Assembly (NCBI GenBank): GCA_964352335.1
Contig: CAYGRO010000001.1
Location: 125,942 to 189,941, forward strand
Direction: 5' to 3'
DNA length: 64,000 nucleotides
Source of the DNA: an uncultured Gammaproteobacteria bacterium
GTDB taxonomy: Bacteria; Patescibacteriota; Patescibacteriia; VMEV01; CAYQCH01
Positions 1-64,000 of the stretch are shown here, in pieces; positions within the stretch are counted from its first letter, which is position 1, and every line of letters starts with the position of its first letter. Made by a program: the position numbers and the translations under genes. The notes beneath the pieces were generated by a model. It made no database searches. It had not been told where the DNA came from and saw only the letters and a program-made list of their open reading frames with translations.

Positions 1-466
1 CCCGGTGCCAGATGGCGTAAGATCCCTTCTTGGGGTCGCGCTCGGACGTGACCACGAGGTCATCATCCATGAACTTCCACGACGGGAAGAGCTCGGCGCC
101 CCTCTTGTAGAGCCTCTCGGCCGTCATGTCGCCGGCCATGACGAGCAGCCGCCCCAGACCGACGCGCGTCTCGGGGATGCGGAGGTCGGAGAAGCTCAGC
201 TCGAGTCCGTAGATCTCGAGGTAGAAAGACTCCCACCAGCGGAGCTGGTCGCGGACATCGTCCTCACAGACCGTCATCTTGCGGGCGTCCCGCGAAACGA
301 TGAGGTCGGCGATCCGCTCGAGGATGTCCTTCCCATCCGGCGTTGCCAGACGGTGGATGTCCTCGTCGGTTCCCCCCTTCATCCGCACAGTCTCGACGAG
401 GCTAGTGATGATGCCGGTGGCGAGCCCCATCCCACTAACGATTGACGACACGTTCTTCTTGGCCAT
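1..466 (-). CDS. hypothetical protein, 5' part only (ORF runs off the window start); high-GC cassette
   Basis: ATG at 466 on the minus strand gives an open frame (MAKKNVSSIVSGMGLATG...) with no stop before position 1. GC is about 60% against a 35% background. The listed + strand ORF 5..445 is its antisense shadow. Confidence 0.4.
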   Translation of the reverse strand, partial: MAKKNVSSIVSGMGLATGIITSLVETVRMKGGTDEDIHRLATPDGKDILERIADLIVSRDARKMTVCEDDVRDQLRWWESFYLEIYGLELSFSDLRIPETRVGLGRLLVMAGDMTAERLYKRGAELFPSWKFMDDDLVVTSERDPKKGSYAIWHR

Positions 467-970
467 TGGTATGGCTCTCCTTCTCTTTTGGCTCGTCCCT
501 CATCTCCACACACCATGCGCGGAGACCCCAGACGAGCCTCGTTCAATGACAGATTTTAACGCAAAATATGCGCTAAAATCTGCCATTGAGTGATTGTAAA
601 GAACAACGAAATAATATAACACGAATTGGACAAAAAAGCAAGCACAGGCCTATTTTTTTCTAATTAAAAAAAATGCATTTGGGCTCCGGGCATTCACCCC
701 TTTTCAGCCAGAGGCTGATCCGCCTTTGGAGGAAATTCCCCTCTGCCCTCCGCCCAAAAAGAAAAATTTTGTTTTGCTTCATTTGAAGAAAAGCTATTAA
801 ATGCAAAAAGGAATGATAAAAAATGTACGTCGTACAACAGCGCCTAAGCGACAAGCCTTTGCTCCGATGATCCGAATAGCCTATCATCTACGCAAAGGCG
901 CGTCGCCTAGGCGCGAACGTTGTCGGTCATTAATTTGTTTTTTCTCTAAATAAAGCTTTTAATTTGTAGT

Positions 971-1447
971 GTGAATAATAACTATCTCAAATTTCGAAAG
1001 GTCTGGTTCTTATTAGTCCCCATCCAAGTGGTATCAATTGTGTCCCTCTTCATCATCACAACTGCTTATGGGTACTGGGATTTCAAGAGTTCAGGGCTTT
1101 TATTTGGATACCCGCTCTCGATTAGCATTCTATTTGTACCGATTTACGAAGAAATCATCTTCAGAGGATTCATTCTTGAGTGGCTCACAAAACAGATGAG
1201 AAAGAATAGTGCCATTATCATTTCCTCTCTCCTTTTCGGACTGTGGCACCTAAAAAACATATTCTTCCTCACTACTGGTGAGTTGATCTATCAAATGCTC
1301 TACACAGCCCTGATTTTCGGACCAATCGTAGCGGTTGTGACCCTAAGAACTAGAACCATCTGGATAGCGGTCATTATTCACTACCTCCACAACATTCTGT
1401 CTGCAGCATCCTGGGATATCCTAGCAATGCTGAACAAATTAACTTGA
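971..1447 (+). CDS. CPBP family intramembrane metalloprotease (CAAX protease/Abi-like)
   Basis: Motifs EExxxR (YEEIIFRG), FxxxH (FGLWH) and HxxxN (HYLHN) within a multi-TM protein. Confidence 0.75.
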   Translation: MNNNYLKFRKVWFLLVPIQVVSIVSLFIITTAYGYWDFKSSGLLFGYPLSISILFVPIYEEIIFRGFILEWLTKQMRKNSAIIISSLLFGLWHLKNIFFLTTGELIYQMLYTALIFGPIVAVVTLRTRTIWIAVIIHYLHNILSAASWDILAMLNKLT

Positions 1448-1574
1448 TGGGAAAAAACAAATTCACGAACCGACAACAGCGGTCTATTCGACATATCACC
1501 ATGGTCAAAAACCATACCATGTCGATTCATCGCATAGACCGCAAACGTTAGCTGAAATTTCACCCCTCCTCACT

Positions 1575-2222
1575 ATGATAGATAAACAAACATTTGAATT
1601 AGTAAACAAGTTGTGGGATTACCACCACGTTAATCAATTTCTTGAAAAATCTGATTGCATTTTAGTTCTGGGTAGTCATGATTTGAGGGTCGCCGAAAGA
1701 GGCGCAGAATTATATCTTCAAGGATTGGCACCTATTATAATTTTTTCTGGTGGCCTTGGAAATTTTACAAAAGAAATTTGGGATGAAGCTGAGGCTGACA
1801 AGTTCGCAACTATTGCTATGAATATGGGAGTTCCGCGTGATGCAATTTTGATCGAAAATAAATCAACGAACACTGGCGAAAATATTTTATTTACGCAACA
1901 GTTGCTAAAAGAAAAAGATCTTGATCCGCAAAGTTTTATCGTTGTGCAAAAACCATATATGGAAAGAAGGAGTTATGCGACATTTAAAAAGCATTGGCCT
2001 GACAAAAAACTTGCAGTAACATCGCCCCAAATTTCTTTTGAAAAATACCCAAACGATGAAATTCCGCTTGAGAAGGTGATAAATATCATGGTCGGCGACT
2101 TACAAAGGATTAAAATCTACCCAGAAAAAGGGTATCAAATTTTTCAAGAGATACCAGAGAATGTGTGGTCAGCGTACGAAAAACTTGTCGACCTTGGCTA
2201 TACTGATCACTTGGTTAAATAA
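1575..2222 (+). CDS. YdcF/DUF218 (ElyC/SanA-like) family protein
   Basis: Typical DUF218 core (ILVLGSHD ... IIFSGG ... TNTGENI). Confidence 0.65.
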   Translation: MIDKQTFELVNKLWDYHHVNQFLEKSDCILVLGSHDLRVAERGAELYLQGLAPIIIFSGGLGNFTKEIWDEAEADKFATIAMNMGVPRDAILIENKSTNTGENILFTQQLLKEKDLDPQSFIVVQKPYMERRSYATFKKHWPDKKLAVTSPQISFEKYPNDEIPLEKVINIMVGDLQRIKIYPEKGYQIFQEIPENVWSAYEKLVDLGYTDHLVK

Positions 2223-2459
2223 ACAGGAGGAGTGAAACATCATATAACACTGGCTATGCGGTTCAGCTTCGCTTCACCCATATTTGCTTCGGAAACATCA
2301 CACACGCAAACGTTATATGAAATAGCTTTTTGTCTTCTGGGCTTCGCCCAGTTTTTTAAATGGAAAGAATTTGATTTATTAAATTAGGGATGTTCAGGTG
2401 TCACTTGCTCATTTTATGATAAAATCGTTGGCACAGTTGTAAAGAACAACTAAAAACTT

Positions 2460-3191
2460 CTACTTAACCAACCTCGTCTCAACCGTACTTAACAATTCCG
2501 TCGCAAATTCAAAATTAGCAAATAATGCTAATGAATTGGTAAACACCAAAATCCCTAAAATAATTAAAAGCGCACCAAACGCACCATTAATATATTTAAC
2601 GTATTTAGAAAATTTGCTAATAAATTTAGCGGCTGGGCTAGCAAATAATCCCACCAATAAAAATGGGATCCCTAAACCTAGTGCGTAAACAAGTAGTAAG
2701 CTAAAGGCGGCACCTGGTTGTGTTGCAGCCAATCCTAATATCGCTCCTAATACTGCACCAACACAAGGAGTCCAACCAGCAGCAAAGGCGGCACCAAAGA
2801 CAAATGATGTGAGATATTTTGAATTGAATTTTTTCTTTACTCTAAACTTATGTTCTTTTTCTAAGGCAGAAATTTTAATAAGTCCTGTTAAGTAAAGCCC
2901 AAAGAAAATAATTATAACACCACCAACTCGCCCCGCCCAAAGAGTGGCATCATAAGCGACTGAAGCTAAAATGGTATTTAAGATAACTCCGAGTAAGGCA
3001 AAAATGACCGAGAAACCTAAAACAAAAAAGAGACTATTTACAAAAATAGCCAGTCGATGATTTTTAGATTCGTCTAAAGACGTTCCTGCGAGATACGATA
3101 AAAAACCAGGAATAATTGGTAGAACACAAGGAGATAAAAAAGAAACAAGCCCCGCTAAAAAAGCGATAAAAAAACCAAATTCAGAATACAT
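2460..3191 (-). CDS. ccdA: cytochrome c-type biogenesis protein CcdA (DsbD-like thiol-disulfide transporter)
   Basis: Polytopic membrane protein with Cys in TM1 (SPCVLPIIPGFLSY) and a second Cys (WTPCVGAVLGAIL). Confidence 0.75.
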   Translation of the reverse strand: MYSEFGFFIAFLAGLVSFLSPCVLPIIPGFLSYLAGTSLDESKNHRLAIFVNSLFFVLGFSVIFALLGVILNTILASVAYDATLWAGRVGGVIIIFFGLYLTGLIKISALEKEHKFRVKKKFNSKYLTSFVFGAAFAAGWTPCVGAVLGAILGLAATQPGAAFSLLLVYALGLGIPFLLVGLFASPAAKFISKFSKYVKYINGAFGALLIILGILVFTNSLALFANFEFATELLSTVETRLVK

Positions 3192-3223
3192 AAAATAGGA
3201 TTAACAATAGAGAATGAATAATC

Positions 3224-3442
3224 TTATTCTAAGTTATTTTGTAATTGAAAGCGAACCAATTCTTTGCCGTCTTGCTCAACAGGCTGTAAAAAAAGATCTA
3301 GAGGCCTTGCCCAAATTTTTTCTGGTTCCTGAATATTTTGATACACAACCATCTCTTCTAAACTCTCTGAATGTTTGGCTAATGCAAGAATTTTATATTC
3401 TCCCCCTTTATAGTGTTTATACATTTGTCCTATTTCTATCAT
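3224..3442 (-). CDS. DUF1653 family protein
   Basis: YKHYKGGEYKI signature motif. The overlapping + strand ORF 3214..3444 is rejected. Confidence 0.55.
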   Translation of the reverse strand: MIEIGQMYKHYKGGEYKILALAKHSESLEEMVVYQNIQEPEKIWARPLDLFLQPVEQDGKELVRFQLQNNLE

Positions 3443-3453
3443 AAAACCTCGAT

Positions 3454-3861
3454 CTAAATGATTTCTTCTTCCTCTTCTTCAGGTTCTTCGCCTAATAAAA
3501 TTTCTGATGAATGAAGCATTTCTTTAACTAGTCGAGCTCCTTTCATTTGTTTATCGGTAAGCTTTTCTTTATATTGTTTTAATTCTCGCCCTACTTCATC
3601 TTTAAGGGCATCTATTGCGGCATACAAATCGGCATGCACAGCTTCTGCACTTATTAATTGACCTGGTACATCAATATTTGCCTCTGCTTTATAAACATCG
3701 CCTTTTTGATGATGATTTGTTGTTCGTTCTAATAAAATATCAACCGATGCATGTGTCCCTTCTGGTAAAAATTTTGATAACTCTGTTATTTTATTCCACG
3801 CATATTCTCGAATTGGCTCTGTTAACTCCATGTGATTAGCCTGTATTTTATTGAGCTTCAT
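3454..3861 (-). CDS. hpf: ribosome hibernation promoting factor (RaiA/HPF family)
   Basis: N-terminal YfiA/HPF fold sequence (MKLNKIQANHMELTEPIREY...) with an acidic C-terminal tail. Confidence 0.85.
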   Translation of the reverse strand: MKLNKIQANHMELTEPIREYAWNKITELSKFLPEGTHASVDILLERTTNHHQKGDVYKAEANIDVPGQLISAEAVHADLYAAIDALKDEVGRELKQYKEKLTDKQMKGARLVKEMLHSSEILLGEEPEEEEEEII

Positions 3862-3959
3862 AGATTTTAAATCAATGGTTATCTACCCCATTATACAATT
3901 TTTCCAAAGAAATGTCTCAAGCCCCTTGTCATCCCCAAGTAGGCGGGAGTGACAAAAAG

Positions 3960-4829
3960 CTATTTCTGACAACTCACACAAAAATGGGTTCCTCGCCCGG
4001 CTAATTTGGTTTTTTGAATATAATCATCTCCACATCGATCACATCTTTCCCCTTCTCGTCCATAGACTTTTAGATAATCAATATACCCGCCTTTTTTTCC
4101 AGAAGCATCAACAAAATTGGAAAATGTCGTACCACGTTTGGCAACCGCTTGTTCTAAAATAGTATTGCAAGCAGTAAAAAGTCTTTTCTTTTCTGGCCGG
4201 GTAAGCATATTAACCAATCGATCTGGTAGAATTTTAGCTCGATAACAAATTTCATCTGCATAAATATTTCCAATACCTGCAATAACTTGTTGATTGAGTA
4301 AAAGCGCTTTAAGAGAAGTTTTTCTGCGTTCAAATAGGTTTTCAAAAGCCTCCCAAGTAAAATCTAATGTTAATGGTTCAATGCCAAATTTGCTCAAAGC
4401 TGTGGCTGTTTGCACTTCATTGGCGAGATGAAGATATCCAAAGGTTCGTATATCATTAAAATAGAGAATAGATTCATCTGCAAAGTGAATGGCAATATGC
4501 GTATATTGATTTGGCAATTCATCAATCTTTGCCATCGGATGCCCACCGACAATAAGACCGCCAGGAATTTGGCAAATAAGTTGTCCAGTCATTTTTAAAT
4601 GAATCAGAAGTGTTTTATCACCATAGGCAAGCTCAAAAAATAAGAGTTTTCCTCTACGTCTTACTTGTTCAAATCTATTTCCTTCCAAGACGGAAATAAA
4701 TTCTTTTTCGTCATTTTTAAGACAACGCCCAGTTAGCGCTTCTACTTTACGAATGCCTTTTCCTAAAATGGCATATTGTAAATCTCTTCGAATGGTTTCT
4801 ACTTCTGGCAATTCAGGCATAATCGACAA
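3960..4829 (-). CDS. mutM: formamidopyrimidine-DNA glycosylase
   Basis: N-terminal PELPEVE catalytic motif and a C-terminal zinc finger CxxC...CxxC. Confidence 0.9.
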   Translation of the reverse strand: MSIMPELPEVETIRRDLQYAILGKGIRKVEALTGRCLKNDEKEFISVLEGNRFEQVRRRGKLLFFELAYGDKTLLIHLKMTGQLICQIPGGLIVGGHPMAKIDELPNQYTHIAIHFADESILYFNDIRTFGYLHLANEVQTATALSKFGIEPLTLDFTWEAFENLFERRKTSLKALLLNQQVIAGIGNIYADEICYRAKILPDRLVNMLTRPEKKRLFTACNTILEQAVAKRGTTFSNFVDASGKKGGYIDYLKVYGREGERCDRCGDDYIQKTKLAGRGTHFCVSCQK

Positions 4830-4877
4830 TTAACTTAGTTCGCCTATTTTACCTGTTTTTTTAATAAAATCAACTAC

Positions 4878-4906
4878 TTGCGAATCCCTTTTGTGATTGC
4901 TATTAT
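4878..4906 (+). promoter_or_regulatory. sigma70-like promoter, TTGCGA-17-TATTAT
   Basis: -35 at 4878-4883, 17-nt spacer, -10 at 4901-4906. No CDS lies downstream. Confidence 0.45.
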
Positions 4907-4913
4907 ATTTTTC

Positions 4914-5360
4914 AGGACTAAGTGACCCTGGACACTCCTGACATACTTAGCTTCTACCTAAGTTGATTCCAGTAACATAACATGGAGTATCGTGAAGCTG
5001 AACTTCCAAATTGGTAGCATGAAAAGCTACCACACCACGACGTTCGCAATCAGCACCCACTGAACCGCCAAGTCCCAAGGAAAGGAGGTGCCGTTGAAGA
5101 GCTCGATCTTTGACAGTTACTGACTCCCTCACTTGAAGCGCATACATGCGCTTCCACCGAAGCAGCCTAAAAAGGCTGGAAAGGAGGAAAATCATACCTT
5201 ACACTACAGAAGGCAGTTGCTCATCAACGAGTAGCACTATCTTCGGCTAGCGAAGGCCGCACAACCTAACGGCCGACCTGACAACAGCAGTACAAATCTC
5301 GCTGTATACTCGTCGGCCGTAACACAAAAGAGACATCTGATAAGATGTCTCTTTTGTTTG
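4914..5360 (+). ncRNA. unclassified structured non-coding RNA, about 440 nt
   Basis: Promoter upstream and a rho-independent terminator at the end. About 50% GC in a 35% GC genome. Several perfect hairpins, for example gaagcgcat-ac-atgcgcttc and ggtagc-atgaaaa-gctacc. No convincing ORF. Confidence 0.45.
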
Positions 5361-5366
5361 TTTTGA
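5327..5366 (+). terminator. rho-independent terminator
   Basis: aaaagagacatc / tgataa / gatgtctctttt, a 12-bp perfect stem, followed by gtttgttttg. Confidence 0.65.
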
Positions 5367-5374
5367 TGTTTTGT

Positions 5375-7372
5375 TTATTGGTTTTGAATAACAGGGTCTA
5401 AAATAATTGAACCATAATGCATGGTAACAAAAACTTTGTATTTCCCACTTGAATCTGGTTTAAAGTAAAAACCTAATCCAAGGCTATTCCAATCTTCGTG
5501 GTAAATTGTTCGATAATGATCACCATTTGTTGCAGCTTCAGAAAGAAAGAATGCTAAGGTATCATCTAATACTTTTTTTACAGATTCTGTTGAACCATCT
5601 GCGATCCCCCATGCAATATTTTCTGTAAAGTAATTATCATTCCACCCACCTTCACTATGACGAACTGTCCATTGTAAACCTTTTGTTTCAATCCATTGGT
5701 GCATGCTTTTTCCATCTGGGCGAGTATGCGTTGCAGAATTAATAGAACCCATATATCCAGCCCATTCAGAAGCAGTATTTACCCAACGTTGTTCTAATGT
5801 TAATTCACGTAAATCTTTTTCTGCTCGTAGGTTATTTATTTTTCCTGCCCAATATTCATTTAAAGCAATCAAATCTACTCCTTGTGGAATCGTACCTGCT
5901 TGATAAGGACTTTCTTGTACACCAGAAGTTACAAGCCCTTGTACATTTAATACAATTTCATTGCTATAAATATCACAAGCATCTCCAGTATAACGACAAA
6001 CTCTAAAATAATATTTACCTGCAGGCATATTTACTTTTCTAAACTCAAAAGCATTTGGGTCTGCGATATAGATAGAAGAATTTTCTGGATACGTTGGTAA
6101 TTGATCAATTGAATAAACAATTTTATATCCTAAAGAAGAATCTAAGCTTGTTTTTTGCCAACTCAACTTTACAACATCATTTTCTAATACGCCTGATAAT
6201 TGAATAGATCCACCAGGAAGAACCGAAGAACCATCGTTTTCAGAAATAAATATTTTTATATCATTACTATAAACACCACATGTTTTTCCTGTATATTGGC
6301 AAATACGGAAATGGTACTCTCGCCCATCACTTGCTACTTTAAATGCCATTTTTCTTATTTTTTCATCGTCTACAAAAATGGCAGTATCCTCAGAAAGTGT
6401 TGGATTCACTTTTGTACCATAAACTATTTTAAATCCTCGTGAAACATTTGTTTGGTTTACTGACCAGGAAAGATGAACAGTATTATCAATCAATTGACCA
6501 CTTAAACCAATGCTTCCAAAAACTTCTAATTCATCATCTTCTGGGATTTCATTTTTTACATCAGGAATTTCTTCTCCTCGTTTTTCGGCAAGAAAAACAT
6601 CAAAACTTTCAAAAGAAATTTCTTCTAAATCCTTATTAGAAATACCTAAACTAAGCTCTCGCATAATGCGATATGCTTCTGCCCCATCTTTTAGATAATG
6701 AACTGATAAATCTGTTGGATTAATATAATACGCTTCTCCATGAAGCTCTACAGCTAAAACAATTTTTCCTTTTACTTGTGTTGCTAATGTTTTATCTCCA
6801 GCTAGTAATCGATTAATATCTGCTGTAGAAGCACCTAAACCAAATTCACGCATCATTTGATAAGCAGTCGCTCCATCTTTCATATAAAAACGACGTCCAT
6901 CATCTGGATGCACATACCATGCTTCCCCATGATTTTCTACTTGGAGCAAAATATAACCACGAAGCTTTCTTGAAAGCTCAGTGTCTTTCACTTCATTTGA
7001 TGAAGTTGTTTCTTTGGCTTGCGTTGTTTCAATTTTCACAGCATCACCCTTTTCACCTGTAAATTGACGACCAGTAACCGTAATAAATGTATTCCAAACA
7101 TATCCTTTTCTTCCATCTTTCATTAATACAAGGTACCAACCATCTGCTTCTCCAATAATATCGACGGTAAGTCCTGCAGAAATACTTCCAACTGTGGAAC
7201 TATCCATACAAGTCATATCTCGCATATTAACGGTTGAGTTAACGGAACCAGTCCATTTAACGGTTGTAACAGGTTCTGTACAACTTCCTGCTTGTGCTTG
7301 AATAACCAAGCTTGCTGAGAGCAATAAAGTGCTCATCAAAGCGATACTCAGTCCTAAAATGCGCTTATTCAT
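5375..7372 (-). CDS. secreted multidomain protein: signal peptide, SH3b-like, two ~50-aa repeats, two FN3-like repeats, C-terminal CAP/SCP (YkwD-like) domain
   Basis: Signal peptide MNKRILGLSIALMSTLLLSASLVIQAQA. Internal repeated modules. C-terminal CAP motifs HTRPDG and ENIAWG. Confidence 0.6.
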   Translation of the reverse strand: MNKRILGLSIALMSTLLLSASLVIQAQAGSCTEPVTTVKWTGSVNSTVNMRDMTCMDSSTVGSISAGLTVDIIGEADGWYLVLMKDGRKGYVWNTFITVTGRQFTGEKGDAVKIETTQAKETTSSNEVKDTELSRKLRGYILLQVENHGEAWYVHPDDGRRFYMKDGATAYQMMREFGLGASTADINRLLAGDKTLATQVKGKIVLAVELHGEAYYINPTDLSVHYLKDGAEAYRIMRELSLGISNKDLEEISFESFDVFLAEKRGEEIPDVKNEIPEDDELEVFGSIGLSGQLIDNTVHLSWSVNQTNVSRGFKIVYGTKVNPTLSEDTAIFVDDEKIRKMAFKVASDGREYHFRICQYTGKTCGVYSNDIKIFISENDGSSVLPGGSIQLSGVLENDVVKLSWQKTSLDSSLGYKIVYSIDQLPTYPENSSIYIADPNAFEFRKVNMPAGKYYFRVCRYTGDACDIYSNEIVLNVQGLVTSGVQESPYQAGTIPQGVDLIALNEYWAGKINNLRAEKDLRELTLEQRWVNTASEWAGYMGSINSATHTRPDGKSMHQWIETKGLQWTVRHSEGGWNDNYFTENIAWGIADGSTESVKKVLDDTLAFFLSEAATNGDHYRTIYHEDWNSLGLGFYFKPDSSGKYKVFVTMHYGSIILDPVIQNQ

Positions 7373-7456
7373 AGAAAAAAAAGTTAATCAATGATTAATT
7401 ATTGTCGTTTGATTATAGGGAAAATAAACCACTTTGAAAAGCGAAAACTCCCTGAT

Positions 7457-7485
7457 TGACAAAATGTGATATTTTCTTTATATTT
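7457..7485 (+). promoter_or_regulatory. sigma70-like promoter, TTGACA-17-TATATT, upstream of the paired receiver genes
   Basis: Sequence match only. Confidence 0.4.
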
Positions 7486-7568
7486 ACTTGATTGTTTTTT
7501 CATCTTAGCGATAAATCTTTGTATTTATCTTTATGATGAAAATGACCACAGAAAGGGTCTAATAATTA

Positions 7569-7960
7569 TGTGCAAAATCCTTTGCGTCGATGACGACAAG
7601 GTAATGCTCCTCCTTATCGAGGAGTTCCTCGAGTGCAAATTTCCATCAGTAACGGTGGTTACCCATCAGTCCCCGCTCGAGGCAATCTCACAAGTCAAGA
7701 ATGACGAGAACATCAGTCTTGTCATCACTGACTGCGACATGGGCGAAGTGTCCGGCTTCGATGTCATCGAGGCCTGTATCGCGAAAGGCCTCCCCTCTGC
7801 CATCATGGTGAGTGGAGACGACACCAACCTAAAAACGGCGCTGTTCAAATTCAAAGACAAAATCCACTTCCAGACGCTCAACAAGCCAGCAAGCTTGCGA
7901 GAGCTGGAAGTGACCATCCGACACTCATTGGAACAACCAGAAAGGAAGTCTTGCTTATGA
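7569..7960 (+). CDS. single-domain response regulator (CheY-like receiver); high-GC cassette
   Basis: Acidic pocket CVDDD, phospho-acceptor Asp in ITDCDM, Ser in MVSGDD, conserved Lys-Pro (LNKPAS). GC is about 52%. Confidence 0.6.
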
Positions 7961-8352
7961 GCATCATCATCTACGTAGAAGACGAGGAAGAGTTCAGCGA
8001 CAGACTATTCCCACTCCTACAAAACCACTTCTCCGAGCATGAAGTCCTGCACTTCTACTGTGGAGGGCAAGCCATCTCTGCTCTTCGACAGAGAAGGGAT
8101 ACCGTCTCACTTCTCATCACCGATATCGCACTTGGTGTTAAGATCGACGGTCTTCAAGTGGCGCGTGCTGCGATGGAGCTTGGTATCAAACGGATCTTCA
8201 TCCTCTCAAGACAGGCCGAAGATCCGCTGAACAACCTCTACATCGACAGATTTGCCCAAAAGTTCGGGTCCACATTCAGGCTCAAGAACAAGCCAGAAGA
8301 CCTAGCAACAACCATCCCACTTATCAAGGAGCTGCTCAATGCAGATATCTAA
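7957..8352 (+). CDS. second single-domain response regulator (receiver)
   Basis: ATGA overlap with the upstream gene. Motifs YVEDEEE, LLITDIAL, ILSRQ and Lys-Pro (KNKPED). Confidence 0.6.
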   Translation: MSIIIYVEDEEEFSDRLFPLLQNHFSEHEVLHFYCGGQAISALRQRRDTVSLLITDIALGVKIDGLQVARAAMELGIKRIFILSRQAEDPLNNLYIDRFAQKFGSTFRLKNKPEDLATTIPLIKELLNADI

Positions 8353-8377
8353 GAGGTGGAGGTGGAACCACACAACC

Positions 8378-8432
8378 CCGCTCCCGCTCGCCGAGTCGCA
8401 AGACATGGCTAGAGCGGGCGGGGTTGTATTCA
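8378..8432 (+). terminator. GC-rich hairpin terminator
   Basis: caaccccgctcccgctc ... gagcgggcggggttg, followed by a T-rich tail. Confidence 0.5.
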
Positions 8433-8501
8433 TTTATTGACCAAGTAAAAGCTTCATGCTATTTATTAAACAAATGTCACGATAAAAGTATTAAATAAGC
8501 A

Positions 8502-9155
8502 TTGAATATTTTTATTGGCAAAGCAGTCCAAGGAGGACTGTTTTGTATTACCAAACAACAAAACAAGAAAGAGAGCATTTACGTGCTCGAGAATACTCCC
8601 GTGCCGTCTCGTGTCTCGGTCATCACCGACTATACGAGTGGAATGGCTATTGGCAACCGGTTCAAGATCTTGATGGGACATATCCTTTCTGGTGTTGACC
8701 CGAAAGTCTTTTCTCGGGCCGAAGAAGCTCGACAGTGGATCTCTACCAATCGACACCAACCCCCATTCCTCTACAACATCATGTGGCCCATACTAGACCA
8801 CTTCAACTCCCCTGAAGAACTGGGAGAAGAAATCCGTCGTGTCGGGTGGCTCGTCTGGGGCCTTGAACCCTTTGTCCTCAAGGGGATCAGTCACATCCTC
8901 ATCTACGGCATTCCTGGCCGAGCGGAGATCAAAGCTTCTTTGATGAAGATGCAATTCCCCAAAGACGAGGAAACCAAGCGCTTCAGCCTGCAGGTCGAAG
9001 CTGAGCTTGAGCAACATCGACCGTTGGGTGAACCACGTCAACCACCTGTCACCGACTACATCGAGATGGGGAAAAAGGGAGACGCCGTGGACCGTCTCTG
9101 CTTGCTCTGGGGCAACTGCCAAGACGTCGCCAACCGAACCCGAATCCGCTCTTGA
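8502..9155 (+). CDS. hypothetical protein partnered with the two receivers; start uncertain, GTG at 8583 is an alternative
   Basis: Long ORF in the same high-GC block. No family recognised. Confidence 0.4.
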   Translation: MNIFIGKAVQGGLFCITKQQNKKESIYVLENTPVPSRVSVITDYTSGMAIGNRFKILMGHILSGVDPKVFSRAEEARQWISTNRHQPPFLYNIMWPILDHFNSPEELGEEIRRVGWLVWGLEPFVLKGISHILIYGIPGRAEIKASLMKMQFPKDEETKRFSLQVEAELEQHRPLGEPRQPPVTDYIEMGKKGDAVDRLCLLWGNCQDVANRTRIRS

Positions 9156-9202
9156 CAACCCAGATATTCTGTCCTATGCTAGGTACAGGATAGGAGGAAT
9201 CC

Positions 9203-9310
9203 ATGAACGAAATCGAAAAGGCCTTCGCGGCCGCCCTCGACGCCAAGATCAACTCGATCTCGGCGAAGAAGACCGAGCCTTCCGAGGCTCACACCACGTC
9301 CGCGGCCTAG
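9203..9310 (+). CDS. small ORF, 35 aa (MNEIEKAFAAALDAKINSISAKKTEPSEAHTTSAA)
   Basis: Strong SD GGAGGA 6 nt upstream of ATG. Below the ORF-track length cutoff. Inside the high-GC block. Confidence 0.35.
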   Translation: MNEIEKAFAAALDAKINSISAKKTEPSEAHTTSAA

Positions 9311-9539
9311 CACCATGCTGGGCCACAACAATTCGTCGCAACCGCCTTGAGGTGGAACCAGTCATCGCTCTCCCGAGCAACCGACCAGTTCCACCTCTTC
9401 GCCTTTATAGGGACTTTTTCAAGTCTTTTTTTAATACAAAAAAACACCCATCTCTAGGTGCCAACCATCTTAGCAAAAGCCTACTCTCCTACTTTCCTAC
9501 TAGCTTTTAGCAAAGTAGCTAGTAAGAGGGTAGCGACAA

Positions 9540-10508
9540 TTAAACAGTCTCCGGAAACAACATATCAATAATCTTGCTCGCCACATCTCGAGACTTACCA
9601 ATGGTTGGTTCATGATGAATGGTTAAACCTGGATCAGATTCTAATTCAGTAATAAAGCCAGGTCGCCTTGAAATATCTGTAGAAAAAAAATCTACTCCAA
9701 TAATGTCAGCATCAAAATACTTCGCAATTTTTTTAGCCATTTGTTTTACTTCTTTGCAAAGTGAATCAGTTATATCAATAGAAATACCTCCACGATGAGA
9801 ATTTGAAAGCATTCCCAATGCAATTCTTTGGCCACGAGTTGGGATATCGGTTAATTTCATTCCTTGCTTTTTGAGTAATGCCTTACTTTCATCTGTCATT
9901 TTAATTTTTCTATTAGCAACTGGAACTATTTTATTCCATGAAAGGAGCAAATCATTAATAGAAGATTTTCCATCACCAAGAAGATGAGCTGGTACGCGCT
10001 TTACCGCAAAAACAAATTTTTTATTCACCACAAGAATACGATGATCTTCTCCTTTTAATTGTTTTTGAGCTAAAACTGTTTTTTTATATCTTCGACTACA
10101 ACTTAAAGATTTTTCTATTGCTTTTTTAAACTGAGATGGCTTTGTAATATTTACCGTAACACCTTTTCCACCATAGGAGTCCGTTGGTTTAATTACAATC
10201 TGTTTATGCTTATGTAAAAATGCTGTTAATTCTTTTTTTGAATCTGTTAAAAGACAAACGGGCGATGGCAAAGCTAGATCTTGTAAAATTTGAGCCGTTA
10301 AATATTTATCATTAAAAATATCACCGCTTACATACCCCGTTTTATTAGTACCAGCGCGCTTAATAAATTCACGATGTTTTTTGTATTCCAAAATTGCATA
10401 GCTTTCATATTTTTTCCCAAACCCTTTTACAGAAATACCTCGAGAACGAGCTTCATCTACAAGATATTGTGTATAGATACTGAATTTGTGTTCTACTGTT
10501 TTTTTCAT
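9540..10508 (-). CDS. RimK-like ATP-grasp ligase (CphA N-domain-like)
   Basis: Motifs IVIKPTDSYGGKGV and DIIGVDFF, and a C-terminal PTIGKSRDVASKIIDMLFP motif like other RimK-type grasp enzymes. Confidence 0.7.
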   Translation of the reverse strand: MKKTVEHKFSIYTQYLVDEARSRGISVKGFGKKYESYAILEYKKHREFIKRAGTNKTGYVSGDIFNDKYLTAQILQDLALPSPVCLLTDSKKELTAFLHKHKQIVIKPTDSYGGKGVTVNITKPSQFKKAIEKSLSCSRRYKKTVLAQKQLKGEDHRILVVNKKFVFAVKRVPAHLLGDGKSSINDLLLSWNKIVPVANRKIKMTDESKALLKKQGMKLTDIPTRGQRIALGMLSNSHRGGISIDITDSLCKEVKQMAKKIAKYFDADIIGVDFFSTDISRRPGFITELESDPGLTIHHEPTIGKSRDVASKIIDMLFPETV

Positions 10509-10550
10509 ATTGATTCATTGTAAAGAGCATCTCCCGTTCTACAGGATCTT

Positions 10551-11408
10551 CTATACAGTTTCTAAGATTAAAGAACGTTTTTTAATTAAGTGATCAATAA
10601 TAGCACCAGCAATATCTTTTCCTGTTACCATAGAGCATCTCGGAAAAAAACACGGGAAATTTGTTTCTGCAACATACCCTTTTCCACGGTGGATAAGAAT
10701 ATCAACACCGCCAAAATCATAGTCCATTGCATCAACTGCTTTAACAGCTAATTGTTCAATGGCTTTTGAAAACTTTTTCTTTTGAACAAGTGGAGTTGCT
10801 CCAACATTTGAACGAAAATCTCCTTTAGGGGCTCTATATTCAATACTATCGATAACTTTTCCACCTAAAACGATTAAACGAGCAGAACGTCCCCCTGGAA
10901 TAAATTCTCGCATAATCACTCTTTCTGATTTTCCTTTGAAATAATCTGCCAATGAATTTAAAGCAGACAATGAATCTACTTTCATTACCCCTACTCCATG
11001 GCTTCCACCTGTCACCTTGATAATAAGTGGGAATCCCCCCAAGGCAACGGAAGCTTTTTTTAAATCCTCTGGTGTTCTTGGTAATGCATCAATTGTTTTT
11101 GGCTGACGAACTTGCTTTAATCGGTATCTATTAAATGAGTCATAGCTTATAAGTACTCTTTCTAAATTTTTGTGCAATGTAATTGGTTCTTGATGAGATA
11201 AAAAACTTTGAACAATAGCGCTTCGTTTACCAACACTAGATTTATACAATAAATCTCCCTTTTTTACTTTCAAAGGATTGGTAAATGAAAACTCATCAGG
11301 GTTGATTTCAATATAATCAATAGATCGCTCTGCACAAGCGGTGGCAAAGCGAATATTGATATCTGCATTTTTTTCTCGAGTGATATTTATGAATCGTATT
11401 TTTTTCAT
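10551..11408 (-). CDS. RimK family alpha-L-glutamate ligase-like ATP-grasp enzyme
   Basis: Motifs PLIIKVTGGSHGVGVMKV, GGVDIL and GKDIAGAIIDHL. Confidence 0.75.
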   Translation of the reverse strand: MKKIRFINITREKNADINIRFATACAERSIDYIEINPDEFSFTNPLKVKKGDLLYKSSVGKRSAIVQSFLSHQEPITLHKNLERVLISYDSFNRYRLKQVRQPKTIDALPRTPEDLKKASVALGGFPLIIKVTGGSHGVGVMKVDSLSALNSLADYFKGKSERVIMREFIPGGRSARLIVLGGKVIDSIEYRAPKGDFRSNVGATPLVQKKKFSKAIEQLAVKAVDAMDYDFGGVDILIHRGKGYVAETNFPCFFPRCSMVTGKDIAGAIIDHLIKKRSLILETV

Positions 11409-12346
11409 AGATATTTTTCAATATGATCGACAAATTTCACAAGAATTTTTTTCACTTCTTTTTCATGACCAGGTGTCATCTCTAAAGTTGGATTATGATT
11501 CATTTCAATAAGCTTTGGTGTTTTACGATTCAAAAACAACATATCTACTGAATACATTGTATTTTGAAAAGGCTTTAATCGTTTTGTTACTTCTTGTACA
11601 AGTTTTTTAGCTTGAGGAGGTAAATCAGAAAGAGCAATAAAAATTCGTGTACCACCCTGAGCAATATTACAAAGCTCTTTACCTTTAGCAGGAGTACGAA
11701 TATATGCTTGAATAGGTTTATGATCAAGACAAATAACTCGTAAATCATGAATCCCTTTAAATAAGCTAGGGATTCCTTGTTTACTATCTAAAAATGGTTG
11801 CATAATCGCTGGAAACTTTCCTTTGTACTGAGCAACTTTTTTTGAGGAAGAAATTTCTACTCCATTTCCACAAATACCACGAAGGTATTTCGTAACCCAT
11901 TTTCGTGTAGTTTTATGCTTTTTAGCAATTGCAGATAATTCTTCTTTATTATGCGCCAAATAAGATGGAATCGTTATTTCAGGAAACATTAAATGGGTCA
12001 TGAACTTATCTTCTGCAATCATTTGTACTCGTGGAGGATTTAAAGAGGGAGCCATTTCTTGCATCATATTTTTTATTGGCATCCGCTTATCTGAGCAGGC
12101 TGAACGATCTAAAATATAATCCGGCTTGAGATTTTTATTCTTTTCAACAAAGTTCTTACCGTCCCAAATATAATAAGAGGCAAATCCTTTTTCTGATAAT
12201 TCTTGAATATTGGTCCATACTACTTTTATTCCTCGCTCTTTTGCGATTTCATATAACCACAAATATGGCTGAATAATTTTCTCTGCCAAAATTCCATATT
12301 CCCTATTTTTCAGTTTATATCCGAAACAAATAGCAACTATTTTCAT
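11405..12346 (-). CDS. divergent ATP-grasp ligase
   Basis: 4-nt overlap with the downstream gene. ATP-grasp C-terminal motifs CNIAQGG, VDMLF and IEMNHNP. Confidence 0.55.
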   Translation of the reverse strand: MKIVAICFGYKLKNREYGILAEKIIQPYLWLYEIAKERGIKVVWTNIQELSEKGFASYYIWDGKNFVEKNKNLKPDYILDRSACSDKRMPIKNMMQEMAPSLNPPRVQMIAEDKFMTHLMFPEITIPSYLAHNKEELSAIAKKHKTTRKWVTKYLRGICGNGVEISSSKKVAQYKGKFPAIMQPFLDSKQGIPSLFKGIHDLRVICLDHKPIQAYIRTPAKGKELCNIAQGGTRIFIALSDLPPQAKKLVQEVTKRLKPFQNTMYSVDMLFLNRKTPKLIEMNHNPTLEMTPGHEKEVKKILVKFVDHIEKYL

Positions 12347-12513
12347 AAAAAGTAACTTTAATCATAAAAAAACAACATGGGTGCAATGACCAGTTGTTTC
12401 GCTGTTCAAGACTATTACAACATATATTTACCAAAAAAGCAAGTTATTTTGCAATTTTCCCTATTTTGACTATACTAATGCATTCCCAACCACCACCAAG
12501 AACGAGGTAGAAT

Positions 12514-12963
12514 ATGACTATCACAATCATTGCCTCTCTCGAAGAAGGTAGTGAACAATGGGACGCAGTACAGCTTGGCTTACGCATTAAGGAGCAAACC
12601 TCGGTAGGTATGCTCTATAAGCGCTATAACGAGCTCAATACAGCAATCAACAAAATCGACACTGAGGAGCGTTGGTCAGACCTTCGTTTTCTCATCATCT
12701 CTCATGCTAGCGTTCTGCAGGCCATCGACCCAGAAGCGGGAACGATGTCAGCCGTGTCTGCTGAACTACAGCGAGTGAAAGACAAATTCGCTTTCAAGCG
12801 TTATGAACTCGTCATTATTGGAGTTTCCACCAATGACATGTTTGGCCAATCACTCATGCGTAGCGGGTGTGACACCACTTGCTCAGGAGAAGCCCTTCCA
12901 GAGCTTATCCTCGAACTCCTCCAGCCCCGCTCTGGACGGATCAAACTGCCCGACGACCTCTAA
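12514..12963 (+). CDS. hypothetical protein; high-GC cassette
   Basis: GC about 55%. Upstream TTGCAA-17-TATACT promoter and GAGGTAG RBS. Confidence 0.4.
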   Translation: MTITIIASLEEGSEQWDAVQLGLRIKEQTSVGMLYKRYNELNTAINKIDTEERWSDLRFLIISHASVLQAIDPEAGTMSAVSAELQRVKDKFAFKRYELVIIGVSTNDMFGQSLMRSGCDTTCSGEALPELILELLQPRSGRIKLPDDL

Positions 12964-13543
12964 GGTCTCGGGCAGTCTTCATTTTATAGACAAAAATACT
13001 TAACTCTTTTTCTGTCGGCTTGCTCACATATTCTGTCTCCCAACCAGGAATCTCAAATACATAGGAAATAATAATAGTTCCCTCTTTACATTCTTTTTCA
13101 AACTTTTCTTTTAATTTACCTGCTAGTGGTTTAGGCGTTCCAAAAAGATAAATAAGAGAAGCGTCAGACAAATCTTGTTTAAAAAAATCTTTCCACAAAA
13201 AAACCGCTTGAGATTGTGAAAACAATGCTTTAATTTTTGCATAGAAAAAAAGTGGAAAAACGAATTCTATTCCAATGACCTTTTTCTGTAATTCTTGTGC
13301 AATCCCCAACGATACTAAACCGGTTCCTGAACCTAATTCATATAAATTTCCGTGTTCAGGTGCATATTTTTTTACCAATGTAATAATGCGTTGGCGATCT
13401 GATTTTCGAGTAGGAACCCAAGGCGCAAAAACAAAACCAGCATATGCTAATGGAAGCAAAATAAGAATCATCAAAATTAACAGAATGAAATCCATGGGAA
13501 TATTGTTAGAAAACTGCAAAATTGCAAAGTTGCAAAACGGCAA
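12941..13543 (-). CDS. class I SAM-dependent methyltransferase with N-terminal TM segment
   Basis: Motif I LYELGSGTGLVSLGIA. Confidence 0.6.
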   Translation of the reverse strand: MPFCNFAILQFSNNIPMDFILLILMILILLPLAYAGFVFAPWVPTRKSDRQRIITLVKKYAPEHGNLYELGSGTGLVSLGIAQELQKKVIGIEFVFPLFFYAKIKALFSQSQAVFLWKDFFKQDLSDASLIYLFGTPKPLAGKLKEKFEKECKEGTIIISYVFEIPGWETEYVSKPTEKELSIFVYKMKTARDLRGRRAV

Positions 13544-13598
13544 AAGAACTCGAATCTACGAATTAAGACCAATGTACAAATTGATCCCTGACAAATGA

Positions 13599-14873
13599 TC
13601 AAACGATATACCGAATAAAAATATAGACAGTTGAAAGGATAATTGCCAGTAATGATAATGGCACCGCCGTTTTCATATAGTCGACAAATGAAAGTTTATG
13701 CCCGGCTTTTTCTGCCATCCCAGAAACAACAACATTTGCAGACGCCCCAATTAATGTGGCATTTCCACCAAAATCAGCTCCCATTGCAAGTGCCCACCAT
13801 AAAGGTGTGACATCTAGATTTGTTGCTAAGCCCAATTCTTTAATTAATGGAATCATAATTGCAACAAAGGGAACATTATCAACAATGGCAGAAAAAATAG
13901 CACTTCCCCATAATGTCGCCATCAACAAAATACTTCTATTTCCACCTGTTAGTTCTATTAATCCGCCTGCAAGCAATTCAATCGCCCCAACTTGTTCTAG
14001 TCCTGTCACCATAATAAATAAACCGACAAAAAAGAAAATGGTTGTCCATTCACAATCTCGAATATATTCTTCTGGCTCATGCAAAGTAATCAATAACAAT
14101 AAAGCTGCCCCCGTAAGTGCCAGTGTGGCCCCTTCAATTCCTGTTTGGTTATGTGTTAAAAAACCAAGAATAACTAAACCTAAGACAATAAGAGATTTTA
14201 CTAATAAAGCCTTATTGGTAATAGCATCTCTTGGATTGAATTTCATTATTGATTTTTGTGCTAATTCATTAGCCACTAAATCTTTGCGATAGAGTAGAGC
14301 CAATAGCGCGAGTGTACTAATACCAACAACCAAAGAAATTGGCCCCATATGAAATAAAAAGTCATTAAACGAAAGTCCTGCTGCAGAACCAATCAAAATA
14401 TTTGGCTGATCACCAATAAGAGTTGCTGCCCCTCCAATATTGGCAAGCATGATGGCAGAAAATAAAAATGGTTTTGGGCTTGTTCGTAAATTTTGAGCAA
14501 TAACAAAGGTTACAGGTACCATTAATAAAACCGTAGTTACATCATCTAATACGGCAGAAAATACCATGGTAATAATTGCCAGTAAAATAAAAATAGGGAT
14601 TGGTTTCCCTTTCCCCGCTTTCGCTGCCCAAATGGCAATATATTGAAAAATACCTGAATGCTTGGCAATGCCTACTATAACCATCATCCCAATTAAAATA
14701 CCAAGCATATTAAAATCGATCCCTTCGATTGCTTGACGCTGGTTAATTATTCCTAAAATCACCATTAATGCTGCAGCAAAAAGAGCGATAACGGTACGGT
14801 GAACTTTTTCAGTAATGATAATAAAGTAAGCAACGAGAAAAATGGCAACTGCCAAACCCATGAGAACATTCAT
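13599..14873 (-). CDS. ArsB/NhaD superfamily permease (CitMHS/YbiR-like anion transporter)
   Basis: About 12 TM helices with duplicated halves typical of the ArsB/NhaD fold. Confidence 0.7.
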   Translation of the reverse strand: MNVLMGLAVAIFLVAYFIIITEKVHRTVIALFAAALMVILGIINQRQAIEGIDFNMLGILIGMMVIVGIAKHSGIFQYIAIWAAKAGKGKPIPIFILLAIITMVFSAVLDDVTTVLLMVPVTFVIAQNLRTSPKPFLFSAIMLANIGGAATLIGDQPNILIGSAAGLSFNDFLFHMGPISLVVGISTLALLALLYRKDLVANELAQKSIMKFNPRDAITNKALLVKSLIVLGLVILGFLTHNQTGIEGATLALTGAALLLLITLHEPEEYIRDCEWTTIFFFVGLFIMVTGLEQVGAIELLAGGLIELTGGNRSILLMATLWGSAIFSAIVDNVPFVAIMIPLIKELGLATNLDVTPLWWALAMGADFGGNATLIGASANVVVSGMAEKAGHKLSFVDYMKTAVPLSLLAIILSTVYIFIRYIV

Positions 14874-14888
14874 AACATTTATCTATTT

Positions 14889-15398
14889 TTATTTGATACC
14901 AAGCACATCTGCAATGGCACGTTTAATATCTGTATGGTTGATATATCCAACTAATATCCCATCATTATCAACGACAGGTAATTGTCTAATATGAAATTGT
15001 GAAATTTGTGTAGCAGTATGAATCAGCGTATCATCTGGATTTATTACATGTACTTCTTTACTCATGATTTCTACAACAGCTTTATCAGCCAATTGATTTA
15101 CCCTATCCTGAAAAACATTTCCAGCAGCAAATGCAGCTAAATGTTTATCTGACTCTAAATAATCTGGAACAATCGCCTCAATAATTCCCCAAGAAGTAAT
15201 AATACCTACCACATGACGAGTTTCATCTGTTACAACTAATGCATTTGTTTTCTTTTTCACCATTAAAGTGACCGCTTCTTTTAAAGTAGCTGTCTCTTTG
15301 ATATCGACTACATCCTTTCGCATATAGTCGCTTACAATATAATGAGTTGTATTTGGCATAGTTATTGTATTATAGCGAGAAGTTGATAAAGACGACAA
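14889..15398 (-). CDS. CBS domain pair protein
   Basis: Two CBS motifs. Confidence 0.7.
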   Translation of the reverse strand: MSSLSTSRYNTITMPNTTHYIVSDYMRKDVVDIKETATLKEAVTLMVKKKTNALVVTDETRHVVGIITSWGIIEAIVPDYLESDKHLAAFAAGNVFQDRVNQLADKAVVEIMSKEVHVINPDDTLIHTATQISQFHIRQLPVVDNDGILVGYINHTDIKRAIADVLGIK

Positions 15399-15743
15399 CT
15401 ACATTGGTTCATTTTCTCGAATGATATTTAGCTCTTTTCCTTTTTGCGTGTACTTCGCTTTAACTTTTTCTGCTGTTTGCTTGAATCCTTCTTCCAAATC
15501 AATATTCAATTGATTAGCTAATCGACAAAGACCAAAAAAGAGATCGCCCATTTCACTTGTAAATAACTCTTTATTTGTTTTCACAAAATCAATTCGCTCT
15601 TGTTCAGATTTATACCGAAGATGGCGAGACATTTCAATGAGCTCTTCATGAAGATGGTCAAATTTGTCGAGAGAAGGAGTATCATCCCACCCAAGACTTT
15701 CTGTAAAGATTTTGACCTCTTTTTGTAATTGACTAATTTCCAT
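15399..15743 (-). CDS. MazG-like nucleotide pyrophosphohydrolase
   Basis: EExxE and LANQL MazG helices. Confidence 0.7.
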   Translation of the reverse strand: MEISQLQKEVKIFTESLGWDDTPSLDKFDHLHEELIEMSRHLRYKSEQERIDFVKTNKELFTSEMGDLFFGLCRLANQLNIDLEEGFKQTAEKVKAKYTQKGKELNIIRENEPM

Positions 15744-15844
15744 AGCAGTTCATAAATTACGCTCATTCTACTCCTCCCCTATTAATTGAGCAAATTGTCT
15801 ATCTATGATAGATTTTTAATACTGATTTTACTTAAACGAGCATT

Positions 15845-16309
15845 ATGTTTATTGCAGGACATGTAGCAGCAGGCGCACTAATAGGACAACAAGTAAATGA
15901 AAATTTATTTGTTATTTTCTTACTTGGTTTTATTTCTCATTTTCTTATGGATCTTATTCCACACGGAGATGCACATCAAGTAAAAAACTACTTTGAAAAG
16001 AAAACTGAACATCTTAAAAAACTCTACTATGTACTGGTTACAGATTCAGCGGCTGCAATTATTATTGTTGCTTGGCTTATGGCCTATGCCAATGTTAATC
16101 GAGTGGCTGTTGCTTGGGGAGTTATAGGAAGTGTTCTACCAGATCTACTCGTTGGATTAAATGAAGTTTGGAAAAAAACAAAAATCCAATGGTTTTATGA
16201 CTGGCATTTTAAAGTACATAATGCATTAATCCACAAAATCCCGGTTAAACCAATCCCTGGAGCGATTGCTCAAATTGTTCTCATTGGAGCATTTCTCTAC
16301 GCGCTATAA
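15845..16309 (+). CDS. membrane protein, DUF457/YdjM-like metal-dependent hydrolase family
   Basis: HFLMDLIPH motif and TM helices. Confidence 0.45.
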   Translation: MFIAGHVAAGALIGQQVNENLFVIFLLGFISHFLMDLIPHGDAHQVKNYFEKKTEHLKKLYYVLVTDSAAAIIIVAWLMAYANVNRVAVAWGVIGSVLPDLLVGLNEVWKKTKIQWFYDWHFKVHNALIHKIPVKPIPGAIAQIVLIGAFLYAL

Positions 16310-16359
16310 GTAGAGCCTCCATATCTTGGAAAAAGAATCGTGCTAAATGTACGATTCTT

Positions 16360-17724
16360 TTGTATACTACGGATATGTCACAAGAACAATTTTCCAATCA
16401 AGAATTATCTCCCCAACAAAGACGGATAAAACAAGCCGAGAATAGTTTTCTTAATGCCAGGTCTATTGGCTTTCCTGAACCTTTAGCGATACAACATGCA
16501 GCCAAATGGAATGCGATGGGAGTTGAGCGAGATCAAATACCTCAACAAGCATGGAAGAAGCTAGCAAGCTATATTGACGCAGGTTCAATGAACCACCCAA
16601 CGCATGCAGGTATTATGCAAGCAGCGATCGAAAAAAGACTTGCTGAAAAAACGCCCGAAACCTATTCAGAGCCAGATCCAAAAAAAGAAGAAGTTATTTT
16701 AGAATTATTAAGCGAGCCAGAATTCACAGAAAATAAACAACCATTTGTCGACTTAGCTGAGCTCTATGAAGAATTCAAAACAATCGCAAAAAAATATTCC
16801 CCCTCAATTGCAAGTGATTATTGGCTCTTTACACGTAATGTAAGCCCTTTAATTGAATCACAATTAAAGAACGCTATCTCATGGGTACTTACCGAAGATC
16901 TTGGCAATACCATGTACCAAGAACTTTCTGCTTATCTTGGTAATAGAGCTATCCAAGAATTACGCTTTGACCAAGGCAAAGAAATGCCAAAACATGTAGA
17001 AGAACTGACATTAGAAGAATCTTTTACGAAAAATAATGCTATCAATAAAGAAAAAGAAGCTCAACTACAAAAACAAAGAGAAACCATCATGCAAAAACCA
17101 GTGAACGAACGAAGTCGTGATAAAAACAGTATTGTGCTGAAAAATATCCTCAACCAAATTGTTACAAATAACTCTGCACAATTACTAGAAATGCCTAAAA
17201 ATAACACTAGCATCCTTGAAAAAATTGCAGAAGAAGAATTTCAAAATCTACCAGATGAAATCAAACAATATCTTGATGCATTAAGAGAAGATTCGGCAAT
17301 CGATACTGGTAGAAGAGAATCTGCACTTACCTTTTTTGGAGCTCGACTGATGCTCGTAGTTATAGAAAAACGAAAAGAGTTAAGAACCAGTGATGAAGAA
17401 AAACCAACAATATCATCAGAATACAATAAACAACTTGATGCCTTCATCGACGAAATTGTACGTGGTATTTTGCCACTAGCCGAAGAAGAGACCGACATAA
17501 TCACATTTATTGATGATTTTGTTGCAGAACATGCTGAAGAAGAATTTCTAAAACTCCCAATGGCTCTTCAAGAATATTTACAACCAGATCCAACAGAGAC
17601 AGCTAAGTCAGGTGCTCAAAAACTAGCCATCAAATTAACCTATGCTTTAAGCTCAGCAATCCCAAGACAACCAAAAGCAGAAAAGAAAAGTTGGTGGAAA
17701 AGATTATTCAATAGAGACCAATAA
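16360..17724 (+). CDS. hypothetical charged/coiled protein
   Basis: Long ORF with native codon usage and a downstream terminator. Confidence 0.5.
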   Translation: MYTTDMSQEQFSNQELSPQQRRIKQAENSFLNARSIGFPEPLAIQHAAKWNAMGVERDQIPQQAWKKLASYIDAGSMNHPTHAGIMQAAIEKRLAEKTPETYSEPDPKKEEVILELLSEPEFTENKQPFVDLAELYEEFKTIAKKYSPSIASDYWLFTRNVSPLIESQLKNAISWVLTEDLGNTMYQELSAYLGNRAIQELRFDQGKEMPKHVEELTLEESFTKNNAINKEKEAQLQKQRETIMQKPVNERSRDKNSIVLKNILNQIVTNNSAQLLEMPKNNTSILEKIAEEEFQNLPDEIKQYLDALREDSAIDTGRRESALTFFGARLMLVVIEKRKELRTSDEEKPTISSEYNKQLDAFIDEIVRGILPLAEEETDIITFIDDFVAEHAEEEFLKLPMALQEYLQPDPTETAKSGAQKLAIKLTYALSSAIPRQPKAEKKSWWKRLFNRDQ

Positions 17725-17725
17725 A

Positions 17726-17755
17726 AAATCAGCTCATAAGAGAGCTGATTTTTCT
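17726..17755 (+). terminator. rho-independent terminator
   Basis: aatcagctc-ataagag-agctgatt followed by TTTTTC. Confidence 0.6.
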
Positions 17756-17761
17756 TTTCCT

Positions 17762-19036
17762 TTATTTTAACAAAGCTTCAAATGGTGTCGCATCTTCATA
17801 CGGCCCAATAATAGCGAGAGTCAATTTCTTTTCGTCAAAAATATCTTTGGCTACTTGTAAAACATCTTCACTCGTTACTTTGCTTATCGCCGCAAATTTT
17901 TCTTCTGGAGTTTTCACAGTATTTTCTAAGGCTTCTTGCGTTGCATAAAACTGAGCTAATGAACTGGTATTTTCTAAGCTAATACTCGATTTACCAATAA
18001 TATAGTCTTTAGCTCTTTGTAATTCCGCTTCGTCTACAGCTGTTTGCGCAAGCTTTTGCATTTCTGCTCGGATAACTTCGATAGCTGGAGCAATACGTTC
18101 TTTATCTAATCCAGCTTGTACCATGAAGTTTCCAGTATCTTGGTATTCAGTCATTCCAGCTCGTACCATATACGCTAATCCACGTTTTTCACGAACTTCC
18201 ATGAATAAACGAGAACTCATATTTCCTCCAAGAATCGTGGCAAGTAAAGTAGCCGCCGGTAAATCCGGATGATTATAGGCATAGGCAGGAACACCTAGAC
18301 CAATTTGAGCTTGTTCCGCTTTTCTATACATCAATTTTACTCTTGGTGAATCTTGTACAACAGTAAATGGTTCATACCCAAATGCATTTTCTTTTGTCTC
18401 TCCTTCTAATGGAGCAAAAGCTTCTTCTACCATGCTTTCAATATTTGCAGGCAAATTCCCCGCAACAGTAATAACGGTATTATCACCTCGATAATGTGTT
18501 GTTTTATAATCTACCATTGCTTCTCTTGTTGTCGCTCGTACCGTTTCTCGAGAACCGGCAATAAGCCAACCTAGTTTTCCTTCTTTATACATTTCTTCTT
18601 CAAAAACATCCGAAACGTACATTAAAGGATTATCTTCATACATATTAATTTCTTCTACAATAACTCCTTTTTCTTTATTTAATTCGGTTTCGTCAAATTT
18701 AGAATTGAGTAACATATCAGCCACAACATCAATTGCAAGTGGCAAATGTCTATGTGCAACTTTAATATAGTAAGCCGTATGATCTTTAGAAGTAAAAGCA
18801 TTAAACTCCGCCCCTACTCCATCTAATTCTTTTGTAATATCTAAACTCGTTGGACGTTTTTGAGTCCCTTTAAAAAACATATGTTCTAAAAAATGAGACA
18901 TCCCATTGATTTCTTTTGTTTCGTACCGAGAACCAGTAGCAAACATAACAATAATGGTTGCTGTTTCCGCTTGTGGTAATGGAGCTGTAATAAGACGGAC
19001 TCCATTTGAGAAAGTTTTTTTATTGAATGTATTCAT
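17762..19036 (-). CDS. M16 family (pitrilysin/insulinase-like) zinc peptidase
   Basis: Inverted zinc motif HFLEHMFFKGT (HxxEH). Confidence 0.8.
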   Translation of the reverse strand: MNTFNKKTFSNGVRLITAPLPQAETATIIVMFATGSRYETKEINGMSHFLEHMFFKGTQKRPTSLDITKELDGVGAEFNAFTSKDHTAYYIKVAHRHLPLAIDVVADMLLNSKFDETELNKEKGVIVEEINMYEDNPLMYVSDVFEEEMYKEGKLGWLIAGSRETVRATTREAMVDYKTTHYRGDNTVITVAGNLPANIESMVEEAFAPLEGETKENAFGYEPFTVVQDSPRVKLMYRKAEQAQIGLGVPAYAYNHPDLPAATLLATILGGNMSSRLFMEVREKRGLAYMVRAGMTEYQDTGNFMVQAGLDKERIAPAIEVIRAEMQKLAQTAVDEAELQRAKDYIIGKSSISLENTSSLAQFYATQEALENTVKTPEEKFAAISKVTSEDVLQVAKDIFDEKKLTLAIIGPYEDATPFEALLK

Positions 19037-19072
19037 AGATTCGTTTATAGATTATTTGTGCCTAAACAATAC

Positions 19073-19158
19073 CGCCCCCAGCCCCTCCTAGAAGGAGGGG
19101 TGCAGCTACACTCAGCATTACATTTTTCTCCCCTCCTTCTAGGAGGGGCTGGGGGCGG
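19073..19158. repeat. GC-rich palindromic REP-like element (copy R1)
   Basis: Outer IR ccgcccccag/ctgggggcgg encloses two hairpins, cccctcc-tagaa-ggagggg and cccctcc-ttcta-ggagggg. Confidence 0.6.
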
Positions 19159-19191
19159 TAAAGGACAAAACTTATATTATTTCGTGTCTGA

Positions 19192-20580
19192 CTATTTGCC
19201 AAACTTCTCCCCCAAGTATCCTTTCAACTCTTCGATTTTAATCCGTTCTTGTTCCATGGTATCTCGGTCTCTTACCGTCACGGCTTGATCATCAAGTGTG
19301 TCGAAATCTACCGTAATACAATACGGTGTTCCAATTTCATCTTGCCGACGATATCGTTTCCCGATTGATTGAGTGATATCGAGCTCTGTTCGATAGCTTT
19401 TTGCTAATTGGTCCAGAATTTTTTGTGCTGGATCTACTAATTCATCTTTTTTAGATAATGGTAATACAGCTATCTGTATTGGTGCCATCTCTTTGGTGAA
19501 TTTCATAACTACCCGCTCGTCACCACCAACTTGCTCTTCTGTATATGCAGAAATAAGAATAGCTAACAATGTTCGGTCTACACCAAAAGTTGGCTCTATA
19601 ACATGTGGGGTAAATTTATTTGTATTATCGTCTGGATCTGTATAAATTAATTTTTCACCAGAATGTTCAGTATGATTTTTAAGATCAAAATCTGTTCGAT
19701 AAGCTAATCCCCAAAGTTCTTTTGTTCCAAAGGGAAATTCAAATTCAAAATCGATTGTTCGTTTTGAATAATGAGCCAAACTTTCTGCAGGTACTTCGTA
19801 ACGATGAAGTTTTTTTGTATCTACACCAATTTCTGCTGCCCAATTTTCCATCCATTTTGCCCATTCTTCAATTGAGCTTTCCCAATTTTCTTCTTTTAGG
19901 AAATATTCAATTTCCATTTGTTCGAACTCTAATGTTCGATACGTAAAATTCCCTGGAGTTATTTCATTTCGAAAAGCTTTTCCAATTTGAGCCATCCCAA
20001 ATGGAAGACGTTTTCTTGTCGTCTCTAAAACATTTTTAAAGTTTACAAACATCGCTTGTGCTGTTTCTGGACGCAAATAAACCGTCGTCTTGTCGTCCTC
20101 TGTTTTCCCGATTCCTGTTTCAAACATTAAATTAAATTGCTTGGCTTCACTCAAATCATTTCCGTCGGGGCTTTTAAGCTTATGTTCTTGAATGATTTTA
20201 TTAATGGCTTCAATTGGTTGGCCATCTACATTCATTTTCAATACTTCTTCAATTAAATGATCCGCTCGATAGCGTTTATGTGTTACGACATCTTCTACTA
20301 AAGGATCAGAAAAACCAGCCACATGACCAGATGCTTCCCAAACTTTTGGATTCATTAAAATAGCACCGTCTAAACCAACCATATCTTGACGTTGCTCGAC
20401 GACTTTATTCCACCAATTCTTTTTTAAATTCATGCGCATTTGCGCCCCCAAAGGACCGTAATCCCAAGAATTAGCAAGTCCTCCATAGATTTCGGACCCA
20501 GGGAAAATAAATCCACGACGTTTACAAAGCGAAATAATTTTATCCATCATATTTTTTCTAAAACATGGCACATGGTGCAT
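19192..20580 (-). CDS. glyQS: glycine--tRNA ligase (dimeric class II GlyQS type)
   Basis: Full-length match to GlyRS architecture and motifs. Confidence 0.9.
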   Translation of the reverse strand: MHHVPCFRKNMMDKIISLCKRRGFIFPGSEIYGGLANSWDYGPLGAQMRMNLKKNWWNKVVEQRQDMVGLDGAILMNPKVWEASGHVAGFSDPLVEDVVTHKRYRADHLIEEVLKMNVDGQPIEAINKIIQEHKLKSPDGNDLSEAKQFNLMFETGIGKTEDDKTTVYLRPETAQAMFVNFKNVLETTRKRLPFGMAQIGKAFRNEITPGNFTYRTLEFEQMEIEYFLKEENWESSIEEWAKWMENWAAEIGVDTKKLHRYEVPAESLAHYSKRTIDFEFEFPFGTKELWGLAYRTDFDLKNHTEHSGEKLIYTDPDDNTNKFTPHVIEPTFGVDRTLLAILISAYTEEQVGGDERVVMKFTKEMAPIQIAVLPLSKKDELVDPAQKILDQLAKSYRTELDITQSIGKRYRRQDEIGTPYCITVDFDTLDDQAVTVRDRDTMEQERIKIEELKGYLGEKFGK

Positions 20581-20689
20581 GATTCATTTCAATCATTTGA
20601 ATTAAAAATGGCCCCATGATCCATGTCTCATGAGACGTGATTTCTTTCTTCGAGTGTACCAATGAAAATGGGATGAGACAAGCCATCTA

Positions 20690-20718
20690 TTGACAAAAAT
20701 GAGCATTTATGATATTGT
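20690..20718 (+). promoter_or_regulatory. sigma70-like promoter, TTGACA-17-TATTGT
   Basis: Sequence match only. Confidence 0.35.
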
Positions 20719-20724
20719 CTTCAA

Positions 20725-21086
20725 ACGTTCGTAAAGAAGTGAGTTGTTGCGTTATTTGCTCAAAAAAGGAAACCCTGTCTCATTTGAGATGACTTCTGTC
20801 ATGAGAACTACCTCGTTGGTACTTCTCCAGATTCCGAGTAAAGACAAGACGAATCCTTTTGAACGAACCACCTTCTCCATTGCCTAAGAACAATCGAGAA
20901 GGGACAGACTTACTGCCGAGACGTTCACCCCCCTTAGAGAAGGAAATCCTCTCCCTGTTGGAGAAAAACACTGGTTGGTGTTAGGGAGATTCGTGAGCCT
21001 GGTCCCCAAGACCCGCTCATGTTGGGGTGTCGCAGTAAACCTCTGTTTCAGCGCCGTCGATTCATTTCGAGGGCGCTTTCTTTTTG
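20725..21086 (+). ncRNA. candidate non-coding transcript, about 360 nt, class unknown
   Basis: Promoter to terminator (agcgccgtcga-ttcatt-tcgagggcgct followed by TTTCTTTTTG). No ORF of 60 aa or more on this strand. GC elevated. Confidence 0.3.
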
Positions 21087-21391
21087 TAAAAAAACATTAA
21101 GGTAAATTGACAAAAACACCCACCAATGCTACATTATGAACACGAAGCAATTCGTTTCTCTCTCGTCTAGCTCCTCTCGCAGGTGCTTTTTTTTTGAGAG
21201 GAATACAATACATGAGTGAGCCGACGAGAAGTCCAAAACGTCAGTGCCTGAAGGTTGGAGTAACTATGTACTAGTCCGAAACTTGGTCGTAGTAATACGG
21301 CGGAGAAGTACGATACTAGCCCGTAACGGTACGTAGAGACAAAGACTGAACAAGCCCAGTATACATAACTGCTTGTTCGGCTCACTCGCCC

Positions 21392-21464
21392 GTGGATGTA
21401 GCTTAACAGGGAGAGCACGTCATCAAAAGTGACGAAGGTAGGGGTTCGAGACCCTTCATCCACA
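21392..21464 (+). tRNA. tRNA-like gene with non-canonical anticodon loop UCAAAAG (C33, anticodon AAA if read conventionally)
   Basis: Perfect 7-bp acceptor GTGGATG/CATCCAC. D-loop has A14, G18, G19, A21. Anticodon stem CGTCA/TGACG. T-arm AGGGG-TTCGAGA-CCCTT. Confidence 0.5.
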
Positions 21465-21472
21465 AACAACAA

Positions 21473-21546
21473 GCTCATATAGCTCAATTGGTTAGAGCAC
21501 GTCATTGATAACGACGAGGTTCAAGGTTCGAGTCCTTGTGTGAGTG
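21473..21546 (+). tRNA. tRNA-Ile (anticodon GAT)
   Basis: Cloverleaf with D-stem GCTC/GAGC, anticodon loop TTGATAA, T-arm CAAGG-TTCGAGT-CCTTG. Confidence 0.75.
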
Positions 21547-21689
21547 TAGAGACAGCCATTCGGATAGGTGGAAATCTTCTACCCCACGCCTATTGAGGTC
21601 GCCCCCTCACTGTCTCGCCTATTCTGACCCCTCGAATCGATGTTTACGCATTGGCTCGAGGGTTCTTCTTTTTGAAAAAAGTTAGAAAA

Positions 21690-21760
21690 CTAAAAAACTG
21701 AAAAGCTAAAAAACAGACAATTTTTTAGCTTTTCAGTTTTTTAGTTTTTTAGTTTTACTA
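21690..21760. terminator. AT-rich 26-bp perfect inverted repeat, bidirectional terminator between the tRNA operon and argS
   Basis: aactaaaaaactgaaaagctaaaaaa / cagacaa / ttttttagcttttcagttttttagtt. Confidence 0.5.
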
Positions 21761-23527
21761 TTACATCTCCTCTACAATTTCTATCCCTAATAACCAAAGT
21801 CCATTTTTAATGGTTTGAGCAACGGCTTTAGTTAAAGCAAGCTTATAAGAAGTTTGAGGATTCCCTTCTTCAATAATTTTTGTATTTCCATACCAAGAAT
21901 TATAGGTATGTGCTAAAAGCAATAAATAATTCGCAATATAATGAGAAGAATAATTCTTTAATGATTTTTCTACTTCTTCTGGCAACCGTAGAACAATTTT
22001 TTCTACTTCTGTTGTTTGCCAATCAGCTGGTAATTCGGCAATTGCTTGTAAGCCTAAACTTTCTGCTTTTCGTAACACAGATTTAGACCGAGCATAAGTA
22101 TATTGTAAATACGGACCAGTGTCTCCTTCAAACGAAAGGCTTTTTTCAAAATCAAAAATGATATCGCTACCAGCAGATTGGCTTAAAATAGAAAACTTGA
22201 TTGCAGCGATAGAAATTTTCATTGCAACTTCAGAATCTGAAACAGTATCTCGTGCCAAGACTTGTTCTTGTACCTGATTAATCAAATCTTCAGCTGCAAT
22301 AATACTCCCTGTTCGAGAAGACATTTTCCCACTTGGTAAACGTAACATTCCATGCCCAATATGCTTGGTTTTTTCTTGTAACTCTGGGTAAATAAAAGAC
22401 ATGGCTTTTAAGAGCACTTGAAAATACTGATTGATTTCATTCCCTGTCACTACAACCGAAAGATCATATGGATAGGTTTCGTATTTAATCTTTGCTAACC
22501 CTAATTCTTTGGCCTCATACGTTGGTAAGCCCTCTGCATTTTTAAAGACACGTGTATGAAGGTCATATTTTTCTCCAGGAAAAATAATAGCGCCTTTGCT
22601 TTCTTCAAAAATTCCTTTTTGTAAATATTCATCTACCAAAGCCATGCCTGTACTGGCAACTTTGCTTTCAAAAAAGTAGTAATCGAATTTTGTTCCAAGT
22701 ATTTTATATTGCAATTCAAAGTAATCAAGACTTACTAGTCTTCCCCATGCATATAAATCATTTAATGTTTCATCGCTTTGTTCGTAAACTTGTTTATTGA
22801 TTTTTTTGATTGCTTCTGAAACATTTTCTTCTCCTTCACTATAAGCGGTAGAACCTTTGGCATAGGCTTGGCCTAAATACACTACTTGTTCAGACAATGA
22901 TTTTTCTTTAGGGATATTTTCTACCCCCATCGCAATAATTCCCCAAAGTGATTTGGCCACATGCATACCAACATCGCCTTGATAACAAGCTCTTTTAATT
23001 TCTGCGCCAGACCATTCAATGATACGAGAAAAAGATTCTCCTAAAGTATTATTCATTAAATGTCCGATATGCAAAACCTTAAATGGGTTTGGATCTGTAT
23101 ATTCTACAATCGCTTTTTTCTTTTCTAAGAGAGTGTTCTTTCCAAAGTTTTCGTCGATCGTTTGTAAATTTGTACTAAAAACTTCTGGTAAAATTGTAAG
23201 ATTAATAAACCCAGGACCAGCAACTTCCATTTTATCTACTATGGAATGTAATTCTTTATGATGAGATAAAGAAGCAATAATTTCTTCTGCAATCTCTCTT
23301 GGATTTCTGCCTAATTGTTTAGCCAATTTCATCGCAACTGTTAAAGCGTAATCCCCATGCGTTAAATCTGCTGGATGTTCTAAAACAAAATTAATCTCCG
23401 CTTCTGGATAAAGCGTTTTTAAAACCTGATCAATGATTATTGATAATTGCTGATTGATCTTCATATACGTTGATACTAGCAATACTTCTCTAAAAAATGA
23501 AGACGGCCCCAAGTCCAGGAAGGACAA
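21761..23527 (-). CDS. argS: arginine--tRNA ligase
   Basis: Class I HIGH region (PNPFKVLHIGHLMN) and C-terminal DALR domain. Confidence 0.9.
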   Translation of the reverse strand: MSFLDLGPSSFFREVLLVSTYMKINQQLSIIIDQVLKTLYPEAEINFVLEHPADLTHGDYALTVAMKLAKQLGRNPREIAEEIIASLSHHKELHSIVDKMEVAGPGFINLTILPEVFSTNLQTIDENFGKNTLLEKKKAIVEYTDPNPFKVLHIGHLMNNTLGESFSRIIEWSGAEIKRACYQGDVGMHVAKSLWGIIAMGVENIPKEKSLSEQVVYLGQAYAKGSTAYSEGEENVSEAIKKINKQVYEQSDETLNDLYAWGRLVSLDYFELQYKILGTKFDYYFFESKVASTGMALVDEYLQKGIFEESKGAIIFPGEKYDLHTRVFKNAEGLPTYEAKELGLAKIKYETYPYDLSVVVTGNEINQYFQVLLKAMSFIYPELQEKTKHIGHGMLRLPSGKMSSRTGSIIAAEDLINQVQEQVLARDTVSDSEVAMKISIAAIKFSILSQSAGSDIIFDFEKSLSFEGDTGPYLQYTYARSKSVLRKAESLGLQAIAELPADWQTTEVEKIVLRLPEEVEKSLKNYSSHYIANYLLLLAHTYNSWYGNTKIIEEGNPQTSYKLALTKAVAQTIKNGLWLLGIEIVEEM

Positions 23528-23562
23528 GGGGCACGACTTGTGCGTCTCGTTGGTCTACTGAC

Positions 23563-23967
23563 CTAGAGCGAATCGCCCGGATCTCGGCTACGGCCAGAGA
23601 TGTCGATCTGGATGTACCGGATGACACTGAGCGGGATGCGAAAGCGACGACGAATGAGCACGGTACTTCCTACCTGCTCTGCAGGGAAGTCCTTGATCAT
23701 CGCACCGAAGCCACCTGGCGTGCACTCAGCTTCCTTGATCGAGTCGAGTGTCTCCCACTTCCCTCGACGGTTGGGGTTGATGGTCAAGACCAGAATGATC
23801 TGGCCCTGCGCCGTCCCTTCGTGGTCTGGCACGAGAGTGATGCTCTCGATATAGGGTGAACGAAAGAGTTCCCCTGTCACTAGACGACCGACCTCTTCTA
23901 AGGTCTTGCCATGCACGATGGCCAACTGCTTTTCATGCTTCACGATAACTTGGTCCGAACCCGACAT
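23563..23967 (-). CDS. hypothetical protein; high-GC cassette directly upstream of argS
   Basis: GC about 57%. GGGGAGGG upstream of ATG. Confidence 0.4.
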   Translation of the reverse strand: MSGSDQVIVKHEKQLAIVHGKTLEEVGRLVTGELFRSPYIESITLVPDHEGTAQGQIILVLTINPNRRGKWETLDSIKEAECTPGGFGAMIKDFPAEQVGSTVLIRRRFRIPLSVIRYIQIDISGRSRDPGDSL

Positions 23968-24015
23968 ATGCCCTCCCCAGGCTTGTTTGTTTTTTCCTCA
24001 CCACAAAAACGGATT

Positions 24016-24159
24016 TTATGATGAGATCTTACGACGTTTCTCCATGAGCTTAGTTGCCACCACCAGAATACTTGCTCCACATAGCGCAATGCTAATACAA
24101 ACCAAGTCTCCGATGAAGGCACGAAAAGAAGGTTCTGTCTGACCCTCTTGATCTGACAT
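24016..24159 (-). CDS. small single-TM protein, 47 aa (MSDQEGQTEPSFRAFIGDLVCISIALCGASILVVATKLMEKRRKISS)
   Basis: AGAGGAG RBS 5 nt before ATG. High GC. Shorter than the track ORF 24016..24234. Confidence 0.35.
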   Translation of the reverse strand: MSDQEGQTEPSFRAFIGDLVCISIALCGASILVVATKLMEKRRKISS

Positions 24160-24227
24160 AACTCCTCTTTTCTTGATTACGAGATACTTATTTATAGCGT
24201 ATATATACAGGTAGAACAAGGCTTGTG

Positions 24228-24256
24228 TTGACAAAAACCAATATTTATTGTATTAT
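24228..24256 (+). promoter_or_regulatory. sigma70-like promoter TTGACA-17-TATTAT for smpB
   Basis: The -10 element lies inside the track ORF start (24248). This supports ATG 24269 as the true smpB start. Confidence 0.5.
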
Positions 24257-24268
24257 TATCCTAATTCT

Positions 24269-24712
24269 ATGCCTACATTAGCCGTAAATAAAAAAGCCCG
24301 ATTTGACTATGAAATCCTCGAAACTTATGAGGCTGGCTTAGTATTGACGGGTCAAGAAGTAAAGTCGGCGAAAAAAGGACGAATCAATTTAAAAGGAAGC
24401 TATGTAACTTTGACCAATGGAACAGCGAGTGTTTTGAATATGCATATTTCAAAATATGAGAAAGCAGGACATTTACCTGACTATAAACCTGACCGAACAA
24501 GATTATTGCTTTTGCATAAAAAAGAAATGATCAAGCTCATGGGAAAAAAAGATGAACAAGGACTTACATTAGTTCCGATTAAAGTGTATACAAAAAGAAA
24601 TAAAATCAAATTAGAATTTGGACTTGGTCGCGGGAAGAAAAAATACGACAAGCGACAAGATCTTAAAGACAAGGATATTAAAAAAAGAATGAAACGAGAT
24701 TATGGGGTTTAA
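24269..24712 (+). CDS. smpB: SsrA-binding protein
   Basis: MPTLAVNKKARFDYEIL ... C-terminal basic tail. Confidence 0.85.
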   Translation: MPTLAVNKKARFDYEILETYEAGLVLTGQEVKSAKKGRINLKGSYVTLTNGTASVLNMHISKYEKAGHLPDYKPDRTRLLLLHKKEMIKLMGKKDEQGLTLVPIKVYTKRNKIKLEFGLGRGKKKYDKRQDLKDKDIKKRMKRDYGV

Positions 24713-24831
24713 TTGTTACAACTGACAATTGACCACTGACAACGGACTGATTCCCCTTCTCGCAACGGAGTTGATTCTATTTCTAGATCAAGATTCTAGA
24801 CTTAGAGTGCGACTGCGTCGCGGGGATGCCG

Positions 24832-25220
24832 GGAATCGATAGGAGGATTCTTTAACAACAAGGCATGTCGAGGTTGATAGATTTTCCTCGTAAATACAGA
24901 TCTATCTAATGATAAGTGCAAAAACACTTACACGCGCTAAAAACGTTCTTGCTAATGCATTTTCGTTCAGCGCGGTTCCAGTTTTAGCCTAAGCGCTTAA
25001 AACTCATCGACTCTCTGACGTCTTCTAGGAGTCAGTCGGTGCCATATCAGAAGACTGGGTTACATTTGTTCCCTCACTTGTAACTAAGAAAATTGGGATA
25101 AGGATTCTGTCATTTTGTTTGTCTTAAGGCAGCATCCCGAAAATTTAGGACAAACTAAACATGTAGTCTTCTTGATTAAAACCTAACTACACGGGGGTTC
25201 AACTCCCCCCATCTCCACCA
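24832..25220 (+). ncRNA. ssrA: transfer-messenger RNA (tmRNA)
   Basis: 5' GGGGAUGCCGGGAAUCGAUAGG and 3' GGGGGUUCAACUCCCCCCAUCUCCACCA. G3:U70 acceptor pair. Located immediately downstream of smpB. Candidate tag ORF ends ...AVPVLA followed by UAA. Confidence 0.8.
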
Positions 25221-25221
25221 G

Positions 25222-25250
25222 AAAACACCTTCGCTTGAAGGTGTTTTTTG
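25222..25250 (+). terminator. rho-independent terminator after ssrA
   Basis: aaaacacctt-cgcttg-aaggtgtttttt. Confidence 0.6.
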
Positions 25251-25805
25251 TATCCCCTATTGACACTCCGCCTTTTTTATAGTATCGTACACAGTCGCAA
25301 AACCAAGGAGGGTACTATGCGATTATAGAGGTTTGCTCCCGGTAAGTTCTCCCCGGTGAGTAAAAACCAAAACAAGCACATCCATCACCCCCTCATACCG
25401 CGCTGCGGACTGAGGGCACCAAGCTACCGCTGTCTTAGTGACAATTAGCCGAAGAGGTGTAGAGACACCTGCGGTAGCTATCCCACCTGTGAGAACCCGA
25501 TTGGTTGAGTCGGAGGCGGCATGTAGTCTCTCATTTCTGCAAAGTGCAGAATGCAATCATGCCATAACGGTTGCTAGATCCTGGGCCACCTCGAATAGAG
25601 CCTTTGCGAAAGGAACCATTCGTGCGGAATTGATCACCGCTACGAATATCGAGCCCCAGTAAAACGCGATTGTCAGATCATGCGCGAGTGTCGCAGTAAA
25701 TGGGCCAGTCTATCTTTCACAGATAGACTGGCCCCGGATGTAAGTGGTTCATACTGAACCATTTACATCCGGAACGCCAAACAAGAACAGAATGAGAGTC
25801 ATCGA

Positions 25806-26168
25806 GTGCAGACACCAGCAAACCAGAAAAACGACGAGCTGCGGAAGAGGTTGTACATCGTCTACCTAAGCTGGATGATCAACATCCTCCTCAGGGAGAA
25901 TCACCCTGAGGACTCCATCACTCCAATCAAGCGCCAGATGGAGAAGGCCCTCAAGACCCGCGAGCTCGAGGAACAACTCAAGGAACTGGGCAGCGTCTTC
26001 GATGAGTGCTACGGCATTTTCAAGAAGACGTTCTACAACCTCAACCGGTATCAACCACCGGAGTTCGCCCGAGAGGTGGCCATGAACGACAACAATCTCG
26101 AGCGAGGAGGCCTCGTCCTCCAGATCGAGCGAGCGAAAGAGCTGGATCTCTTCACTCGACTCAACTAA
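25806..26168 (+). CDS. hypothetical protein; high-GC cassette with a long structured 5' leader
   Basis: GC about 55%. No family recognised. Confidence 0.35.
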   Translation: MQTPANQKNDELRKRLYIVYLSWMINILLRENHPEDSITPIKRQMEKALKTRELEEQLKELGSVFDECYGIFKKTFYNLNRYQPPEFAREVAMNDNNLERGGLVLQIERAKELDLFTRLN

Positions 26169-26217
26169 ATCGCCCACCCAGCACCAGGGTCTGAGCATAG
26201 TGCTCAACAAGGACTCA

Positions 26218-26925
26218 TCATGGTGCTAGCGGTGGGTTTTTGTTTTGTTTTTTTAAATTTTGCAAATCTTCATTCCATTTGTTTACATTGTTAATGATAT
26301 ATCTCCTCGCATTAAATAAATGGGTTTCATTTCGAATAATTGTTTCATGATAATTTCGTTGCCATATTATTCCATCAAATCCAGACAACCGAGCCTCACG
26401 CGTAACCGCAGATTTATATGACCGAATAATGGCCGATAATGAACCAGGTTTAATCACGCCATATGCCGGCACACACCCCACCCGGGAATGATTCGTACGC
26501 CAACGGCGACGGAGGGGCGCAGCATGCTGCGCCCCTCCGTCGCCGTTGGCGTCATCGGGTTTGGCGCGTGGGGTGTGTGCCGGCTGGTGATCAACATGAT
26601 TCTTGATATGAATCATCGCATGCACATGGTCGGGCATGATAATAAATTCATCAACAACAACATTTGGAAAATGGTTCGGTATTTCTTGTAAAAACCTTTC
26701 TGCAATTTCACCATATTTTGATAAATTCATTTTGCCGTTTTTTATGTGACCAAATAACCTTAATCGATCTTTGGTACAAATCGTGACAAAATAATATCCG
26801 ATCGAACAATAATCATGCATTCGTAACCGAATTGATCTTCTCCCACCATCTCGCATAAAAAATACCCCACAGCAATAGCATTGATGTGAGGTGCTTATAT
26901 TATACCATACCCATTGACACCCCAC
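26218..26925 (-). CDS. REP-associated tyrosine transposase (RAYT) / IS200-like Y1 HuH transposase
   Basis: Motifs YCSIGYYFVTICTKDR, HuH MPDHVHAMIH and catalytic Tyr region IWQRNYHETIIRNE...YIINN. The true start is probably internal (MRDGG... or MHDYC...). Confidence 0.7.
   Translation of the reverse strand: MGCQWVWYNISTSHQCYCCGVFFMRDGGRRSIRLRMHDYCSIGYYFVTICTKDRLRLFGHIKNGKMNLSKYGEIAERFLQEIPNHFPNVVVDEFIIMPDHVHAMIHIKNHVDHQPAHTPRAKPDDANGDGGAQHAAPLRRRWRTNHSRVGCVPAYGVIKPGSLSAIIRSYKSAVTREARLSGFDGIIWQRNYHETIIRNETHLFNARRYIINNVNKWNEDLQNLKKQNKNPPLAP
26464..26588. repeat. GC-rich perfect palindrome embedded in-frame in the RAYT gene
   Basis: Outer gccggcacacaccccac / gtggggtgtgtgccggc. Inner 52-bp perfect palindrome gccaacggcgacggaggggcgcagcatgctgcgcccctccgtcgccgttggc. 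It carries the same CCCCTCC/GGAGGGG arms as the intergenic REP-like family. Confidence 0.6.
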
Positions 26926-26985
26926 TCTTTTTTTATTCCACCCCCCAATGATAAAATATCCACACTAACCCTTAACCATATCCCT

Positions 26986-27132
26986 ATGTTCTTATTCGAC
27001 GGAGAAGGAGCTTCTTGCTCTGGAGACGGTGGATCTTGTTCTGGTGAAGAACACAAAGAAGAAGGAATGGAATCTGCAGAAGGTGAAGAAGCAGGTTCTT
27101 GCGAAGGTGGATCTTGTGGTGGAGGTGAATAG
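26986..27132 (+). CDS. small Cys/Gly/Glu-rich repeat peptide, 48 aa (MFLFDGEGASCSGDGGSCSGEEHKEEGMESAEGEEAGSCEGGSCGGGE)
   Basis: Internal start of track ORF 26914..27132. Four GSC/ASC repeats. Native AT-rich third-position codon usage. No obvious SD. Confidence 0.3.
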   Translation: MFLFDGEGASCSGDGGSCSGEEHKEEGMESAEGEEAGSCEGGSCGGGE

Positions 27133-27162
27133 TTTTCACTTCATAGATCTAGAAAAGAGCTT

Positions 27163-27588
27163 ATGATAAGCTCTTTTCTTTTTGGAAAAAATACGGCAAA
27201 CTATTTTTATATGGATACATCAAATTTTTCTCCCACATTAGAAGAAGTTGACAATTACCCAAGCCCCGAAATGCTTATCCCGCGTATTGCAAAAGAACAT
27301 GGGTATTCACAAGATGATGCGACCAACTTATTGAAAGAAGCAAAGCGAATGTTGTATTTAAGTGTGCGAACCAAATCTCGCATTTCCCCCTCTATTAAAG
27401 TAGACGATGCTTGGCATGAAATGCTTATGTTTACTCGTTATTATAAAGAGTTTTCAGAATTCATCGGCGGATTTATTCACCATGACCCAACACCAGGACC
27501 GCCAGATGGAGGAAAAACCTATAAAGCGACTAAAGAAAATTACGAACAAACCTTTGGAATACAACCAGACCCTCGCTATTGGCGCTAA
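27163..27588 (+). CDS. DUF1399 (GRDP-like) domain protein; likely start at 27211 (MDTSNF...)
   Basis: Signature D-AWH-x2-L-x5-Y ... GGFIHHDP. Confidence 0.5.
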   Translation: MISSFLFGKNTANYFYMDTSNFSPTLEEVDNYPSPEMLIPRIAKEHGYSQDDATNLLKEAKRMLYLSVRTKSRISPSIKVDDAWHEMLMFTRYYKEFSEFIGGFIHHDPTPGPPDGGKTYKATKENYEQTFGIQPDPRYWR

Positions 27589-27592
27589 TCCT

Positions 27593-27620
27593 TGCAATTT
27601 TAAAGCTTTTATCCTATAAT
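27593..27620 (+). promoter_or_regulatory. sigma70-like promoter TTGCAA-16-TATAAT plus structured leader of the infC-rpmI-rplT operon
   Basis: Consensus elements. The leader hairpin caatgg-ttttag-ccattg could be an L20 autoregulatory site. Confidence 0.5.
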
Positions 27621-27724
27621 CCTATCAACCCTAAAAGACGGGGTTGTTTTCAATCTCAATGGTTTTAGCCATTGAATGCCATTTTCTCTACAAGAGAAGA
27701 TATTGGCTAACTTAAGCACAAAAA

Positions 27725-28285
27725 ATGCGAAGAACGTATAGAAAAAAGAAATACAAGCCTGACAAAACACAATATCGTGCAAACGAGAAAATTCGCGTTC
27801 CCGAAGTTCGTCTTATTGACGAAAAAGGAGAAATGCTTGGTGTTATGCCAACAAAAGAGGCTTTAGCTCTTGCCCGAGAACGAAAATTAGATCTAGTAGA
27901 GGTGAATCCAACAGATGAACCACCATTGGCTAAATTCATGGATTTCGGGAAAATGCAGTATGAAAAAGAAAAATTAAAGCAAAAACAAAAGGCTAGCCAA
28001 AAAGTATTGGAAACAAAAGGAGTTCGACTTTCATTTAGAATGAGCGAACATGACCTAGAAACACGCAAAAGACAAGCTGTGAAATTCTTAGAAAAAGGTC
28101 ATAAAGTAAAAAGCGAACTCATTGTAAAAGGAAGAGAAAATGCTTTTCTTAAACAAGCATTCGACAAAGCAACTCTTTTCTTAGAACAAATACAAGAAGC
28201 AACAGAAGGAAAAGAACTTGTAATTGAACAAGCTCCAAAAAAAGAAGGACATCGTATTACTACTATTGTTTACATTAAAAAATAA
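27725..28285 (+). CDS. infC: translation initiation factor IF-3
   Basis: Conserved IF3 N- and C-domains (IRVPEVRLIDEKGEMLGV ...). Confidence 0.85.
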   Translation: MRRTYRKKKYKPDKTQYRANEKIRVPEVRLIDEKGEMLGVMPTKEALALARERKLDLVEVNPTDEPPLAKFMDFGKMQYEKEKLKQKQKASQKVLETKGVRLSFRMSEHDLETRKRQAVKFLEKGHKVKSELIVKGRENAFLKQAFDKATLFLEQIQEATEGKELVIEQAPKKEGHRITTIVYIKK

Positions 28286-28360
28286 TTGTATATGATGTAG
28301 ACGCAAGGCGAGAACTTTTCTCTCTCCTATCGCCTACATCCTACAACTTATCTAAAACCT

Positions 28361-28558
28361 ATGCCTAAGATGAAAACCCAGAAATCTGTTTCATCTCGAA
28401 TCGCGAAAACAAAAACAGGTAAATATAAAAGACGACGTGCTGGACAAGGTCACTTCAATTCTCGAGACACTGGTAATGCAGGTCGACGAAAGAAAAGTGA
28501 TATGCCTGTTTCTAAAGCAGAGCACAAAGCTTTAGACCAATTAATGCCTTATAACTAA
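28361..28558 (+). CDS. rpmI: 50S ribosomal protein L35
   Basis: MPKMKTQKSVSSRIAKTKTGK. Confidence 0.9.
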   Translation: MPKMKTQKSVSSRIAKTKTGKYKRRRAGQGHFNSRDTGNAGRRKKSDMPVSKAEHKALDQLMPYN

Positions 28559-28605
28559 ATTGATGATCCAGTAGATTCCTAACAGAATTGCTGATTTATA
28601 AAACT

Positions 28606-28950
28606 ATGCCAAGAGTAAAACGTGGGATGATGCATGCAAAGCGTCGTCGAAATATCCTCAAACAAACAAAAGGATACTACGCTGGTCGAAAGAACTTGAT
28701 CAAGCTAGCCCAAACAGCCATCCTTAAAGCCGGTCAAAATTCTTTCCGAGACCGTCGAGATAAAAAGAGTACTCGTCGTCGATTATGGAATGTCCAAATC
28801 AATGCAGCCGCTCGATTAAACGGAACAAAATATAGCGCAATGATTGACGGAATGAAAAAGAAAAACATTGTACTAGACCGTAAAATCCTGGCCGACCTTG
28901 CAAATAACAACCCAGAAGTTTTCACAAAAGTTGTTGAAGCAATCAAATAA
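28606..28950 (+). CDS. rplT: 50S ribosomal protein L20
   Basis: MPRVKRGMMHAKRRRNILK; internal start of the track ORF. Confidence 0.9.
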   Translation: MPRVKRGMMHAKRRRNILKQTKGYYAGRKNLIKLAQTAILKAGQNSFRDRRDKKSTRRRLWNVQINAAARLNGTKYSAMIDGMKKKNIVLDRKILADLANNNPEVFTKVVEAIK

Positions 28951-28990
28951 GATTTCAAAAAACGTCCCTATGGACGTTTTTTTGTTTTCG

Positions 28991-29140
28991 GGAACCCTCC
29001 CTCGCTTATGCCTTTTAGGCATGGCGCATTTCCCTCCCTTTTCAAGAGAGGGAGAGCTGCATCATAAAAACAAATTTCCCTCTCTTGAAAAGGGAGGGAA
29101 ATGTTTAGTCCGCAAGGCTGGCTGAACGAGGGAGGGTTCC
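28991..29140. repeat. GC-rich palindromic REP-like element (copy R2, about 150 bp)
   Basis: Outer IR ggaaccctccctcg / cgagggagggttcc. Inner mirrored hairpins ccctcccttttcaagagagggag and ccctctcttgaaaagggaggg. Confidence 0.55.
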
Positions 29141-29146
29141 AGCTAC

Positions 29147-29653
29147 CTACATCTTCCGCGAATCATACGCCCAATGCAATAATGCTTGGCGTTGTTTTTT
29201 TCTACAAGATAAATCCCCTCTTACACAATTCTTTTTTATTTGTGCAATATGGCGAACCATTTGCCGCCAACGTTTTATTTGCCTGTCATCATCTATATGT
29301 CTGCGCCCCCAATAATACCTGCAATACCATTGAAACCAACCATGAGGATCATCTGGGTGAATCCATCCTTTTTTTTGCCAAACCTCTAATGGTTGAGAGG
29401 CAGAGACTTCAAAAAAATTATAGCTAGGTTCTTTTTCGTTTTTTGGATTTAACTTAGATTTGGTAAACCAAGATTTTGGAAACTCAGGTTCTCCACCAAT
29501 AAAATAATACCCACCAAAGACTCCAAGTTTGAGCATTTCCTTTGGAGTTAACTCTGGTTTAAAATCTGGATCAAAATTCTTCCCTATTGGCTCAATCAAT
29601 TCATAGGTATAGGTTTTCTTTTGAAGATTGTCTTTATGTTTAATGATTTTCAT
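29147..29653 (-). CDS. conserved hypothetical protein with Trp/Tyr-rich motif (GWIHPDDPHGWFQWYCRYYWGRR)
   Basis: Long ORF with native codon usage. Family not recognised. Confidence 0.45.
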   Translation of the reverse strand: MKIIKHKDNLQKKTYTYELIEPIGKNFDPDFKPELTPKEMLKLGVFGGYYFIGGEPEFPKSWFTKSKLNPKNEKEPSYNFFEVSASQPLEVWQKKGWIHPDDPHGWFQWYCRYYWGRRHIDDDRQIKRWRQMVRHIAQIKKNCVRGDLSCRKKQRQALLHWAYDSRKM

Positions 29654-29662
29654 ACGACCTAA

Positions 29663-29989
29663 TTATTTTCTTATAATACATCTAGTTATTTGAAACAAAA
29701 CCACGCCAACCATTCCGATAAGGATATCCCAAGTAAAATCTAAAGGCTGTTCGGTTGCAAAAATGAATTGCCCAGATGCGTTTTCCCAAAGCTCATAGAG
29801 AACAATAATCAAAAACGCCACTAGATACATTTTTACTCCTTTTAAAAACTGAGCAAGAATCAACCCTAAAAGAAAACCATTTATGAGATGAACCAAAGAC
29901 CAACCATCAAAATAAATCCAATCAGAAACATAAATCTCTTTAATCAGCCATTGTCGAATTGGATGATTTGCAAATAAGGGTTCTTGCAT
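29663..29989 (-). CDS. small membrane protein
   Basis: Two or three TM helices. Confidence 0.4.
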   Translation of the reverse strand: MQEPLFANHPIRQWLIKEIYVSDWIYFDGWSLVHLINGFLLGLILAQFLKGVKMYLVAFLIIVLYELWENASGQFIFATEQPLDFTWDILIGMVGVVLFQITRCIIRK

Positions 29990-30111
29990 AAAACTTTTAC
30001 TTTAGTTAAAAATTCTTTTGATAAAGCCAGGCCGATCTGTTATAAATATAACATACGGAAGATAAATCTTCTTAAATTGTATTAATATTCTTAGACTTAA
30101 CGCATGATTTT

Positions 30112-30498
30112 ATGAAAGGATTTGTAGGAAATATTGAAAAACTCACTTTAGAAAATACCGATTATCGCCGAGTATTGTATACAGCAAAGAATAGCCAATT
30201 AGTTTTAATGAATATCCAACCCGGTGATGAAATTGGAGAAGAAACACATCATCTAGACCAATTTATTCGTCTTGAACAAGGAAATGGAAAAGCAATCTTA
30301 GATGATGTCGAACATGAAATTAAAGATGATTATGCCATTGTTATCCCATCTGGAACCAAACATAATGTCATCAATACCGGAACAGAAGAAATGAAACTCT
30401 ATTCAGTTTATTCTCCACCAAATCATCTTGATGGAACTGTTCATGTAACCAAAGCAGATGAAAGCGAAGAACATTTTGATGGAAAGACGACGGAATAA
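30112..30498 (+). CDS. cupin domain protein
   Basis: Cupin motifs (G..E.H.H...E ... PSGTKHNVIN). Followed by terminator aacacctag-tttaaaac-caggtgtt-TTTTTG. Confidence 0.7.
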   Translation: MKGFVGNIEKLTLENTDYRRVLYTAKNSQLVLMNIQPGDEIGEETHHLDQFIRLEQGNGKAILDDVEHEIKDDYAIVIPSGTKHNVINTGTEEMKLYSVYSPPNHLDGTVHVTKADESEEHFDGKTTE

Positions 30499-30625
30499 TA
30501 CAACTTTTTTTCAATCGAAAAACACCTAGTTTAAAACCAGGTGTTTTTTGATTTTAGCTAAACCCTTGTCATATTAACTAATATCTGTTAACTTCCCCCT
30601 TAACCCAATACCTAAGGAGATTCCG

Positions 30626-30955
30626 TTGAATATTTTCTTCTACCCCAATTACATCAACTGCCAAGCGACGAGAAGTCTTTCGCCTTGGCTCTACAAACAG
30701 CTAGACGCGAGAGAAATCCCACTAGAGGAAATCTTCTGGGCGGGTGAACTCGATGCCATACTGCGAATCGAAAAGCCATCAATTATCCGAGCATCCTCTG
30801 TTATGAGGTGCCAAGAAAAAGACCTCGCCGAGGTTTGCCACCAAAAAGGACATTTTCTCTTCTACGACGACCACCACATCCTGCCATCGGGCAGAGTCTC
30901 GGGAAAAGAAGCTGAGCTCGCACTTCGCGAATGGCTCGACAGAAACGCCAATTAG
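30626..30955 (+). CDS. hypothetical protein; high-GC cassette, TTG start
   Basis: AAGGAG 6 nt upstream of TTG. GC about 52%. Confidence 0.4.
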   Translation: MNIFFYPNYINCQATRSLSPWLYKQLDAREIPLEEIFWAGELDAILRIEKPSIIRASSVMRCQEKDLAEVCHQKGHFLFYDDHHILPSGRVSGKEAELALREWLDRNAN

Positions 30956-30998
30956 CCCACGACGGAGTTCACCTCTGTTCGTGGGCTTCGTTGTTTAT
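30954..30998 (+). terminator. terminator module copy 1 (gcccacga ... tcgtgggc followed by ttcgttgtttattgg)
   Basis: 8-bp stem. Near-identical copy at 31378..31425. Confidence 0.5.
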
Positions 30999-31065
30999 TG
31001 GAGTAATTGACAGCAAAACCAAAAAAAGGTTTAATCACCTTTCATGGATCTAGTATGGAGGTACT

Positions 31066-31364
31066 CTGTGAATAATACCGAGACGGTTTCGATCAAACTA
31101 TTCTTGTCCAAAGATGTCTTGGGAGAACCAATTTACACGGCCGAGGTCCACTGCCCTTCAAGGGAGGTCACACAAGGAACGGGAAATTGCGTCACGATAC
31201 AATTCCTCACCCATGTGATACGAGGCTTTCTCATTTCTTTTGGGAGAAAGTCTGGTGAAACCCCGGATGAGATTGTGGTGGAGCATGGTTCAAAAAGAAA
31301 AAACAAGCAAGTTACCGAAACCGAGCTTCAGACGGTAAAGCAAGCACTAAAGGAGTTCATCTAA
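31066..31364 (+). CDS. hypothetical protein; high-GC cassette, GTG start after GGAGG
   Basis: GC-rich ORF. The track lists it as 31044..31364. Confidence 0.4.
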
Positions 31365-31377
31365 TCAAAAAAAACGG

Positions 31378-31425
31378 GAAGCGGCCCACGACGGAGTAAT
31401 CCATTCGTGGGCTTCGTTGTTTATT
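31378..31425 (+). terminator. terminator module copy 2, identical stem and tail to 30954..30998
   Basis: gcccacgacggagtaatccattcgtgggcttcgttgtttattgg. Confidence 0.5.
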
Positions 31426-31434
31426 GGGGCGAAA

Positions 31435-32169
31435 TTATGATCTAAAGTTTTCAAATGAATTATCACATTCATTTAATTGATTCTGATTCTCAGGGCTCTT
31501 GAGGAGAATATCTAAATAGGCCTTTGTTGAAATTAATTGATTCGCTCGTTCATAATCTATCTCTTCTGTACGAGAGACTAAATTGTTTGAAATAAGTTCT
31601 TGTCGCACTAATTCTAATTCATTTTGGTTTGCATCTACCGCCAGAACTGGTTGAATAAGAGCACAAGAAAAAACTTTAGAGGCTTCTTTTTCTTTAAGCA
31701 AATAAATCTTTGACCAACGTTCAACATATCCAGCACCTGTAGAGAAACCACTTCCACCTGCGCTAAATTCGTATTGTGTTAAAAGGTCTTGGCTATTAGA
31801 TTCACAGTATTCATAAGGAAGCATTTCACCAGAAGCTCTTACAAGCAATGAGCTATCACATCTTAAAGAAAGCTGAGCTTGATTTAAGCTTTTGTACATT
31901 CTATATGGCCCCGAGTAATCCGGATAATACCCCAGTGCACCAATGAGAAAAGCGTTATTTGATGCATACGCTTCAATAGCCATATCCAATTCATCAAGCG
32001 CATAATAATCTGGTATGCTTTGGTTTTTTGGTGATAGTAATGGAGCTGAACTTTCTTGTTCAATTGTCGTTGATTGTTTTTGCTCCCCGTTATTACAACT
32101 TGCCCCCAAAAGAAGGATAGCTGAAAGAGAGATGATAGATACGTATTTCATATAAACAGAATTTATCAT
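31435..32169 (-). CDS. lipoprotein, function unknown
   Basis: Signal peptide with lipobox LLLGASC. Confidence 0.55.
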   Translation of the reverse strand: MINSVYMKYVSIISLSAILLLGASCNNGEQKQSTTIEQESSAPLLSPKNQSIPDYYALDELDMAIEAYASNNAFLIGALGYYPDYSGPYRMYKSLNQAQLSLRCDSSLLVRASGEMLPYEYCESNSQDLLTQYEFSAGGSGFSTGAGYVERWSKIYLLKEKEASKVFSCALIQPVLAVDANQNELELVRQELISNNLVSRTEEIDYERANQLISTKAYLDILLKSPENQNQLNECDNSFENFRS

Positions 32170-32206
32170 AGAAAATATCCCTCTACAAATGAGGAGGGTG
32201 TTTTTC

Positions 32207-32626
32207 TTACGAGCTTAATTTCTTTTTCAGCAAATACCTAGTAAAGCCTTTTGGTAAATTATCTAACTGACCAGCTATCTCATATCCATTCTTTTTATAA
32301 AAATCTACGGATTGAAAATCATGGGTATCAAGATGAATACTATGACACCCTCTATTGAGCGCTTCTTTTTCTGCCATTTCAAGTAATTGTTTCCCAAAAC
32401 CTTTTCCTCTGTAGTTTTCATCAATCCAGAATGTATCTATATTTAGCCAATCCCAATAAGAGGTTCCTGTAATCCCTCCTTTAATTCCCCCTGAATCATC
32501 TCTAAGAAAAATCACTAAAGGTTTATTATTATCTTTTGGAGAATATTTTTCATTGTATTTTTGGAGTTGATCAAAAAGAAACTTTTTATCTTTTTCATTG
32601 GGTTGATCTTCAGTCTCTAGTCTCAT
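32207..32626 (-). CDS. GNAT family N-acetyltransferase
   Basis: Acetyl-CoA motif RGKGFGKQLL. Confidence 0.75.
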   Translation of the reverse strand: MRLETEDQPNEKDKKFLFDQLQKYNEKYSPKDNNKPLVIFLRDDSGGIKGGITGTSYWDWLNIDTFWIDENYRGKGFGKQLLEMAEKEALNRGCHSIHLDTHDFQSVDFYKKNGYEIAGQLDNLPKGFTRYLLKKKLSS

Positions 32627-32834
32627 ATATTTTGAATCTAATTTTTCTCATAGTAACACAATAGCCCCAACTAGTTCCATGGATATCAAAAAAAAGACAG
32701 TAAAATTAGTGTACTTTCATGGCTGAGCCACGTGAACGGGAGCGTTCAATGTTGGTCCTGTCGCGTATAACCAGCAAGCTGGCACGCGACTCCCGCCTAC
32801 GAAAAAACAGCAGTACGAGCTGCTGTTTTTACGT

Positions 32835-32895
32835 GGCGGGCCGGACGAGAATCGAACTCGCGATCTTCTCCGTGACAGGGAGACGTGATAACCGT
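32835..32895 (-). pseudogene. 61-nt 3' fragment of tRNA-Asp (D-loop through CCA); direct repeat of 37627..37687
   Basis: Identical to the 3' portion of the intact tRNA-Asp 4.8 kb away. Homology stops at the tRNA D-loop. Confidence 0.65.
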
Positions 32896-32908
32896 TTGTG
32901 GAACGGAG

Positions 32909-34027
32909 CTATGGGTAAGTTTTAATGTTTTTCAATCTTGGGTACAGAATAGTGTCTTTGATGTCATCATGACATAATGCCCAAGTTATGAATCTTTCTA
33001 ATCCTAATCCAAACCCAGATGTTGTTTTATAATTAGGCATATCTCTTAGATCTATATACCACTGATATGATAATGGACTTATATTTTGTCTGTTTAATGA
33101 TTCTAAAATTTCTTCTGAAGAGTTTTGTCTTTCTCCACACCCAACAACTTCTCCTCCAAATGAGTTCTGAGTAATTGGTGGAAATATTAAGTCCCCATTG
33201 ATAACTTTGTCTGCATCATTCTCATCAGGTTTTTGGTAAAAAGGAACTCTATCTCTATCAAAATTTTTGATCCAGAATGGGGTTAAGAATTTGAAAATAT
33301 TAGCTAATTTTATTTCTCCTTCAGAAGAAATATCTCTGCCATGTTCCGTAAAGTTAATAAGTGATTCAAAACCATGCTTTTTTAGACTAGAAACAGCCTG
33401 ATCAAAAGAGATTGAAGGGAACGTCTTTGACTGCATTATTTTTGTTAAAGATAAATTAGTTTGTTCTGGATTTAAACTGATTTTATTAATAATTCTTGGC
33501 ATTTCTAAAAGTGTAGCTGCAAGATGTTTGATATAGGATTCTATTATTGGGTATAAAGAATCGAGATCCCCCAAGATTTCTGCTTCGCAATGAAAAAATT
33601 GATTTAAATGACGCTTGTCAGGGTCTTCTCCTCTCATAGATGGTAAATAGCAATATACTTTATCTATATTGTTCATAAGTATAGGTTCGAATCCAAACTG
33701 AGACGAATCGACTAGATTTGATACATGTTTACCAAACTGAATTGGTAGTGGTTCTGAGTCAGATCCTGGACCCATTGGAGATGAAACACTTGGTGTAATC
33801 ATAAATAAATCAATATTTTTGGCTCCAACTATATTACTAAAATAATAATCTGAAATTTTTTTCAAATAGTGTCTAAGAATTATTAAAGCACGGAAATAAT
33901 TGCTATTTGTAAGATCTTTATAATGAGAAGCAGGGTTATATTTTGGTATTGCGCAAGAATCTTTGTTTAGTGAAATAAAAATCTGGTCATCTTTAAACAT
34001 TTCCTCTTTCAGATTGTCGGGTATCAT
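32909..34027 (-). CDS. class II aminoacyl-tRNA synthetase catalytic-core paralog (Asp/Asn/Lys-RS type, no anticodon-binding domain; AsnA-like)
   Basis: Motif 2-like RGEDPDKRHLNQFFHCEAE. GGEVVGCGER motif. Motif 3 SGFGLGLERFITWALCHDDIKDTILYPR. Confidence 0.6.
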   Translation of the reverse strand: MIPDNLKEEMFKDDQIFISLNKDSCAIPKYNPASHYKDLTNSNYFRALIILRHYLKKISDYYFSNIVGAKNIDLFMITPSVSSPMGPGSDSEPLPIQFGKHVSNLVDSSQFGFEPILMNNIDKVYCYLPSMRGEDPDKRHLNQFFHCEAEILGDLDSLYPIIESYIKHLAATLLEMPRIINKISLNPEQTNLSLTKIMQSKTFPSISFDQAVSSLKKHGFESLINFTEHGRDISSEGEIKLANIFKFLTPFWIKNFDRDRVPFYQKPDENDADKVINGDLIFPPITQNSFGGEVVGCGERQNSSEEILESLNRQNISPLSYQWYIDLRDMPNYKTTSGFGLGLERFITWALCHDDIKDTILYPRLKNIKTYP

Positions 34028-34030
34028 AGA

Positions 34031-35023
34031 TTAATTCTCAATTATTTTAAATTCAACTGTCTCATTAACTATAGTTAACTCTGCTGTCCCTCCTATTGGC
34101 ATAGTAAGCAATGGCGAAGTATGACCAAAATCTACATTTGCTATGATAGGGATATCTTGTAGTTCTTGTTTTGATTTAATAATTTTCATTAATAAATCTT
34201 TAGACATTTTTGTTTCTTTTTGAAAACGTCCGATGCAGATAGCTTTTACTCCAGAAAAATCTGATTGATGTATTAGAGATTGAAGCTGTCTGTCGAATAA
34301 TTGAGGATTTATCTCAGCATCTTCTTCTAATATAAGAAGAGAGTCTTCCAACATTGGCCAGTATTCTGTCCCTTGAAGAGCATTAAGACATCTCATATGC
34401 CCTCCAATAATTCGTCCTAGAGCATGCCCCGTATTGATAATCCAATAACCAGAATTATCAATGAACTCTCTGTTTTCTTGATCAAGATACCATTGGTCGT
34501 CACTCCACTCTTTTGAGGGCTCGATATTAAAAGATTCCGAATTAGTGCAAGCTTTTTCAAAATAATCTTTTGTATAAGTAAAACCTTTTTTCATCGCCCA
34601 TGTAGAAAAATGAGGACCAATATAACAAATCATTCCTGTTTTAGTATTGATAGCATTTGCAAGAACTGTTATATCAGAGAAACCACAAAAAACCTTGGGG
34701 TTTTTTAAGATAAGGTCATAATCTATATATTGCAATAATTGATTAGCATTATATCCACCAATAACACTAAATATTGCATCTACAGTTGGGTCTTTAAATG
34801 CATCGTGTAAATCAGATACCCTAGATTCAACAGATGATGATATAAATTCATCTAATTCTGAAACATTTTTCCCGAATGATAACTTAAATCCGAATTTTTC
34901 TAAGTTTTTGATTGACTCTGCGATAATTTCATCAGTCAATAAACTTAAGCTTCTTGATGGTGCAATAATTCTTATATGATCACCTTTCTCAAGTTTCCTT
35001 GGTCGTATTGTATTTTTAATCAT
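34031..35023 (-). CDS. S66 family LD-carboxypeptidase (LdcA/MccF-like)
   Basis: Nucleophile motif FCGFSDITVLANAI, plus GGYNANQLL and a C-terminal His region. Confidence 0.75.
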   Translation of the reverse strand: MIKNTIRPRKLEKGDHIRIIAPSRSLSLLTDEIIAESIKNLEKFGFKLSFGKNVSELDEFISSSVESRVSDLHDAFKDPTVDAIFSVIGGYNANQLLQYIDYDLILKNPKVFCGFSDITVLANAINTKTGMICYIGPHFSTWAMKKGFTYTKDYFEKACTNSESFNIEPSKEWSDDQWYLDQENREFIDNSGYWIINTGHALGRIIGGHMRCLNALQGTEYWPMLEDSLLILEEDAEINPQLFDRQLQSLIHQSDFSGVKAICIGRFQKETKMSKDLLMKIIKSKQELQDIPIIANVDFGHTSPLLTMPIGGTAELTIVNETVEFKIIEN

Positions 35024-35027
35024 AAAG

Positions 35028-36149
35028 TTATTCTGGTTTAGATAAAGCTTGTTTAGTCTTTAATTCATTAGTAGTTAGCTTTTGTCTTGATTCTAGATCT
35101 CGCTCAAGTGCTTTAATTATATCTATAAGAAGATGCGGCACACTAGGGTCTGTATCGAATGGTGCTCGCTCTTGAAAGCTAGTAATCATTTGCTCAAGAT
35201 CATCTATATTGATCCCTGATTTTGCCCGAAAGTAACTCAAAGATCTTACATATTCTTTCAATATTCTATTTCTATTATGCTGTCCAAAAGGACGGAGACC
35301 TTCTCCAAATAATAAACTCGAGGTGATTATAGAATCTTCGAATTTTCTTTTGATTGCTTCATTTTCAATTTTTTCCAATCCTAATACGGGGAGACAGTCT
35401 TGAACATGTTCTAATCCAAACATTTGTTTTAGAATCATGGTTGATCCTAGTGCCGTTTCAACTCCAAGTCCTTGCTTATCATTTTCAAGCATTATTATAT
35501 TTCCAATATCAGCAAATTCACCAGATTTAGCATTTCTAATAGCTATGTTAAAATTTCTTCCTCTAACTCCTTTGACACCTATTTTATGACGATAGAAAGA
35601 TAAGGGCTTTGTATCTACTTCCTTTGAAATAGTAGCTACAGTTTTTTCACAAGCATCTAAAAGATCATTGTCCGATGAGTGTATCCTTATTAATAAATCT
35701 TTATTTGAAACTCCTAATGCTTTTTGCAGAAATGAAAAAGCATTTGAACATGATTGCTCAAGCTGGTCAGGGTTGTTGAGAGCTCCAATGCTAGGGAAAT
35801 ATGACCCCCAGTTAGGATTATATTCATCATCGAACAATTTATTTGTATTCCTTGTTCTTAAACAATCTTGTTTAATATATAATCCTTCTTCCGGTATCCT
35901 GTCTTCAAGTAGATAAGGTTTTAGTACACTAATATGAGAGCCTATAAACCTAACCGTAGGGTCTATACCAGAGGTAACCAATAAGGGGGGCTCTTCTGTG
36001 TATCCTAAAGAATTGAAATGAGATTTGAACAATAGTACAAGTCTTTCAATATATTCTTTAGATTTTTCTTTGTTGAATTCTTTATCCGGCAAATGTTCGC
36101 TTATATGGCTTTGATCAAATTTTTCTGACATATTTATATAAAAGTACAA
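35028..36149 (-). CDS. alanyl-tRNA synthetase catalytic-domain-like protein (truncated AlaRS paralog)
   Basis: The AlaRS N-domain pattern F..F.S.G...DPT..F ... Q.C.R is conserved. Motif-3-like GLGVETALGSTMILKQ. No editing or C-terminal domains. Confidence 0.5.
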   Translation of the reverse strand: MYFYINMSEKFDQSHISEHLPDKEFNKEKSKEYIERLVLLFKSHFNSLGYTEEPPLLVTSGIDPTVRFIGSHISVLKPYLLEDRIPEEGLYIKQDCLRTRNTNKLFDDEYNPNWGSYFPSIGALNNPDQLEQSCSNAFSFLQKALGVSNKDLLIRIHSSDNDLLDACEKTVATISKEVDTKPLSFYRHKIGVKGVRGRNFNIAIRNAKSGEFADIGNIIMLENDKQGLGVETALGSTMILKQMFGLEHVQDCLPVLGLEKIENEAIKRKFEDSIITSSLLFGEGLRPFGQHNRNRILKEYVRSLSYFRAKSGINIDDLEQMITSFQERAPFDTDPSVPHLLIDIIKALERDLESRQKLTTNELKTKQALSKPE

Positions 36150-36907
36150 CTAATCATTATCAAAAACTTATTTCTTTTGAATAAGTTTTTAGCAATATAT
36201 CCAATAGTTTTAATAAAAAATTTAGGCGTTTCCATAATTAAAGGATTCCCGAAATAATCAATATTTATGGAGCCAACATTTTTGTTTGATGCTTTAGCTG
36301 CTACTTCAATAATATTTATTATTGATTTGGTAGAGTAAAAATGCTCTGTATCTAGTTTATATCCTGGAATGAATTTAAGATACTTTAAAATCCATGCTTT
36401 TAGCGTAGGGCCAGAATAGAAATTAGGCATACCAATAGCAATTGATCCATTTTTACTAGAGACCCTGATCATTTCTTTAATAATCAAACTTATTTCTTTA
36501 GGTTTATAGTGCTCAATAACTCCAATATTCCAAACAAAATCAAATGATTCATCTGGGATATTCATCTCAAATATATTACCCTCCTGATAAGTAATCTCAT
36601 TCTGGTTTAGCTTTTGTGATAAAAATTCAGCATATGTTAATGCCGAGGGAGAAATGTCTAATAGGGTTTTAGTATAATTACTATCTAATAGTAGCGTTGC
36701 TTTGCCAGAGCCGCAGCCAGGCTCAAGAATAGAATTATATTTGTTCTTTTGCATTATGGTGTTGCCAAAATAAGATAATTCTTCGTAATACTCTTCCCAC
36801 CAGTAGGAAGAGTACTTTTTGAAACTTGTTTGATTTAATTCATTAGAAAAAATTTTGCTCCACTGTTCGTTTTCATGCTGAATCATCTCATTTAAACTAT
36901 TACTCAT
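36134..36907 (-). CDS. class I SAM-dependent methyltransferase
   Basis: Motif I ILEPGCGSGKATLLL. Confidence 0.7.
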   Translation of the reverse strand: MSNSLNEMIQHENEQWSKIFSNELNQTSFKKYSSYWWEEYYEELSYFGNTIMQKNKYNSILEPGCGSGKATLLLDSNYTKTLLDISPSALTYAEFLSQKLNQNEITYQEGNIFEMNIPDESFDFVWNIGVIEHYKPKEISLIIKEMIRVSSKNGSIAIGMPNFYSGPTLKAWILKYLKFIPGYKLDTEHFYSTKSIINIIEVAAKASNKNVGSINIDYFGNPLIMETPKFFIKTIGYIAKNLFKRNKFLIMISCTFI

Positions 36908-37551
36908 AGATTGTTTTGAACTAATTCTTTTTTGAGTTGGTCTAAAAATAATAATAAAAAGGCCGTTCGTTGCTCAGCTATTTCTTTTGCAGCTTTGGTA
37001 TGAAGCCTGTCTTTTATTACTAATAGTCTGGTATAAAAAAGATCTAAAGCATATTTTGAATTATCAGGAAGTCGATTAACACAAAAAGGATCTAGCGTGT
37101 TATAAAAGCTCATATTCATAGATCCTGCAGAAGCAAAAGTTCTCATTATTGATATAGCGCCTGTTGCCTCTAGGCTATCTGCATCTTGTAATATTTTACC
37201 TTCAATAAAATCCACTGTTGTCCCTTTTGAAAAAGAACAGTTAATTATTGATTGATATACTAAATCAATTTTTTCTGATGGGTAATCTTTATCTTTTTCT
37301 AGAGCTTCCTTTGCAAATAAAGCACTTTCTATTGAGCTATTATGTCTGTTTTTATGGTTTTTAGGGTAGCAAATCACATCATGAAAAATTGCAGCAGGAA
37401 TAACGATTTCTAAATCAGCATTTTCATCTTTAGCTAGTGTTTGAGCGATAGAAAGTACACGAAAAGCATGGTCAATATCATGAGATGAGTCATTTTCTAG
37501 TATCTTTTTTTTCGCTAACTCGATTAGTCTTTTTTTGATTAAATCATTCAT
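36904..37551 (-). CDS. HD domain phosphohydrolase
   Basis: H...HD...H...D metal ligands (HDIDHAF ... FHDV ... D). Confidence 0.7.
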   Translation of the reverse strand: MNDLIKKRLIELAKKKILENDSSHDIDHAFRVLSIAQTLAKDENADLEIVIPAAIFHDVICYPKNHKNRHNSSIESALFAKEALEKDKDYPSEKIDLVYQSIINCSFSKGTTVDFIEGKILQDADSLEATGAISIMRTFASAGSMNMSFYNTLDPFCVNRLPDNSKYALDLFYTRLLVIKDRLHTKAAKEIAEQRTAFLLLFLDQLKKELVQNNL

Positions 37552-37626
37552 ATGCTAAATCTTAGCAAAATATTGCGTGCCAATCTACCTAATCAAAAAC
37601 ACCGCTAGTTTTAGCGATGCTTTTGA

Positions 37627-37702
37627 TGGCGGGCCGGACGAGAATCGAACTCGCGATCTTCTCCGTGACAGGGAGACGTGATAACCGCTACACTACCGGC
37701 CC
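37627..37702 (-). tRNA. tRNA-Asp (anticodon GTC), CCA encoded
   Basis: GGGCCGG acceptor, anticodon loop CTGTCAC, T-arm GCGAG-TTCGATT-CTCGT, 3' CCGGCCC-G-CCA. Confidence 0.85.
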
Positions 37703-37909
37703 AAATATTAAATTGTCTTTCCACAAGATTTATCGTTCCAAAGTTCCTCAAGGAGCGAAGGAAGATAAACAAAACCCGCCCGTTAAGGAGGGTATGGAGA
37801 ATATAGCAAATGGAGGGATATTTGTCTAGAAGAGCTGAAATCATTGACTTATGCTAGAAATGATGCTAATTTTTACTGTCAACAAAAACACAAGGACAGT
37901 ACAGACCTA

Positions 37910-38620
37910 ATGAACAATAAGAACCGTATCGCCCTGGTGGTGGCCTTTCTTCTCGTTATTGGAACTAGCTGGTTGCTGGTCTCAAAAAAGGAAAGGCAGC
38001 CGAAGCCTATTCCCCCAGCCCCGTCGGTAAGTATCGCCCCGCTTAATACGCGGGCAACCCATACGCTCCTTCCGGGGGCGGCCGTGCCAACCATGGAGCA
38101 AGTCTACTTTGTGAGCAACCTCATGCTCCCAATGTTCGACAAGACGGCACTGACTTACCCAGAACCGAGCATTCGCGAACGCTTTGCTCGCTTCCTGCAA
38201 AGAACCAGAGACGGAGGGGATGTTCATTTCAATATGGACACCGGAATCCAATCCCAAGTGATGGCTGCGGTCAGTCTTCATGAAGGGAGGATCACCTTAA
38301 CCATTTGGGTTTGTGTGCCAATGCAATGGTACAAAGAATCAGGTGAGGATCTAGAAGCTCTCGAAGACGAAATGGTGATGAGCATGCTCCATGAGCAATA
38401 TCATGTAGAGCACCATGTTTTGCAAAACGCACCTCATCGCCTCGCCGAGTCGGAAGCTTGGTGGTATACCATTGAAACGGTCTGCCTCCCCATGCGAAAA
38501 ACTGGCCGTCTCAAAAAAATCAAGCCATTCTTGGCAAGAGCACTCGAGGCTTATCGTCAGGCCAATGGTGACCCAAAGTCTGCCAGTTGGCAGAACTTCC
38601 TCGACGAGCTAGGAAACTAA
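37910..38620 (+). CDS. membrane-anchored hypothetical protein; high-GC cassette abutting tRNA-Asp
   Basis: N-terminal TM helix (IALVVAFLLVIGTSWLLV). GC about 55%. Upstream TTGACT-17-TAATTT. Confidence 0.4.
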   Translation: MNNKNRIALVVAFLLVIGTSWLLVSKKERQPKPIPPAPSVSIAPLNTRATHTLLPGAAVPTMEQVYFVSNLMLPMFDKTALTYPEPSIRERFARFLQRTRDGGDVHFNMDTGIQSQVMAAVSLHEGRITLTIWVCVPMQWYKESGEDLEALEDEMVMSMLHEQYHVEHHVLQNAPHRLAESEAWWYTIETVCLPMRKTGRLKKIKPFLARALEAYRQANGDPKSASWQNFLDELGN

Positions 38621-38696
38621 TCCTAGATCAGCAGCCCACCTCCCCCTCGGGAGCGTCGGGCTGTCTTCATTTATTTCTCTCTGCTAGGATAACTTT

Positions 38697-39947
38697 ATGA
38701 AAACGACAAAAAAAATCGCAATCATCGGCGGTGGAGCAGCTGGAATGATGGCTGCTGCTACCCTTTTAGAATCTGGCAAAAATTGCGAGGTTCATTTATT
38801 TGAAAAAAATAAAAACCTGGGAGCAAAGGTTATTATTAGTGGAGGGGGAAGATGTAATGTGACAACAGGATTACAAAACAAACAACAATTGTTAAAAAAA
38901 TATTCTAGAGGTTCTGAATTTCTAAAAGCGGCTTTGTCTAAATTCCCCCCAGCCAAAGTATATGAATGGTTTGAAGAGCATGGTGTCCCATTAAAAACCG
39001 AAGACGATTTACGAGTCTTTCCCCAATCAAATGACGGGCATGATATTGTTGCTGTTTTTGAAACAATGTTTAAAGAAAAAAATGGTTTTTTACATTTGCT
39101 TTCGAATGTAAAAGAAATCACAAAACAAGAAGAGCACTTTTTGCTAAAAACAACAAAGGAAGAATTTCACTTTGATCTTGTAATACTCACAACGGGTGGA
39201 AATGCGTATAGACATACAGGCTCTACTGGAGATGGCTATGCATTTGCTACTGCACTTGGACATAGTATCACCCCATTAGGCCCATCATTAAACAGTTTTG
39301 TTGTACAAGAAGAATGGCCAAAAGCCTTATCTGGAATTAGTCTACCAAATGCAGAATTACGATATAAAAAAACAGCTGTAAAGGGACCTGTCTTGCTTAC
39401 CCATTTTGGAATTTCTGGACCAGTCACCTTTTCACTCTCTTCTCAAATCGCCTTTGAAAAAATTTCACCAGCCACCCCACTGACAATTCAATTGATTCCA
39501 GATGCAGAAAAAAAGTTTGAAGACTGGGAACAAACATTTTTAAAAACAATAAAAAATGAACCCAAAAAACAACTTATTACCTTTCTCCAAACATTTTTCC
39601 CCAAACGTTTAGCAGAAAGTTTAGTTGCGATTGCACAAGTAAAGCGTACAAAAGAATTAGCTGAATTAACAAAAGAAGAACGAAAAAAAATGAGCCACTT
39701 GCTCTCTGGAAACTTAGAACTCACCTTAGAACAACGTAGACCAGGTGATGAATTTGTGACCGCAGGCGGAGTATCAACCGAAGAAATCGATCCACAAACA
39801 ATGGAATCACTTATTACGCCAAATCTCTATTTCGGTGGAGAACTAATGAATGTAGATGGTGTAACCGGCGGATACAATTTGCAAGCCTCTTGGGCAACTG
39901 GGCAATTGGCAGGAAAAAGCATTATTAAAAAGTTGAAAACAGATTAA
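38697..39947 (+). CDS. HI0933-like flavoprotein (NAD(P)/FAD-dependent oxidoreductase, BaiN family)
   Basis: IAIIGGGAAGMMAA ... ISGGGRCNVT. Confidence 0.8.
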   Translation: MKTTKKIAIIGGGAAGMMAAATLLESGKNCEVHLFEKNKNLGAKVIISGGGRCNVTTGLQNKQQLLKKYSRGSEFLKAALSKFPPAKVYEWFEEHGVPLKTEDDLRVFPQSNDGHDIVAVFETMFKEKNGFLHLLSNVKEITKQEEHFLLKTTKEEFHFDLVILTTGGNAYRHTGSTGDGYAFATALGHSITPLGPSLNSFVVQEEWPKALSGISLPNAELRYKKTAVKGPVLLTHFGISGPVTFSLSSQIAFEKISPATPLTIQLIPDAEKKFEDWEQTFLKTIKNEPKKQLITFLQTFFPKRLAESLVAIAQVKRTKELAELTKEERKKMSHLLSGNLELTLEQRRPGDEFVTAGGVSTEEIDPQTMESLITPNLYFGGELMNVDGVTGGYNLQASWATGQLAGKSIIKKLKTD

Positions 39948-39951
39948 CTCT

Positions 39952-40806
39952 ATGAACAAAACGATTGTTGAAGTTATCAAGACAAAAACCGTTCTCGAGG
40001 GTGCAGGCGTGAAACTTCATCGAGGTTTTTCAAACCCTGAAATACCTAAGTTTGACCCATTTTTACTTTTCGATGACTTTAGTAGTGAAGACCCAGCTGA
40101 TTATAGATTAGGTTTTCCCTGGCATCCACATCGTGGAATAGAAACGATTACCTATATTTTATCTGGAGAAGTATTGCACCATGACTCGATTGGAAATCAA
40201 GGAAGAATTGGAGCAGGAGAAGTACAATGGATGAGTGCTGGTAGCGGGATATTACATGAAGAAATGCCAAAAAGTATTCCTGGTCTTCAAGGATTTCAAC
40301 TCTGGGTCAACTTACCTAAAAAGCACAAAATGTCTGAACCACGATACCAAGACATCACCGCTAAAATGATTCCAGAAATTTCCATTGGAAAAAATGCCAC
40401 GGCAAAAGTAATTGCTGGAACGGTTCAAGATACCCATGGGCCTGTAGAAGAACTTATGGCCATGCCTTTTTATCTAGACATAATAGTAGAACATGGAAAA
40501 GAATTTCAGCTCCCTATTCCGAATGAGTACAATACGTTTATCTACGTAATAGAAGGAAGTATTGGAACCACCGACTCAGAAAAAATTGCATATAAACAAG
40601 GTCAAATACTTCTTTTTAGTATGAATGGAGACACTCTTTCACTTAAAGCAGGGTCCTCATCTGCTCGATTCTTATTATGTTCAGGAAAACCACTGAATGA
40701 ACCCATTGCATGGCAAGGACCAATTGTCATGAATACCCAAGAAGAATTAGAAAAGGCCTATTATGAATTACAAGTCGGAAGCTTCATAAAAAATAACCTC
40801 CATTGA
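39952..40806 (+). CDS. pirin family protein
   Basis: HPHRGIETITY cupin metal site. Confidence 0.85.
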   Translation: MNKTIVEVIKTKTVLEGAGVKLHRGFSNPEIPKFDPFLLFDDFSSEDPADYRLGFPWHPHRGIETITYILSGEVLHHDSIGNQGRIGAGEVQWMSAGSGILHEEMPKSIPGLQGFQLWVNLPKKHKMSEPRYQDITAKMIPEISIGKNATAKVIAGTVQDTHGPVEELMAMPFYLDIIVEHGKEFQLPIPNEYNTFIYVIEGSIGTTDSEKIAYKQGQILLFSMNGDTLSLKAGSSSARFLLCSGKPLNEPIAWQGPIVMNTQEELEKAYYELQVGSFIKNNLH

Positions 40807-40840
40807 TTCACACTAAAATCATTGCTACACTCTCTCAACT

Positions 40841-41755
40841 ATGAATAATGCAATTACAATAAAAGACCTCACAAAAACATACCAGTCAAAAGCTGGAGAA
40901 GTACATGCCCTCAAAGGGGTTTCTTTTGAAATTAAAAAAGGAGAACTCTTTGGATTACTCGGACCAAATGGTGCTGGTAAATCTACATTGATCAATATCT
41001 TAGGAGGCGTTTCAGAAAAAACAAGTGGAACAGCCATTGTAGACGGTGTAGACATTTCTAAAGACCATAGAGCAGCTAAAATGAAACTTGGTATTGTTGG
41101 CCAAGAAATTTCTTTTGATGCGTTTTTAACTTTAGAACAAGCACTTCTCTTACAATTTGGGTATTACAATCTGCCAATCGATAGAGACCATATGATGAAA
41201 GTGCTAAAACAATTAGCATTAGACGACAAATTAAAAGCAAATCCTCGTTGGCTTTCTGGTGGAATGAAAAGACGCTTTATGATTGCCCGAGCCATGATGC
41301 ATAAACCAGAAATTCTCATTTTAGACGAACCAACAGCTGGTGTAGATGTAGAATTACGTCATGATATGTACGACTTAATTCGCACATTACACGAAAGCGG
41401 GACCACGATTATTTTAACGACTCATTATTTAGAAGAAGTAGAACTCTTAGCTGAACGCGTTGGGATTCTAAAAAAAGGTGAACTTGTTGCCCTAGATAAT
41501 AAACATGATTTAAAAGATCGTTTTCAATCTACAAGAGAATTAAAACTTGCCTTAACAGAAGCACTTACAACAATCCCAGAATCACTCACTATTTTTTCCC
41601 CTAAACAAAATGGAACTGAATTGGTTTTAACTTTTGAAGAAGTTGATTATAAAAAAGTCCTTCAAGTAGTTGCCAAAGCCGATTTACCAGTCGCCCATTT
41701 TACAGTGATTGAACCAACAATTGAAGATGTTTTCTTGAACCTAACAAAAAACTAA
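40841..41755 (+). CDS. ABC transporter ATP-binding protein
   Basis: Walker A GPNGAGKST, signature LSGGMKRR, Walker B ILILDEP. Confidence 0.85.
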   Translation: MNNAITIKDLTKTYQSKAGEVHALKGVSFEIKKGELFGLLGPNGAGKSTLINILGGVSEKTSGTAIVDGVDISKDHRAAKMKLGIVGQEISFDAFLTLEQALLLQFGYYNLPIDRDHMMKVLKQLALDDKLKANPRWLSGGMKRRFMIARAMMHKPEILILDEPTAGVDVELRHDMYDLIRTLHESGTTIILTTHYLEEVELLAERVGILKKGELVALDNKHDLKDRFQSTRELKLALTEALTTIPESLTIFSPKQNGTELVLTFEEVDYKKVLQVVAKADLPVAHFTVIEPTIEDVFLNLTKN

Positions 41756-41756
41756 T

Positions 41757-42524
41757 ATGATGATTAATACCCGTGGTGTTTTAACCATGATGAAAAAAGA
41801 ATGGCTTCGTATTAAAGATGTTTGGAAGCAAAGCATCCTTGCCCCTGTTATTTCTAACCTCCTCTTTTTTGTTGTCTTCGGCGTTGCTATTGCTGGTCGC
41901 GTGCAAACCCCAGACGGATTTAGTTATTTAACGGTGCTTGTTCCAGGTCTTGTGGCCATGGGATTAATGATGAATGCCCTACAAAACCCAATCTTCTCTC
42001 TCGTTATTTCTAAGTACTCAAATAATATTGCCGACTTACTCATGCTCCCTTTAAGCGGGCTTGAACTTGCTTTTGGGTATTTATTCGGAGGCATGATCAG
42101 AGGATTTGCCGTTGCTCTTGTGACCCTAATTGTTGGAATGTTCTTTACACCAGTTCCCTTCACCCATCCATTCTTGATTATCCTTTTCCTTTTCTTAATT
42201 GGAGGTATCTTTGCTTCCCTTGGATCAATGATCGGAGTTATTGCCGACGACTTTGATAAAGGAAACTTCATCCCAACTTTTGTGATCAACCCCTTAATTT
42301 ATTTGGGTGGTGTTTTCTATTCCGTAGACCAATTACCAGGAGTCCTCGCTTCTATCTCAAAATTCAATCCAATCCTCTATATGATTGACGGACTCCGATA
42401 CAGCTTCTTAGGCGTCGGTGACATCTCAATCGCAATCTCCCTCACAATCACAACCATCATCTTCCTCATCACCTTCTCCATCACCAGTTACATGTTCCAC
42501 ACAGGATATAAATTAAAAACCTAG
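41757..42524 (+). CDS. ABC-2 type transporter permease
   Basis: Six-TM ABC-2 permease; start overlaps the ATPase stop. Confidence 0.7.
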   Translation: MMINTRGVLTMMKKEWLRIKDVWKQSILAPVISNLLFFVVFGVAIAGRVQTPDGFSYLTVLVPGLVAMGLMMNALQNPIFSLVISKYSNNIADLLMLPLSGLELAFGYLFGGMIRGFAVALVTLIVGMFFTPVPFTHPFLIILFLFLIGGIFASLGSMIGVIADDFDKGNFIPTFVINPLIYLGGVFYSVDQLPGVLASISKFNPILYMIDGLRYSFLGVGDISIAISLTITTIIFLITFSITSYMFHTGYKLKT

Positions 42525-42882
42525 GTAAACAACAGATCAAACCAAAAACTACTCGTGTACTCACTAGTAGTTTTTTTGTAAAAAAATGAATAATCCACCA
42601 TGCGCTAAATGGGGTCCGGGGTAGTCGTGCTTCTGGGAACAAAAATCGGTGCAAGAACATACAAGAAGCTTCTACTACCCCGGCGACTTTTTTGCTTCGT
42701 TTTTTGGTCGCTCAAAAAATGAAGGCCCGTGCGGCGAGCACAATGACAAACCCTCAATCTAGTCAAAACAAAAACGAGCTCGCATTGAGCTCATTTTTAT
42801 TCCTCAAAGAAAAACGAATTTCTCTCTAAGGGACGGGCGAGATCAAAGCGTGGGGCTTCGATCTCATCCCTTCTGTAATGTG

Positions 42883-43089
42883 TTACAAAACCTCGAACGC
42901 GAGGTCCACGATGATCATGACGGCGATGAACGCCAACGTGATCAACGTCATCAGGAGCGGAAGCCCCCACTTGGAGTGCACGAAGCGCTCCCACCGGGTC
43001 TCATCACACTGGATGACCCCCTTCTGAGCACGACGGAACTCCGACATTGACGTCATACGCGGCAAAGTGCGCGGGTTCATTTGAACCAC
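42883..43089 (-). CDS. small membrane protein (68 aa, C-terminal TM helix); high-GC cassette
   Basis: Consensus promoter TTGACA-17-TATAGT at 43097..43125 on the minus strand plus an AAAGGTGG RBS. Terminator at 42776..42792. Confidence 0.45.
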   Translation of the reverse strand: MVQMNPRTLPRMTSMSEFRRAQKGVIQCDETRWERFVHSKWGLPLLMTLITLAFIAVMIIVDLAFEVL

Positions 43090-43174
43090 CTTTCTGAAAA
43101 CACTATACCATATTTATGGTATTTTGTCAAGGTGTGTGTAAATACTAGGGATAACCATGATATAATAGACTCAT

Positions 43175-43501
43175 ATGAAAAAAACCCTCTTTTTACTGCT
43201 TATTCTCCCCCTTTTAGGAGCAGGATGTAGCACTAGCGACCAACAAATAGCTTGTTATTATAATGAAAAGCCTTATCAAGTAGGCGAATCCTTTACAGCT
43301 GATGATGGCTGTAATACCTGTTCTTGTGGTCTAAATGGCCAAATTGCCTGCACAGAAATGGCTTGCCCAGCAGCTTTAGGAATTGACCAATGCCAAACAG
43401 CCAATGACTGCCTAGACCAAGGTATAGATACTTCCTACTGTTCTGATGGCCAATGGGCATGTGTAAATTCCATGTGTGAATATAGTTGTGAAATAGGATA
43501 G
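43175..43501 (+). CDS. cysteine-rich secreted lipoprotein (14 Cys; TIL/VWC-like spacing)
   Basis: Lipobox LLGAGCS. TATAAT -10 upstream. Confidence 0.55.
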   Translation: MKKTLFLLLILPLLGAGCSTSDQQIACYYNEKPYQVGESFTADDGCNTCSCGLNGQIACTEMACPAALGIDQCQTANDCLDQGIDTSYCSDGQWACVNSMCEYSCEIG

Positions 43502-43581
43502 CCAAAAAAATCAGATCAAAAAAATCAGCCCACACAGGCTGATTTTTTAATGTACCATGTCCCATGACTAATGCCCCATGC

Positions 43582-44712
43582 CTAAAGACTTTCCAATGCC
43601 TTAAACGCAGCTTCCAAATCTGCAGGGTCAACAGCATCTCCACCTTCTAAATTTTTTAAGAATGCTTTTGCATCATCAATTTCCATATTTCCGCTGCTTT
43701 GTATTGAATCCATACTACCACCAAAAAGTTCTAAATCACCAAATAGACTTCCTCCCATTATTTTTGCCATAACATCTTCAAATGAAATAGCATCGCTCGG
43801 AGCAACTACGGCACTGGCATTATTGTAATTATACAAAGTTACAACTACTTTTGCTGATTGTTTTACATTGGCACCGTTTAATTCCGTTGGATTTGCTTCA
43901 AATTGGTAAAGCCGATTATCTTTTTTCCCAATCCATAAATAGGTATCACCAGAATTAATTCGATCAATCAATTGACCTAAATCAGTCTTTGCTTCGCCAG
44001 TCATAGGATCATTGCTGATTTCAGAAGCCAAAGTGACAAATGCTAAAATACCAGCTTTATCTAAAACAACTTTATATTTTGTTGTTACTTCTCCTTCAAT
44101 TTTTTCTTCCCCTAAATCCGCTGTTTCACTAAACAAAGTTGCATCTTTAAATGCATCTTCAATTGCTTTTACTTGATCATCTGTTAATTCAGATTCTTCA
44201 TCATCGTCCATACTCCCTTCTAATATCATCATTGCTTCTGGATCATTAGGAGCAATCACCCACGTATTTAAGATACCGGCTAAATCAAATGGTAATCCTA
44301 ATTGCTCAGTCCCTGTTAACTCAGTAAGTTGAAAAAAGTTTGATTCATTTGTTCCCACATAATCACCTGCAACCTTAAACCCTTGTTCCCCTTCTGCAGA
44401 AATAAGAAAACTTCCCATTGATTCACCAAGCAATTGATCTTCACGAGTAAATTGCCCAGACAATTCTACGCTTACAGAATTAACACCAGGAGCAACTTGC
44501 TGCAAAGAAGAATTAGCATCTTCATCAAAAATAGAAGGATTTCCAGAGAAAGCAATTTTATAATTCGCAGATTGAATATCTACCATTGCACTTGGCATTT
44601 GCTTGATAACTGTTTCTGGGTTTTTCGGTTTACAACCAAACCCTGTAAGAGCAAGGGAGACGAAAAGTACAGCTCCTCCAAAAAATAAACGCTTATTCAT
44701 AACATTGAGCAT
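43582..44712 (-). CDS. lipoprotein, function unknown (probable start MNKRLFF at 44700)
   Basis: Lipobox LTGFGCK. Confidence 0.5.
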   Translation of the reverse strand: MLNVMNKRLFFGGAVLFVSLALTGFGCKPKNPETVIKQMPSAMVDIQSANYKIAFSGNPSIFDEDANSSLQQVAPGVNSVSVELSGQFTREDQLLGESMGSFLISAEGEQGFKVAGDYVGTNESNFFQLTELTGTEQLGLPFDLAGILNTWVIAPNDPEAMMILEGSMDDDEESELTDDQVKAIEDAFKDATLFSETADLGEEKIEGEVTTKYKVVLDKAGILAFVTLASEISNDPMTGEAKTDLGQLIDRINSGDTYLWIGKKDNRLYQFEANPTELNGANVKQSAKVVVTLYNYNNASAVVAPSDAISFEDVMAKIMGGSLFGDLELFGGSMDSIQSSGNMEIDDAKAFLKNLEGGDAVDPADLEAAFKALESL

Positions 44713-44880
44713 GGATCATGGTACATGGCGCATAATTCAATTCACAAACAGCGTTGTTAAAAATGAACCATGTCCCATGTCTCATATACCATGAGAAAAA
44801 GGTAAGAGTATATAATATCAAAAATAAATAACCTTGTACTCATTGACAAAACTACTATTTCTAGGTATTATTACGATTCT

Positions 44881-45930
44881 ATGTCAAACAAACCTGTAAC
44901 CAGAAATATGCAACTTTCTAAGCTCTTAGCAAAAGAGCCAGCTTTTCGTTTTAAACAAATCCAAAAGGCCCTTTTTCAACCACAAATTTCATCTTGGAAA
45001 GAAATCACAACTCTTCCAGCAAAATTACAAGAAGTATTAGAGAGCCAAGTCCCTTTTATCACAGTAAAAGAGAAGCTAATCCAAACAAATAAAAGAAAAG
45101 ACACACATAAAGCAGCTTTGACTTTGGAAGATGGATCAGCTATTGAAACGGTTTTAATGAAAAACCCAAGAGATTATTGGACCATTTGTGTTTCATCACA
45201 AGTTGGATGTGCCATGCGCTGTGATTTTTGTGCAACTGGAAAAATGGGTTTTACAAGAAATTTAACAAAAGAAGAAATTGTCGACCAATATCGATTCTGG
45301 CAACAGTATTTGCAAAAGCACCCTGAATTAAATCAACGTATTTCCAATATTGTTTTTATGGGCATGGGTGAACCACTCGCCAATTATGACAATGTCAGAG
45401 ATACAATGAATGAATGGCTCGAACAAACAGATATGGGACCAACAAGAATTACCGTTTCAACAGTTGGGCATATGGCATCTTTAGAAAAATTACTCGACGA
45501 CAAACAATGGCCACATGTACGACTCGCTATTTCATTACATAGTGCTGATAAAAATACTCGAAAAGAAATTGTACCAACTTCACATGAAGGGTTTTTACCA
45601 AACCTAGCATTTTGGGCAAAAAGATATTTAGAAAAATTTGGCAACCAAAGACATCATTTAACTTTTGAATATGTCATGCTCGACCGAATTAATGATACCG
45701 ATAAGCATGCTCGACTTCTTGCTGAATATGTTAATAAAATTGGAAAAGTTAAAGTCAATTTAATTCCCTACAATTTTACAGATTCAGAATACAAACGAAG
45801 TAAAGACGAACAAATCGCAGCTTTTAAAAACTATCTAGAATCAAAAGGGTTAACTGTTACATTACGCCGAACCATGGGTGACGACATTGACGCAGCTTGT
45901 GGTCAATTGATTCAACTTGGGAAAAAGTAA
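44881..45930 (+). CDS. rlmN: 23S rRNA (adenine2503-C2)-methyltransferase, radical SAM
   Basis: CAMRCDFCATG cluster plus the RlmN/Cfr core. Confidence 0.85.
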   Translation: MSNKPVTRNMQLSKLLAKEPAFRFKQIQKALFQPQISSWKEITTLPAKLQEVLESQVPFITVKEKLIQTNKRKDTHKAALTLEDGSAIETVLMKNPRDYWTICVSSQVGCAMRCDFCATGKMGFTRNLTKEEIVDQYRFWQQYLQKHPELNQRISNIVFMGMGEPLANYDNVRDTMNEWLEQTDMGPTRITVSTVGHMASLEKLLDDKQWPHVRLAISLHSADKNTRKEIVPTSHEGFLPNLAFWAKRYLEKFGNQRHHLTFEYVMLDRINDTDKHARLLAEYVNKIGKVKVNLIPYNFTDSEYKRSKDEQIAAFKNYLESKGLTVTLRRTMGDDIDAACGQLIQLGKK

Positions 45931-45934
45931 GTTA

Positions 45935-46028
45935 AGCCCCCCCCCTAACCCCCTCCTATCCTAGGAGGGGGAAGTACAACAGCATCTCTTACCTCCCTCC
46001 CTTTGCTAAGGGGAGGGTCGGGGTGGAG
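45935..46028. repeat. GC-rich palindromic REP-like element (copy R3)
   Basis: ccccctaaccccctcc-tatccta-ggagggggaag ... ggggagggtcggggtgg. Homologous to R4. Confidence 0.55.
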
Positions 46029-46040
46029 TATTTAAAAACT

Positions 46041-46493
46041 ATGATCTTCATCCTCGTTTCACTACGATCACTTTATAATGTCGGTTCCATTTTTCGATCA
46101 GCCGACGCTCTTGGGGTAGAAAAAATTTATCTTACTGGCTTTACTGGAACGCCAAAACAAGCAAAAATTGGAAAAACCGCTCTAGGGGCAGAGGAATCTG
46201 TTCCATGGGAGTACGTAAAAAGCACAAGTGAAGTCATCAAACGACTAAAATCTGAAGGATACTCTATCGTCGGCTTAGAAAAAACGTCAACATCACTTAA
46301 CGCATTTAAGTGGAATCCTAGCGAAAAAACTGCTATTCTATTAGGGAATGAGGAAAGAGGTTTATCTGACCGAATCATGAACCTTTGTGATGAGGTCGTA
46401 CATCTTCCAATGGAAGGAATGAAAGAAAGCCTCAATGTTTCAGTAGCTGCTGGAGCTATCGGCTACCTCATCAAATCTAAGCTCACTAAATAA
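46041..46493 (+). CDS. SpoU/TrmH family RNA 2'-O-methyltransferase
   Basis: SpoU motifs (NVGSIFRSADALG ... ILLGNEERGL ... LNVSVAAG). Confidence 0.7.
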   Translation: MIFILVSLRSLYNVGSIFRSADALGVEKIYLTGFTGTPKQAKIGKTALGAEESVPWEYVKSTSEVIKRLKSEGYSIVGLEKTSTSLNAFKWNPSEKTAILLGNEERGLSDRIMNLCDEVVHLPMEGMKESLNVSVAAGAIGYLIKSKLTK

Positions 46494-46650
46494 ACTGTGA
46501 CAATTCTCTACAGTCAAATGTCAGTGGTCAATTGTCAGTTGTACAATATGGATATACGTTTGAAAATCATTTCAATTATTAGCGTCATTTCCCTTGTTCT
46601 CTTGGCAGGAGCTTGGTACCTGGCGGTTTAATTATTAAACTAATAATACT

Positions 46651-47343
46651 ATGGAGCCCAATTATCTCGCTGCATTTGCAGCAACAGTTCTAGAGTCTTT
46701 TAATAAAGTGTGGGTAGGTTTACTTAACTTACTTCCAAGTATGATTGCGGCATTATTCGTATTGGTCATTGGTTGGCTAGCTGCATCATGGCTGGGTAAA
46801 CTCGTTACAAAAGTTGTCGAGTTTACAAAAGTAGATGATATTATCGATAAAGCAGGTTTAGACAAAAGTCTTGCTGATGCTGGAATCGAATTTAATTTAG
46901 CTAAATTGGTAGGGTGGCTAGTTAAATGGTTCATTATCGTGGTTGTTCTTATTGCTGTAGCCGAAATTTTAGGTCTAGACCAAATCACAAACTTCTTAGA
47001 AACAATTGCATTATATATTCCAAATATTATTATTGCTGTTGTTATCTTACTTGTTGGTTTAGTTGTAGGAAATTTTGTCGACAAAGTTGTTCATAAAGCG
47101 GTTCAAGCAAGTAGATTAAGTTCTGCGGCAGGAGCTTTATCAGCTATCGCAAAATGGGCAATTATTACATTTACTGTTCTAGCTGCATTAACACATCTTA
47201 AAATTGCACAAGAATTAATCCAAACATTATTCATGGGATTAGTCGGAATGCTTGCCTTAGCAGGTGGACTAGCCTTTGGACTTGGAGGAAAAGAAGCAGC
47301 TCGTGAATTGATTGATACAATCAAGCGCGATGTACAAAAATAG
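46651..47343 (+). CDS. membrane protein with conserved TM-helix repeats (mechanosensitive-channel-related)
   Basis: Repeated hydrophobic helix motifs. Terminator at 47362..47398 (atcaccc-tgaataaa-gggtgat followed by TTTTTT). Confidence 0.5.
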   Translation: MEPNYLAAFAATVLESFNKVWVGLLNLLPSMIAALFVLVIGWLAASWLGKLVTKVVEFTKVDDIIDKAGLDKSLADAGIEFNLAKLVGWLVKWFIIVVVLIAVAEILGLDQITNFLETIALYIPNIIIAVVILLVGLVVGNFVDKVVHKAVQASRLSSAAGALSAIAKWAIITFTVLAALTHLKIAQELIQTLFMGLVGMLALAGGLAFGLGGKEAARELIDTIKRDVQK

Positions 47344-47406
47344 GTAGAGCAACGTATTTGCCAATAAAAAATCACCCCTGAATAAAGGGTGATTTTTTAT
47401 TTGTCA

Positions 47407-49839
47407 TTATAATGCTCCTAATGAAAACCCTAGATAACCAACCAAAACAATGAAAATAAAGATGGATAGATAAAATACCCCATTAGAATACAATTTATTT
47501 TTCACGGTTAAAGATTTTAATCTCACACTATTTAAGACGACTGAAATTGAACTAAAAGCCATCGCAGCACTAGCAATAACGGGAGATAGCAATAAACCAA
47601 GCCCAGGGTAAAGAACTCCTGCTGCCACGGGAATAGCGATAATATTATACCCAAAGGCCCAAAAGAGGTTTTGTTTAATCACCCCAAGTGTTAACTTGGA
47701 TAATTCAATTGTTTCGATTACTTTATCTAATGTTCCGTTGACTAAGACAATATCTGCTGATTCAATCGCAACATCAGTCCCTGTTCCCATGGCAATTCCA
47801 ATTGTTGCTTGTGCCAGTGCAGGTGCGTCATTAATACCATCACCAACCATCGCAATAACTTGATTTGGATATTGTTGTTGTAATTCTTTAATTTTATTTG
47901 CTTTATCCTGAGGAAGAACTTCAGCAATAACAGAATCAATACCTAATTGTTTCGCAATTGCTGTTGCTGTCACTTTATTATCTCCCGTTAACATAACAAC
48001 TTGTATACCAAGCTCATGTAATCTTTTCACGGCAACTTCTGCTTCTGCTTTAATGACATCCGCTAATGCAAAGGTCGCAACATGCTTATTATTTATTGCC
48101 ATAAAGACAACCGTTTTTCCTTCTACACTTAAATTAGCCGATTGCTTCATCAAAACAGAATTCTCGCGAATGGAGTTTTCTTTAAATAGTAACGCATTCC
48201 CAATCAATACAGTTTTATTATCAATTTTAGCAGAGACACCACGACCTTCTACAGCCTCAAAACCTTGTACGTCTAGTGACAATTTATTATGCAAGCTAAA
48301 TTTTGCAATCGCATCTGACAACGGATGTTCCGACAAAGATTCAATTGCATGAGCAAAAGCTAAAACTTCATTTTCTTTTACCTCTTCCGCAAAAAACACA
48401 TCTGTTACTTCTGGCTTACCTTTTGTGAGTGTTCCTGTTTTATCAAAGACAATGGTATGAATTTTATGAGCTTGCTCTAGACTTTCTGCATTTTTAACCA
48501 AAATCCCTTTACTTGCTGATTTACCAGTACCGACCATTACCGCCGTTGGAGTTGCCAAACCAAGAGCACATGGGCAAGCAATAATCAATATTGTTGCCGC
48601 GATATAGACGGCCAACTGTAATAACGAACCCTCACTTTGCGTAAACCCTAATTGTGGTGAAACAAAAAGCCAAAAAAGAAAACCACTAATCGCAATTGCA
48701 ATAACGACAGGAACAAATACAGAAGAAATAGCATCAGCTCTTTTTTGAATAGGAGCCGTTGTCCCTTGAGCTTCTTCAACCATTTGAATAATTGTAGCAA
48801 GCATGGTTTCTTTACCAACTTTATCTGCGGTAAATTGAAAACTTCCTGTTTTATTAATGGTTGCACCAATAACTTTATCCCCAATCTTTTTATCTACAGG
48901 TAAAGACTCTCCCGTAACCATAGATTCATCTAAAGTGCTTGAACCTTTAATAATTGTTCCATCAACAGGGATTTTTTCACCAGGGCGAACCACAATGATA
49001 TCTCCAGCCACTACTTCTTCAATTGAAATTCGTACCTCTTGATTATCACGTAAAACAACGGCATCTTTTGCTTGGAGTTCAAGTAATTTTTTGATGGCAT
49101 CATTTGCCTGTCCTTTTGCTCGAGCTTCTAATAATCTTCCCAAGAGAATAAAAAAGACAATAAAGACGGCTGCTTCATAAAATACATCAACCTCAATTGA
49201 ACCAAAAACCGAAGGAGCAAATGTAACAATCGCAGAAAACAACCATGCTGTTGTTGTTCCTAAGGCTATTAATGTATCCATATTTGCTGCCCCCGCCTTA
49301 AGAGCATTCCAAGTACTGGTATAAAATTGTTTTCCACCAATAAATAAAATTGGAGTAGTAATCAAAAACTGAATCAAAAAGAAAAGATTGATTGAATACG
49401 ATGAATTACTCAAAGTGAACATACCCAATGGATTATGACTACCACTAAATACCCCCACTGAAATACCAATCATCCTTGCCATAAGTAAAACAAAAGGAAT
49501 AGCACCTATTCCCACCCAAATAACAGTTCGTTTTAATTTTTGATAGTCTTTCTTTTTTAAAGCCGAGGCATGATCCATATGACCTCCATGCTTCATTTTT
49601 GAATGATCTTGTTCTTCAACAATGTCTGTAGCAATTAATTGGTAATTACCAGCTTTTTTTACCGCTTCTTTAATATCTTTTAATGAAACTTTTGTATGAT
49701 CATATTCAAGATAGATCTTTTCACTTGCATAGTTCACAGTAACAGAATGAACACCGTCAATTCTACTTACCATTTTTTCAATCAGCTGTTTACATGAAGC
49801 ACAATGCATTCCAATCACTGGATAAGTATCTTTTTTCAT
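47407..49839 (-). CDS. copA: copper-translocating P1B-type ATPase
   Basis: N-terminal [14 protein letters not shown] motif ([13 protein letters not shown]), [15 protein letters not shown]. Confidence 0.9.
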
Positions 49840-49851
49840 AAAATAAATAAG

Positions 49852-50067
49852 TTACGATGCCTTATATTCACCCATGGCATTAATAATGGTAAGAATTTTT
49901 TCTCTGTCTTCTTTTTTTGCTTCTTCCGTAAGTGAAAGTGTGCCCAAATTCTCTTCTTCTTGTACAAAACTTGCCACAAACTTTTTTAGCCCTGCATCTT
50001 CTAATTCTATTGAGATAAGTTTTTGACAAGCATCACAATGTATTCCTTGAATTGTTATTTTTTCCAT
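49852..50067 (-). CDS. copZ: copper chaperone (HMA domain)
   Basis: GIHCDACQ metal-binding motif; internal start of the track ORF. Confidence 0.7.
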   Translation of the reverse strand: MEKITIQGIHCDACQKLISIELEDAGLKKFVASFVQEEENLGTLSLTEEAKKEDREKILTIINAMGEYKAS

Positions 50068-50069
50068 AC

Positions 50070-51506
50070 CTATTGAAACGTTATTGTTAAAGGTGGGACC
50101 ATCCCCATAGAACACGTTATTTTATAGCTTCCTTTTGTGGGAGAACCTAAGTCAATTGCATTTAATCCAGGAACAAGAGAAACGAAACCAGAAATCAACC
50201 CTCGAGACGCAAGATAATTCCCGCAACCTAATACCCCTTTATTATCTACAAGCAATGTCGTTGGCGTATCAGCAGTAAAGACTGTTGGCCCATTCGCAAG
50301 ATAATCAAATCCTTGTGCAATGATTTGTATTTCTTGTTTTTCTCCATTAATAACTTGCTCAGAAATAACAGCTACTTCTTTTTCGCTTGTAAAATCAATA
50401 TCGCTTAAACTAGGTAATCCAAGTACATTTAATTGACCATTTACATTATAGAGCGCAAAGAAAAGGACAATAAGTCCAGCAATATGGGAAAATTTCGCAG
50501 TCATCTTTGGCTTTTTTGTTAATGTAAGTCCTGTAATACTAATCCCTAATAACATCGGTAACGTTCCAAGTGCAAAGAAAAACATAATCATCGCACCTTG
50601 GAAAAAACTCCCTGTTGTAAGCGCCACACCTTGAGCAATTAGTGTAAAACCACAAGGTAGAAAAAAGGTTAATACACCCGTAAGAAACGGGATATGTTTT
50701 CCAGAAAGAGTATTTTCATTCGCAGCGGCTCTTGTGATAAATTTTGGTAAACGAAAATGAATTTTTTGAGCCCACTGTACCCCCAACATTTGCAAAGCCA
50801 AAATAAACATGATCAAAGAAACACCAATGACTAGAGTTGCATAAACGGTAGCATTGTCTAAGGAAACAACTTCTCCTAATAACCCTAAAAGCCCACCTAA
50901 AAGAAAAAAGGAAATTAATCTTCCAAAATGGAAAAGAATATGTGGAACTTTTCTTGCCGCTTGGTTTTCATGACCGAGATATAATTCATTCCAACGCTTA
51001 ATAAGTGAAAGTAATATCCCCCCAATAAGAGCAGCGCAACTAGAAACCCCAGCAACAAGACCAAGAAGAAAAAAGCCAATAAGTGAAGAAGATCCATCTA
51101 TTGAGATAAACCTTCCAAATTGCATTTTCTCTAAAATAAAAAAGAGCAATAAAAAGGAAAGAAAAACTACCAATGTTTTTACGAATGTACTTACTTTTTG
51201 TTTATTCAATACAAGCTCACCAGATGTATACGAAAATAAGGGTGCCTTGTCATTAGGAAATGGAGTTTTTGAAAACTCATACCCATCTTCTTTGAAAAGT
51301 TCATTCAACTCATCTAAATCTATATACTCCCCTCGTTCAACATATACTTTGGCACTATTATCACTAATCGAAACATCGGCGGTAACGACTTGTGGCTTTT
51401 TTAATAAACGTTTTTCAATCAAAATTTCGCAAGAGGAACAATGCATCCCTTTTACATAGAGAATTGTTTCCTTGGGTTTTCGCTTCTCATTATTAATTTC
51501 AGACAT
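50070..51506 (-). CDS. HMA domain fused to TauE/SafE-like (DUF81) permease with C-terminal extracytoplasmic domain
   Basis: GMHCSSCE followed by a polytopic membrane core (FLPCGFTLIAQG). Confidence 0.5.
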   Translation of the reverse strand: MSEINNEKRKPKETILYVKGMHCSSCEILIEKRLLKKPQVVTADVSISDNSAKVYVERGEYIDLDELNELFKEDGYEFSKTPFPNDKAPLFSYTSGELVLNKQKVSTFVKTLVVFLSFLLLFFILEKMQFGRFISIDGSSSLIGFFLLGLVAGVSSCAALIGGILLSLIKRWNELYLGHENQAARKVPHILFHFGRLISFFLLGGLLGLLGEVVSLDNATVYATLVIGVSLIMFILALQMLGVQWAQKIHFRLPKFITRAAANENTLSGKHIPFLTGVLTFFLPCGFTLIAQGVALTTGSFFQGAMIMFFFALGTLPMLLGISITGLTLTKKPKMTAKFSHIAGLIVLFFALYNVNGQLNVLGLPSLSDIDFTSEKEVAVISEQVINGEKQEIQIIAQGFDYLANGPTVFTADTPTTLLVDNKGVLGCGNYLASRGLISGFVSLVPGLNAIDLGSPTKGSYKITCSMGMVPPLTITFQ

Positions 51507-51509
51507 ACT

Positions 51510-51782
51510 CTAATTACTCTTTCTTGTTAATTGATAAATTTTCATTAATTCGTCAACCGCTTTTTTTGTTTTCCCTTCTATCATTTGGCGTTTCACACAA
51601 GAATTCAAATGACCTTCAAGCAATTTTGCATCCACTTGTTTTAACGCATTTTGCGCAGCCAGTGACTGCGTTAATACATCGGGGCAATAATTATCACTTT
51701 CCACAGCATCAATAAGTCCTTGAATTTGACCTTTGATAATTTTTAAACGATGTAAGGCACTTTTTTTCGTTTCAGCGAGCAT
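51510..51782 (-). CDS. csoR: CsoR/RcnR family metal-sensing repressor
   Basis: C-H-C ligands (YCPDV ... H ... C). Confidence 0.8.
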   Translation of the reverse strand: MLAETKKSALHRLKIIKGQIQGLIDAVESDNYCPDVLTQSLAAQNALKQVDAKLLEGHLNSCVKRQMIEGKTKKAVDELMKIYQLTRKSN

Positions 51783-52119
51783 AGTGTTTTAAATGAATAC
51801 TTAATGAAATCCATACTATTTTAATACCCTAGGGGGGTATTACAAGAATATCCCATCTTTCTTTCAATGTCTAGTAAAAAACTCTCTTCTTTTTTAAAAA
51901 GTGCAATTTATATCCACATTTCATTGTCTCTCCCCCTACCAAGTGGGCCCTGACTGTCGGCAAGTAGGGATGTCTGACAGACAAAGGGGGTATAACCATT
52001 TACAAATAAAAAAGCCTCTCCATTTGGAGGGCTTTTTCTTAATTTATTTCGAACCAGACAATATTCCAGGTTATCTGTAAAGTTCCGTACTCCGCTAAGC
52101 TTTGATAAAATACTTAGGC

Positions 52120-52659
52120 TTAACCTTGCAATTCATTGTCCTTAAAAATTCGACTTCCTACTGTTTTCACTTGCCCCTGGTATTTACCTCGGTAAGGATG
52201 CTCTGCCTTTTTATCCATTTTACAAAAGACTAATTGGCAAACGCGTCGTCCAGCTTCTAAGCGAATAGGAAGTGAATTTGCATTGTAAAGTTCTAAGGTA
52301 ATTCGTCCTTCAAAACCAGCATCTACCCAACCAGCATTTTCGATGAAGAGACCAAGACGACCAATAGAGCTTCGGCCTTCTACGAAAGCGGTTACATCAT
52401 CTGGAAGTTTAATATATTCCATAGTGGTAGCAAGTAGAAAGGAACGTGGTGGAATGGTAATAGAATCTGCTTCAAATTCTCTATACGTAATTTCAGAATC
52501 AAGCGAGATAATTTCCATCCCCTTATCTTCTACATCTAAAAAGTTGGTTCCGAGCCGACAGTCAATTGAACTACATTGGATAGAGTCAGGCACAAGAGGT
52601 TCGCAAACCAATTCTCCTTTTGCCATCATTTCTTTAAGCGTTCCATCAGATAAAATCAT
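52120..52659 (-). CDS. dcd: dCTP deaminase
   Basis: Conserved Dcd core. Bidirectional terminator at about 52001..52030. Confidence 0.85.
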   Translation of the reverse strand: MILSDGTLKEMMAKGELVCEPLVPDSIQCSSIDCRLGTNFLDVEDKGMEIISLDSEITYREFEADSITIPPRSFLLATTMEYIKLPDDVTAFVEGRSSIGRLGLFIENAGWVDAGFEGRITLELYNANSLPIRLEAGRRVCQLVFCKMDKKAEHPYRGKYQGQVKTVGSRIFKDNELQG

Positions 52660-52736
52660 ATGATCTAGCAGGTTTAATACAATAGGTACTAGGATAGTAC
52701 CGAAAAAGATTTAATTCAGCAAATAATTTTTTCCTT

Positions 52737-53666
52737 ATGAAACAATATTTAGACCTTTTGCAACATATTACTGATCATGGAGTTCAAAAAGATGACCGTA
52801 CTAATACCGGAACAAAAAGTATCTTCGGTTATCAAATGCGATTTGACCTAGCAAATGGCTTTCCACTTGTAACAACAAAAAAAACTTACCTAAAAGCAAT
52901 CATTCATGAATTATTATGGTTCTTACAAGGAGCTACAAATATTCAATACCTTGTAAAAAACAATGTTCGTATTTGGAATGAATGGTCTTACCAAATTTAT
53001 TTAGAAGAAAATAACTTAGAAGAAAAATACCCTCGGTATTCAGAAGAATGGACAGCTCACTTAGCTGAATTTGTCGAAAATATTAAAACCGATGATGAAT
53101 TTGCAAAAAAATGGGGTGAACTTGGTCCTATTTATGGAAAACAATGGACACGATGGGAAGGACCAAATGGTGTAGAGATCAATCAAATCCAAAACTGCAT
53201 CGATATGATTAAAAACAAACCAACTTCACGAAGAATTATGGTAAGTGGTTGGAATGTTGGTGAAATTCAAGAGCTTATCAAAAGTGATCATCATGCCCCC
53301 CCACCATGTCATAGTCTTTTCCAATTTATGGTCATTAATGGAAAACTTTCTTGCCAACTTTACCAAAGAAGTGCCGATGTTTTCTTAGGTGTTCCTTTTA
53401 ATATTGCTTCATACGCATTACTCACAATGATGATGGCTCAAGTAACAGGACTAGAACCAGGAGAATTTGTACATACTTTTGGAGATGTTCATATTTACAA
53501 TAATCATGTTGACCAGGTAAAAGAACAACTTTCTCGAGAACCAAGACCATTGCCAACTATGAAATTAAACCCTGAGGTAAAAGATATTTTTGCTTTCAAA
53601 TACGAAGACTTTACCTTAGAAGGATACGACCCTCATCCACCTATTAAAGCGCCTATCGCTGTATAA
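52737..53666 (+). CDS. thyA: thymidylate synthase
   Basis: PPCHSLFQF active-site Cys region. Confidence 0.9.
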
Positions 53667-53669
53667 CTT

Positions 53670-54188
53670 ATGACTAGACCCACTGTTATTCTTGTCATGG
53701 CCATGTCTGCCGACGGTTTCATTACCAAACATCAAGGCGGACTTGTCGACTGGACAAGCAAAGAAGATAAAAAACATTTTCGAACCATTACCAAAGAAGT
53801 CGGCGCTGTTATTTATGGAAAAAAAACATTCGACACTTTTCCTGGCCCATTACCCGACAGATTAAACCTTATCATGACGAGAACCCCAGAAGGATTAGAG
53901 CAAGAAGAAGGTATTTTAGAGTTTACCAATGCCGAGCCTTTAGCCATTCTAAAAGATTTAGCCAAACGAGAATTTGAACAAGTTGTTTTAGGTGGTGGTT
54001 CTCAAATTAATAAACTCTTTTTAGAACAAAACTTAGTAGATGAAATCTATCTAACGATTGAGCCTAAATTATTTGGCTCAGGTCACCCACTTTTGTCTGA
54101 AGCTATAATTGATTTAGATTTAGAATTAATTCATCTTACAAATTTAACGGCTGATAGCATTCTTCTTCACTACAAAGTAAAAAAATAA
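53670..54188 (+). CDS. dihydrofolate reductase family protein
   Basis: ILVMAMSADGFI ... YGKKTF. Confidence 0.7.
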   Translation: MTRPTVILVMAMSADGFITKHQGGLVDWTSKEDKKHFRTITKEVGAVIYGKKTFDTFPGPLPDRLNLIMTRTPEGLEQEEGILEFTNAEPLAILKDLAKREFEQVVLGGGSQINKLFLEQNLVDEIYLTIEPKLFGSGHPLLSEAIIDLDLELIHLTNLTADSILLHYKVKK

Positions 54189-54189
54189 C

Positions 54190-54630
54190 ATGGAAAAACC
54201 ATTCTCACTATACGTTGCTGGACCACTTACCCATCTCAAAGACCCTGAGATTAAAAATTTGTATATCAAAATTGGGATGATGGCAACTGAGCTTGGAATA
54301 AACGCTATTGTTCCTCATGTAGATATTGAACAAAATGCAGATATGGTAACTCCACAATTTATTTACCATGCAGACAGCAAGGCGGTAAGAGAAGCTGATA
54401 TGATGGTAGCCTATGTGGGAGAAACATCATTGGGAGTGGGGATGGAATTAGAAGTTGCCAATCAAAATAATACGCTCTTCGTTTTAATCAGTGAAAAAGG
54501 GACCCATATTTCTCGTATGGTCTTGGGAAGTCCAAACCTGATTAAACATATTGAATTTGATTCCCCTCAACATGCTTTAGATCAATTAAAAGAAGTCTTT
54601 ACCATGTGTCTTAATTCATTACGTAAATAA
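54190..54630 (+). CDS. nucleoside 2-deoxyribosyltransferase-like protein (paralog 1)
   Basis: YVAGPL ... EADMMVAY ... GVGMELEVA. Confidence 0.6.
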   Translation: MEKPFSLYVAGPLTHLKDPEIKNLYIKIGMMATELGINAIVPHVDIEQNADMVTPQFIYHADSKAVREADMMVAYVGETSLGVGMELEVANQNNTLFVLISEKGTHISRMVLGSPNLIKHIEFDSPQHALDQLKEVFTMCLNSLRK

Positions 54631-54673
54631 ATACATGGTATATGGGCCATCGGACACGTAGTATTTAACAATA

Positions 54674-55123
54674 TTGTCCCATGCACCATATACCATGCCT
54701 CATATCCATATGAATAAAATCGCCTATATCGCAGGAGCTATTACGCATCTTGCTGACGAAGAATATCTAAATTGGTATGAAGCTATTGGAAAAGCTTTGG
54801 AAGAGCATGGGTATGAAGCCTTCATTCCTCATCGTGATATTCATGTTCCTAAACATGCTGATCCACAAGAGATCCATCCTAGAAACCATGAAGCCGCTAA
54901 ACAAGCGGATATTATCATCGCTTATGTGGGTCGCCCATCACTCGGTGTAGGGATGACACTTGAACTCGCATTCAACGAAGGAATTCGAACTATTTTACTC
55001 TCTGAACAAGATGCTACGATTTCCGAAATGGTTCTCTCTTTACCAAATGTCATTGAACATATTCGATTTAATAATAAAGACGTTGCTATAGATGAATTAG
55101 TAGAATTTGTCGCCCAGCTTTAA
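54674..55123 (+). CDS. nucleoside 2-deoxyribosyltransferase-like protein (paralog 2)
   Basis: YIAGAI ... QADIIIAY ... GVGMTLELA. Confidence 0.6.
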   Translation: MSHAPYTMPHIHMNKIAYIAGAITHLADEEYLNWYEAIGKALEEHGYEAFIPHRDIHVPKHADPQEIHPRNHEAAKQADIIIAYVGRPSLGVGMTLELAFNEGIRTILLSEQDATISEMVLSLPNVIEHIRFNNKDVAIDELVEFVAQL

Positions 55124-56282
55124 CCTCAGATTTATGAGAACGCATGAAGAAATGATCAAAGAATTTGACCAAAATCTTGCTCCCTATGCAATAAAAAATG
55201 CAGGAGAACATGGACGAGTTTACCTAGAACAACACCATAGCGCCAAGCTTCCTTTTCAAAGAGATCGTGATCGCATTATTCATTGCAAAGCTTTTCGTCG
55301 TTTAAAACATAAAACACAAGTACTGGTTAGCCCAAAAGATGACCATGTTCGAGATAGACTAACCCATAGTATTGAAGGCGCTCAAATTGTGCGTGGGCTT
55401 TGTCGGTCTTTACGCTTGAATGAAGACCTGGCAGAAGCGGCTATTTTAGCTCATGATCTTGGCCACCCACCATTTGGACATGAAGGAGAATATGCTTTAC
55501 ACGAAATGATGCAAGAATTTAATTTAGCATTTGATCATAATGAACATAGTTATAGAATAGTAACTGAATTAGAACAAAGTTATCCAGATTTCCCTGGACT
55601 AAATTTAACCCAAGAAACTCGCGCCGCTATTCAAAAACATCATGTCCCTTGGGAAATGAAATCTGCGACAACGCCACATCAAGCAAGCCTAGAAGCACAA
55701 CTTGTAAACCTTGCTGACGAAATCGCTTATTACTCACATGATATTGACGATGGATTACGTTCAACTATTTTAAAAATTGATGATCTCTTGCAATTAGAAA
55801 TAGGGCAACTTGCTTTAGAAGTTATTCGTAATCGATACACAAAATTAGAAAAAGATTCTCCATTTTTTCAAGCACAATTAGTGCGATCTGTTTTACATTT
55901 ACTTTCGAAAGATATTACAGAAAACACCTCTTCTCGCATTACAGCTCTAAATATACAAACCGTAGATGATATTTACACTTTAGATAAACCAGTTGCGAAC
56001 TATAGCCCTGCCATTGAAGAGGCCACATTAGAACTAAGAAAATACCTCTATAAAAACTTCTACCACTCTCAAGAAGTAAGTAAGTTCACACATGAAGGCA
56101 AACAACTATTAAAAGAACTCTTTGCTCGTCTCTATGAAGAACCAAGACACTTACCAGAAGATCAACAAAAATTAATTGACAATACTGTGTCAAAAGCTAT
56201 TGTGATAAAAGACTATATCGCAGGAATGACCGACAACTTCGCAATAGACTTAGTTAAGTCCTTAAGAAACAAGCTCATCTAG
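55107..56282 (+). CDS. dgt: dGTP triphosphohydrolase-like HD phosphohydrolase
   Basis: RDRIIHCKAFRRL ... HDLGHPPFGH. Confidence 0.8.
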   Translation: MSPSFNLRFMRTHEEMIKEFDQNLAPYAIKNAGEHGRVYLEQHHSAKLPFQRDRDRIIHCKAFRRLKHKTQVLVSPKDDHVRDRLTHSIEGAQIVRGLCRSLRLNEDLAEAAILAHDLGHPPFGHEGEYALHEMMQEFNLAFDHNEHSYRIVTELEQSYPDFPGLNLTQETRAAIQKHHVPWEMKSATTPHQASLEAQLVNLADEIAYYSHDIDDGLRSTILKIDDLLQLEIGQLALEVIRNRYTKLEKDSPFFQAQLVRSVLHLLSKDITENTSSRITALNIQTVDDIYTLDKPVANYSPAIEEATLELRKYLYKNFYHSQEVSKFTHEGKQLLKELFARLYEEPRHLPEDQQKLIDNTVSKAIVIKDYIAGMTDNFAIDLVKSLRNKLI

Positions 56283-56290
56283 GAGAGTGT

Positions 56291-56400
56291 GATGCGAATT
56301 TACGAATGCATTCGAATCTGCAAATAGGCTACGAATTAATCGCTAACCAATTTGAAGAATATTCGTAGATTAGTATAAATTCGTATATTCGCATCATACC
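56291..56400. promoter_or_regulatory. array of TTCGTA/TACGAA half-sites including a 14-bp perfect palindrome TCGAATGCATTCGA; candidate operator upstream of tmk
   Basis: Five or more half-sites within 110 bp. Outer IR gatgcgaat / attcgcatc. Confidence 0.4.
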
Positions 56401-56439
56401 ACCGTGATAAACACCCTTAACTTGTTAACGCTCAATTCT

Positions 56440-57168
56440 ATGGCTGGAAAATTAATTGTAATCGACGGAACTGATGGAAGTGGAAAAACCACTCAATTTA
56501 ATATGCTTTTAGATCGATTACATGAAGAAAATATCGACACGCAAACAAAAGACTTCCCTCAATACGGCAAAAAATCAGCCGGCCCTGTGGAAGAATACTT
56601 AAATGGAGCATACGGCGACTCTCAATCTGTTGGACCATACCGAGGCTCTATCCTTTTTGCCGTTGACCGATACGATGCAAGTTTTGAAATGAAAAAATGG
56701 TTAAGCGAAGATAAATTTGTTCTCTGTAATCGGTATGTCACTGCCAATATGATGCATCAAGGAGGAAAGATTAAAGACGCAAAAGAACGAACGAACTATT
56801 TTGAATGGTTAAAAAATTTGGAATACAATGTTTTTGAAATCCCTGAACCAGATATTAATCTTTTCTTACATGTTCCCCCAGCTATCGCGACGAAACTTGT
56901 AGAAAAAAAAGGGCATCGAGATTATATCGGCGGTGAAGGCAAAGATATGCACGAAGCAGACATGGAACATCAAAAAGATACAGAAAAAACGTTACTAGAA
57001 CTTGCTGAAACCATGCCTAATACCTTTTTAATTAAATGTGCACCAGAAGGAGAAATGTTAAGCCCGGAAGAAATTCATGCATTGATTTGGGAAGTTGTTG
57101 CAAAAGAAATTGGTAAGCCAATAAGCAGCCCATCAAAAGCCAAAGCAAAAGGCAAACTTGTTTTTTAA
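56440..57168 (+). CDS. tmk: thymidylate kinase
   Basis: P-loop IVIDGTDGSGKTTQ, DRY motif. Confidence 0.75.
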   Translation: MAGKLIVIDGTDGSGKTTQFNMLLDRLHEENIDTQTKDFPQYGKKSAGPVEEYLNGAYGDSQSVGPYRGSILFAVDRYDASFEMKKWLSEDKFVLCNRYVTANMMHQGGKIKDAKERTNYFEWLKNLEYNVFEIPEPDINLFLHVPPAIATKLVEKKGHRDYIGGEGKDMHEADMEHQKDTEKTLLELAETMPNTFLIKCAPEGEMLSPEEIHALIWEVVAKEIGKPISSPSKAKAKGKLVF

Positions 57169-57223
57169 CAAAAAAGATATTTTTCGAGCCCCTACTCCAT
57201 GAGAGAAGTAGGGGCTCGTTTTG

Positions 57224-57934
57224 TTACTGCCGAAGCAGAAACTCAACCACGCATAGCGACGACGAAGCCGTTAGCATGATAAAAAAGTTGTCAGCAGGGG
57301 TAAGATGCCCTGCAAATGGTCCGCTGCGAATTGTCCATTGCTTGGTTTTCAACTCTACAATGGAGCAGAGGATACCAGAGACAAGTAAGAGAGGCCAAAG
57401 CTTCATCTTATAGCAAAGCGCTGCTACGAGAAAAGCTGTTCCAGCACAGGTGAACGTTCCTTCAACCGACTTTCGGGAGTTACGCCACCTCGTTTTCACC
57501 TTGCTCGCTTGTCCAACAAAAGCAGCGGCTGGATCGCACCATGCTGTGACGAGCAAAGCAACGGTCACGACAAATTGTGGAAAGAGGGTCACACAAATAG
57601 CGCATCCCACGAGAAAATCCACCATAGTGGTTCGACCACCAGCAGTTTCATGTTCTCGCTCCAGACTCCTCACCAATGGAATCGTTACTCGTTTTCTGAG
57701 CCACTCATACCCAAAAGAGAGTAAGAGTGCCGACCAGATGATGAGGACCTTTACCTCCCAGCTTTCCAAATACCAGTTTAGGGCAGCGACCCCGCTTATC
57801 GATCCGGCATGCCAGATCTTACGCAAAATCTCTACTTCCTGGCAGAAATCAAAAAAGCGAGTGCGGGACTTCCCCAGCAGTCGCAAGACAAACTCGGGCA
57901 TGAACACACTCCTTTCGTGGTATAACTCTATCAA
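57224..57934 (-). CDS. polytopic membrane protein, CTP-transferase/dolichol-kinase-like (PF01148-like); moderately high GC
   Basis: VEGTFTCAGTAF C-terminal motif. GC about 48%. Confidence 0.4.
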   Translation of the reverse strand: MIELYHERSVFMPEFVLRLLGKSRTRFFDFCQEVEILRKIWHAGSISGVAALNWYLESWEVKVLIIWSALLLSFGYEWLRKRVTIPLVRSLEREHETAGGRTTMVDFLVGCAICVTLFPQFVVTVALLVTAWCDPAAAFVGQASKVKTRWRNSRKSVEGTFTCAGTAFLVAALCYKMKLWPLLLVSGILCSIVELKTKQWTIRSGPFAGHLTPADNFFIMLTASSSLCVVEFLLRQ

Positions 57935-58048
57935 ATTCTCCTTTTATTGGAAATATTGAAATCATACCTATTTTCTGGTAGAGTTACACCACTTTAACCT
58001 CTTTACAGGGCCTCTTTTTTTAACAAAAAAAGCCCGTTTTCTAGCATT

Positions 58049-59584
58049 ATGTCTGCATACGAAGCTATTATCGGACTAGAAGTCCATGTACAGCTAAAAA
58101 CTAAATCAAAAATGTTTGCCCCGGTAGATAATCGAGCAGACGAATTACCACCAAATACGGCTATTAGCCCCTATTGTTTAGCACACCCAGGAACATTGCC
58201 AGTCGCTAACCAACAAGCTATTGAATGGTCTGCCATGACCGCAATGGCGCTAAATTGTGAAATCCCAGAAGTTTCAAAATTTGACCGAAAACATTACTTT
58301 TACCCTGATCTTCCAAAAGGATACCAAATTTCACAATTCGACCAACCAATTGGAATCAATGGAAAACTCAAAGTAACTTTAGAAGACGGAATACAATCTG
58401 AAATCCGCGTAAACCGATTGCATTTAGAAGAAGATGCAGCCAAATTAACGCATTCTGACCAAGGAAGTTTTGTCGACTTTAATCGTGCAGGAACACCATT
58501 AATGGAAATTGTAAGTGAAGCAGATATTCGAAATGCAGACGAAGCTAAAGCTTACTTGCAAGAAATCCGAGCGATTGTTCGATACCTTAATGTATCAGAC
58601 GCCGATATGGAAAAAGGAAATATGCGTTGTGATGTAAATATTTCTTTACGACCAATCGGTGAATCGCAACTATATACAAAAACAGAAATCAAAAACGTAA
58701 ACTCTTTCCGTGCTGTAGAACGCTCTATTAAATACGAAATCGCTCGTCAAACCGAACTTTGGGATGAAGGAAACCCACCAGATATTACAACAACACGTGG
58801 ATGGAATGACACATTACAAAAAACGGAAGAACAACGAGAAAAAGAAGATTCAGCAGACTATCGATATTTCCCAGAACCAGATTTACCCCCTATTCGATTT
58901 GGCTATAATTTAGATGAAGATGCCAAATCAAAAGGTGTAATCGATTTACGCTTGCTTGAAGCAGAATTACCAGAACTTCCAGCAAAAAAACGAGATCGTT
59001 TTATGGAAGAATATGGTTTAACTCCTACGGAAGTAAGTGCTTTTGTATACGACGTTGATTTAGCTGGATATTTAGAAAATGTTATTTCTGAATTACAAAA
59101 TTGGTGTAAAGATGCCAATATCGACTGGGAAAAAGACAAAAGTAAGTTGATTAAATCAGCAAGTGGATGGATGACAAGTAAATTAATGAAAATTTTACTT
59201 GACGAAGACCTGCCTGCCGGACAGGCAGGAAAGAATATCACAGACACTAAAGCAGACCCAGAAAACTTAGCAGAGTTGATTGTGATGCTTCATAAAGGAG
59301 AAATTAATTCTTCTATTGGTCAAAAAGTTCTTCAAATCATGCATGAAACAGGTGGAGACCCTAGCAATATCGTAGAAACAAAAGGTTGGGGGCAAGTAAA
59401 TGATGAAGGAGCATTAGAAGAAGCCGCTAAAAAAGCGATTGAAGACAATCCAAAAGTTGCTGAAGACTATAGAAATGGAACAGAAAACGCTATTCAATTC
59501 CTTTTAGGACAAGTGATGAAAAATACTCAAGGAAAAGCGAATCCTCAGGCTGCGATTGAAACCTTGAAGAAGTTGCTTTCATAA
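58049..59584 (+). CDS. gatB: Asp-tRNA(Asn)/Glu-tRNA(Gln) amidotransferase subunit B
   Basis: Full-length GatB. Contains an in-frame GC palindrome cctgcctgccggacaggcagg at about 59205. Confidence 0.9.
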   Translation: MSAYEAIIGLEVHVQLKTKSKMFAPVDNRADELPPNTAISPYCLAHPGTLPVANQQAIEWSAMTAMALNCEIPEVSKFDRKHYFYPDLPKGYQISQFDQPIGINGKLKVTLEDGIQSEIRVNRLHLEEDAAKLTHSDQGSFVDFNRAGTPLMEIVSEADIRNADEAKAYLQEIRAIVRYLNVSDADMEKGNMRCDVNISLRPIGESQLYTKTEIKNVNSFRAVERSIKYEIARQTELWDEGNPPDITTTRGWNDTLQKTEEQREKEDSADYRYFPEPDLPPIRFGYNLDEDAKSKGVIDLRLLEAELPELPAKKRDRFMEEYGLTPTEVSAFVYDVDLAGYLENVISELQNWCKDANIDWEKDKSKLIKSASGWMTSKLMKILLDEDLPAGQAGKNITDTKADPENLAELIVMLHKGEINSSIGQKVLQIMHETGGDPSNIVETKGWGQVNDEGALEEAAKKAIEDNPKVAEDYRNGTENAIQFLLGQVMKNTQGKANPQAAIETLKKLLS

Positions 59585-59660
59585 ATGACCTCTCTGTCTC
59601 TAGTCGCTACCGCTCCGCGAGACATCCCTGCCTGCCGGCAGGCTGGTCTCCTTACGGGCG

Positions 59661-60227
59661 TTGCCCTATGAGAGAAATACATCATATAAATTTTACGTTT
59701 TTACACTTTACACTTTTACACCTATGTCTGAAGAAGAAACAAAACAACCCTTTGCACAAACAATGAACGATCGAATTGCGGATACAACAATTCAAGATCA
59801 AATCGATAATGACTATAAAACAGCCTTTAAAGCAAAAGAAGAAAAGAAATATAAGGCTTTACGACATGTTTTAGCCAAGCTTAAACAAGTAACTATTGAT
59901 ACTCGAAAAGAACTAAATGACGAAGATATTATTAAAATCTTAAAGTCAGAAGTGAAAAGCCGAAAAGATGCTTTAGAGCAATTTAAAGCAGGAAAACGTG
60001 ATGACCTAATTGAACAAACTGAATACGAAATCTCTGAAATTGAAAACTATCTTCCCGCTCAAATGTCAGATGAAGATTTAGAAAAAGCTGTTAAAGAAGC
60101 TTTAGCAGAATCAGGAGCAACAAGCCCTGCAGATATGGGCAAAGCTATGGGTGCTGCGATGAAAAAAGTTGGAAGTGATGCTGATGGAGGAAGAGTGAAG
60201 GAGATGGTGAGTAGATTACTTAAATAA
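59661..60227 (+). CDS. GatB/YqeY domain protein
   Basis: YqeY signature helices; probable start 59724. Confidence 0.7.
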   Translation: MPYERNTSYKFYVFTLYTFTPMSEEETKQPFAQTMNDRIADTTIQDQIDNDYKTAFKAKEEKKYKALRHVLAKLKQVTIDTRKELNDEDIIKILKSEVKSRKDALEQFKAGKRDDLIEQTEYEISEIENYLPAQMSDEDLEKAVKEALAESGATSPADMGKAMGAAMKKVGSDADGGRVKEMVSRLLK

Positions 60228-60292
60228 AACTTAAAATCTGAAAAGCTAAAAAACTGAAAACGCCCCACTATTTATTTTTCATCTGATAAATT

Positions 60293-60652
60293 ATGAGTGG
60301 GCGGAAATATCAACAATTAGAAAACCGAACAACGGAATTTGCAAGAAATGTTGTTCGGTTTTCATATACTTTAAAAAATGACTTTTTGATCAAACCAATA
60401 CTGCTACAAATAGTTCGATCATCATCGTCAATTGGAGCAAACTATCATGAAATGAATGAATCTAGAACAATTAAAGAAAAAATACATATACTCTCCATCA
60501 TCAAACGTGAGATAAATGAAACAGTTCACTGGCTCTCTATTCTAGAAGTAGCAGAAAATGTTAATAAAACAAGACTCACCTCCTTAAAAGCTGAATGCAA
60601 AGAACTAAAAAATATTTTTGTCACAATCCTATTTGCACTAAAACGAAAATAA
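60293..60652 (+). CDS. four-helix-bundle protein (23S rRNA intervening-sequence protein family)
   Basis: IVRSSSSIGANYHE motif. Flanked by AT-rich inverted repeats at 60228..60260 and 60655..60700. Confidence 0.7.
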   Translation: MSGRKYQQLENRTTEFARNVVRFSYTLKNDFLIKPILLQIVRSSSSIGANYHEMNESRTIKEKIHILSIIKREINETVHWLSILEVAENVNKTRLTSLKAECKELKNIFVTILFALKRK

Positions 60653-60684
60653 CAATTTTTTTAGCTTTTTAGTTTTTCAGATTT

Positions 60685-61689
60685 TTAGCTTTTATGATGT
60701 AAAAATTCTTTTGTAAGTTTTTGAGCTTCACCAAGCTCACACCACCTCACATCCCCATGTTTTCTCCACCAAGTAAGTTGTCTTTTGGCATAGTGACGCG
60801 TTACCTTTTTGCTTTCTTCCAAGGCTTGCTCTAAAGACCATTCACCTTGTAAATATTTCCCTATTTGCTGGTATGCATGCCCTGTCATGGCAACAACATC
60901 ATATCCATATTTTTCTCCCACAGCTTTTACTTCTTCGACTAATCCGAGTTCTACCATTTTATCTACACGTTGGTTAATACGATCATAAACTTCTTCTCGA
61001 TCAATTGTTGGCGCTAAGTAAAGTGGTTGATATTTAGGATCTAGCTTATTTAAAGATTTATTCATTCTCCCTTGAACAGCAATTTCAATAGCTCTAATCA
61101 TTCTTCGTCTATTGGTTAAATCAATTTTTTTTGTTGACTTACTATCTACTGCATCTAAATACCGAATAAGCTCTACATCACTTAATCGATCTAATTCATT
61201 TCGTAATTCTTTATCTGGTTCCACTTCTGGAATTTGCCAATTTTCTAAAATAGCTGATGTGTACAGAGATGTCCCGCCAACTAAAATTGGTGTTTTCCCT
61301 CTTTGGATAATATCTTCAATAATTCCAAAAGCAAGTGTTTGAAAATGCGCTAAAGTTAAAACGTCAGCAGGAGAAACAACACTCATCATATAATGAGGAA
61401 TTCCATCTACTTCATAAACTGACTCCACCGCTTCTTGTAAAGATAATGGAGAACTCATTTGCTCTAACTTATCTTCGTATTCATCAAAAACCCAATGCTT
61501 AACATCATTGCGCTCAGTGTGAACAAGTTTACCTGGTTCTTTATTTGTCCCAATATCCATTTCTTTATAAATTTGTCGAGAATCTGCCGAGATTACTTCC
61601 CCATTAAATTTTTTTGCCAAATCTAAAGCCATATCAGATTTCCCTGAAGCTGTTGTTCCGACGACAGCAATGATTTTGGGTAAAGACAT
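60685..61689 (-). CDS. miaA: tRNA dimethylallyltransferase
   Basis: P-loop GTTASGKS. Confidence 0.9.
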   Translation of the reverse strand: MSLPKIIAVVGTTASGKSDMALDLAKKFNGEVISADSRQIYKEMDIGTNKEPGKLVHTERNDVKHWVFDEYEDKLEQMSSPLSLQEAVESVYEVDGIPHYMMSVVSPADVLTLAHFQTLAFGIIEDIIQRGKTPILVGGTSLYTSAILENWQIPEVEPDKELRNELDRLSDVELIRYLDAVDSKSTKKIDLTNRRRMIRAIEIAVQGRMNKSLNKLDPKYQPLYLAPTIDREEVYDRINQRVDKMVELGLVEEVKAVGEKYGYDVVAMTGHAYQQIGKYLQGEWSLEQALEESKKVTRHYAKRQLTWWRKHGDVRWCELGEAQKLTKEFLHHKS

Positions 61690-61806
61690 AAATGGGATAT
61701 GGGTTATGAGTGATGAGTTACAGGTTTCAAGTTGAAGGTTAAAAGTTCGGGGTATTCATACATTAGTAAATTGGCATCATATCAAACGAAATCACAGGAA
61801 TAAGAA

Positions 61807-63156
61807 CTAAACAAGCTCCCCTTTCATTCCAAATGATTTAACTTCGATAATGCTCACATCAACAAATTGCCCGGTATAATCTCGAGCAGAATCGAAATGA
61901 ACATTTTTCCAAAGGTCCGTTTTTCCTTTATTCGTCTTGATCCCATCTTTCCCTTCTTTGATTTCATCAACAAGAACACGAACCGATTTTCCTACATAGG
62001 GCATATTCTTTTCCAAAGCAGTTTCTTTCAAAATTTCATTAACGGCTTCTTCTCGTCTTTTCTTTTCATCCCATGGAATCGTATCTTCATATTTTCGTTC
62101 AGCTACTGTTCCAGGCCTAGGAGAGTATTTGTTTAAATAGGCCATATCGTACCGAACTTCTGACATTAAATTTAGCGTTTCTTGAAATTCTTCTTCTGTT
62201 TCTCCACAAAACCCAACAATAATATCGGTAGATAATGCAATAGGGTTTAATAATTCTCGAATTTTAGCTACACGTTCTTTATAATGCTCGACCGTATAAT
62301 GTCGATTCATCTTTTTGATGATAGCATTTGAACCAGCTTGAACAGGAAGATTAATCCAATTTACAATTTTTTCATTCTTCGCCATGGTTTCAATCAATTT
62401 ATCTGACATATCATAAGGATGGCTTGTCACATAACGAATCCAAAAATCACCTGGGATATCTGCCACCATTTGCAAAAGATCAGAAAAATCGATTGATTGT
62501 TGTGGCGCTTCTCCAGCTTCCTCAGCTTTTCTATTCATGACAAGTAATCCACGTTTTTCTTGCTCAATATCGATCTTTCCTAAATAGCTATTTACGTTTT
62601 GGCCAAGTAAAGTGATTTCTTTATATCCTTGCTCCACTAACTTTTTACATTCATTCACAATATCTTGTGCTGGGCGAGAAATTTCTCTTCCTCGAGTATA
62701 GGGAACAGCGCAATAGGTACAAAATTTATCGCAACCAGTCATGATTGGAATAAAGGCCTTGAATTCTGAATTATGTTTTGGCGCTACAGCAAAATAATGT
62801 TCTAAATCTAAAGCAGCTCCTTCACCCAATACTTCTGGAATTTTTGGAATATCTTCTAAGTCGACAATATGGTCAAATTCTTTTCCAAGTCTTTCTCGAT
62901 CATGTTTTAAAATACATCCAGTTAAAATTGTTGTTAACTCTCCTTTTTCTTGCCTTGGCCGCCAATGACGCAACATTCCATAAATTCTATCCATAGATGT
63001 TTGTCTAATTGCACAAGAATTCACAACCAATACCGAAGCATCTTTTTCGTCTATAGCTTCTGAATACCCAATCGATTGAAAAACCGAAGAAACCCGTTCG
63101 GAATCTGAACGGTTTTGCTGACAACCAAGTGTAAGAATATGATATTTTTTCGACAT
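61807..63156 (-). CDS. miaB: tRNA-2-methylthio-N6-dimethylallyladenosine synthase (radical SAM)
   Basis: CxxxCxxC (CDKFCTYCAVP) and TRAM domain. The track ORF extends to 63210; start chosen at MSKKYHIL. Confidence 0.85.
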   Translation of the reverse strand: MSKKYHILTLGCQQNRSDSERVSSVFQSIGYSEAIDEKDASVLVVNSCAIRQTSMDRIYGMLRHWRPRQEKGELTTILTGCILKHDRERLGKEFDHIVDLEDIPKIPEVLGEGAALDLEHYFAVAPKHNSEFKAFIPIMTGCDKFCTYCAVPYTRGREISRPAQDIVNECKKLVEQGYKEITLLGQNVNSYLGKIDIEQEKRGLLVMNRKAEEAGEAPQQSIDFSDLLQMVADIPGDFWIRYVTSHPYDMSDKLIETMAKNEKIVNWINLPVQAGSNAIIKKMNRHYTVEHYKERVAKIRELLNPIALSTDIIVGFCGETEEEFQETLNLMSEVRYDMAYLNKYSPRPGTVAERKYEDTIPWDEKKRREEAVNEILKETALEKNMPYVGKSVRVLVDEIKEGKDGIKTNKGKTDLWKNVHFDSARDYTGQFVDVSIIEVKSFGMKGELV

Positions 63157-63230
63157 AAAAAACACTTTCTTTGAAGTACTACAATACAAGAAAACAGGCC
63201 TAATTGTCAATGAGGTTTTGACAACTTAAC

Positions 63231-63322
63231 ACCCCCTAACCCCCTCCATTCTATAGAGGGGGAAGAAAATGTGTCTAGTATTACCTTCCCCTTCTAAGGT
63301 AGGAGGGGGACTGAGGGGTGGT
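63231..63322. repeat. GC-rich palindromic REP-like element (copy R4)
   Basis: ccccctaaccccctcc-attctata-gagggggaag ... ccccttctaaggtaggaggggga ... ggggtgg. Close homologue of R3. Confidence 0.55.
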
Positions 63323-63325
63323 AAA

Positions 63326-64000
63326 TCACAGCGTATCTTCAATCGTAAATGGAACAATAGTCATTGCGAAGAGAAATATCGCTAAAGTCATAAATACATG
63401 GCCTAAACCGAATCCTAGTGCCAAAATAAGGGATGCCAATACCGGACTAATCATATAAGCAATTGACCGAGTATTTCTAAACAGATTAATCAAATCTAAG
63501 TCTGTTTCATCCACTTTTTTATAAAAGTAGACATCACGCATAATTTCTACAAAAGCAGCACCAATTCTTGAACAAAATAAAACTAACATCATTCCCCAAA
63601 ATGATGAGGCATATAATAACGCTAAAACTGAAATCCCAATAATGGCAAACCCTAAAGTAAGCATTTCTGTTTCCCCAAAATATCTATCAGCAAGCCATCC
63701 AGCTGGATATTCAATCAAAACAAAAGGCACAAGCATAACGGTAAAGAGTGAACCGATTTGCTCCCAAGAAAAACCAGATTCTAATAAGTAAATAGGCGTA
63801 TAAATAACCATCCATGAATAAAATAAATACAAAGCAAAGGCAATAAAATAAATTCCACGTAAATCTTTATCTTGATGTACTTTTTTTATTGTTGCTAATA
63901 ATTTAGCATGCGGTTTGAATGTAGTGTGTTTTTCGTTTTTATAAGCAAAAAAGATCATTAACCATACAGGTATCAAGATAATCCCCGAAACAAAATACGC
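63326..64000 (-). CDS. MFS-type transporter, C-terminal part (gene continues past the window end)
   Basis: Multiple TM helices. ORF is open to position 64000. Confidence 0.55.
   Translation of the reverse strand, partial: AYFVSGIILIPVWLMIFFAYKNEKHTTFKPHAKLLATIKKVHQDKDLRGIYFIAFALYLFYSWMVIYTPIYLLESGFSWEQIGSLFTVMLVPFVLIEYPAGWLADRYFGETEMLTLGFAIIGISVLALLYASSFWGMMLVLFCSRIGAAFVEIMRDVYFYKKVDETDLDLINLFRNTRSIAYMISPVLASLILALGFGLGHVFMTLAIFLFAMTIVPFTIEDTL

Follow-up and report, generated by a model that had tools for sequence, protein, structure and literature searches.

The 64,000-nt stretch of DNA analysed here (the window) belongs to an AT-rich, ultra-small bacterium, a Paceibacteria-type Patescibacterium. 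The GC-rich patches scattered through it are genuine genes and structured RNAs and do not stem from misassembly. For three gene families (c1, c2c-c2d and c7), of the ~13 present, the GC excess is a long-lived family trait and not a mark of recent import. Overall, we lean towards reading the mosaic as genuine biology of this Patescibacterium, in which the excess in these families is long-lived and a force on the transcript or coding DNA maintains it. An atypical GC content in this AT-rich genome does not by itself signal recent import.

A sliding-window GC profile and a two-state HMM, applied to the whole window, assigned 8,407 nt (52.8% GC) to a high-GC state and 55,593 nt (35.7% GC) to a low-GC state. 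This bears out the compositional mosaic described in an earlier note on this DNA, with ~13% of the window in ~53% GC blocks; every block listed there was recovered, along with four extra segments (Table 1). The 13 block ORFs have GC3 values of 0.51-0.89, compared with 0.258 +/- 0.057 in 58 background ORFs (z = 4.5 to 11), and their amino-acid composition is mildly shifted. ORFs lying >0.2 above the local median GC3 account for 13/70 in the window and 16/1,144 across 69 ArgRS loci of other Patescibacteria, a roughly 13-fold higher density in the window. Third positions of the GC-rich class carry C at ~0.36 and G at ~0.28, values that barely differ among three genomes despite differing backgrounds; both bases rise, a pattern untypical of translational selection. 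Cassette codon usage correlates with that of core genes from a GC-rich Patescibacterium (r = 0.53) and runs counter to the host background. Of 12 spacers measured in or next to the blocks, 10 have 26-37% GC, the two exceptions reaching 46-47%.

Table 1. Features of the window (folding z of ORF-less units is relative to dinucleotide shuffles)
Feature	Position	Strand	Description
High-GC block	1-541		HMM; 62.7% GC
High-GC blocks	7584-8423, 8582-9403		HMM; 52-55% GC
High-GC blocks	12532-12977, 23502-23982, 25190-26236		HMM
High-GC blocks	30658-31431, 37924-38665, 42595-43075, 57185-57920		HMM
Extra GC-rich segment	5026-5319		HMM
Extra GC-rich segment	20864-21662		tRNAs and ORF-less units
Extra GC-rich segment	26381-26589		palindrome within RAYT ORF
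Extra GC-rich segment	32721-32915		tRNA-Asp fragment
c1	1..466	-	N-terminal 155 codons, gene truncated by left window edge; GC 63%, GC3 0.88
c1 leader and promoter	to ~600	-	Shine-Dalgarno site; ATG at 466
ORF-less GC-enriched stretch	660..960	.	REP-like palindromes; z = -6.3 (+), -5.2 (-); no Rfam match
ORF-less GC-rich unit	4905..5325	+	hairpin terminator 5326-5360; z = -5.0; no Rfam or Pfam match
c2a	7568..7960	+	single-domain response-regulator receiver protein; GC3 0.66; PF00072 44.7 bits (cutoff 30.2); promoter TTGACA-N17-TATATT
c2b	7957..8352	+	divergent receiver-like protein; hairpin terminator ~8377-8432
c2c	8583..9155	+	190-aa protein, function not assigned; start revised to GTG 8583; homologs P0098-P0100; conserved leader hairpin ~8526-8550
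c2d	9203..9310	+	35-aa ORF; GC3 0.89; own TTGACA promoter; terminator hairpin ~9339-9390
c3	12514..12963	+	149-aa orphan ORF; GC3 0.53; singleton cluster; terminator tail GTCTTCATTT (12975)
ORF-less units	20730-21095, 21140-21391	+	TTGACA promoters and terminators; z = -5.7, -2.3; upstream of tRNA pair (21392-21546); no Rfam match
c4	23563-23967	-	134 aa; GC3 0.67; terminator tail GTCTTCATTT at 23504-23495
Membrane ORF upstream of c4	24026-24169	-	47 aa
ORF-less structured unit before c5	25295-25800	+	z = -7.1; no Rfam match
c5	25806-26168	+	120 aa; GC3 0.78; own terminator; block 25295..26245, directly downstream of tmRNA (24822-25220)
RAYT-like (IS200/Y1 transposase-like) ORF	26218..26925	-	Pfam Y1_Tnp 21.5 bits, below cutoff 23; perfect 56-nt GC-rich palindrome at 26497-26552
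c6a	30626-30955	+	followed by near-duplicate terminator (30955-31000)
c6b	31068-31364	+	followed by near-duplicate terminator (31383-31428); region ends 31428
c7	37910..38672	+	236 aa; membrane anchor and HExxH...E domain; terminator tail GTCTTCATTT; 200 nt from tRNA-Asp (37627-37702, -)
ORF-less GC-rich stretch beside c8	42600-42790	-	weak folding, z about -2
c8	42883-43089	-	~65 aa; C-terminal membrane helix; GC3 0.81; promoter TTGACA-N17-TATAGT (consensus)
c9	57224..57934	-	polytopic membrane protein; GC3 0.53; likely start ATG 57901

The earlier note gave each cassette its own promoter and terminator, and nearly all GC-rich units are indeed self-contained transcription units: a σ70-like promoter and a Shine-Dalgarno site precede a GC-rich body, which is closed by a GC-rich hairpin terminator. 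Two kinds can be told apart: small accessory protein genes (c1, from a family that elsewhere supplies a C-type-lectin DGR variable protein, the membrane-anchored, HExxH metallopeptidase-like c7, two receiver-domain proteins, orphans and small membrane proteins) and ORF-less units with the folding of structured RNAs. The blocks are more varied than single-gene cassettes: besides protein genes they comprise ORF-less promoter-terminator units, tRNA and tmRNA genes and REP-like palindromes, and the 7560-9400 block, taken for one gene, contains four. In Pfam, NCBIfam, PHROGs and PADLOC the lack of a recognisable protein family is borne out; c1, c2c and c7, however, have uncharacterised homolog families. 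Confident structure models of cassette-family proteins (pLDDT 90 and 84.5) show that these proteins are real. For c3, c4, c5, c6a, c6b and c8, which are singletons, no relatives are known, so that persistence is shown for three families only. Several blocks without an ORF look like unclassified structured RNAs; the 4905..5325 unit is absent from the relative L112, which has only a 108-nt gap at that position.

Among the model-supported proteins, c7 (pLDDT 90) is a membrane-anchored HExxH metallopeptidase-like protein: it gives weak gluzincin matches, H161, E162 and H165 are nearly invariant, and E180 is invariant. Its family comprises 72 clusters. The receiver-like c2b shares 27% identity with c2a across 116 aa, with weak VanR-type response-regulator matches and a weak homolog in L002, a syntenic relative with about 49% GC. 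In the slot upstream of ArgRS occupied by c4, L002 carries an unrelated GC-rich ORF (GC3 0.76, local median 0.56).

The abrupt GC steps, and the position of the first block at the end of a Logan contig, could suggest that assembly or binning had spliced reads of a GC-rich organism into an AT-rich contig, a reading raised by the earlier note that we now consider extremely unlikely. Independent Logan contigs from ERR3534985 and ERR3534997, one of them a second sequencing run, show 100% identity where they cross from flank to block on either side of c3, c7 and c9 (for c3 in two sequencing runs, for c9 inside a single contig, L001); the right-hand junctions of c1 and the c2 block are spanned as well. 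The junctions are reproduced by another assembler and in another run, the edges of the blocks fall at promoters, start and stop codons and terminators that are all intact, and the same c2c-c2d architecture occurs at the same locus in an unrelated sample. Chimerism is so far refuted for four blocks, c2c-d, c3, c7 and c9.

Comparison with relatives addresses the age of the excess. In L112 (41.7% GC, GC3 background ~0.33), c2c-c2d, together with its leader hairpin and terminator, is flanked by the CAP and RimK genes just as in the window; neighbouring genes are 33-75% identical. The c2c ortholog there is syntenic, 43% identical and GC-rich (GC 0.56, GC3 0.68), and the c2d ortholog has an identical ending (...TTSAA*) and a similar GAGGTGGA hairpin terminator. 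Since c2c-c2d is GC-rich at the same site in a sister genome, recent acquisition is refuted for this pair in the earlier note's own terms. By contrast, L112 lacks c2a, c2b and c3, so turnover of such genes between relatives is real.

Members of the c1 family, which share the invariant motif GGTDEDIHRLATPDG, exceed the GC content of their flanks by 3 to 20 points in 15/15 non-redundant loci with >1 kb of flank (from 18 listed). Their GC3 is 0.675 compared with 0.48 in the hosts and is higher in 13/13 loci tested (Wilcoxon p = 0.0002; slope 0.58). The order HisPhos-X-IleRS, where X is the c1-family gene, is retained in L084, L092, L104, L106 and L099, even though L084 and L092 share no more than 43.5% identity in IleRS (57% in X). 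The c7 family lies above host GC in 3/3 loci, with +10 GC points for homologs in L087 and L091; in the closest large relative, however, the c7 homolog occupies a non-syntenic site, which counts against persistence. Members of the three families are well above host GC and GC3 in genomes of 30% to 59% GC, also where deeply diverged relatives have kept the chromosomal position, and the excess is limited to the coding sequence and terminator hairpin. As these families are GC-rich in every relative examined, the odd composition here is not simply recent foreign DNA.

Predicted minimum free energies, on which all folding z-scores rest, further set the GC-rich genes apart. Relative to synonymous-codon shuffles, mRNA folding averaged z = -1.9 for the window cassettes (12/12 negative) and z = -3.2 for GC-rich genes of other genomes (17/17 negative), compared with -0.67 for GC-matched core genes (p = 0.002 and 3e-6, respectively); under local-window shuffles, z was still -2.6. 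For five c1 orthologs, RNAalifold yielded no net support from covariation, and a hairpin over the conserved c1 motif is not universal in the family. We propose that a force on the transcript or coding DNA may oppose the AT-biased mutation pressure of the genome, the likeliest candidate being selection for stable, highly structured mRNA, while within-phylum gain and loss would shift GC-rich units between intergenic slots. GC-biased repair or conversion could alternatively supply the force without selection on RNA, if hypervariable, interaction-type genes recombine far more than core genes and their heteroduplexes are resolved towards GC. The c1 family, with its conserved N-terminal module and swapped C-terminal domains, one member being a DGR target, would suit such a process, as would the joint rise of G and C at third positions. 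We nevertheless consider it improbable, as it does not predict the excess folding over synonymous shuffles, and because the effects reported so far for bacteria amount to a few GC3 points, not 30-60.

Fairly recent import from GC-richer donors, mostly Patescibacteria of 50-60% GC, with the blocks not yet ameliorated, appears to us a doubtful overall explanation, and entry at intergenic hotspots through transformation and illegitimate or homology-facilitated recombination is a similarly tentative route. The foreign-like GC3, the shifted amino-acid composition and a common style of terminator favour this model, the donor-like codon usage is as it predicts, and blocks lie next to tRNA-Asp, tmRNA and the RAYT; moreover, the variable presence of c2a, c2b and c3 in syntenic relatives, together with the density of GC3 outliers, fits a lineage-specific acquisition burst. 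HGT and genomic islands, mostly exchanged among Patescibacteria, are also documented (PMC12455944). A GC-rich donor pool would likewise be expected to make the c1 excess dwindle to roughly zero where hosts are most GC-rich, as it does. Against import stand the GC-rich c2c-c2d at its L112 site, the c1 family's excess over host GC, seen at every locus and also where very divergent genomes share synteny, and the host-like, AT-rich composition of most spacers. In addition, 90% identity clusters are all singletons, best homologs are 34-65% identical, and neither integrases nor attachment-site repeats nor homologs from phages or plasmids were found at any block, and no duplicate of the tmRNA 3' end at the c5 block. 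A family of recently acquired cassettes is thus not supported as a general reading: the c1, c2c-c2d and c7 families speak against it, whereas c2a, c2b and c3 do show gain or loss. A shared origin leaves a loose signal, in that GTCTTCATTT occurs three times only in the window, each copy at a cassette terminator tail, and that c6a and c6b have near-duplicate terminators. The latter, previously called identical, share 14 + 23 nt (GCCCACGACGGAGT ... TCGTGGGCTTCGTTGTTTATTGG) but differ in their loops, and the cassette proteins, including c6a and c6b, are mutually unrelated except for c2a/c2b.

Several known systems resemble parts of this mosaic. Klein, Misulovin and Eddy reportedly described GC-rich non-coding RNA islands in AT-rich genomes in 2002; similarly, the units at 4905-5325, 20730-21095 and 25295-25800 are GC-rich, bounded by promoters and terminators, and fold far better than shuffles, and the tRNA and tmRNA genes of the window are also GC peaks. 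However, most window blocks are protein-coding, as seen from homolog families and confident structure models, and the ORF-less units lack Rfam matches. Like integron cassettes, the window genes are short single-gene units followed by an imperfect inverted repeat, but they have their own promoters, are scattered rather than arrayed and lack an integron integrase, and their hairpins, unlike attC, end in U-rich tails in the style of intrinsic terminators.

Genomic islands of Patescibacteria share the atypical composition, accessory or hypothetical genes, variability between relatives and frequent proximity to tRNA genes, and HGT of up to 13% of genome length (PMC12455944) resembles the fraction of the window in the high-GC state. 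The window units are, however, single genes at about ten scattered sites without mobility genes, and in at least three families the atypical composition persists at conserved loci or across all hosts examined, which is not expected under an island and amelioration model. In CPR bacteria, DGR variable proteins that adopt a C-type lectin fold are abundant (PMC8144416, PMC11661182). In keeping with these, a c1-family representative has a C-type-lectin C-terminal domain in its structure model, and the member L097 carries a DGR-type VR/TR pair of 120 nt whose mismatches all fall on adenines of the TR. The 3' end of the window c1, in contrast, lies outside the window, the C-terminal sequence of this c1 departs from that of the other family members, and no reverse transcriptase or TR was found in the window; moreover, DGR mutagenesis is confined to ~100 nt and leaves a gene-wide GC excess unexplained. 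Finally, Katz and Burge are said to have reported, in 2003, selection for mRNA secondary structure within coding regions. The GC-rich genes of the window likewise fold more stably than their synonymous shuffles, but the effect is 3-5 times that of core genes from the same or GC-matched genomes and falls on one compositional class.

A 400-nt sliding GC profile and a two-state HMM recovered all nine high-GC blocks that the earlier note had described as scattered through an AT-rich genome, and the HMM added four further segments (see the table). The high-GC state averages 52.8% GC over 8,407 nt, or 13% of the window, compared with 35.7% for the remainder. Block ORFs are atypical for the host in their GC content at third codon positions (GC3), which ranges from 0.51 to 0.89 in 13 block ORFs against 0.258 ± 0.057 in 58 background ORFs (z = 4.5 to 11); GC1, GC2, and amino-acid composition shift only mildly. 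Both C and G increase at third positions and CTC appears in place of TTA, a general GC shift that rules out translational selection as the cause of the altered codon usage. Ten of the 12 spacers measured within or adjoining the blocks have 26–37% GC, like ordinary intergenic DNA (the other two have 46–47%), so the GC excess is tied to coding sequences and terminator hairpins. The density of such genes in the window is unusual: GC3 exceeds the local median by 0.2 in 13 of 70 window ORFs vs 16 of 1,144 ORFs in 69 ArgRS-centred loci from other Patescibacteria. Third-position composition in this GC-rich class (genes with atypically high GC3, like the window genes c1–c9) is near-identical in three genomes (C ~0.36, G ~0.28) with widely different backgrounds. 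Two genes of annotated families, an Rce1-like CPBP protease (971–1447) and an ABC-2 permease (41757–42524), have intermediate GC3 values (0.52 and 0.46), and the class may therefore grade into ordinary genes.

The contents of the blocks are heterogeneous and comprise protein genes, units without an ORF, tRNAs, the tmRNA, and REP-like palindromes. Each unit carries a σ70-like promoter, as expected from the earlier description of single-gene cassettes with their own promoter and terminator; the ORF-less units and the four genes in the c2 block do not fit that description. Only c2a passes a gathering score, as a response-regulator receiver (PF00072, 44.7 bits vs a cutoff of 30.2). Its neighbor c2b is 27% identical to it and yields only weak NCBIfam response-regulator matches, with no Pfam match at E up to 0.1. 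All block proteins other than c2a lack a convincing match in Pfam, NCBIfam, PHROGs, and PADLOC, and to this extent they belong to no recognisable family, as first noted; c1, c2c, and c7 nevertheless have families of homologs. All-against-all BLASTP joins only c2a and c2b, and we therefore rejected a paralogous cassette family. Adjoining c8, a small lipoprotein-like ORF (43175–43501) carries a Pacifastin domain (PF05375, 33 bits vs a cutoff of 27.9), a protease-inhibitor domain typical of arthropods.

Features of the GC-rich blocks and supporting contigs (window coordinates, except for the L097 repeats)
Feature	Position	Strand	Folding z	Description
c1	2–466, cut off by window edge	-		family with invariant GGTDEDIHRLATPDG motif
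c2a	7568–7960			receiver domain (PF00072)
c2b	7957–8352			receiver-like
c2c	8583–9155			unknown function
c2d	9203–9310			35-aa ORF
c3	12514–12963			orphan
Membrane ORF	24026–24169	-		47 aa, precedes c4
c4	23563–23967	-		orphan, after the 47-aa membrane ORF
c5	25806–26168			orphan
c6a, c6b	30626–30955, 31068–31364			orphans
c7	37910–38620			membrane-anchored HExxH protein
c8	42883–43089	-		small protein, C-terminal membrane helix
c9	57224–57934	-		polytopic membrane protein
ORF-less unit	660–960		-6.3	candidate structured RNA
ORF-less unit	4905–5325		-5.0	candidate structured RNA
ORF-less unit	20730–21095		-5.7	candidate structured RNA
ORF-less unit	25295–25800		-7.1	candidate structured RNA
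tmRNA			-3.8	comparison
Additional HMM segments	5026–5319, 20864–21662, 26381–26589, 32721–32915			high GC, beyond the first nine blocks
L097 VR and TR	6468–6587 and 6929–7048			same contig as L083
Logan contigs	1–2934, 7604–9888, 9862–19099, 37658–38992, 51517–63997			100% identity to window
Logan contig, run ERR3534997	12098–13084			100% identity to window

The suspicion that the blocks are assembly chimeras was not borne out. Logan contigs, the product of an independent assembler, are 100% identical to the window across the junctions (L001, L082, L113, L115, L116, and, from a second run, L114); they span the junctions of c3, c7, and c9 on both sides and those of c1 and the c2 block on the right-hand side. 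We therefore rejected chimerism at these sites. Block edges also match intact promoters, Shine-Dalgarno sites, start and stop codons, and terminators.

Housekeeping genes, including those for ArgRS, ProRS, GatB, and SmpB, together with the tmRNA, identify the host as a Paceibacteria-type Patescibacterium. The closest species-level genome in the collection searched (L002/L087, a 454-kb contig of ~49–50% GC) is syntenic with the window around ArgRS, with protein identities of 63–83%. A second syntenic relative, L112 (41.7% GC), comes from an unrelated sequencing run and was located via a cassette homolog. L002/L087 has its own hypothetical genes with raised GC3, and its slot upstream of ArgRS, occupied by c4 in the window, is filled by an unrelated GC-rich ORF (homology to c4 was rejected at E = 2.2). 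The same relative also shows a reverse anomaly, a patch of 29% GC (L002 6001–6445) with an ORF of GC3 0.26 in a 49% GC background.

Our key result is that the GC excess of c1, c2c-c2d, and c7 is a trait of their families. At each of the 15 non-redundant loci that have over 1 kb of flanking sequence (18 listed), the c1-family member exceeds its flanks by 3 to 20 GC points, across host GC contents of 0.30–0.59. The mean GC3 of the family is 0.675 compared with 0.48 for neighboring ORFs and the family gene has the higher value at every one of 13 loci (Wilcoxon p = 0.0002), with a regression slope of 0.58. The gene order HisPhos-X-IleRS, in which X is the c1-family gene, is kept in five genomes; between L084 and L092, X is 57% identical and IleRS only 43.5%. 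For c2c, three homologs were found. The L112 ortholog is 43% identical and shares the leader hairpin of the window copy, and the L112 c2d ortholog ends in the same TTSAA before the stop codon and is followed by a terminator with a similar GAGGTGGA stem. In both genomes c2c-c2d lie between CAP-domain and RimK-like genes, and in L112 c2c has 56% GC and a GC3 of 0.68 in a genome with a GC3 of ~0.33. Genes neighboring c2c-c2d are 33–75% identical between window and L112, a deep divergence at which synonymous sites should be saturated. Homologs of c7 lie ~10 GC points above their hosts (60% vs 50% in L087; 54% vs 45% in L091).

The c7 family comprises 72 clusters at 50% identity and is laid out as an N-terminal membrane anchor, a Pro-rich linker, and an HExxH domain. 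Across 24 members, H161, E162, and H165 are at least 90% conserved, and a downstream glutamate, E180, is invariant. The structure model of c7 (pLDDT 90) finds its best PDB neighbors in MATCAP, the BlaR1 protease domain, selecase, and YbeY, all of them weak (E at least 0.018, TM-score ~0.26). These neighbors are metallopeptidases of the gluzincin type, and c7 is a candidate gluzincin-like HExxH zinc metallopeptidase.

Proteins of the c1 family combine a conserved N-terminal module, which holds the invariant GGTDEDIHRLATPDG motif, with varying C-terminal domains. A model (pLDDT 84.5) of one member, P0012, which is distinct from the edge-cut window copy, predicts a C-terminal domain with similarity to C-type lectins (Foldseek probability up to 0.99, E ~0.01). 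C-type-lectin targets of diversity-generating retroelements (DGRs) are common in these bacteria (PMC8144416, PMC11661182). In the L097 member, the last 120 nt match a copy 340 nt downstream at 87% identity, and the mismatches all fall at adenines of the downstream copy, which is the signature of a DGR; judged by this pattern, the repeats are a textbook pair of variable repeat (VR) and template repeat (TR). No TR was found near the c1-family members of L084, L092, and L096, and no RVT-family match among the window ORFs scanned. In the window copy of c1, the 3′ end, where a VR would lie, falls outside the window. The gene neighboring the L097 pair (350 aa) carries a Fic-like annotation rather than a reverse-transcriptase one.

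An unusual degree of structure is also predicted for transcripts of the GC-rich class. When native coding sequences were compared with permuted synonymous codons, all 12 window cassettes folded better than their permutations (mean z -1.9; background genes, -0.36), as did all 17 genes of the class from other genomes (mean z -3.2, down to -8; their neighbors, -0.87). Both sets differ from 24 core genes that were taken from GC-rich Patescibacteria and matched for GC (mean z -0.67), the window set at p = 0.002 and the set from other genomes at 3e-6, and shuffles confined to 25-codon windows still gave a mean z of -2.6. Five c1 orthologs revealed no conserved RNA motif, and the RNAalifold covariation term was positive (unfavourable); the excess folding is thus a statistical signal and no defined structure. 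Codons for the invariant HRLATPDG can form an 11-bp hairpin, perfect in L084 (8105–8150); the version in the window's c1 (~350–395, minus strand) includes two G-U wobbles. This hairpin occurs in only about half of the c1-family members, and a conserved RNA structure was rejected.

The ORF-less GC-rich stretches carry a TTGACA-type promoter and a terminator and fold far better than dinucleotide shuffles, with z-scores stronger than that of the tmRNA. None of them matches an Rfam covariance model at E < 0.5, and only tRNAs and the tmRNA reach gathering scores in the window, so known ncRNAs were rejected as their identity. From their predicted folding, we regard the four units as candidate novel structured RNAs.

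Recent transfer from GC-richer relatives is a serious rival explanation for the orphan units and for their high density in this genome. Horizontal transfer and islands have already been documented in Patescibacteria (PMC12455944), and the earlier note had likewise considered a family of recently acquired cassettes. The atypical composition agrees with such an origin, as do gain and loss between relatives: in the same-locus comparison with L112, which covers c2a–d, c3, and the ORF-less unit at 4905–5325, all of these except c2c and c2d are absent from L112, which in turn carries two GC-rich genes without a counterpart in the window, and the c7 homolog in L087 sits at a different locus. For c2c-c2d, however, recent acquisition is contradicted by their presence at the same site, and GC-rich, in L112, which the earlier note itself had named as the sign of an ancient native feature. 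Close donor homologs are lacking as well: the best relatives of the cassette proteins are 34–65% identical, and all seven cassette proteins found among clusters at 90% identity are singletons (three of ten looked up were not in the collection).

Recent transfer is also opposed by the lack of mobility genes and of phage or plasmid relatives. The window ORFs scanned include no integrase or reverse transcriptase. A phage or plasmid origin was rejected, since a concatenation of 12 cassette proteins had no tblastn match in 50,697 phage or 72,556 plasmid records, IMG/VR scans recovered no relatives of c1 (searched with a family profile), c7, c2c, or c4, and PHROGs and PADLOC added nothing. Integron arrays consist of promoterless ORFs with attC sites, lined up beside an intI gene, whereas the units here are scattered, bear their own promoters, and come without an integrase, and an integron cassette array was likewise rejected. 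Integration at ssrA was rejected because the tmRNA 3′ end is not duplicated. The only attachment-site-like repeat bounds a separate low-GC segment and not a GC-rich block: a perfect 61-nt direct repeat of the tRNA-Asp 3′ part (32834–32894, 37627–37687) flanks 4.7 kb of 30–33% GC with genes for a class II aaRS-like paralog, an LD-carboxypeptidase, an AlaRS-like fragment, a methyltransferase, and an HD protein, which looks like an integrated element without an integrase. As for the shared origin proposed from terminator reuse, what holds is a weak common style: the c6a and c6b terminators are near-duplicates, and GTCTTCATTT occurs three times in the window (~0.24 expected), once in each of the terminator tails of c3, c4, and c7. 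No mobility machinery was found with the blocks.

Genes of atypical base composition are routinely taken for recent horizontal arrivals whose composition will in time drift to that of the host. Here, at least three families lie 10–25 GC points above their hosts (3 to 20 at the c1 loci) over deep divergence and at conserved loci. The most parsimonious reading is that the mosaic reflects one class of transcription units, each self-contained, rich in GC, and highly structured, which are gained and lost among Patescibacteria and whose high GC is kept over long periods, likely by selection on the transcript or by gene-specific biased repair or conversion. More broadly, and tentatively, as a possible rather than a probable reading, Patescibacteria may hold a class of accessory genes near a GC3 set-point of ~0.6–0.8 with excess mRNA structure regardless of host composition. 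This class would include DGR-type lectin-fold proteins, membrane-anchored HExxH proteins, small orphans, and neighboring structured ncRNAs, and the cause could be transcript selection (favouring stable or structured mRNA in ultra-small cells that grow slowly) or gene-specific biased repair. If so, atypical composition would mark a functional class and not recent transfer, and composition-based callers of horizontal transfer and islands would misread such genes systematically. Should this be general, islands and transfers in candidate-phyla-radiation genomes would have to be estimated anew; synonymous sites would be under gene-specific selection or biased repair in organisms thought to be driven mainly by drift and AT-biased mutation; and the surface, regulatory, and orphan genes, together with the unclassified structured RNAs, would become candidates for roles in the episymbiotic lifestyle. 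We know of no report of persistent atypical composition in orthologs combined with excess mRNA structure, and a limited full-text search found none.

The smaller GC peaks correspond to tRNAs, the tmRNA, and REP-like palindromes. Within a RAYT-like ORF (26218–26925), a GC-rich insert of ~200 nt keeps the reading frame and carries a perfect 28+28-nt palindrome (26497–26552), and further REP-like GC-rich palindromes lie at 19070–19160 and 29027–29103. Copies of CCCCCTAACCCCCTCC...GGAGGGGG occur at 45941 and 63232. Several genes end in long imperfect palindromes (13498–13538, 21674–21756, 60214–60260, and 60638–60702) that are made up of an AT-rich repeat family, TTTTAGCTTTTCAGTTTTT and its complement. 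ARAGORN further calls a tRNA-Phe with anticodon AAA at 21392–21464 (anticodon loop UCAAAAG, with C at position 33), which matches the Rfam tRNA model at 54 bits and shares a transcript with tRNA-Ile, preceded by a GC-rich leader of 250 nt; this may represent an unusual tRNA or an element that resembles one.

Follow-up and report, generated by a model that had tools for sequence, protein, structure and literature searches.

Near one end of the window (the whole 64,000-nt stretch of DNA analyzed here), a row of minus-strand genes is broken by a GC-rich insert of ∼445 bases at 4878-5322, hereafter the element, which lies between the fpg promoter and the terminator of a CAP-domain protein gene. 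The genes and features considered below are the following, in window coordinates:

2460-3191, minus strand: 243-aa ORF, in the position of the relatives' DsbD-type genes
3224-3442, minus strand: 72-aa ORF, whose counterparts at the relatives' loci are DUF1653 proteins
3454-3861, minus strand: hpf, hibernation-factor homolog
3960-4820, minus strand: Fpg/MutM gene
4846-4873, minus strand: fpg promoter TTGATT-16-TAAAAT (promoter scan), marking the insert's left edge
4878-4906, plus strand: promoter-like site of the element, TTGCGA (4878-4883)-17-TATTAT (4901-4906) (promoter scan)
4913-5322, plus strand: putative RNA body, ∼410 nt, GC 0.49, A-rich and T-poor
4947-5195, minus strand: orphan 82-aa ORF, a gene call in public records, most likely spurious
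5079-5088, plus strand: box 1, GGAAAGGAGG, with its GGAGGUG part predicted to pair with GCACC at 5053-5057
5178-5187, plus strand: box 2, GGAAAGGAGG, the 3' strand of a predicted stem with UUCCACC at 5152-5158
5324-5366, both strands: bidirectional intrinsic terminator, a perfect 15-bp stem and a T-rich tail
5375-7372, minus strand: gene for a secreted-type CAP-domain protein of 665 aa with SH3, fn3, and CAP domains
24822-25220: tmRNA (Rfam 15)
26218-26925: IS200/RAYT-like remnant

Among named proteins, the nearest homologs of Fpg carry annotations as Patescibacteria or Candidatus Parcubacteria. Searching the whole window with Rfam 15 recovered only the tmRNA and three tRNAs, and the tmRNA at 24822-25220 is indeed accounted for away from the element, as the original prediction had stated. 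The element itself is real: an independent Logan contig (run ERR3534985) matches the window at 100% identity over 3,407 nt, including both flanks.

On the plus strand, a promoter-like site, a GC-rich body, and a terminator are observed in the right order and at the right spacing. The promoter-like site TTGCGA-17-TATTAT is present at 4878, where it had been predicted, and its −10 hexamer is TG-extended (TG at 4898-4899); it stands back to back with the fpg promoter and would set the start of transcription at ∼4913-4914. Taken alone the site, a 9/12 match, is not significant: promoter-like sites of this quality are common in AT-rich DNA, and the 1-kb region contains four of them, against 2.0 ± 1.4 in shuffled sequences. 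A comparable promoter-like site, likewise TG-extended, lies ∼100 nt upstream of one of the tRNAs in the window.

The terminator was described at first as a perfect 12-bp hairpin with a T-tract; hairpin and tract are there, but the stem measures 15 bp (5324-5338 with 5343-5357, loop GATA, followed by TTGTTTTG). It is common to the element and the CAP-domain gene, whose minus-strand stop codon lies at 5375-5377. Because three relatives that lack the element (L001, L002, and L005, listed below) keep the terminator at the same position, it is not specific evidence for an RNA.

Base composition follows the early description of ∼50% GC in a ∼35% GC context, with values of 0.455-0.50 across 4900-5300 compared to 0.32-0.36 in the flanks. 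The window has a GC content of 38% overall and holds ∼13 other islands with GC ≥0.45, so the rise in GC is not unique to the element. An 11-nt imperfect inverted repeat (91% complementary) lies near the ends of the insert, at 4885-4895 and 5323-5333, and the 64-kb window contains no second copy or fragment of the element. GC-rich DNA is common in this genome and partly coding, and it seems to carry strong Shine-Dalgarno (SD) sequences of its own; in the GC-rich unit that follows the tmRNA, for instance, a strong AAGGAGG is followed by an ATG. In relatives, variable GC-rich DNA is also found on the far side of the CAP gene.

We compared the site with its counterparts in related lineages by fetching the DNA around Fpg homologs of falling identity, in loci of 4-9 kb each. 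Eight related lineages preserve the order CAP-domain gene, fpg, hpf, and in most of the relatives fetched DUF1653 and/or DsbD-type genes follow. None of the fetched lineages, whose Fpg proteins are 88% to 66% identical, has the element sequence at the syntenic site: three show a bare gap of 110-165 nt, and the others have unrelated inserts. The gap between the CAP gene and fpg, with the identity of Fpg, is as follows:

Window: gap ∼550 nt, holding the element
L001, Fpg 88%: gap 164 nt, terminator only
L002-L004, Fpg 81%: gap 319 nt, with a ∼200-nt unit comprising TTGACG-17-GATAAT, a GC-rich body, and a terminator
L005, Fpg 71%: gap 108 nt to the called (N-terminally extended) start, with a REP-like palindrome
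P0007 contig, Fpg 69%: gap 112 nt
L166, Fpg 68%: gap at least 643 nt (contig end), with a ∼430-nt unit
L165, Fpg 67%: gap 300 nt, with a long hairpin
L006, Fpg 66%: gap 109 nt

The L166 unit has the same orientation as the element, with a promoter-like TTGACC-17-TACCAT, a GC-rich, ORF-poor body, and a terminator of its own, and it contains the 11-mer GAAAGGAGGTG, identical to that of the element. Between any two of the four inserts found at the site, no significant similarity was detected by nucleotide alignment, shared k-mers, or six-frame translated comparison, and in a four-way alignment across lineages the conserved columns are confined to the fpg promoter block (4846-4873). The element is thus an insert specific to its lineage, at a site where different sequences have been acquired repeatedly. 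Since different lineages hold different inserts there and lack the element, the CAP-fpg locus does not harbor a conserved housekeeping RNA.

The element lies outside every curated RNA family. For positions 4750-5450, Rfam 15 at E ≤10 returned only terminator-type noise of 9-21 bits, mostly on the terminator hairpin, and for the L002 region, L165, and L166 it returned hairpin noise only; ARAGORN found no tRNA or tmRNA in 4700-5500. RNase P models gave no match at the gathering score across the window or at E ≤10 in 4750-5450, 6S RNA and SRP RNA, which like tmRNA are typically 100-400 nt long, had no model match in the window, and OLE, ROOL, GOLLD, HEARO, raiA, and the other large-ncRNA models had none at E ≤10. 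The initial designation as unclassified therefore stands. Strands of the RNase P P4 helix (GGAAAGUCCGG and ACAGAAnCCGGCUUA, with 2-3 mismatches) were not found inside 4878-5366, and P4-type strings occur window-wide in counts at or below chance.

Homologs were sought by searches that reach near-identical sequences or those that keep exact motifs, and within this reach no homolog was found. Looking for closer strains through the exact Fpg, DUF1653, and 82-aa ORF proteins led only to run ERR3534985; outside the genome itself, the nearest Fpg in the protein collection is 88% identical. Degenerate patterns drawn from the 82-aa pseudo-protein gave 599 matches in GTDB, 600 in JGI metagenomes, and 103 in IMG/VR, none of which was confirmed. 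The two-box pattern GGAAAGGAGG-N75-105-GGAAAGGAGG occurred in 34 viral and at least 119 GTDB stretches, and among the stretches listed, nhmmer similarity to the element was limited to the boxes. Exact 20-21-mers from three hairpins had no viral match and two chance matches in metagenomes, and blastn against phage and plasmid collections gave no match. The element is known as one sequence in two identical assemblies, the ERR3534985 contig being the second, and for this reason a novel RNA family cannot be claimed.

Several other kinds of element were considered and rejected. A retron, TIGR, or CRISPR array does not apply, as the element has no repeats; an IscB/TnpB omega-RNA or bridge RNA was dismissed because no recombinase or nuclease gene adjoins it, and a type I toxin-antitoxin system because it contains no small hydrophobic ORF (translations judged by eye). 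As for an rRNA fragment, the match is limited to 11 nt, the complement of the 16S tail.

The two AAGGAGG-like boxes noticed at the outset, the most distinctive parts of the element, are identical copies of GGAAAGGAGG placed 99 nt apart, a sequence that occurs exactly twice in the 64-kb window with both strands counted. At 5080-5090, the 11 nt of GAAAGGAGGTG are perfectly complementary to the 3' tail of 16S rRNA, as are the 9 nt of GAAAGGAGG at 5179; both statements assume the canonical tail, as the organism's own 16S rRNA gene lies outside the window. Matches of ≥9 nt to the tail complement occur at four places in 128 kb (both strands), two of which are in the element. One other such match, at 60576, is antisense within a 119-aa ORF.

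SD complementarity in the genes of the window rarely exceeds 4-5 nt, even with the most favorable of six candidate start codons. Such weak SD use agrees with reported data in which just 48% of Parcubacteria 16S genes have a detectable anti-SD motif (PMC9297842).

SD-like boxes are a non-random feature common to otherwise unrelated units. On the promoter-defined strand of the four inserts at the site, AAGGAG is observed six times against 0.84 expected, a count that none of 2,000 dinucleotide shuffles reached, and in the relatives' inserts alone it is observed four times against 0.64 expected (P = 0.004). In the predicted ensemble each box of the element is half paired with an upstream C-rich strand, at an opening cost of 6.7-7.9 kcal/mol, and the stem of box 2 is predicted to enclose a CAGCC/GGCUG hairpin. 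The boxes could be contacts for the 30S subunit, sites for an SD-binding protein (e.g. CsrA), real ribosome-binding sites, or relics of foreign ones.

In thermodynamic predictions, the plus strand of the body (4913-5322) reaches a minimum free energy of −129 kcal/mol (z = −5.23, with none of 100 dinucleotide shuffles as good), compared to z = −2.27 on the minus strand. A second, independent shuffler gave −3.99 for the plus and −1.93 for the minus strand, and the values with the terminator included were −6.4 and −4.5. The local hairpins noted at first are present; ∼10 hairpins are predicted in the body, including GGUAGC/GCUACC (5013-5031), GAAGCGCA/UGCGCUUC (5135-5154), and ACGGCCGAC/GUCGGCCGU (5269-5320). 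The L166 unit is likewise asymmetric, with z = −3.4 on the promoter strand and −1.8 on the opposite one, and the L002 unit has z = −3.2.

This predicted strand asymmetry favors a plus-strand RNA, although matched controls weaken the argument. Several GC-rich, ORF-bearing segments of the window have z-scores of −5 to −7 on one or both strands, whereas a 410-nt segment containing the tmRNA, used as a control, reaches only −2.8, and in a coarser folding scan the element ranks fourth among 146 window-strands. Good folding is a general property of the GC-rich compartment of this genome, and z-scores do not discriminate here.

Taking these observations together, we tentatively prefer to read the element as a strain-specific accessory transcription unit for a ∼450-nt structured noncoding RNA, with the SD-like boxes as likely contacts. 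What we infer beyond the DNA itself, namely transcription, the fold, and any binding, would run as follows. Strain-specific GC-rich accessory DNA would have been inserted between the CAP-gene terminator and the fpg promoter as a self-contained plus-strand unit, transcribed from the TG-extended sigma-70-type promoter with a start at ∼4913 and an end at the shared terminator. The ORF-poor body of ∼410 nt would fold into ∼10 hairpins, and the SD-like boxes, each half-masked by its upstream C-rich strand, would serve as contact sites. One possible partner is the 3' tail of 16S rRNA in 30S subunits, whose binding would stabilize the RNA, as in the STAB-SD case discussed below; another is a protein that recognizes SD-like sequences.

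The main rival, which we regard as quite possible, if doubtful, takes the insert for an inert remnant, with no RNA function, of GC-rich DNA that was mobile or horizontally acquired and landed in an intergenic hot spot for insertions. The promoter-like site, the hairpins, and the boxes would then be leftovers of foreign small genes, a notion that fits the GC-rich unit after the tmRNA, with its AAGGAGG and ATG next to native genes with weak SDs, but a decayed gene might leave a recognizable frame and no frame of the insert matches any protein. The absence of the element from relatives, the unrelated inserts found in its place (the REP-like palindrome of L005 among them), and the variable GC-rich DNA past the CAP gene are all expected of such a hot spot, and the IS200/RAYT-like remnant at 26218-26925 also speaks for mobile DNA. 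The window has many GC-rich islands, and these generally fold far better than their own shuffles; what inert DNA explains less readily is that the folding asymmetry points toward the promoter strand both here and in L166, that a promoter-like site stands at the correct end of three independent inserts, and that the enrichment of the SD core is specific to the strand set by the promoter.

Coding capacity raises a further alternative, which we consider unlikely: a small mRNA in which the SD-like boxes are ribosome-binding sites for tiny peptides and the remainder is a structured UTR. The plus strand had been thought free of ORFs beyond a few codons, which does not hold, as ORFs of 33 aa (5133-5234) and 34 aa (5146-5250) are present and are the longest on that strand, although neither is credible as a gene. 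A TTG at 5094, 5 nt 3' of box 1, opens a 9-codon ORF (MKSSIFDSY), whereas box 2 has no canonical start codon. In L166 the 11-mer is followed after 9 nt by the ATG of an 18-codon ORF (MKKKTFDRDTKKIPIGGH), and in L002 AAGGAG is followed after 6 nt by the ATG of an 8-codon ORF; by our estimate, however, a start codon falls 4-10 nt after such a motif by chance in ∼25% of cases, and ORFs of 8-18 codons have the length expected by chance. The window and L166 peptides have M-K-x-x-x-F-D in common, but the peptides are without significant similarity, and native genes of the window mostly manage without SD sequences.

It is also improbable, though worth stating, that the CAP-fpg site hosts a position-conserved and very fast-evolving RNA gene, represented by the element (∼450 nt) and by the L166 (∼430 nt) and L002 (∼200 nt) units, whose common trait would be strand-specific SD-like boxes and not sequence. 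If true, the RNA could act by titrating either 30S subunits or a protein that binds SD sequences, and it would be an SD-box RNA in a lineage largely without SD use, with hpf adjoining fpg.

Sponge RNAs of the CsrB/RsmZ type are stand-alone promoter-to-terminator units, highly variable in length and sequence. That the element is such an RNA, titrating a CsrA-like protein through A(N)GGA/CAAGGA motifs, strikes us as very unlikely. AGGA is in excess both in the element (5 against 1.8 expected, P = 0.03) and in L166 (9 against 2.9, P = 0.002), but L002 and L165 have one AGGA each and GGA as a whole is not enriched (8 against 5.7). CAAGGA is found in 4/4 inserts at the site; in the predicted fold, however, the GGA motifs lie outside hairpin loops. 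The csrA gene is reported to be highly expressed in ultra-small groundwater prokaryotes (PMC9938205), which would suit a sponge, yet tblastn found no CsrA homolog in the 64-kb window.

The 82-aa ORF, described earlier as the only one on the minus strand, is accompanied there by ORFs of 35 and 31 aa and is itself most likely a spurious open frame. Neither 5.8 billion protein clusters nor 1.84 billion representatives, read exhaustively by HMMER, contain a match other than the ORF itself, and the ORF has no Pfam domain. The promoter scan found no minus-strand promoter-like site between the ORF and the upstream terminator, and its ribosome-binding site, judged by eye, is weak. By a rough estimate, about one-third of 450-nt sequences at 50% GC contain an ORF of this length by chance in six frames. 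A real orphan protein gene is highly improbable on these grounds, even though the frame is open, is called as a gene in public records (P0121), and encodes a hydrophobic N-terminus; the locus contains no conserved ORF.

Hardly tenable is the divergent housekeeping RNA of the original prediction, which would here be an RNase P, 6S, or SRP RNA that the Rfam models miss: a length of ∼410-450 nt near that of RNase P RNA and a promoter and terminator of its own would agree with it, but RNase P RNA is essential and should persist in close relatives, whereas the element is missing from the syntenic site in the lineages with Fpg identities of 88%, 71%, 69%, and 66% and replaced by unrelated sequence in those with 81%, 68%, and 67%, has no Rfam match at E ≤10 and no P4-type signature within it, and returned no homolog from GTDB representative genomes, JGI metagenomes, or IMG/VR in the searches possible. 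The element should accordingly not be given an RNase P, 6S, or other housekeeping RNA annotation.

The main present value of the case is negative and methodological. Accessory DNA that is GC-rich and full of hairpins is common in this genome, so that a rise in GC, good folding, and a promoter-terminator frame do not suffice here to single out a conserved RNA. Should the element be transcribed and functional, it would join a small number of large structured RNAs put forward for Patescibacteria, a group in which RNA biology is almost unexplored, and it would illustrate an SD-mimic RNA in a lineage whose SD use is weak.

Among known systems, the large structured RNAs OLE, ROOL, GOLLD, HEARO, and raiA resemble the element in size class, in being GC-rich relative to the genome, and in having many hairpins and no ORF, and they too are sometimes located on accessory or mobile DNA. 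Each of them is, however, defined by many covarying homologs, and none was found for the element in the searches above. REP and MITE sequences offer a different likeness: the element varies from strain to strain and fills a space bounded by a terminator and a promoter, with an 11-nt imperfect inverted repeat near its ends, at a site where L005 has a REP-like palindrome. It departs from them in having its own promoter, no second copy in the 64-kb window, and no definable target-site duplication.

With CsrB and RsmX/Y/Z the element has in common the organization as a stand-alone unit (110-370 nt in those RNAs), little conservation across lineages, and repeated SD-like GGA motifs. It differs in that its motifs are far fewer, none is in a hairpin loop, and no Rfam match is obtained.

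The published STAB-SD element, which we take to be GAAAGGAGG, is a 9-mer contained in both boxes. STAB-SD, from the cry3Aa mRNA of Bacillus thuringiensis, is a precedent for an SD sequence acting at a distance from any start codon; in the proposed mechanism it binds the 30S subunit and blocks ribonucleases (PMC12970973). In the processed mRNA it is located close to the 5' end and precedes a long coding region, whereas the boxes of the element would be 165 and 265 nt into the putative transcript, with no downstream gene on the plus strand. Moreover, the boxes are predicted to be partly base-paired, and the organism may lack an anti-SD (PMC9297842). The likeness lies in the sequence and its setting: STAB-SD is an SD sequence unused for initiation of a nearby gene, and the element has, assuming the canonical tail, perfect complements of the 16S 3' tail placed away from a start codon.

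The intergenic gap between the CAP-domain gene and fpg, which holds the putative RNA unit 4878-5366 (+) in the window, carries different inserts in different lineages. Three of these inserts come from loci of relatives centred on Fpg homologs (L166, L002 and L005, with 68%, 81% and 71% Fpg identity to the window, respectively):

L166 62-529 (-): promoter-to-terminator unit of ~430 nt
L002 3698-3930 (-): unit of ~200 nt
L005 3950-4030 (-): REP-like palindrome, CGTCATTCTGAGCGAAACGAAG...CTTCGCTTACGCTCAGAATGACG

The L166 unit shows no sequence similarity to the window element. Flanked on either side by an insulating terminator, it contains GAAAGGAGGTG followed, after 9 nt, by the ATG of an 18-codon ORF, together with two further AAGGAG motifs. 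The L002 unit has a promoter (TTGACG-17-GATAAT) and a strong terminator. Its body is GC-rich and includes the hairpin GGAC-GAAA-GUCC; the unit also has an AAGGAG preceding an 8-codon ORF, as well as a CCUCCUU stretch. The public record places a 102-aa gene over this unit, a call that is probably spurious.

Across the window, the genome is a mosaic of ~35% GC DNA and about 14 islands at 45-65% GC. Genes in the ~35% GC DNA have weak or absent Shine-Dalgarno sequences; many of the islands are rich in hairpins, and a few island ORFs have stronger Shine-Dalgarno-like sequences. In relatives, too, the DNA beyond the CAP gene, as seen from the gap, is GC-rich and varies in gene content.

Four further features lie in the window:

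20690-21095 (+): promoter-to-terminator unit laid out like the element at 4878-5366
21107-21390 (+): promoter, hairpin and GC-rich stretch
42608-42781 (+): conserved small hairpin RNA candidate, also at 3383-3557 (-) in L165, another Fpg-homolog locus
25228-26925: promoter, short ORF, GC-rich DNA and two longer ORFs

The unit at 20690-21095 combines a TTGACA-17-TATTGT promoter with a TG-extended -10, a GC-rich, ORF-free body of ~370 nt, and a 3' hairpin with a T-run near 21050-21095. Its folding z-score relative to shuffled sequence is -5.9 on the plus strand versus -3.3 on the minus strand, and Rfam gave no match at E ≤ 1. At 21107-21390, to which Rfam assigned no class, a consensus promoter (TTGACA-17-TACATT) precedes a short hairpin and its T9 run, and then a GC-rich stretch of ~185 nt, whose ends pair (GAGTGAGCCGA...TCGGCTCACTC) and which lies immediately 5' of two tRNA genes, at 21392 and 21473.

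The small hairpin RNA candidate consists of GGGGTCCGGGGTAGT...ACTACCCCGG followed by a T6 run and another hairpin, and was unclassified by Rfam at gathering score. The two copies are 76% identical (nhmmer E = 2.7e-10), with one stem position altered on both sides (A:T to G:C). In L165 the copy lies between fpg and hpf, a context unlike that in the window.

Immediately 3' of the tmRNA terminator, a TTGACA-17-TATCGT promoter is followed by AAGGAGG and a 3-codon ORF, ~450 nt of GC-rich, hairpin-rich DNA, a 120-aa ORF and then a 235-aa ORF with a weak IS200/RAYT-like match. Within the 235-aa ORF lies a perfect palindrome of 56 nt (26497-26552), which is itself nested in a 20-nt inverted repeat. 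This region is probably a mobile element that integrated at the 3' end of tmRNA, or else an assembly fold-back.

Follow-up and report, generated by a model that had tools for sequence, protein, structure and literature searches.

The GC-rich cassette annotated in this study comes from the AT-rich genome of an ultra-small bacterium of the Patescibacteria (CPR, Magasanikbacteria-like). It is probably a signalling module that is resident there and restricted to the clade, made up of receiver-fold proteins and a micro-protein alone. Two stand-alone receivers (RR1 and RR2), a protein with a predicted receiver-like fold (ORF3) and a 35-aa micro-protein are encoded, all on the forward strand of the window, i.e., the 64-kb stretch of DNA that was analysed. 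We regard the cassette as resident and lineage-specific, and not as a recent foreign insert, because it occupies the same chromosomal spot in related bacteria. The GC3-rich coding would then be a long-standing property of a flexible gene set and not the scar of a recent graft, and we consider this explanation as a whole reasonably probable. An orphan signalling module had been proposed in the first-pass annotation, and this part of its proposal was upheld, with two stand-alone receivers, a partner and a peptide found together in DNA of atypical composition with no kinase nearby.

Organization of the cassette

The four genes are arranged in three transcription units (P1-RR1-RR2-T1, P2-leader hairpin-ORF3 and P3-micro-protein-T3), each with a host-type sigma-70-like promoter; all the features described in this section lie on the forward strand. 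The promoter of the RR1-RR2 unit, P1 (TTGACA-17-TATATT, 7456-7484, an 11/12 match), is present as annotated earlier except that its position was off by one (7456 and not 7457). It sits in a 195-bp divergent intergenic region of 25.6% GC that is shared with a CAP/SH3 gene. The 5' leader of RR1 contains an AT-rich inverted repeat with 20-nt arms that are 85% complementary (7497-7542), a possible operator or leader hairpin. The unit is terminated by T1, a compound GC-rich hairpin with a U-rich tail (8372-8440). A terminator had been noted after the receivers and is borne out by the fold of 8372-8427 (-46.1 kcal/mol, z -5.9), which has an equivalent in the related locus L008.

The promoter of ORF3, P2 (TTGACC-17-TATTTA with a TGn extended -10; 8437-8465), was read from the sequence and is conserved in L008 and L009, while its equivalent in L002 is TTGACA-17-TATGGT. 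Between P2 and the ORF3 start lies a leader hairpin, CAGTCC-N(3-5)-GGACTG followed by TTTT (8518-8546), the columns of which are invariant in four loci amid otherwise divergent leaders. It is a candidate attenuator or operator, and is more than the terminator of an upstream gene because L002 has no upstream gene on the same strand. A possible leader peptide from TTG 8543, just past the hairpin, was rejected as it is not conserved in L008, L009 and L002.

The third promoter, P3 (TTGACA-17-TATGCT, 9152-9180), drives the micro-protein and contains the ORF3 stop codon TGA (9153-9155) inside its -35 hexamer, an arrangement found in five loci (the window, L002, L007, L008 and L009). The unit ends at T3 (9349-9410; z -3.4), a terminator of the form GAGGTGGAAC...GTTCCACCTC that encloses a nested hairpin and is followed by a U-rich tail. 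Equivalent hairpins follow the peptide in L002 and L007 with changed stem sequences, and the motif GAGGTGGAACC is common to T3 and T1. An integron attC-like nature was also considered for the hairpins that follow RR2 and the peptide and was rejected, since a GTTRRRY core is lacking and the GC-rich islets are scattered. A scan of 4800-9600 gave no Rfam family at a cut-off as loose as E<=1.

Base composition and codon usage

In 300-nt windows the GC content is 0.47-0.57 over 7501-9450 and 0.30-0.39 in the flanks, in agreement with the abrupt rise from about 35% to 52-57% that had been described for 7560-9400. The islet 7535-9539 has 50.0% GC, compared with about 35% for the background and 38% for the whole window. 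A dip to 0.41-0.44 at 8251-8700 corresponds to the internal AT-rich promoter region, where positions 8431-8582 have only 29.6% GC.

A comparison of codon usage with the flanks had been suggested, and in it GC3 of the cassette genes is 0.60-0.89 (0.66 in RR1, 0.89 in the micro-protein) compared with 0.24 +/- 0.03 in 24 background genes of the window, a difference of more than 12 SD. GC1 and GC2 are near background and the amino-acid usage of the cassette proteins is host-like. ATC accounts for 0.93 of the isoleucine codons, and C3 is 0.42 in the cassette against 0.11. The GC excess is thus almost purely synonymous, with NNT replaced by NNC and NNA by NNG. The same excess was observed in the orthologous cassettes of L002 (0.68-0.91 against 0.30-0.37) and L006/L007 (0.66-0.83 against 0.40-0.44), and at least eight more small GC3-rich orphan genes are scattered across the window.

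The hosts have background GC3 values of 0.24, 0.35 and 0.42, and the excess persists in all of them and is common to other orphans. Simple amelioration theory does not predict this, and the pattern could be used in uncultured symbionts for tests of gene flow, of biased gene conversion or of selection on codons. Vertical residence alone leaves the lack of synonymous drift towards the AT bias of the host unaccounted for.

Conservation and origin of the cassette

Sequence comparison shows conservation in relatives of the module together with its internal promoters, leader hairpin and chromosomal slot. The cassette is known from only five loci, three of them short contigs. In L006/L007 all four genes (the receivers, ORF3 and the micro-protein) lie between a CAP/SH3 gene and one or more ATP-grasp genes. 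L002 has ORF3 and the peptide in the same CAP/SH3-ATP-grasp slot together with extra GC3-rich transmembrane ORFs. Both receivers are missing there, showing that ORF3 and the peptide can occur on their own. Parts of the cassette were found on the short contigs L008 and L009, including a partial RR2 orthologue upstream of ORF3 in L008. L003, a relative with 50% GC, has a receiver and lacks ORF3, the peptide and the ATP-grasp genes. In L005, which lacks any cassette homologue, the CAP gene stands next to a different GC3-rich orphan. L004 shows no synteny with the cassette locus, and no cassette genes were found at nine further CAP-gene loci from JGI metagenomes.

The arrangement appears to be old because ORF3 is only 65, 54, 44 and 25% identical across the other loci. 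Between the window and L002, identity is 71-75% for the flanking housekeeping genes, 46-54% for CAP, 33-39% for ATP-grasp and 44% for ORF3; ORF3 therefore diverges in step with its fast-evolving CAP and ATP-grasp neighbours, which are not GC3-rich.

These observations bear directly on the view of the first-pass annotation that the block was recently acquired from an unrelated high-GC donor and inserted behind a native promoter, which we now consider very unlikely. Such an event would agree with the GC step of 15-20 points, abrupt at both ends, and with the orphan status of the cassette genes, yet it is already largely refuted by synteny, as the module is found in the same slot of relatives at 25-65% identity. 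The amino-acid composition is host-like, neither donor-like nor viral homologues were found, and the borders show no flanking direct repeats, no mobility genes (integrase or transposase) and no tRNA target, the neighbours being the CAP/SH3 and ATP-grasp genes. The AT-rich promoter had been taken as a sign of grafting. It is no evidence of a graft because the internal promoters P2 and P3 are also AT-rich and are conserved together with the module, and native genes have the same type, the TTGACA-17 form being present upstream of, for example, smpB and tRNAs. Genomic islands are recognized by atypical base composition and codon usage, which the cassette has, and by absence from the same locus in relatives; here orthologous cassettes are found in this slot in L002 and L006/L007, and parts of the cassette in L008, L009 and L003.

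An assembly chimera, in which reads of a GC-richer organism were joined into an AT-rich contig, is extremely improbable. The sharp compositional step is its sole sign in the sequence, to which may be added that the related contigs L001, L008 and L009 end inside or near the cassette. Against this, the independent Logan assembly has a contig that reads through the right boundary into the ATP-grasp gene, with 100% identity over 7604-9888, and both junctions recur in other organisms (L002 and L006/L007).

A possible but less probable origin of the composition is recurrent replacement within the clade, where alleles of the CAP-ATP-grasp/DOT1-like slot are swapped by homologous recombination with GC-richer Patescibacteria. 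This would keep the synteny while importing GC3-rich DNA, and a variant of it invokes GC-biased gene conversion at a recombination hot spot. Repeated import from L003-like relatives is possible because a genome of about 50% GC has GC1/GC2/GC3 values like those of the cassette (approximately 0.52-0.59, 0.32-0.40 and 0.60-0.66), as in the L003 CAP gene with 0.53/0.37/0.58. The differing slot content among L002, L003 and L005 and the spread of the other GC3-rich orphans through the window point in the same direction, as does a survey in which most detected gene transfers of Patescibacteria were between Patescibacteria (PMC12455944). On the other hand, no near-identical donor-like copy was found, the best ORF3 relative being 65% identical and both receivers being singletons in a word-indexed search of 5.8 billion proteins; the host-like amino acids, and the divergence of ORF3 in step with neighbours that are not GC3-rich, also speak against it. 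Replacement of this kind is a matter of where the composition comes from and does not conflict with the functional reading given below.

Receiver proteins RR1 and RR2

The two receivers with an ATGA overlap and intact Asp and Lys-Pro that had been noted before were confirmed by the ORFs and by alignment. RR1 (7568-7960, forward strand) is a stand-alone receiver of 130 aa that matches Pfam Response_reg (PF00072) with 44.7 bits (cut-off 30.2, E 1.7e-11) over profile positions 1-110 of 111, and it also matches solved receivers. RR2 (7957-8352, forward strand) is a divergent stand-alone receiver of 131 aa, the start of which overlaps the RR1 stop. The earlier expectation that both would match REC profiles holds for RR1 and fails for RR2, which has no Pfam match at E<=0.01, stays below the curated threshold of PF00072 and gives only weak VanR N-terminal matches in NCBIfam (5.6e-4). 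The homology of RR2 is instead demonstrated indirectly, through a Pfam-positive receiver of L003 (34% identity, E 2e-10) and through a four-sequence profile of RR1, RR2 and their L007 counterparts, which matches 93 solved receiver domains including those of CheY and Spo0F.

A receiver active site is defined by an acidic pair, the phospho-acceptor Asp, a Ser/Thr and a Lys (DD/D/T/K; PMC12632262). In the alignment this set is complete in both proteins, as VDDD, ITD, VSG and NKP in RR1 and as VEDE, ITD, ILS and NKP in RR2. Neither protein has an output domain, whether DNA-binding or enzymatic, as both consist of the receiver domain alone. The word-indexed search of 5.8 billion proteins returned no relatives of RR1 or RR2 besides themselves, and the receiver profile did not match viral contigs. 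The collection searched contains RR1 solely as a longer version of 164 aa (P0008), and an exact-sequence look-up of RR1 from ATG 7568 gave no match. The PADLOC models of anti-phage defence systems gave two non-significant matches for RR1 (E 0.0014 and 0.0098) and none for the seven other proteins. The absence of a histidine kinase reported by the first-pass annotation was reproduced, with no HisKA or HATPase_c domain in the 48 window ORFs scanned with Pfam, and the genes called in the contexts of L002, L006 and L007 likewise include no kinase.

Single-domain receivers of about 130 aa with the full DD/D/S-T/K set are well represented by CheY, Spo0F and DivK (PF00072), which RR1 and RR2 resemble in these respects. 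The differences are that RR1 and RR2 occur without CheA, MCP, Hpt or a sporulation context and without any kinase in the 64-kb window, that RR2 falls under the Pfam threshold, and that both are singletons in the word-indexed collection. The cassette also departs from a classical two-component system as it has neither a linked histidine kinase nor an output domain on RR1 and RR2.

ORF3, a divergent protein with a predicted receiver fold

The mechanical ORF for ORF3 has 217 aa and begins at TTG 8502. We place its real start at GTG 8583 (8583-9155, forward strand; 190 aa) because the four homologues begin at MLE/D-TP; the 200-aa ORF of unknown family described earlier is thus present with a corrected length. 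Only four relatives were found in collections of 5.8 and 1.84 billion proteins, so that the family is tiny and unannotated, with no members in GTDB species representatives, JGI metagenomes or viral contigs. A further candidate from the representative search (P0006) was rejected as a low-complexity false positive.

The ORF3 family is predicted to have a receiver-like (beta-alpha)5 fold plus an inserted helix. An AF2 model of the window ORF3 (pLDDT 82) has the order beta1-alpha1...beta5-alpha5 and gives weak, mixed Foldseek matches to G-alpha and REC domains. The model of P0005, the most distant member (pLDDT 88), shows the same order, and almost all of its best 50 Foldseek matches in the PDB are receivers (E 2e-4, probability 1.0, TM up to 0.71). 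The two best entries are 6swl and 3kcn, which came third and first, respectively, when solved structures were searched with the sequence profile of the neighbouring receivers. In the window ORF3, Met67 occupies the phospho-acceptor position at the C-terminal end of beta3 and is followed by an invariant Trp-Pro; this Met67-Trp-Pro aligns with Asp62-Trp-Pro of P0005, so that Asp is kept in the most distant member. As modelled, ORF3 would be a very divergent receiver-fold protein that resembles an aspartate-less or pseudo-receiver, because Met takes the phospho-acceptor position.

Pseudo-receivers or ALRs (PMC4395418; PMC12632262) are like ORF3 in the predicted fold and in the non-Asp residue at the end of beta3. 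The first receiver of L007 is also Asp-less, with Arg at the phospho-acceptor position, and both cases fit the definition given in PMC12632262. The published pseudo-receivers are computationally recognizable as receivers (PMC4395418; PMC12632262), whereas the ORF3 family is invisible to sequence-based comparison: none of the five members had a Pfam match at E<=10, a comparison with the neighbouring receivers by hhalign gave a probability of 0.7%, and no REC match was obtained in PDB sequence searches. ORF3 differs further by its inserted helix, by a RPLGEPRQPP loop that is invariant within the family and by its constant pairing with the micro-protein. The family would add a new, profile-invisible branch of aspartate-less receivers.

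Proposed signalling role

The cassette likely functions in phosphorylation-dependent protein-protein signalling. We infer this logic from the domain content alone, because no kinase, Hpt protein or output was found. RR1 and/or RR2 would be phosphorylated by an unlinked kinase or a small phospho-donor and, because they have no output domain, would act through phosphorylation-dependent binding. Their likeliest partners would be the Asp-less ORF3 and the micro-protein, which together would form a partner-switch circuit. The RPLGEPRQPP loop of ORF3 is predicted to lie at alpha4-beta5, a region through which receivers signal, and the leader hairpin, which is conserved, might further gate ORF3 expression. 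The circuit may have the neighbouring ATP-grasp ligases as its output.

Receivers are coupled to small proteins in partner-switch circuits such as PhyR-NepR-sigmaEcfG and Rap-Phr-Spo0F. The cassette is comparable to these in the way it might work, with a phosphorylatable receiver, a very small helical partner and no DNA-binding output. It differs in that it has no sigma-like domain, anti-sigma factor, Rap protein or secretion signal, and no homology was detected. Patescibacteria have tiny genomes with sparse and poorly understood regulation. A conserved module in which receiver-fold proteins and a micro-protein occur without a linked kinase or output domain is a compact system in which signalling by such cells can be studied.

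Micro-protein and neighbouring ATP-grasp genes

The micro-protein MNEIEKAFAAALDAKINSISAKKTEPSEAHTTSAA (9203-9310, forward strand) had been noticed as a 35-aa ORF led by a Shine-Dalgarno sequence. The gene is real, as it has GGAGG 7 nt upstream, was also called in the independent Logan assembly and is conserved in four other loci. The protein consists of an N-terminal segment resembling an amphipathic helix, a conserved [TVD]-E-P-[ST] motif and a Ser/Thr/Ala tail, and it has no match in Pfam, NCBIfam or PADLOC. Three ATP-grasp ligase genes with host composition, identified by profile matches, lie on the reverse strand and converge on the cassette: AG1, similar to the cyanophycin-synthetase G domain (9540-10508), AG2 of the RimK family (10551-11408) and AG3, which is RimK/TTL-like (11405-12346). 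Genes of the AG3 type flank the cassette in L002 and L007, while AG1 and AG2 are specific to the window. From four loci, the ligases are possible functional partners of ORF3 and the peptide.

A different role, which we consider unlikely, is peptide modification or tagging, with the micro-protein as the substrate of the adjacent ligases, ORF3 as a recognition or chaperone partner and the receivers as regulators. The chemistry would be the addition of amino acids to the C-terminus, as carried out on proteins or peptides by ligases of the RimK, TTL and cyanophycin-synthetase types, or a graspetide-type cyclisation. ORF3 and the peptide adjoin convergent ATP-grasp genes in all three loci with a visible right flank (the window, L002 and L007), ORF3, the peptide and the ATP-grasp genes are jointly missing from L003, and the tail of the peptide contains conserved Thr/Ser and Glu, its C-terminus -TTSAA being kept in the window and L002. 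Graspetide clusters have also been reported in CPR bacteria (PMC8939145), and in the cassette RimK-family and cyanophycin-synthetase-like ATP-grasp genes stand right next to a conserved small peptide. The cassette differs from those clusters, however, and its link to a substrate is putative. The NCBIfam matches of the ligases are to RimK, glutathione synthetase and cyanophycin synthetase with no graspetide-maturase model listed, and neither the leader motif Phhx(1,2)h nor the core TxxxTx(6-10)Dx(1-4)D of the CPR precursors is present in the micro-protein and its homologues. The genes are convergent, belong to separate transcription units and follow opposite codon regimes, two of the three ligases are confined to the window, and co-occurrence over four related loci is inseparable from plain synteny.

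The signalling and tagging readings can be joined, in a version to which we attach little confidence. The AT-rich Patescibacteria of this clade would retain, across speciation, dispersed, small, fast-evolving and lineage-specific genes in a regime of C- and G-ending codons with host-like amino acids. The cassette would be their best-conserved example, a kinase-less circuit of three receiver-fold proteins in which the Asp-less ORF3 controls a micro-protein of 35-45 aa that is a substrate or primer of C-terminal ATP-grasp ligases. The codon regime would either be functional, e.g., by making expression depend on the tRNA pool or on mRNA structure, or mark a private recombining gene pool.

Beyond the ligases lies a GC3-rich (0.53) orphan of 149 aa (12514-12963, forward strand), the membership of which in the module is uncertain. 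It has no Pfam match. A gene resembling it was suspected after the ATP-grasp gene of L007 and was unsupported on comparison. The 149-aa orphan shows weak similarity (38% over 40 aa, E 2e-6 pairwise) to a 153-aa gene of L003 that follows the receiver gene and has the same syntenic position, directly before a DOT1-like gene, and it may be a further degenerate receiver-like component.

Receiver genes and the third ORF

Two receiver genes open the GC-rich cassette, namely RR1 (7568-7960, + strand, 130 aa) and RR2 (7957-8352, + strand, 131 aa), with the ATG of RR2 overlapping the TGA of RR1 (ATGA). RR1 matches the Pfam Response_reg model at 44.7 bits (E 1.7e-11), over the curated threshold, as well as solved receiver domains. 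The Pfam search returned no match for RR2 and its NCBIfam matches were weak (VanR N-termini, 5.6e-4). RR2 shares 27% identity with RR1 across 116 residues and 34% identity (E 2e-10) with a 144-aa protein of the related locus L003, a protein that Pfam does recognise as a receiver (3.4e-11), and a profile built from RR1, RR2 and their two counterparts in locus L007 matched 93 solved receiver domains. On this transitive evidence RR2 is a receiver. The acidic pair, phospho-acceptor Asp, Ser and Lys-Pro are kept in both aligned proteins, the same set of five residues by which a functional receiver is defined (PMC12632262). The first-pass annotation, which had reported two overlapping receivers with an intact phospho-acceptor Asp and Lys-Pro, is thus upheld. 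Each protein consists of the receiver domain alone with no further domain. Both form singleton clusters, and a word-indexed search of 5.8 billion proteins found no relatives beyond themselves. No kinase was found in the 48 window ORFs scanned with Pfam, in line with the earlier remark that a histidine kinase is absent from the window.

The third ORF (ORF3) was mechanically called at 8502-9155 (+ strand, 217 aa). Only three relatives of this ORF exist in the 5.8-billion-protein collection (65, 54 and 44% identity), and one more, the 159-aa protein P0005 (E 1.5e-11), came from a profile search run exhaustively over 1.84 billion representatives. A fifth match in the representative profile search, P0006, was dropped as low-complexity repeat sequence. 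The close relatives all open with MLE/D-x-TP, which sets the ORF3 start at GTG 8583 and its length at 190 aa. The ORF of an unannotated family described from the sequence is therefore present, with its length corrected from 200 aa. No match to Pfam, NCBIfam or PADLOC models was found.

The AlphaFold model of ORF3 (pLDDT 82) has the order beta1-alpha1-beta2-alpha2-beta3-alpha3-beta4-alpha4-[extra helix]-beta5-alpha5. Foldseek comparison of this model with the PDB gave weak and mixed matches to G-alpha Ras-like and receiver domains (E ~4e-3). The result for the P0005 model (pLDDT 88) is clear-cut, as nearly all of the top 50 PDB matches are receiver domains, including XynC, RR468, Spo0F, KdpE, PhoP and CheY (E from 2.4e-4, probability 1.0, TM <=0.71). 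The two best of these structure matches, 6swl and 3kcn, also stand high in the sequence-profile search made with the neighbouring receivers (third and first place, respectively), an overlap compatible with an origin of ORF3 as an old tandem paralogue of those receivers. Receivers carry their phospho-acceptor where beta3 ends C-terminally (D57-W-N-M-P in E. coli CheY). At this site P0005 has Asp62-Trp-Pro, and Met-Trp-Pro is found in the window ORF3 and in all three of its close relatives. The fold models together with this Met place ORF3 with the aspartate-less pseudo-receivers, and it is best described as a putative receiver-fold protein of this kind. A loop ahead of beta5, RPLGE-x-R-x-x-P, is invariant in and specific to the ORF3 family. 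Homology between ORF3 and receivers was not recovered at the sequence level (hhalign probability 0.7%; no receiver in PDB sequence searches).

The micro-protein and the transcription units

The final gene of the cassette encodes a 35-aa micro-protein (9203-9310, + strand) with GGAGG 7 nt upstream of its start. The strongly SD-led peptide proposed earlier is confirmed, as counterparts occur in related loci. These peptides have in common a helix-like N-terminal segment and a [TVD]-E-P-[ST] motif. A 34-nt block covering the RBS and start region is identical in the window and locus L008, for which the cassettes share 69% DNA identity overall.

The regulatory signals point to three transcription units and not a single one. 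The promoter of the receiver pair, P1 (7456-7484, + strand), is TTGACA-17-TATATT with an 11/12 consensus match, as previously described apart from a coordinate that was one base off (7457). Behind RR2 lies a compound hairpin, T1 (8372-8427, + strand; -46.1 kcal/mol, z = -5.9) with a U-rich tail, in agreement with the terminator that had been placed after the receivers. The ORF3 promoter P2 (8437-8465, + strand; TTGACC-17-TATTTA with a TGn extension) is located 3' of this terminator and is kept in loci L008 and L009, with TTGACA-17-TATGGT as its equivalent in locus L002. The micro-protein promoter P3 (9152-9180, + strand) is TTGACA-17-TATGCT, and in all five loci the ORF3 stop codon (TGA in the window) lies inside its -35 hexamer. 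A hairpin, T3, follows the micro-protein (9349-9397, + strand; z = -3.4), and terminator hairpins 3' of the peptide occur in the window, L002 and L007 with differing stem sequences.

Between P2 and the ORF3 start there is a hairpin (8518-8546, + strand; CAGTCC-N(3-5)-GGACTG then TTTT) that is unchanged across four loci, the remaining leader sequence being divergent. Since L002 has no upstream gene on the same strand, this hairpin is assigned to the leader, where it is a candidate attenuator or, as a perfect palindrome, a candidate operator.

GAGGTGGAACC is common to the 5' arms of the RR2 and peptide terminators (8359-8369 and 9349-9359; four matches against 0.45 expected), and the L002 peptide terminator (~10811) opens with TAAGAGGTGGA, as does the RR2 terminator of the window. 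The common motif suggests shared ancestry or a recognition motif.

Conservation in related loci

Contigs carrying ORF3 relatives were found through exact-sequence look-ups. Over the fpg-argS interval the 27-kb contig L002 and the window are collinear, with housekeeping proteins 71-75% identical. The L002 slot between a CAP/SH3 gene and two ATP-grasp genes, all on the - strand, holds an ORF3 homologue and a 43-aa ORF that ends in ...TTSAA like the window peptide, and contains no receivers. Past the peptide, the GC-rich islet of L002 also contains a pair of putative membrane ORFs (10945-11542; 140 and 72 aa; GC3 0.61-0.64) that have no window counterpart.

The full four-gene architecture is found in the same slot on L006 and L007, overlapping contigs from one more distant organism. 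CAP/SH3 (-) comes first here, followed by two receivers, one of 122 aa (Pfam 2e-4) in which Arg takes the place of the Asp and one of 145 aa (Pfam 2e-8) that keeps all five active-site residues, and then by P0005, a 45-aa ORF and ATP-grasp (-). In L008, ORF3 (65% identical) is preceded by the C-terminus of an RR2 homologue and followed by the start of the peptide (MNEIE...), and in L009 (54% identical) it is preceded by a terminator tail and followed by the start of a small ORF with the peptide pattern (...ITDEPT). The L003 locus, from a 50% GC MAG, has a receiver and a 153-aa gene beside its CAP gene, with ORF3, the peptide and the ATP-grasp genes all missing. The 153-aa protein is 38% identical over 40 residues to the product of window ORF 12514-12963, and both genes occupy the equivalent position directly ahead of a DOT1-like gene.

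ORF3, the peptide and the ATP-grasp genes are thus jointly present in the window, L002 and L007 and jointly absent from L003, and the receivers, missing from L002, occur in the window, L007, L008 and L003. This pattern hints at two sub-modules, although with four informative loci it is inseparable from plain synteny. Searches for the cassette in GTDB species representatives, JGI metagenomes and viral contigs found nothing, and its range is a narrow clade. Among relatives of the flanking CAP gene, the best-named one belongs to a Candidatus Magasanikbacteria MAG (Patescibacteria/Parcubacteria group), and the host is probably a member of the Patescibacteria.

Codon composition and its origin

The GC-rich block noted in the first-pass annotation was recovered as a 2.0-kb islet (7535-9539) of 50% GC, dropping to 0.41-0.44 around 8251-8700, in a window of 38% GC overall (background ~0.30-0.39 in 300-nt windows). 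GC1/GC2/GC3 are 0.48/0.35/0.24 in 24 background genes (GC3 SD 0.03) and 0.47-0.59/0.32-0.47/0.60-0.89 in the cassette genes. The earlier description of the cassette as an orphan signalling module, with an atypical composition, is right. In amino-acid composition the cassette hardly differs from the host (Ile 8.7 vs 8.0%, Lys 6.2 vs 7.7%, Asn 3.7 vs 4.3%, Phe 4.6 vs 4.6%). The anomaly is one of synonymous codon choice: from host to cassette, the ATC share of Ile codons rises from 0.19 to 0.93, TTC from 0.17 to 0.82, GAC from 0.25 to 0.79, AAG from 0.15 to 0.60 and third-position C from 0.11 to 0.42, and the TTA share of Leu codons falls from 0.45 to 0.02.

The same contrast was observed in L002 (background GC3 0.30-0.37 vs 0.68 for the ORF3 homologue and 0.91 for the peptide) and L006/L007 (0.40-0.44 vs 0.66-0.83 for the cassette), and is absent from the GC-richer L003. 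Between the window and L002, the CAP and ATP-grasp genes diverge as fast as ORF3 (46-54%, 33-39% and 44% identity, respectively) and despite this have host-type GC3. A different GC3-rich orphan adjoins the CAP gene in L005. Elsewhere in the window there are at least eight further GC3-rich small ORFs, for which nine sets of coordinates are given: 2-499 (-), 12514-12963 (+), 23563-23967 (-), 25806-26168 (+), 30626-30955 (+), 31044-31364 (+), 37844-38620 (+), 42883-43089 (-) and 57224-57934 (-). Each sits within its own GC-rich islet and has the C3/G3-rich third positions of the cassette (GC3 0.52-0.86 vs a gene average of 0.24), and none of the seven scanned had a significant Pfam match. Together they look like a class of orphan genes of distinct composition that extends genome-wide. 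As GC3-rich orphans recur in the window and in relatives, the anomaly is a trait of a flexible, lineage-specific gene class and not of a one-off insertion. The strangest feature of the cassette is this conserved, purely synonymous GC3 excess, common to other orphan genes.

The earlier proposal of a foreign graft onto a native promoter is not upheld. Recent import from an unrelated donor is contradicted by the synteny of the cassette in relatives and by its host-like amino-acid usage; moreover, neither border repeats nor mobility genes were found at the islet edges, and no donor-like homologue of the cassette was found. The AT-rich RR1 promoter is no sign of grafting, since perfect TTGACA-17 promoters also lie 5' of native window genes such as smpB and the tRNA pair, and it is the normal type for both genome and cassette. 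Mis-assembly is very unlikely because 7604-9888, a stretch spanning the right boundary, is matched at 100% identity by a Logan contig from an independent assembly, and both islet junctions reappear in other organisms (L002 and L006/L007). Repeated allelic replacement from GC-richer relatives through the conserved flanks is plausible: the GC1/2/3 values of an L003-like genome are near those of the cassette, the slot content differs among relatives, and most detectable transfers in Patescibacteria were within the phylum in a published survey (PMC12455944). Alternatively, the composition could be maintained in place, by codon-level selection or by GC-biased gene conversion at recombining loci.

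Proposed function

The cassette comprises two phosphorylatable receivers without output domains, ORF3 with its predicted aspartate-less receiver fold, a conserved micro-protein, its own promoters and terminators and a leader hairpin. An unlinked kinase or a small donor would pass phosphoryl groups to RR1 and/or RR2, which once phosphorylated might signal through partner binding. ORF3 and the micro-protein, being always adjacent, are the obvious candidate partners. The likeness of such an arrangement to PhyR-NepR and other partner-switch circuits would be one of logic only; no homology was detected. The module appears to be one of receiver-domain signalling, with an unannotated aspartate-less receiver family and an obligatory micro-protein, in a small clade of Patescibacteria.

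Next to the cassette, three consecutive genes (9540-12346, - strand) encode ATP-grasp ligases of the RimK-family and cyanophycin-synthetase-like kinds: one like the cyanophycin-synthetase G domain (E 1e-66), one of the RimK family and one RimK/TTL-like, the last type alone having counterparts in L002 and L007. Reading the peptide and these genes as a RiPP (graspetide) system is weak, because no graspetide-maturase model is among the matches of the ATP-grasp proteins and neither the leader motif nor the core motif described for graspetide precursors of CPR bacteria (PMC8939145) occurs in the micro-protein. As a speculative alternative, the neighbouring enzymes might act on the peptide by C-terminal ligation.

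Other features of the window

The 3' part of tRNA-Asp (37627-37702, - strand) is duplicated exactly over 61 nt (32834-32894 and 37627-37687). The two copies are 4.8 kb apart and flank a very AT-rich segment (~30-33% GC) that encodes a class-II aaRS-like protein, an LD-carboxypeptidase, a methyltransferase, an HD-domain protein and an unannotated product of 373 aa. The repeat pair looks like an att duplication from an element integrated into tRNA-Asp. A tRNA-Phe at 21392-21464 (Rfam tRNA score 54 bits), located 9 nt upstream of tRNA-Ile(GAT), has the anticodon AAA according to ARAGORN; the usual anticodon is GAA.

A convincing ORF is missing from the 480-bp stretch between fpg and the CAP/SH3 gene (4893-5375, ~46% GC), as is any Rfam match at E<=1; in L002 the corresponding intergenic space measures only ~100 bp. 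The stretch may be a structured RNA or a gene remnant. Three GC-rich perfect palindromes were found, at 19070-19160 (31-nt arms, 29-nt spacer), 29027-29103 (27-nt arms, 23-nt spacer) and 26497-26552 (28-nt arms, no spacer). The last lies within ORF 26218-26925, which has no Pfam match at E<=1e-4 and contains PDHVH, a candidate HUH/Y1 transposase motif. Finally, an AT-rich, AAAACTGAAAAGCTAAAAAAC-like repeat of 8-nt period is present as inverted copies in the intergenic regions at 21674-21756, 60214-60260 and 60638-60702.
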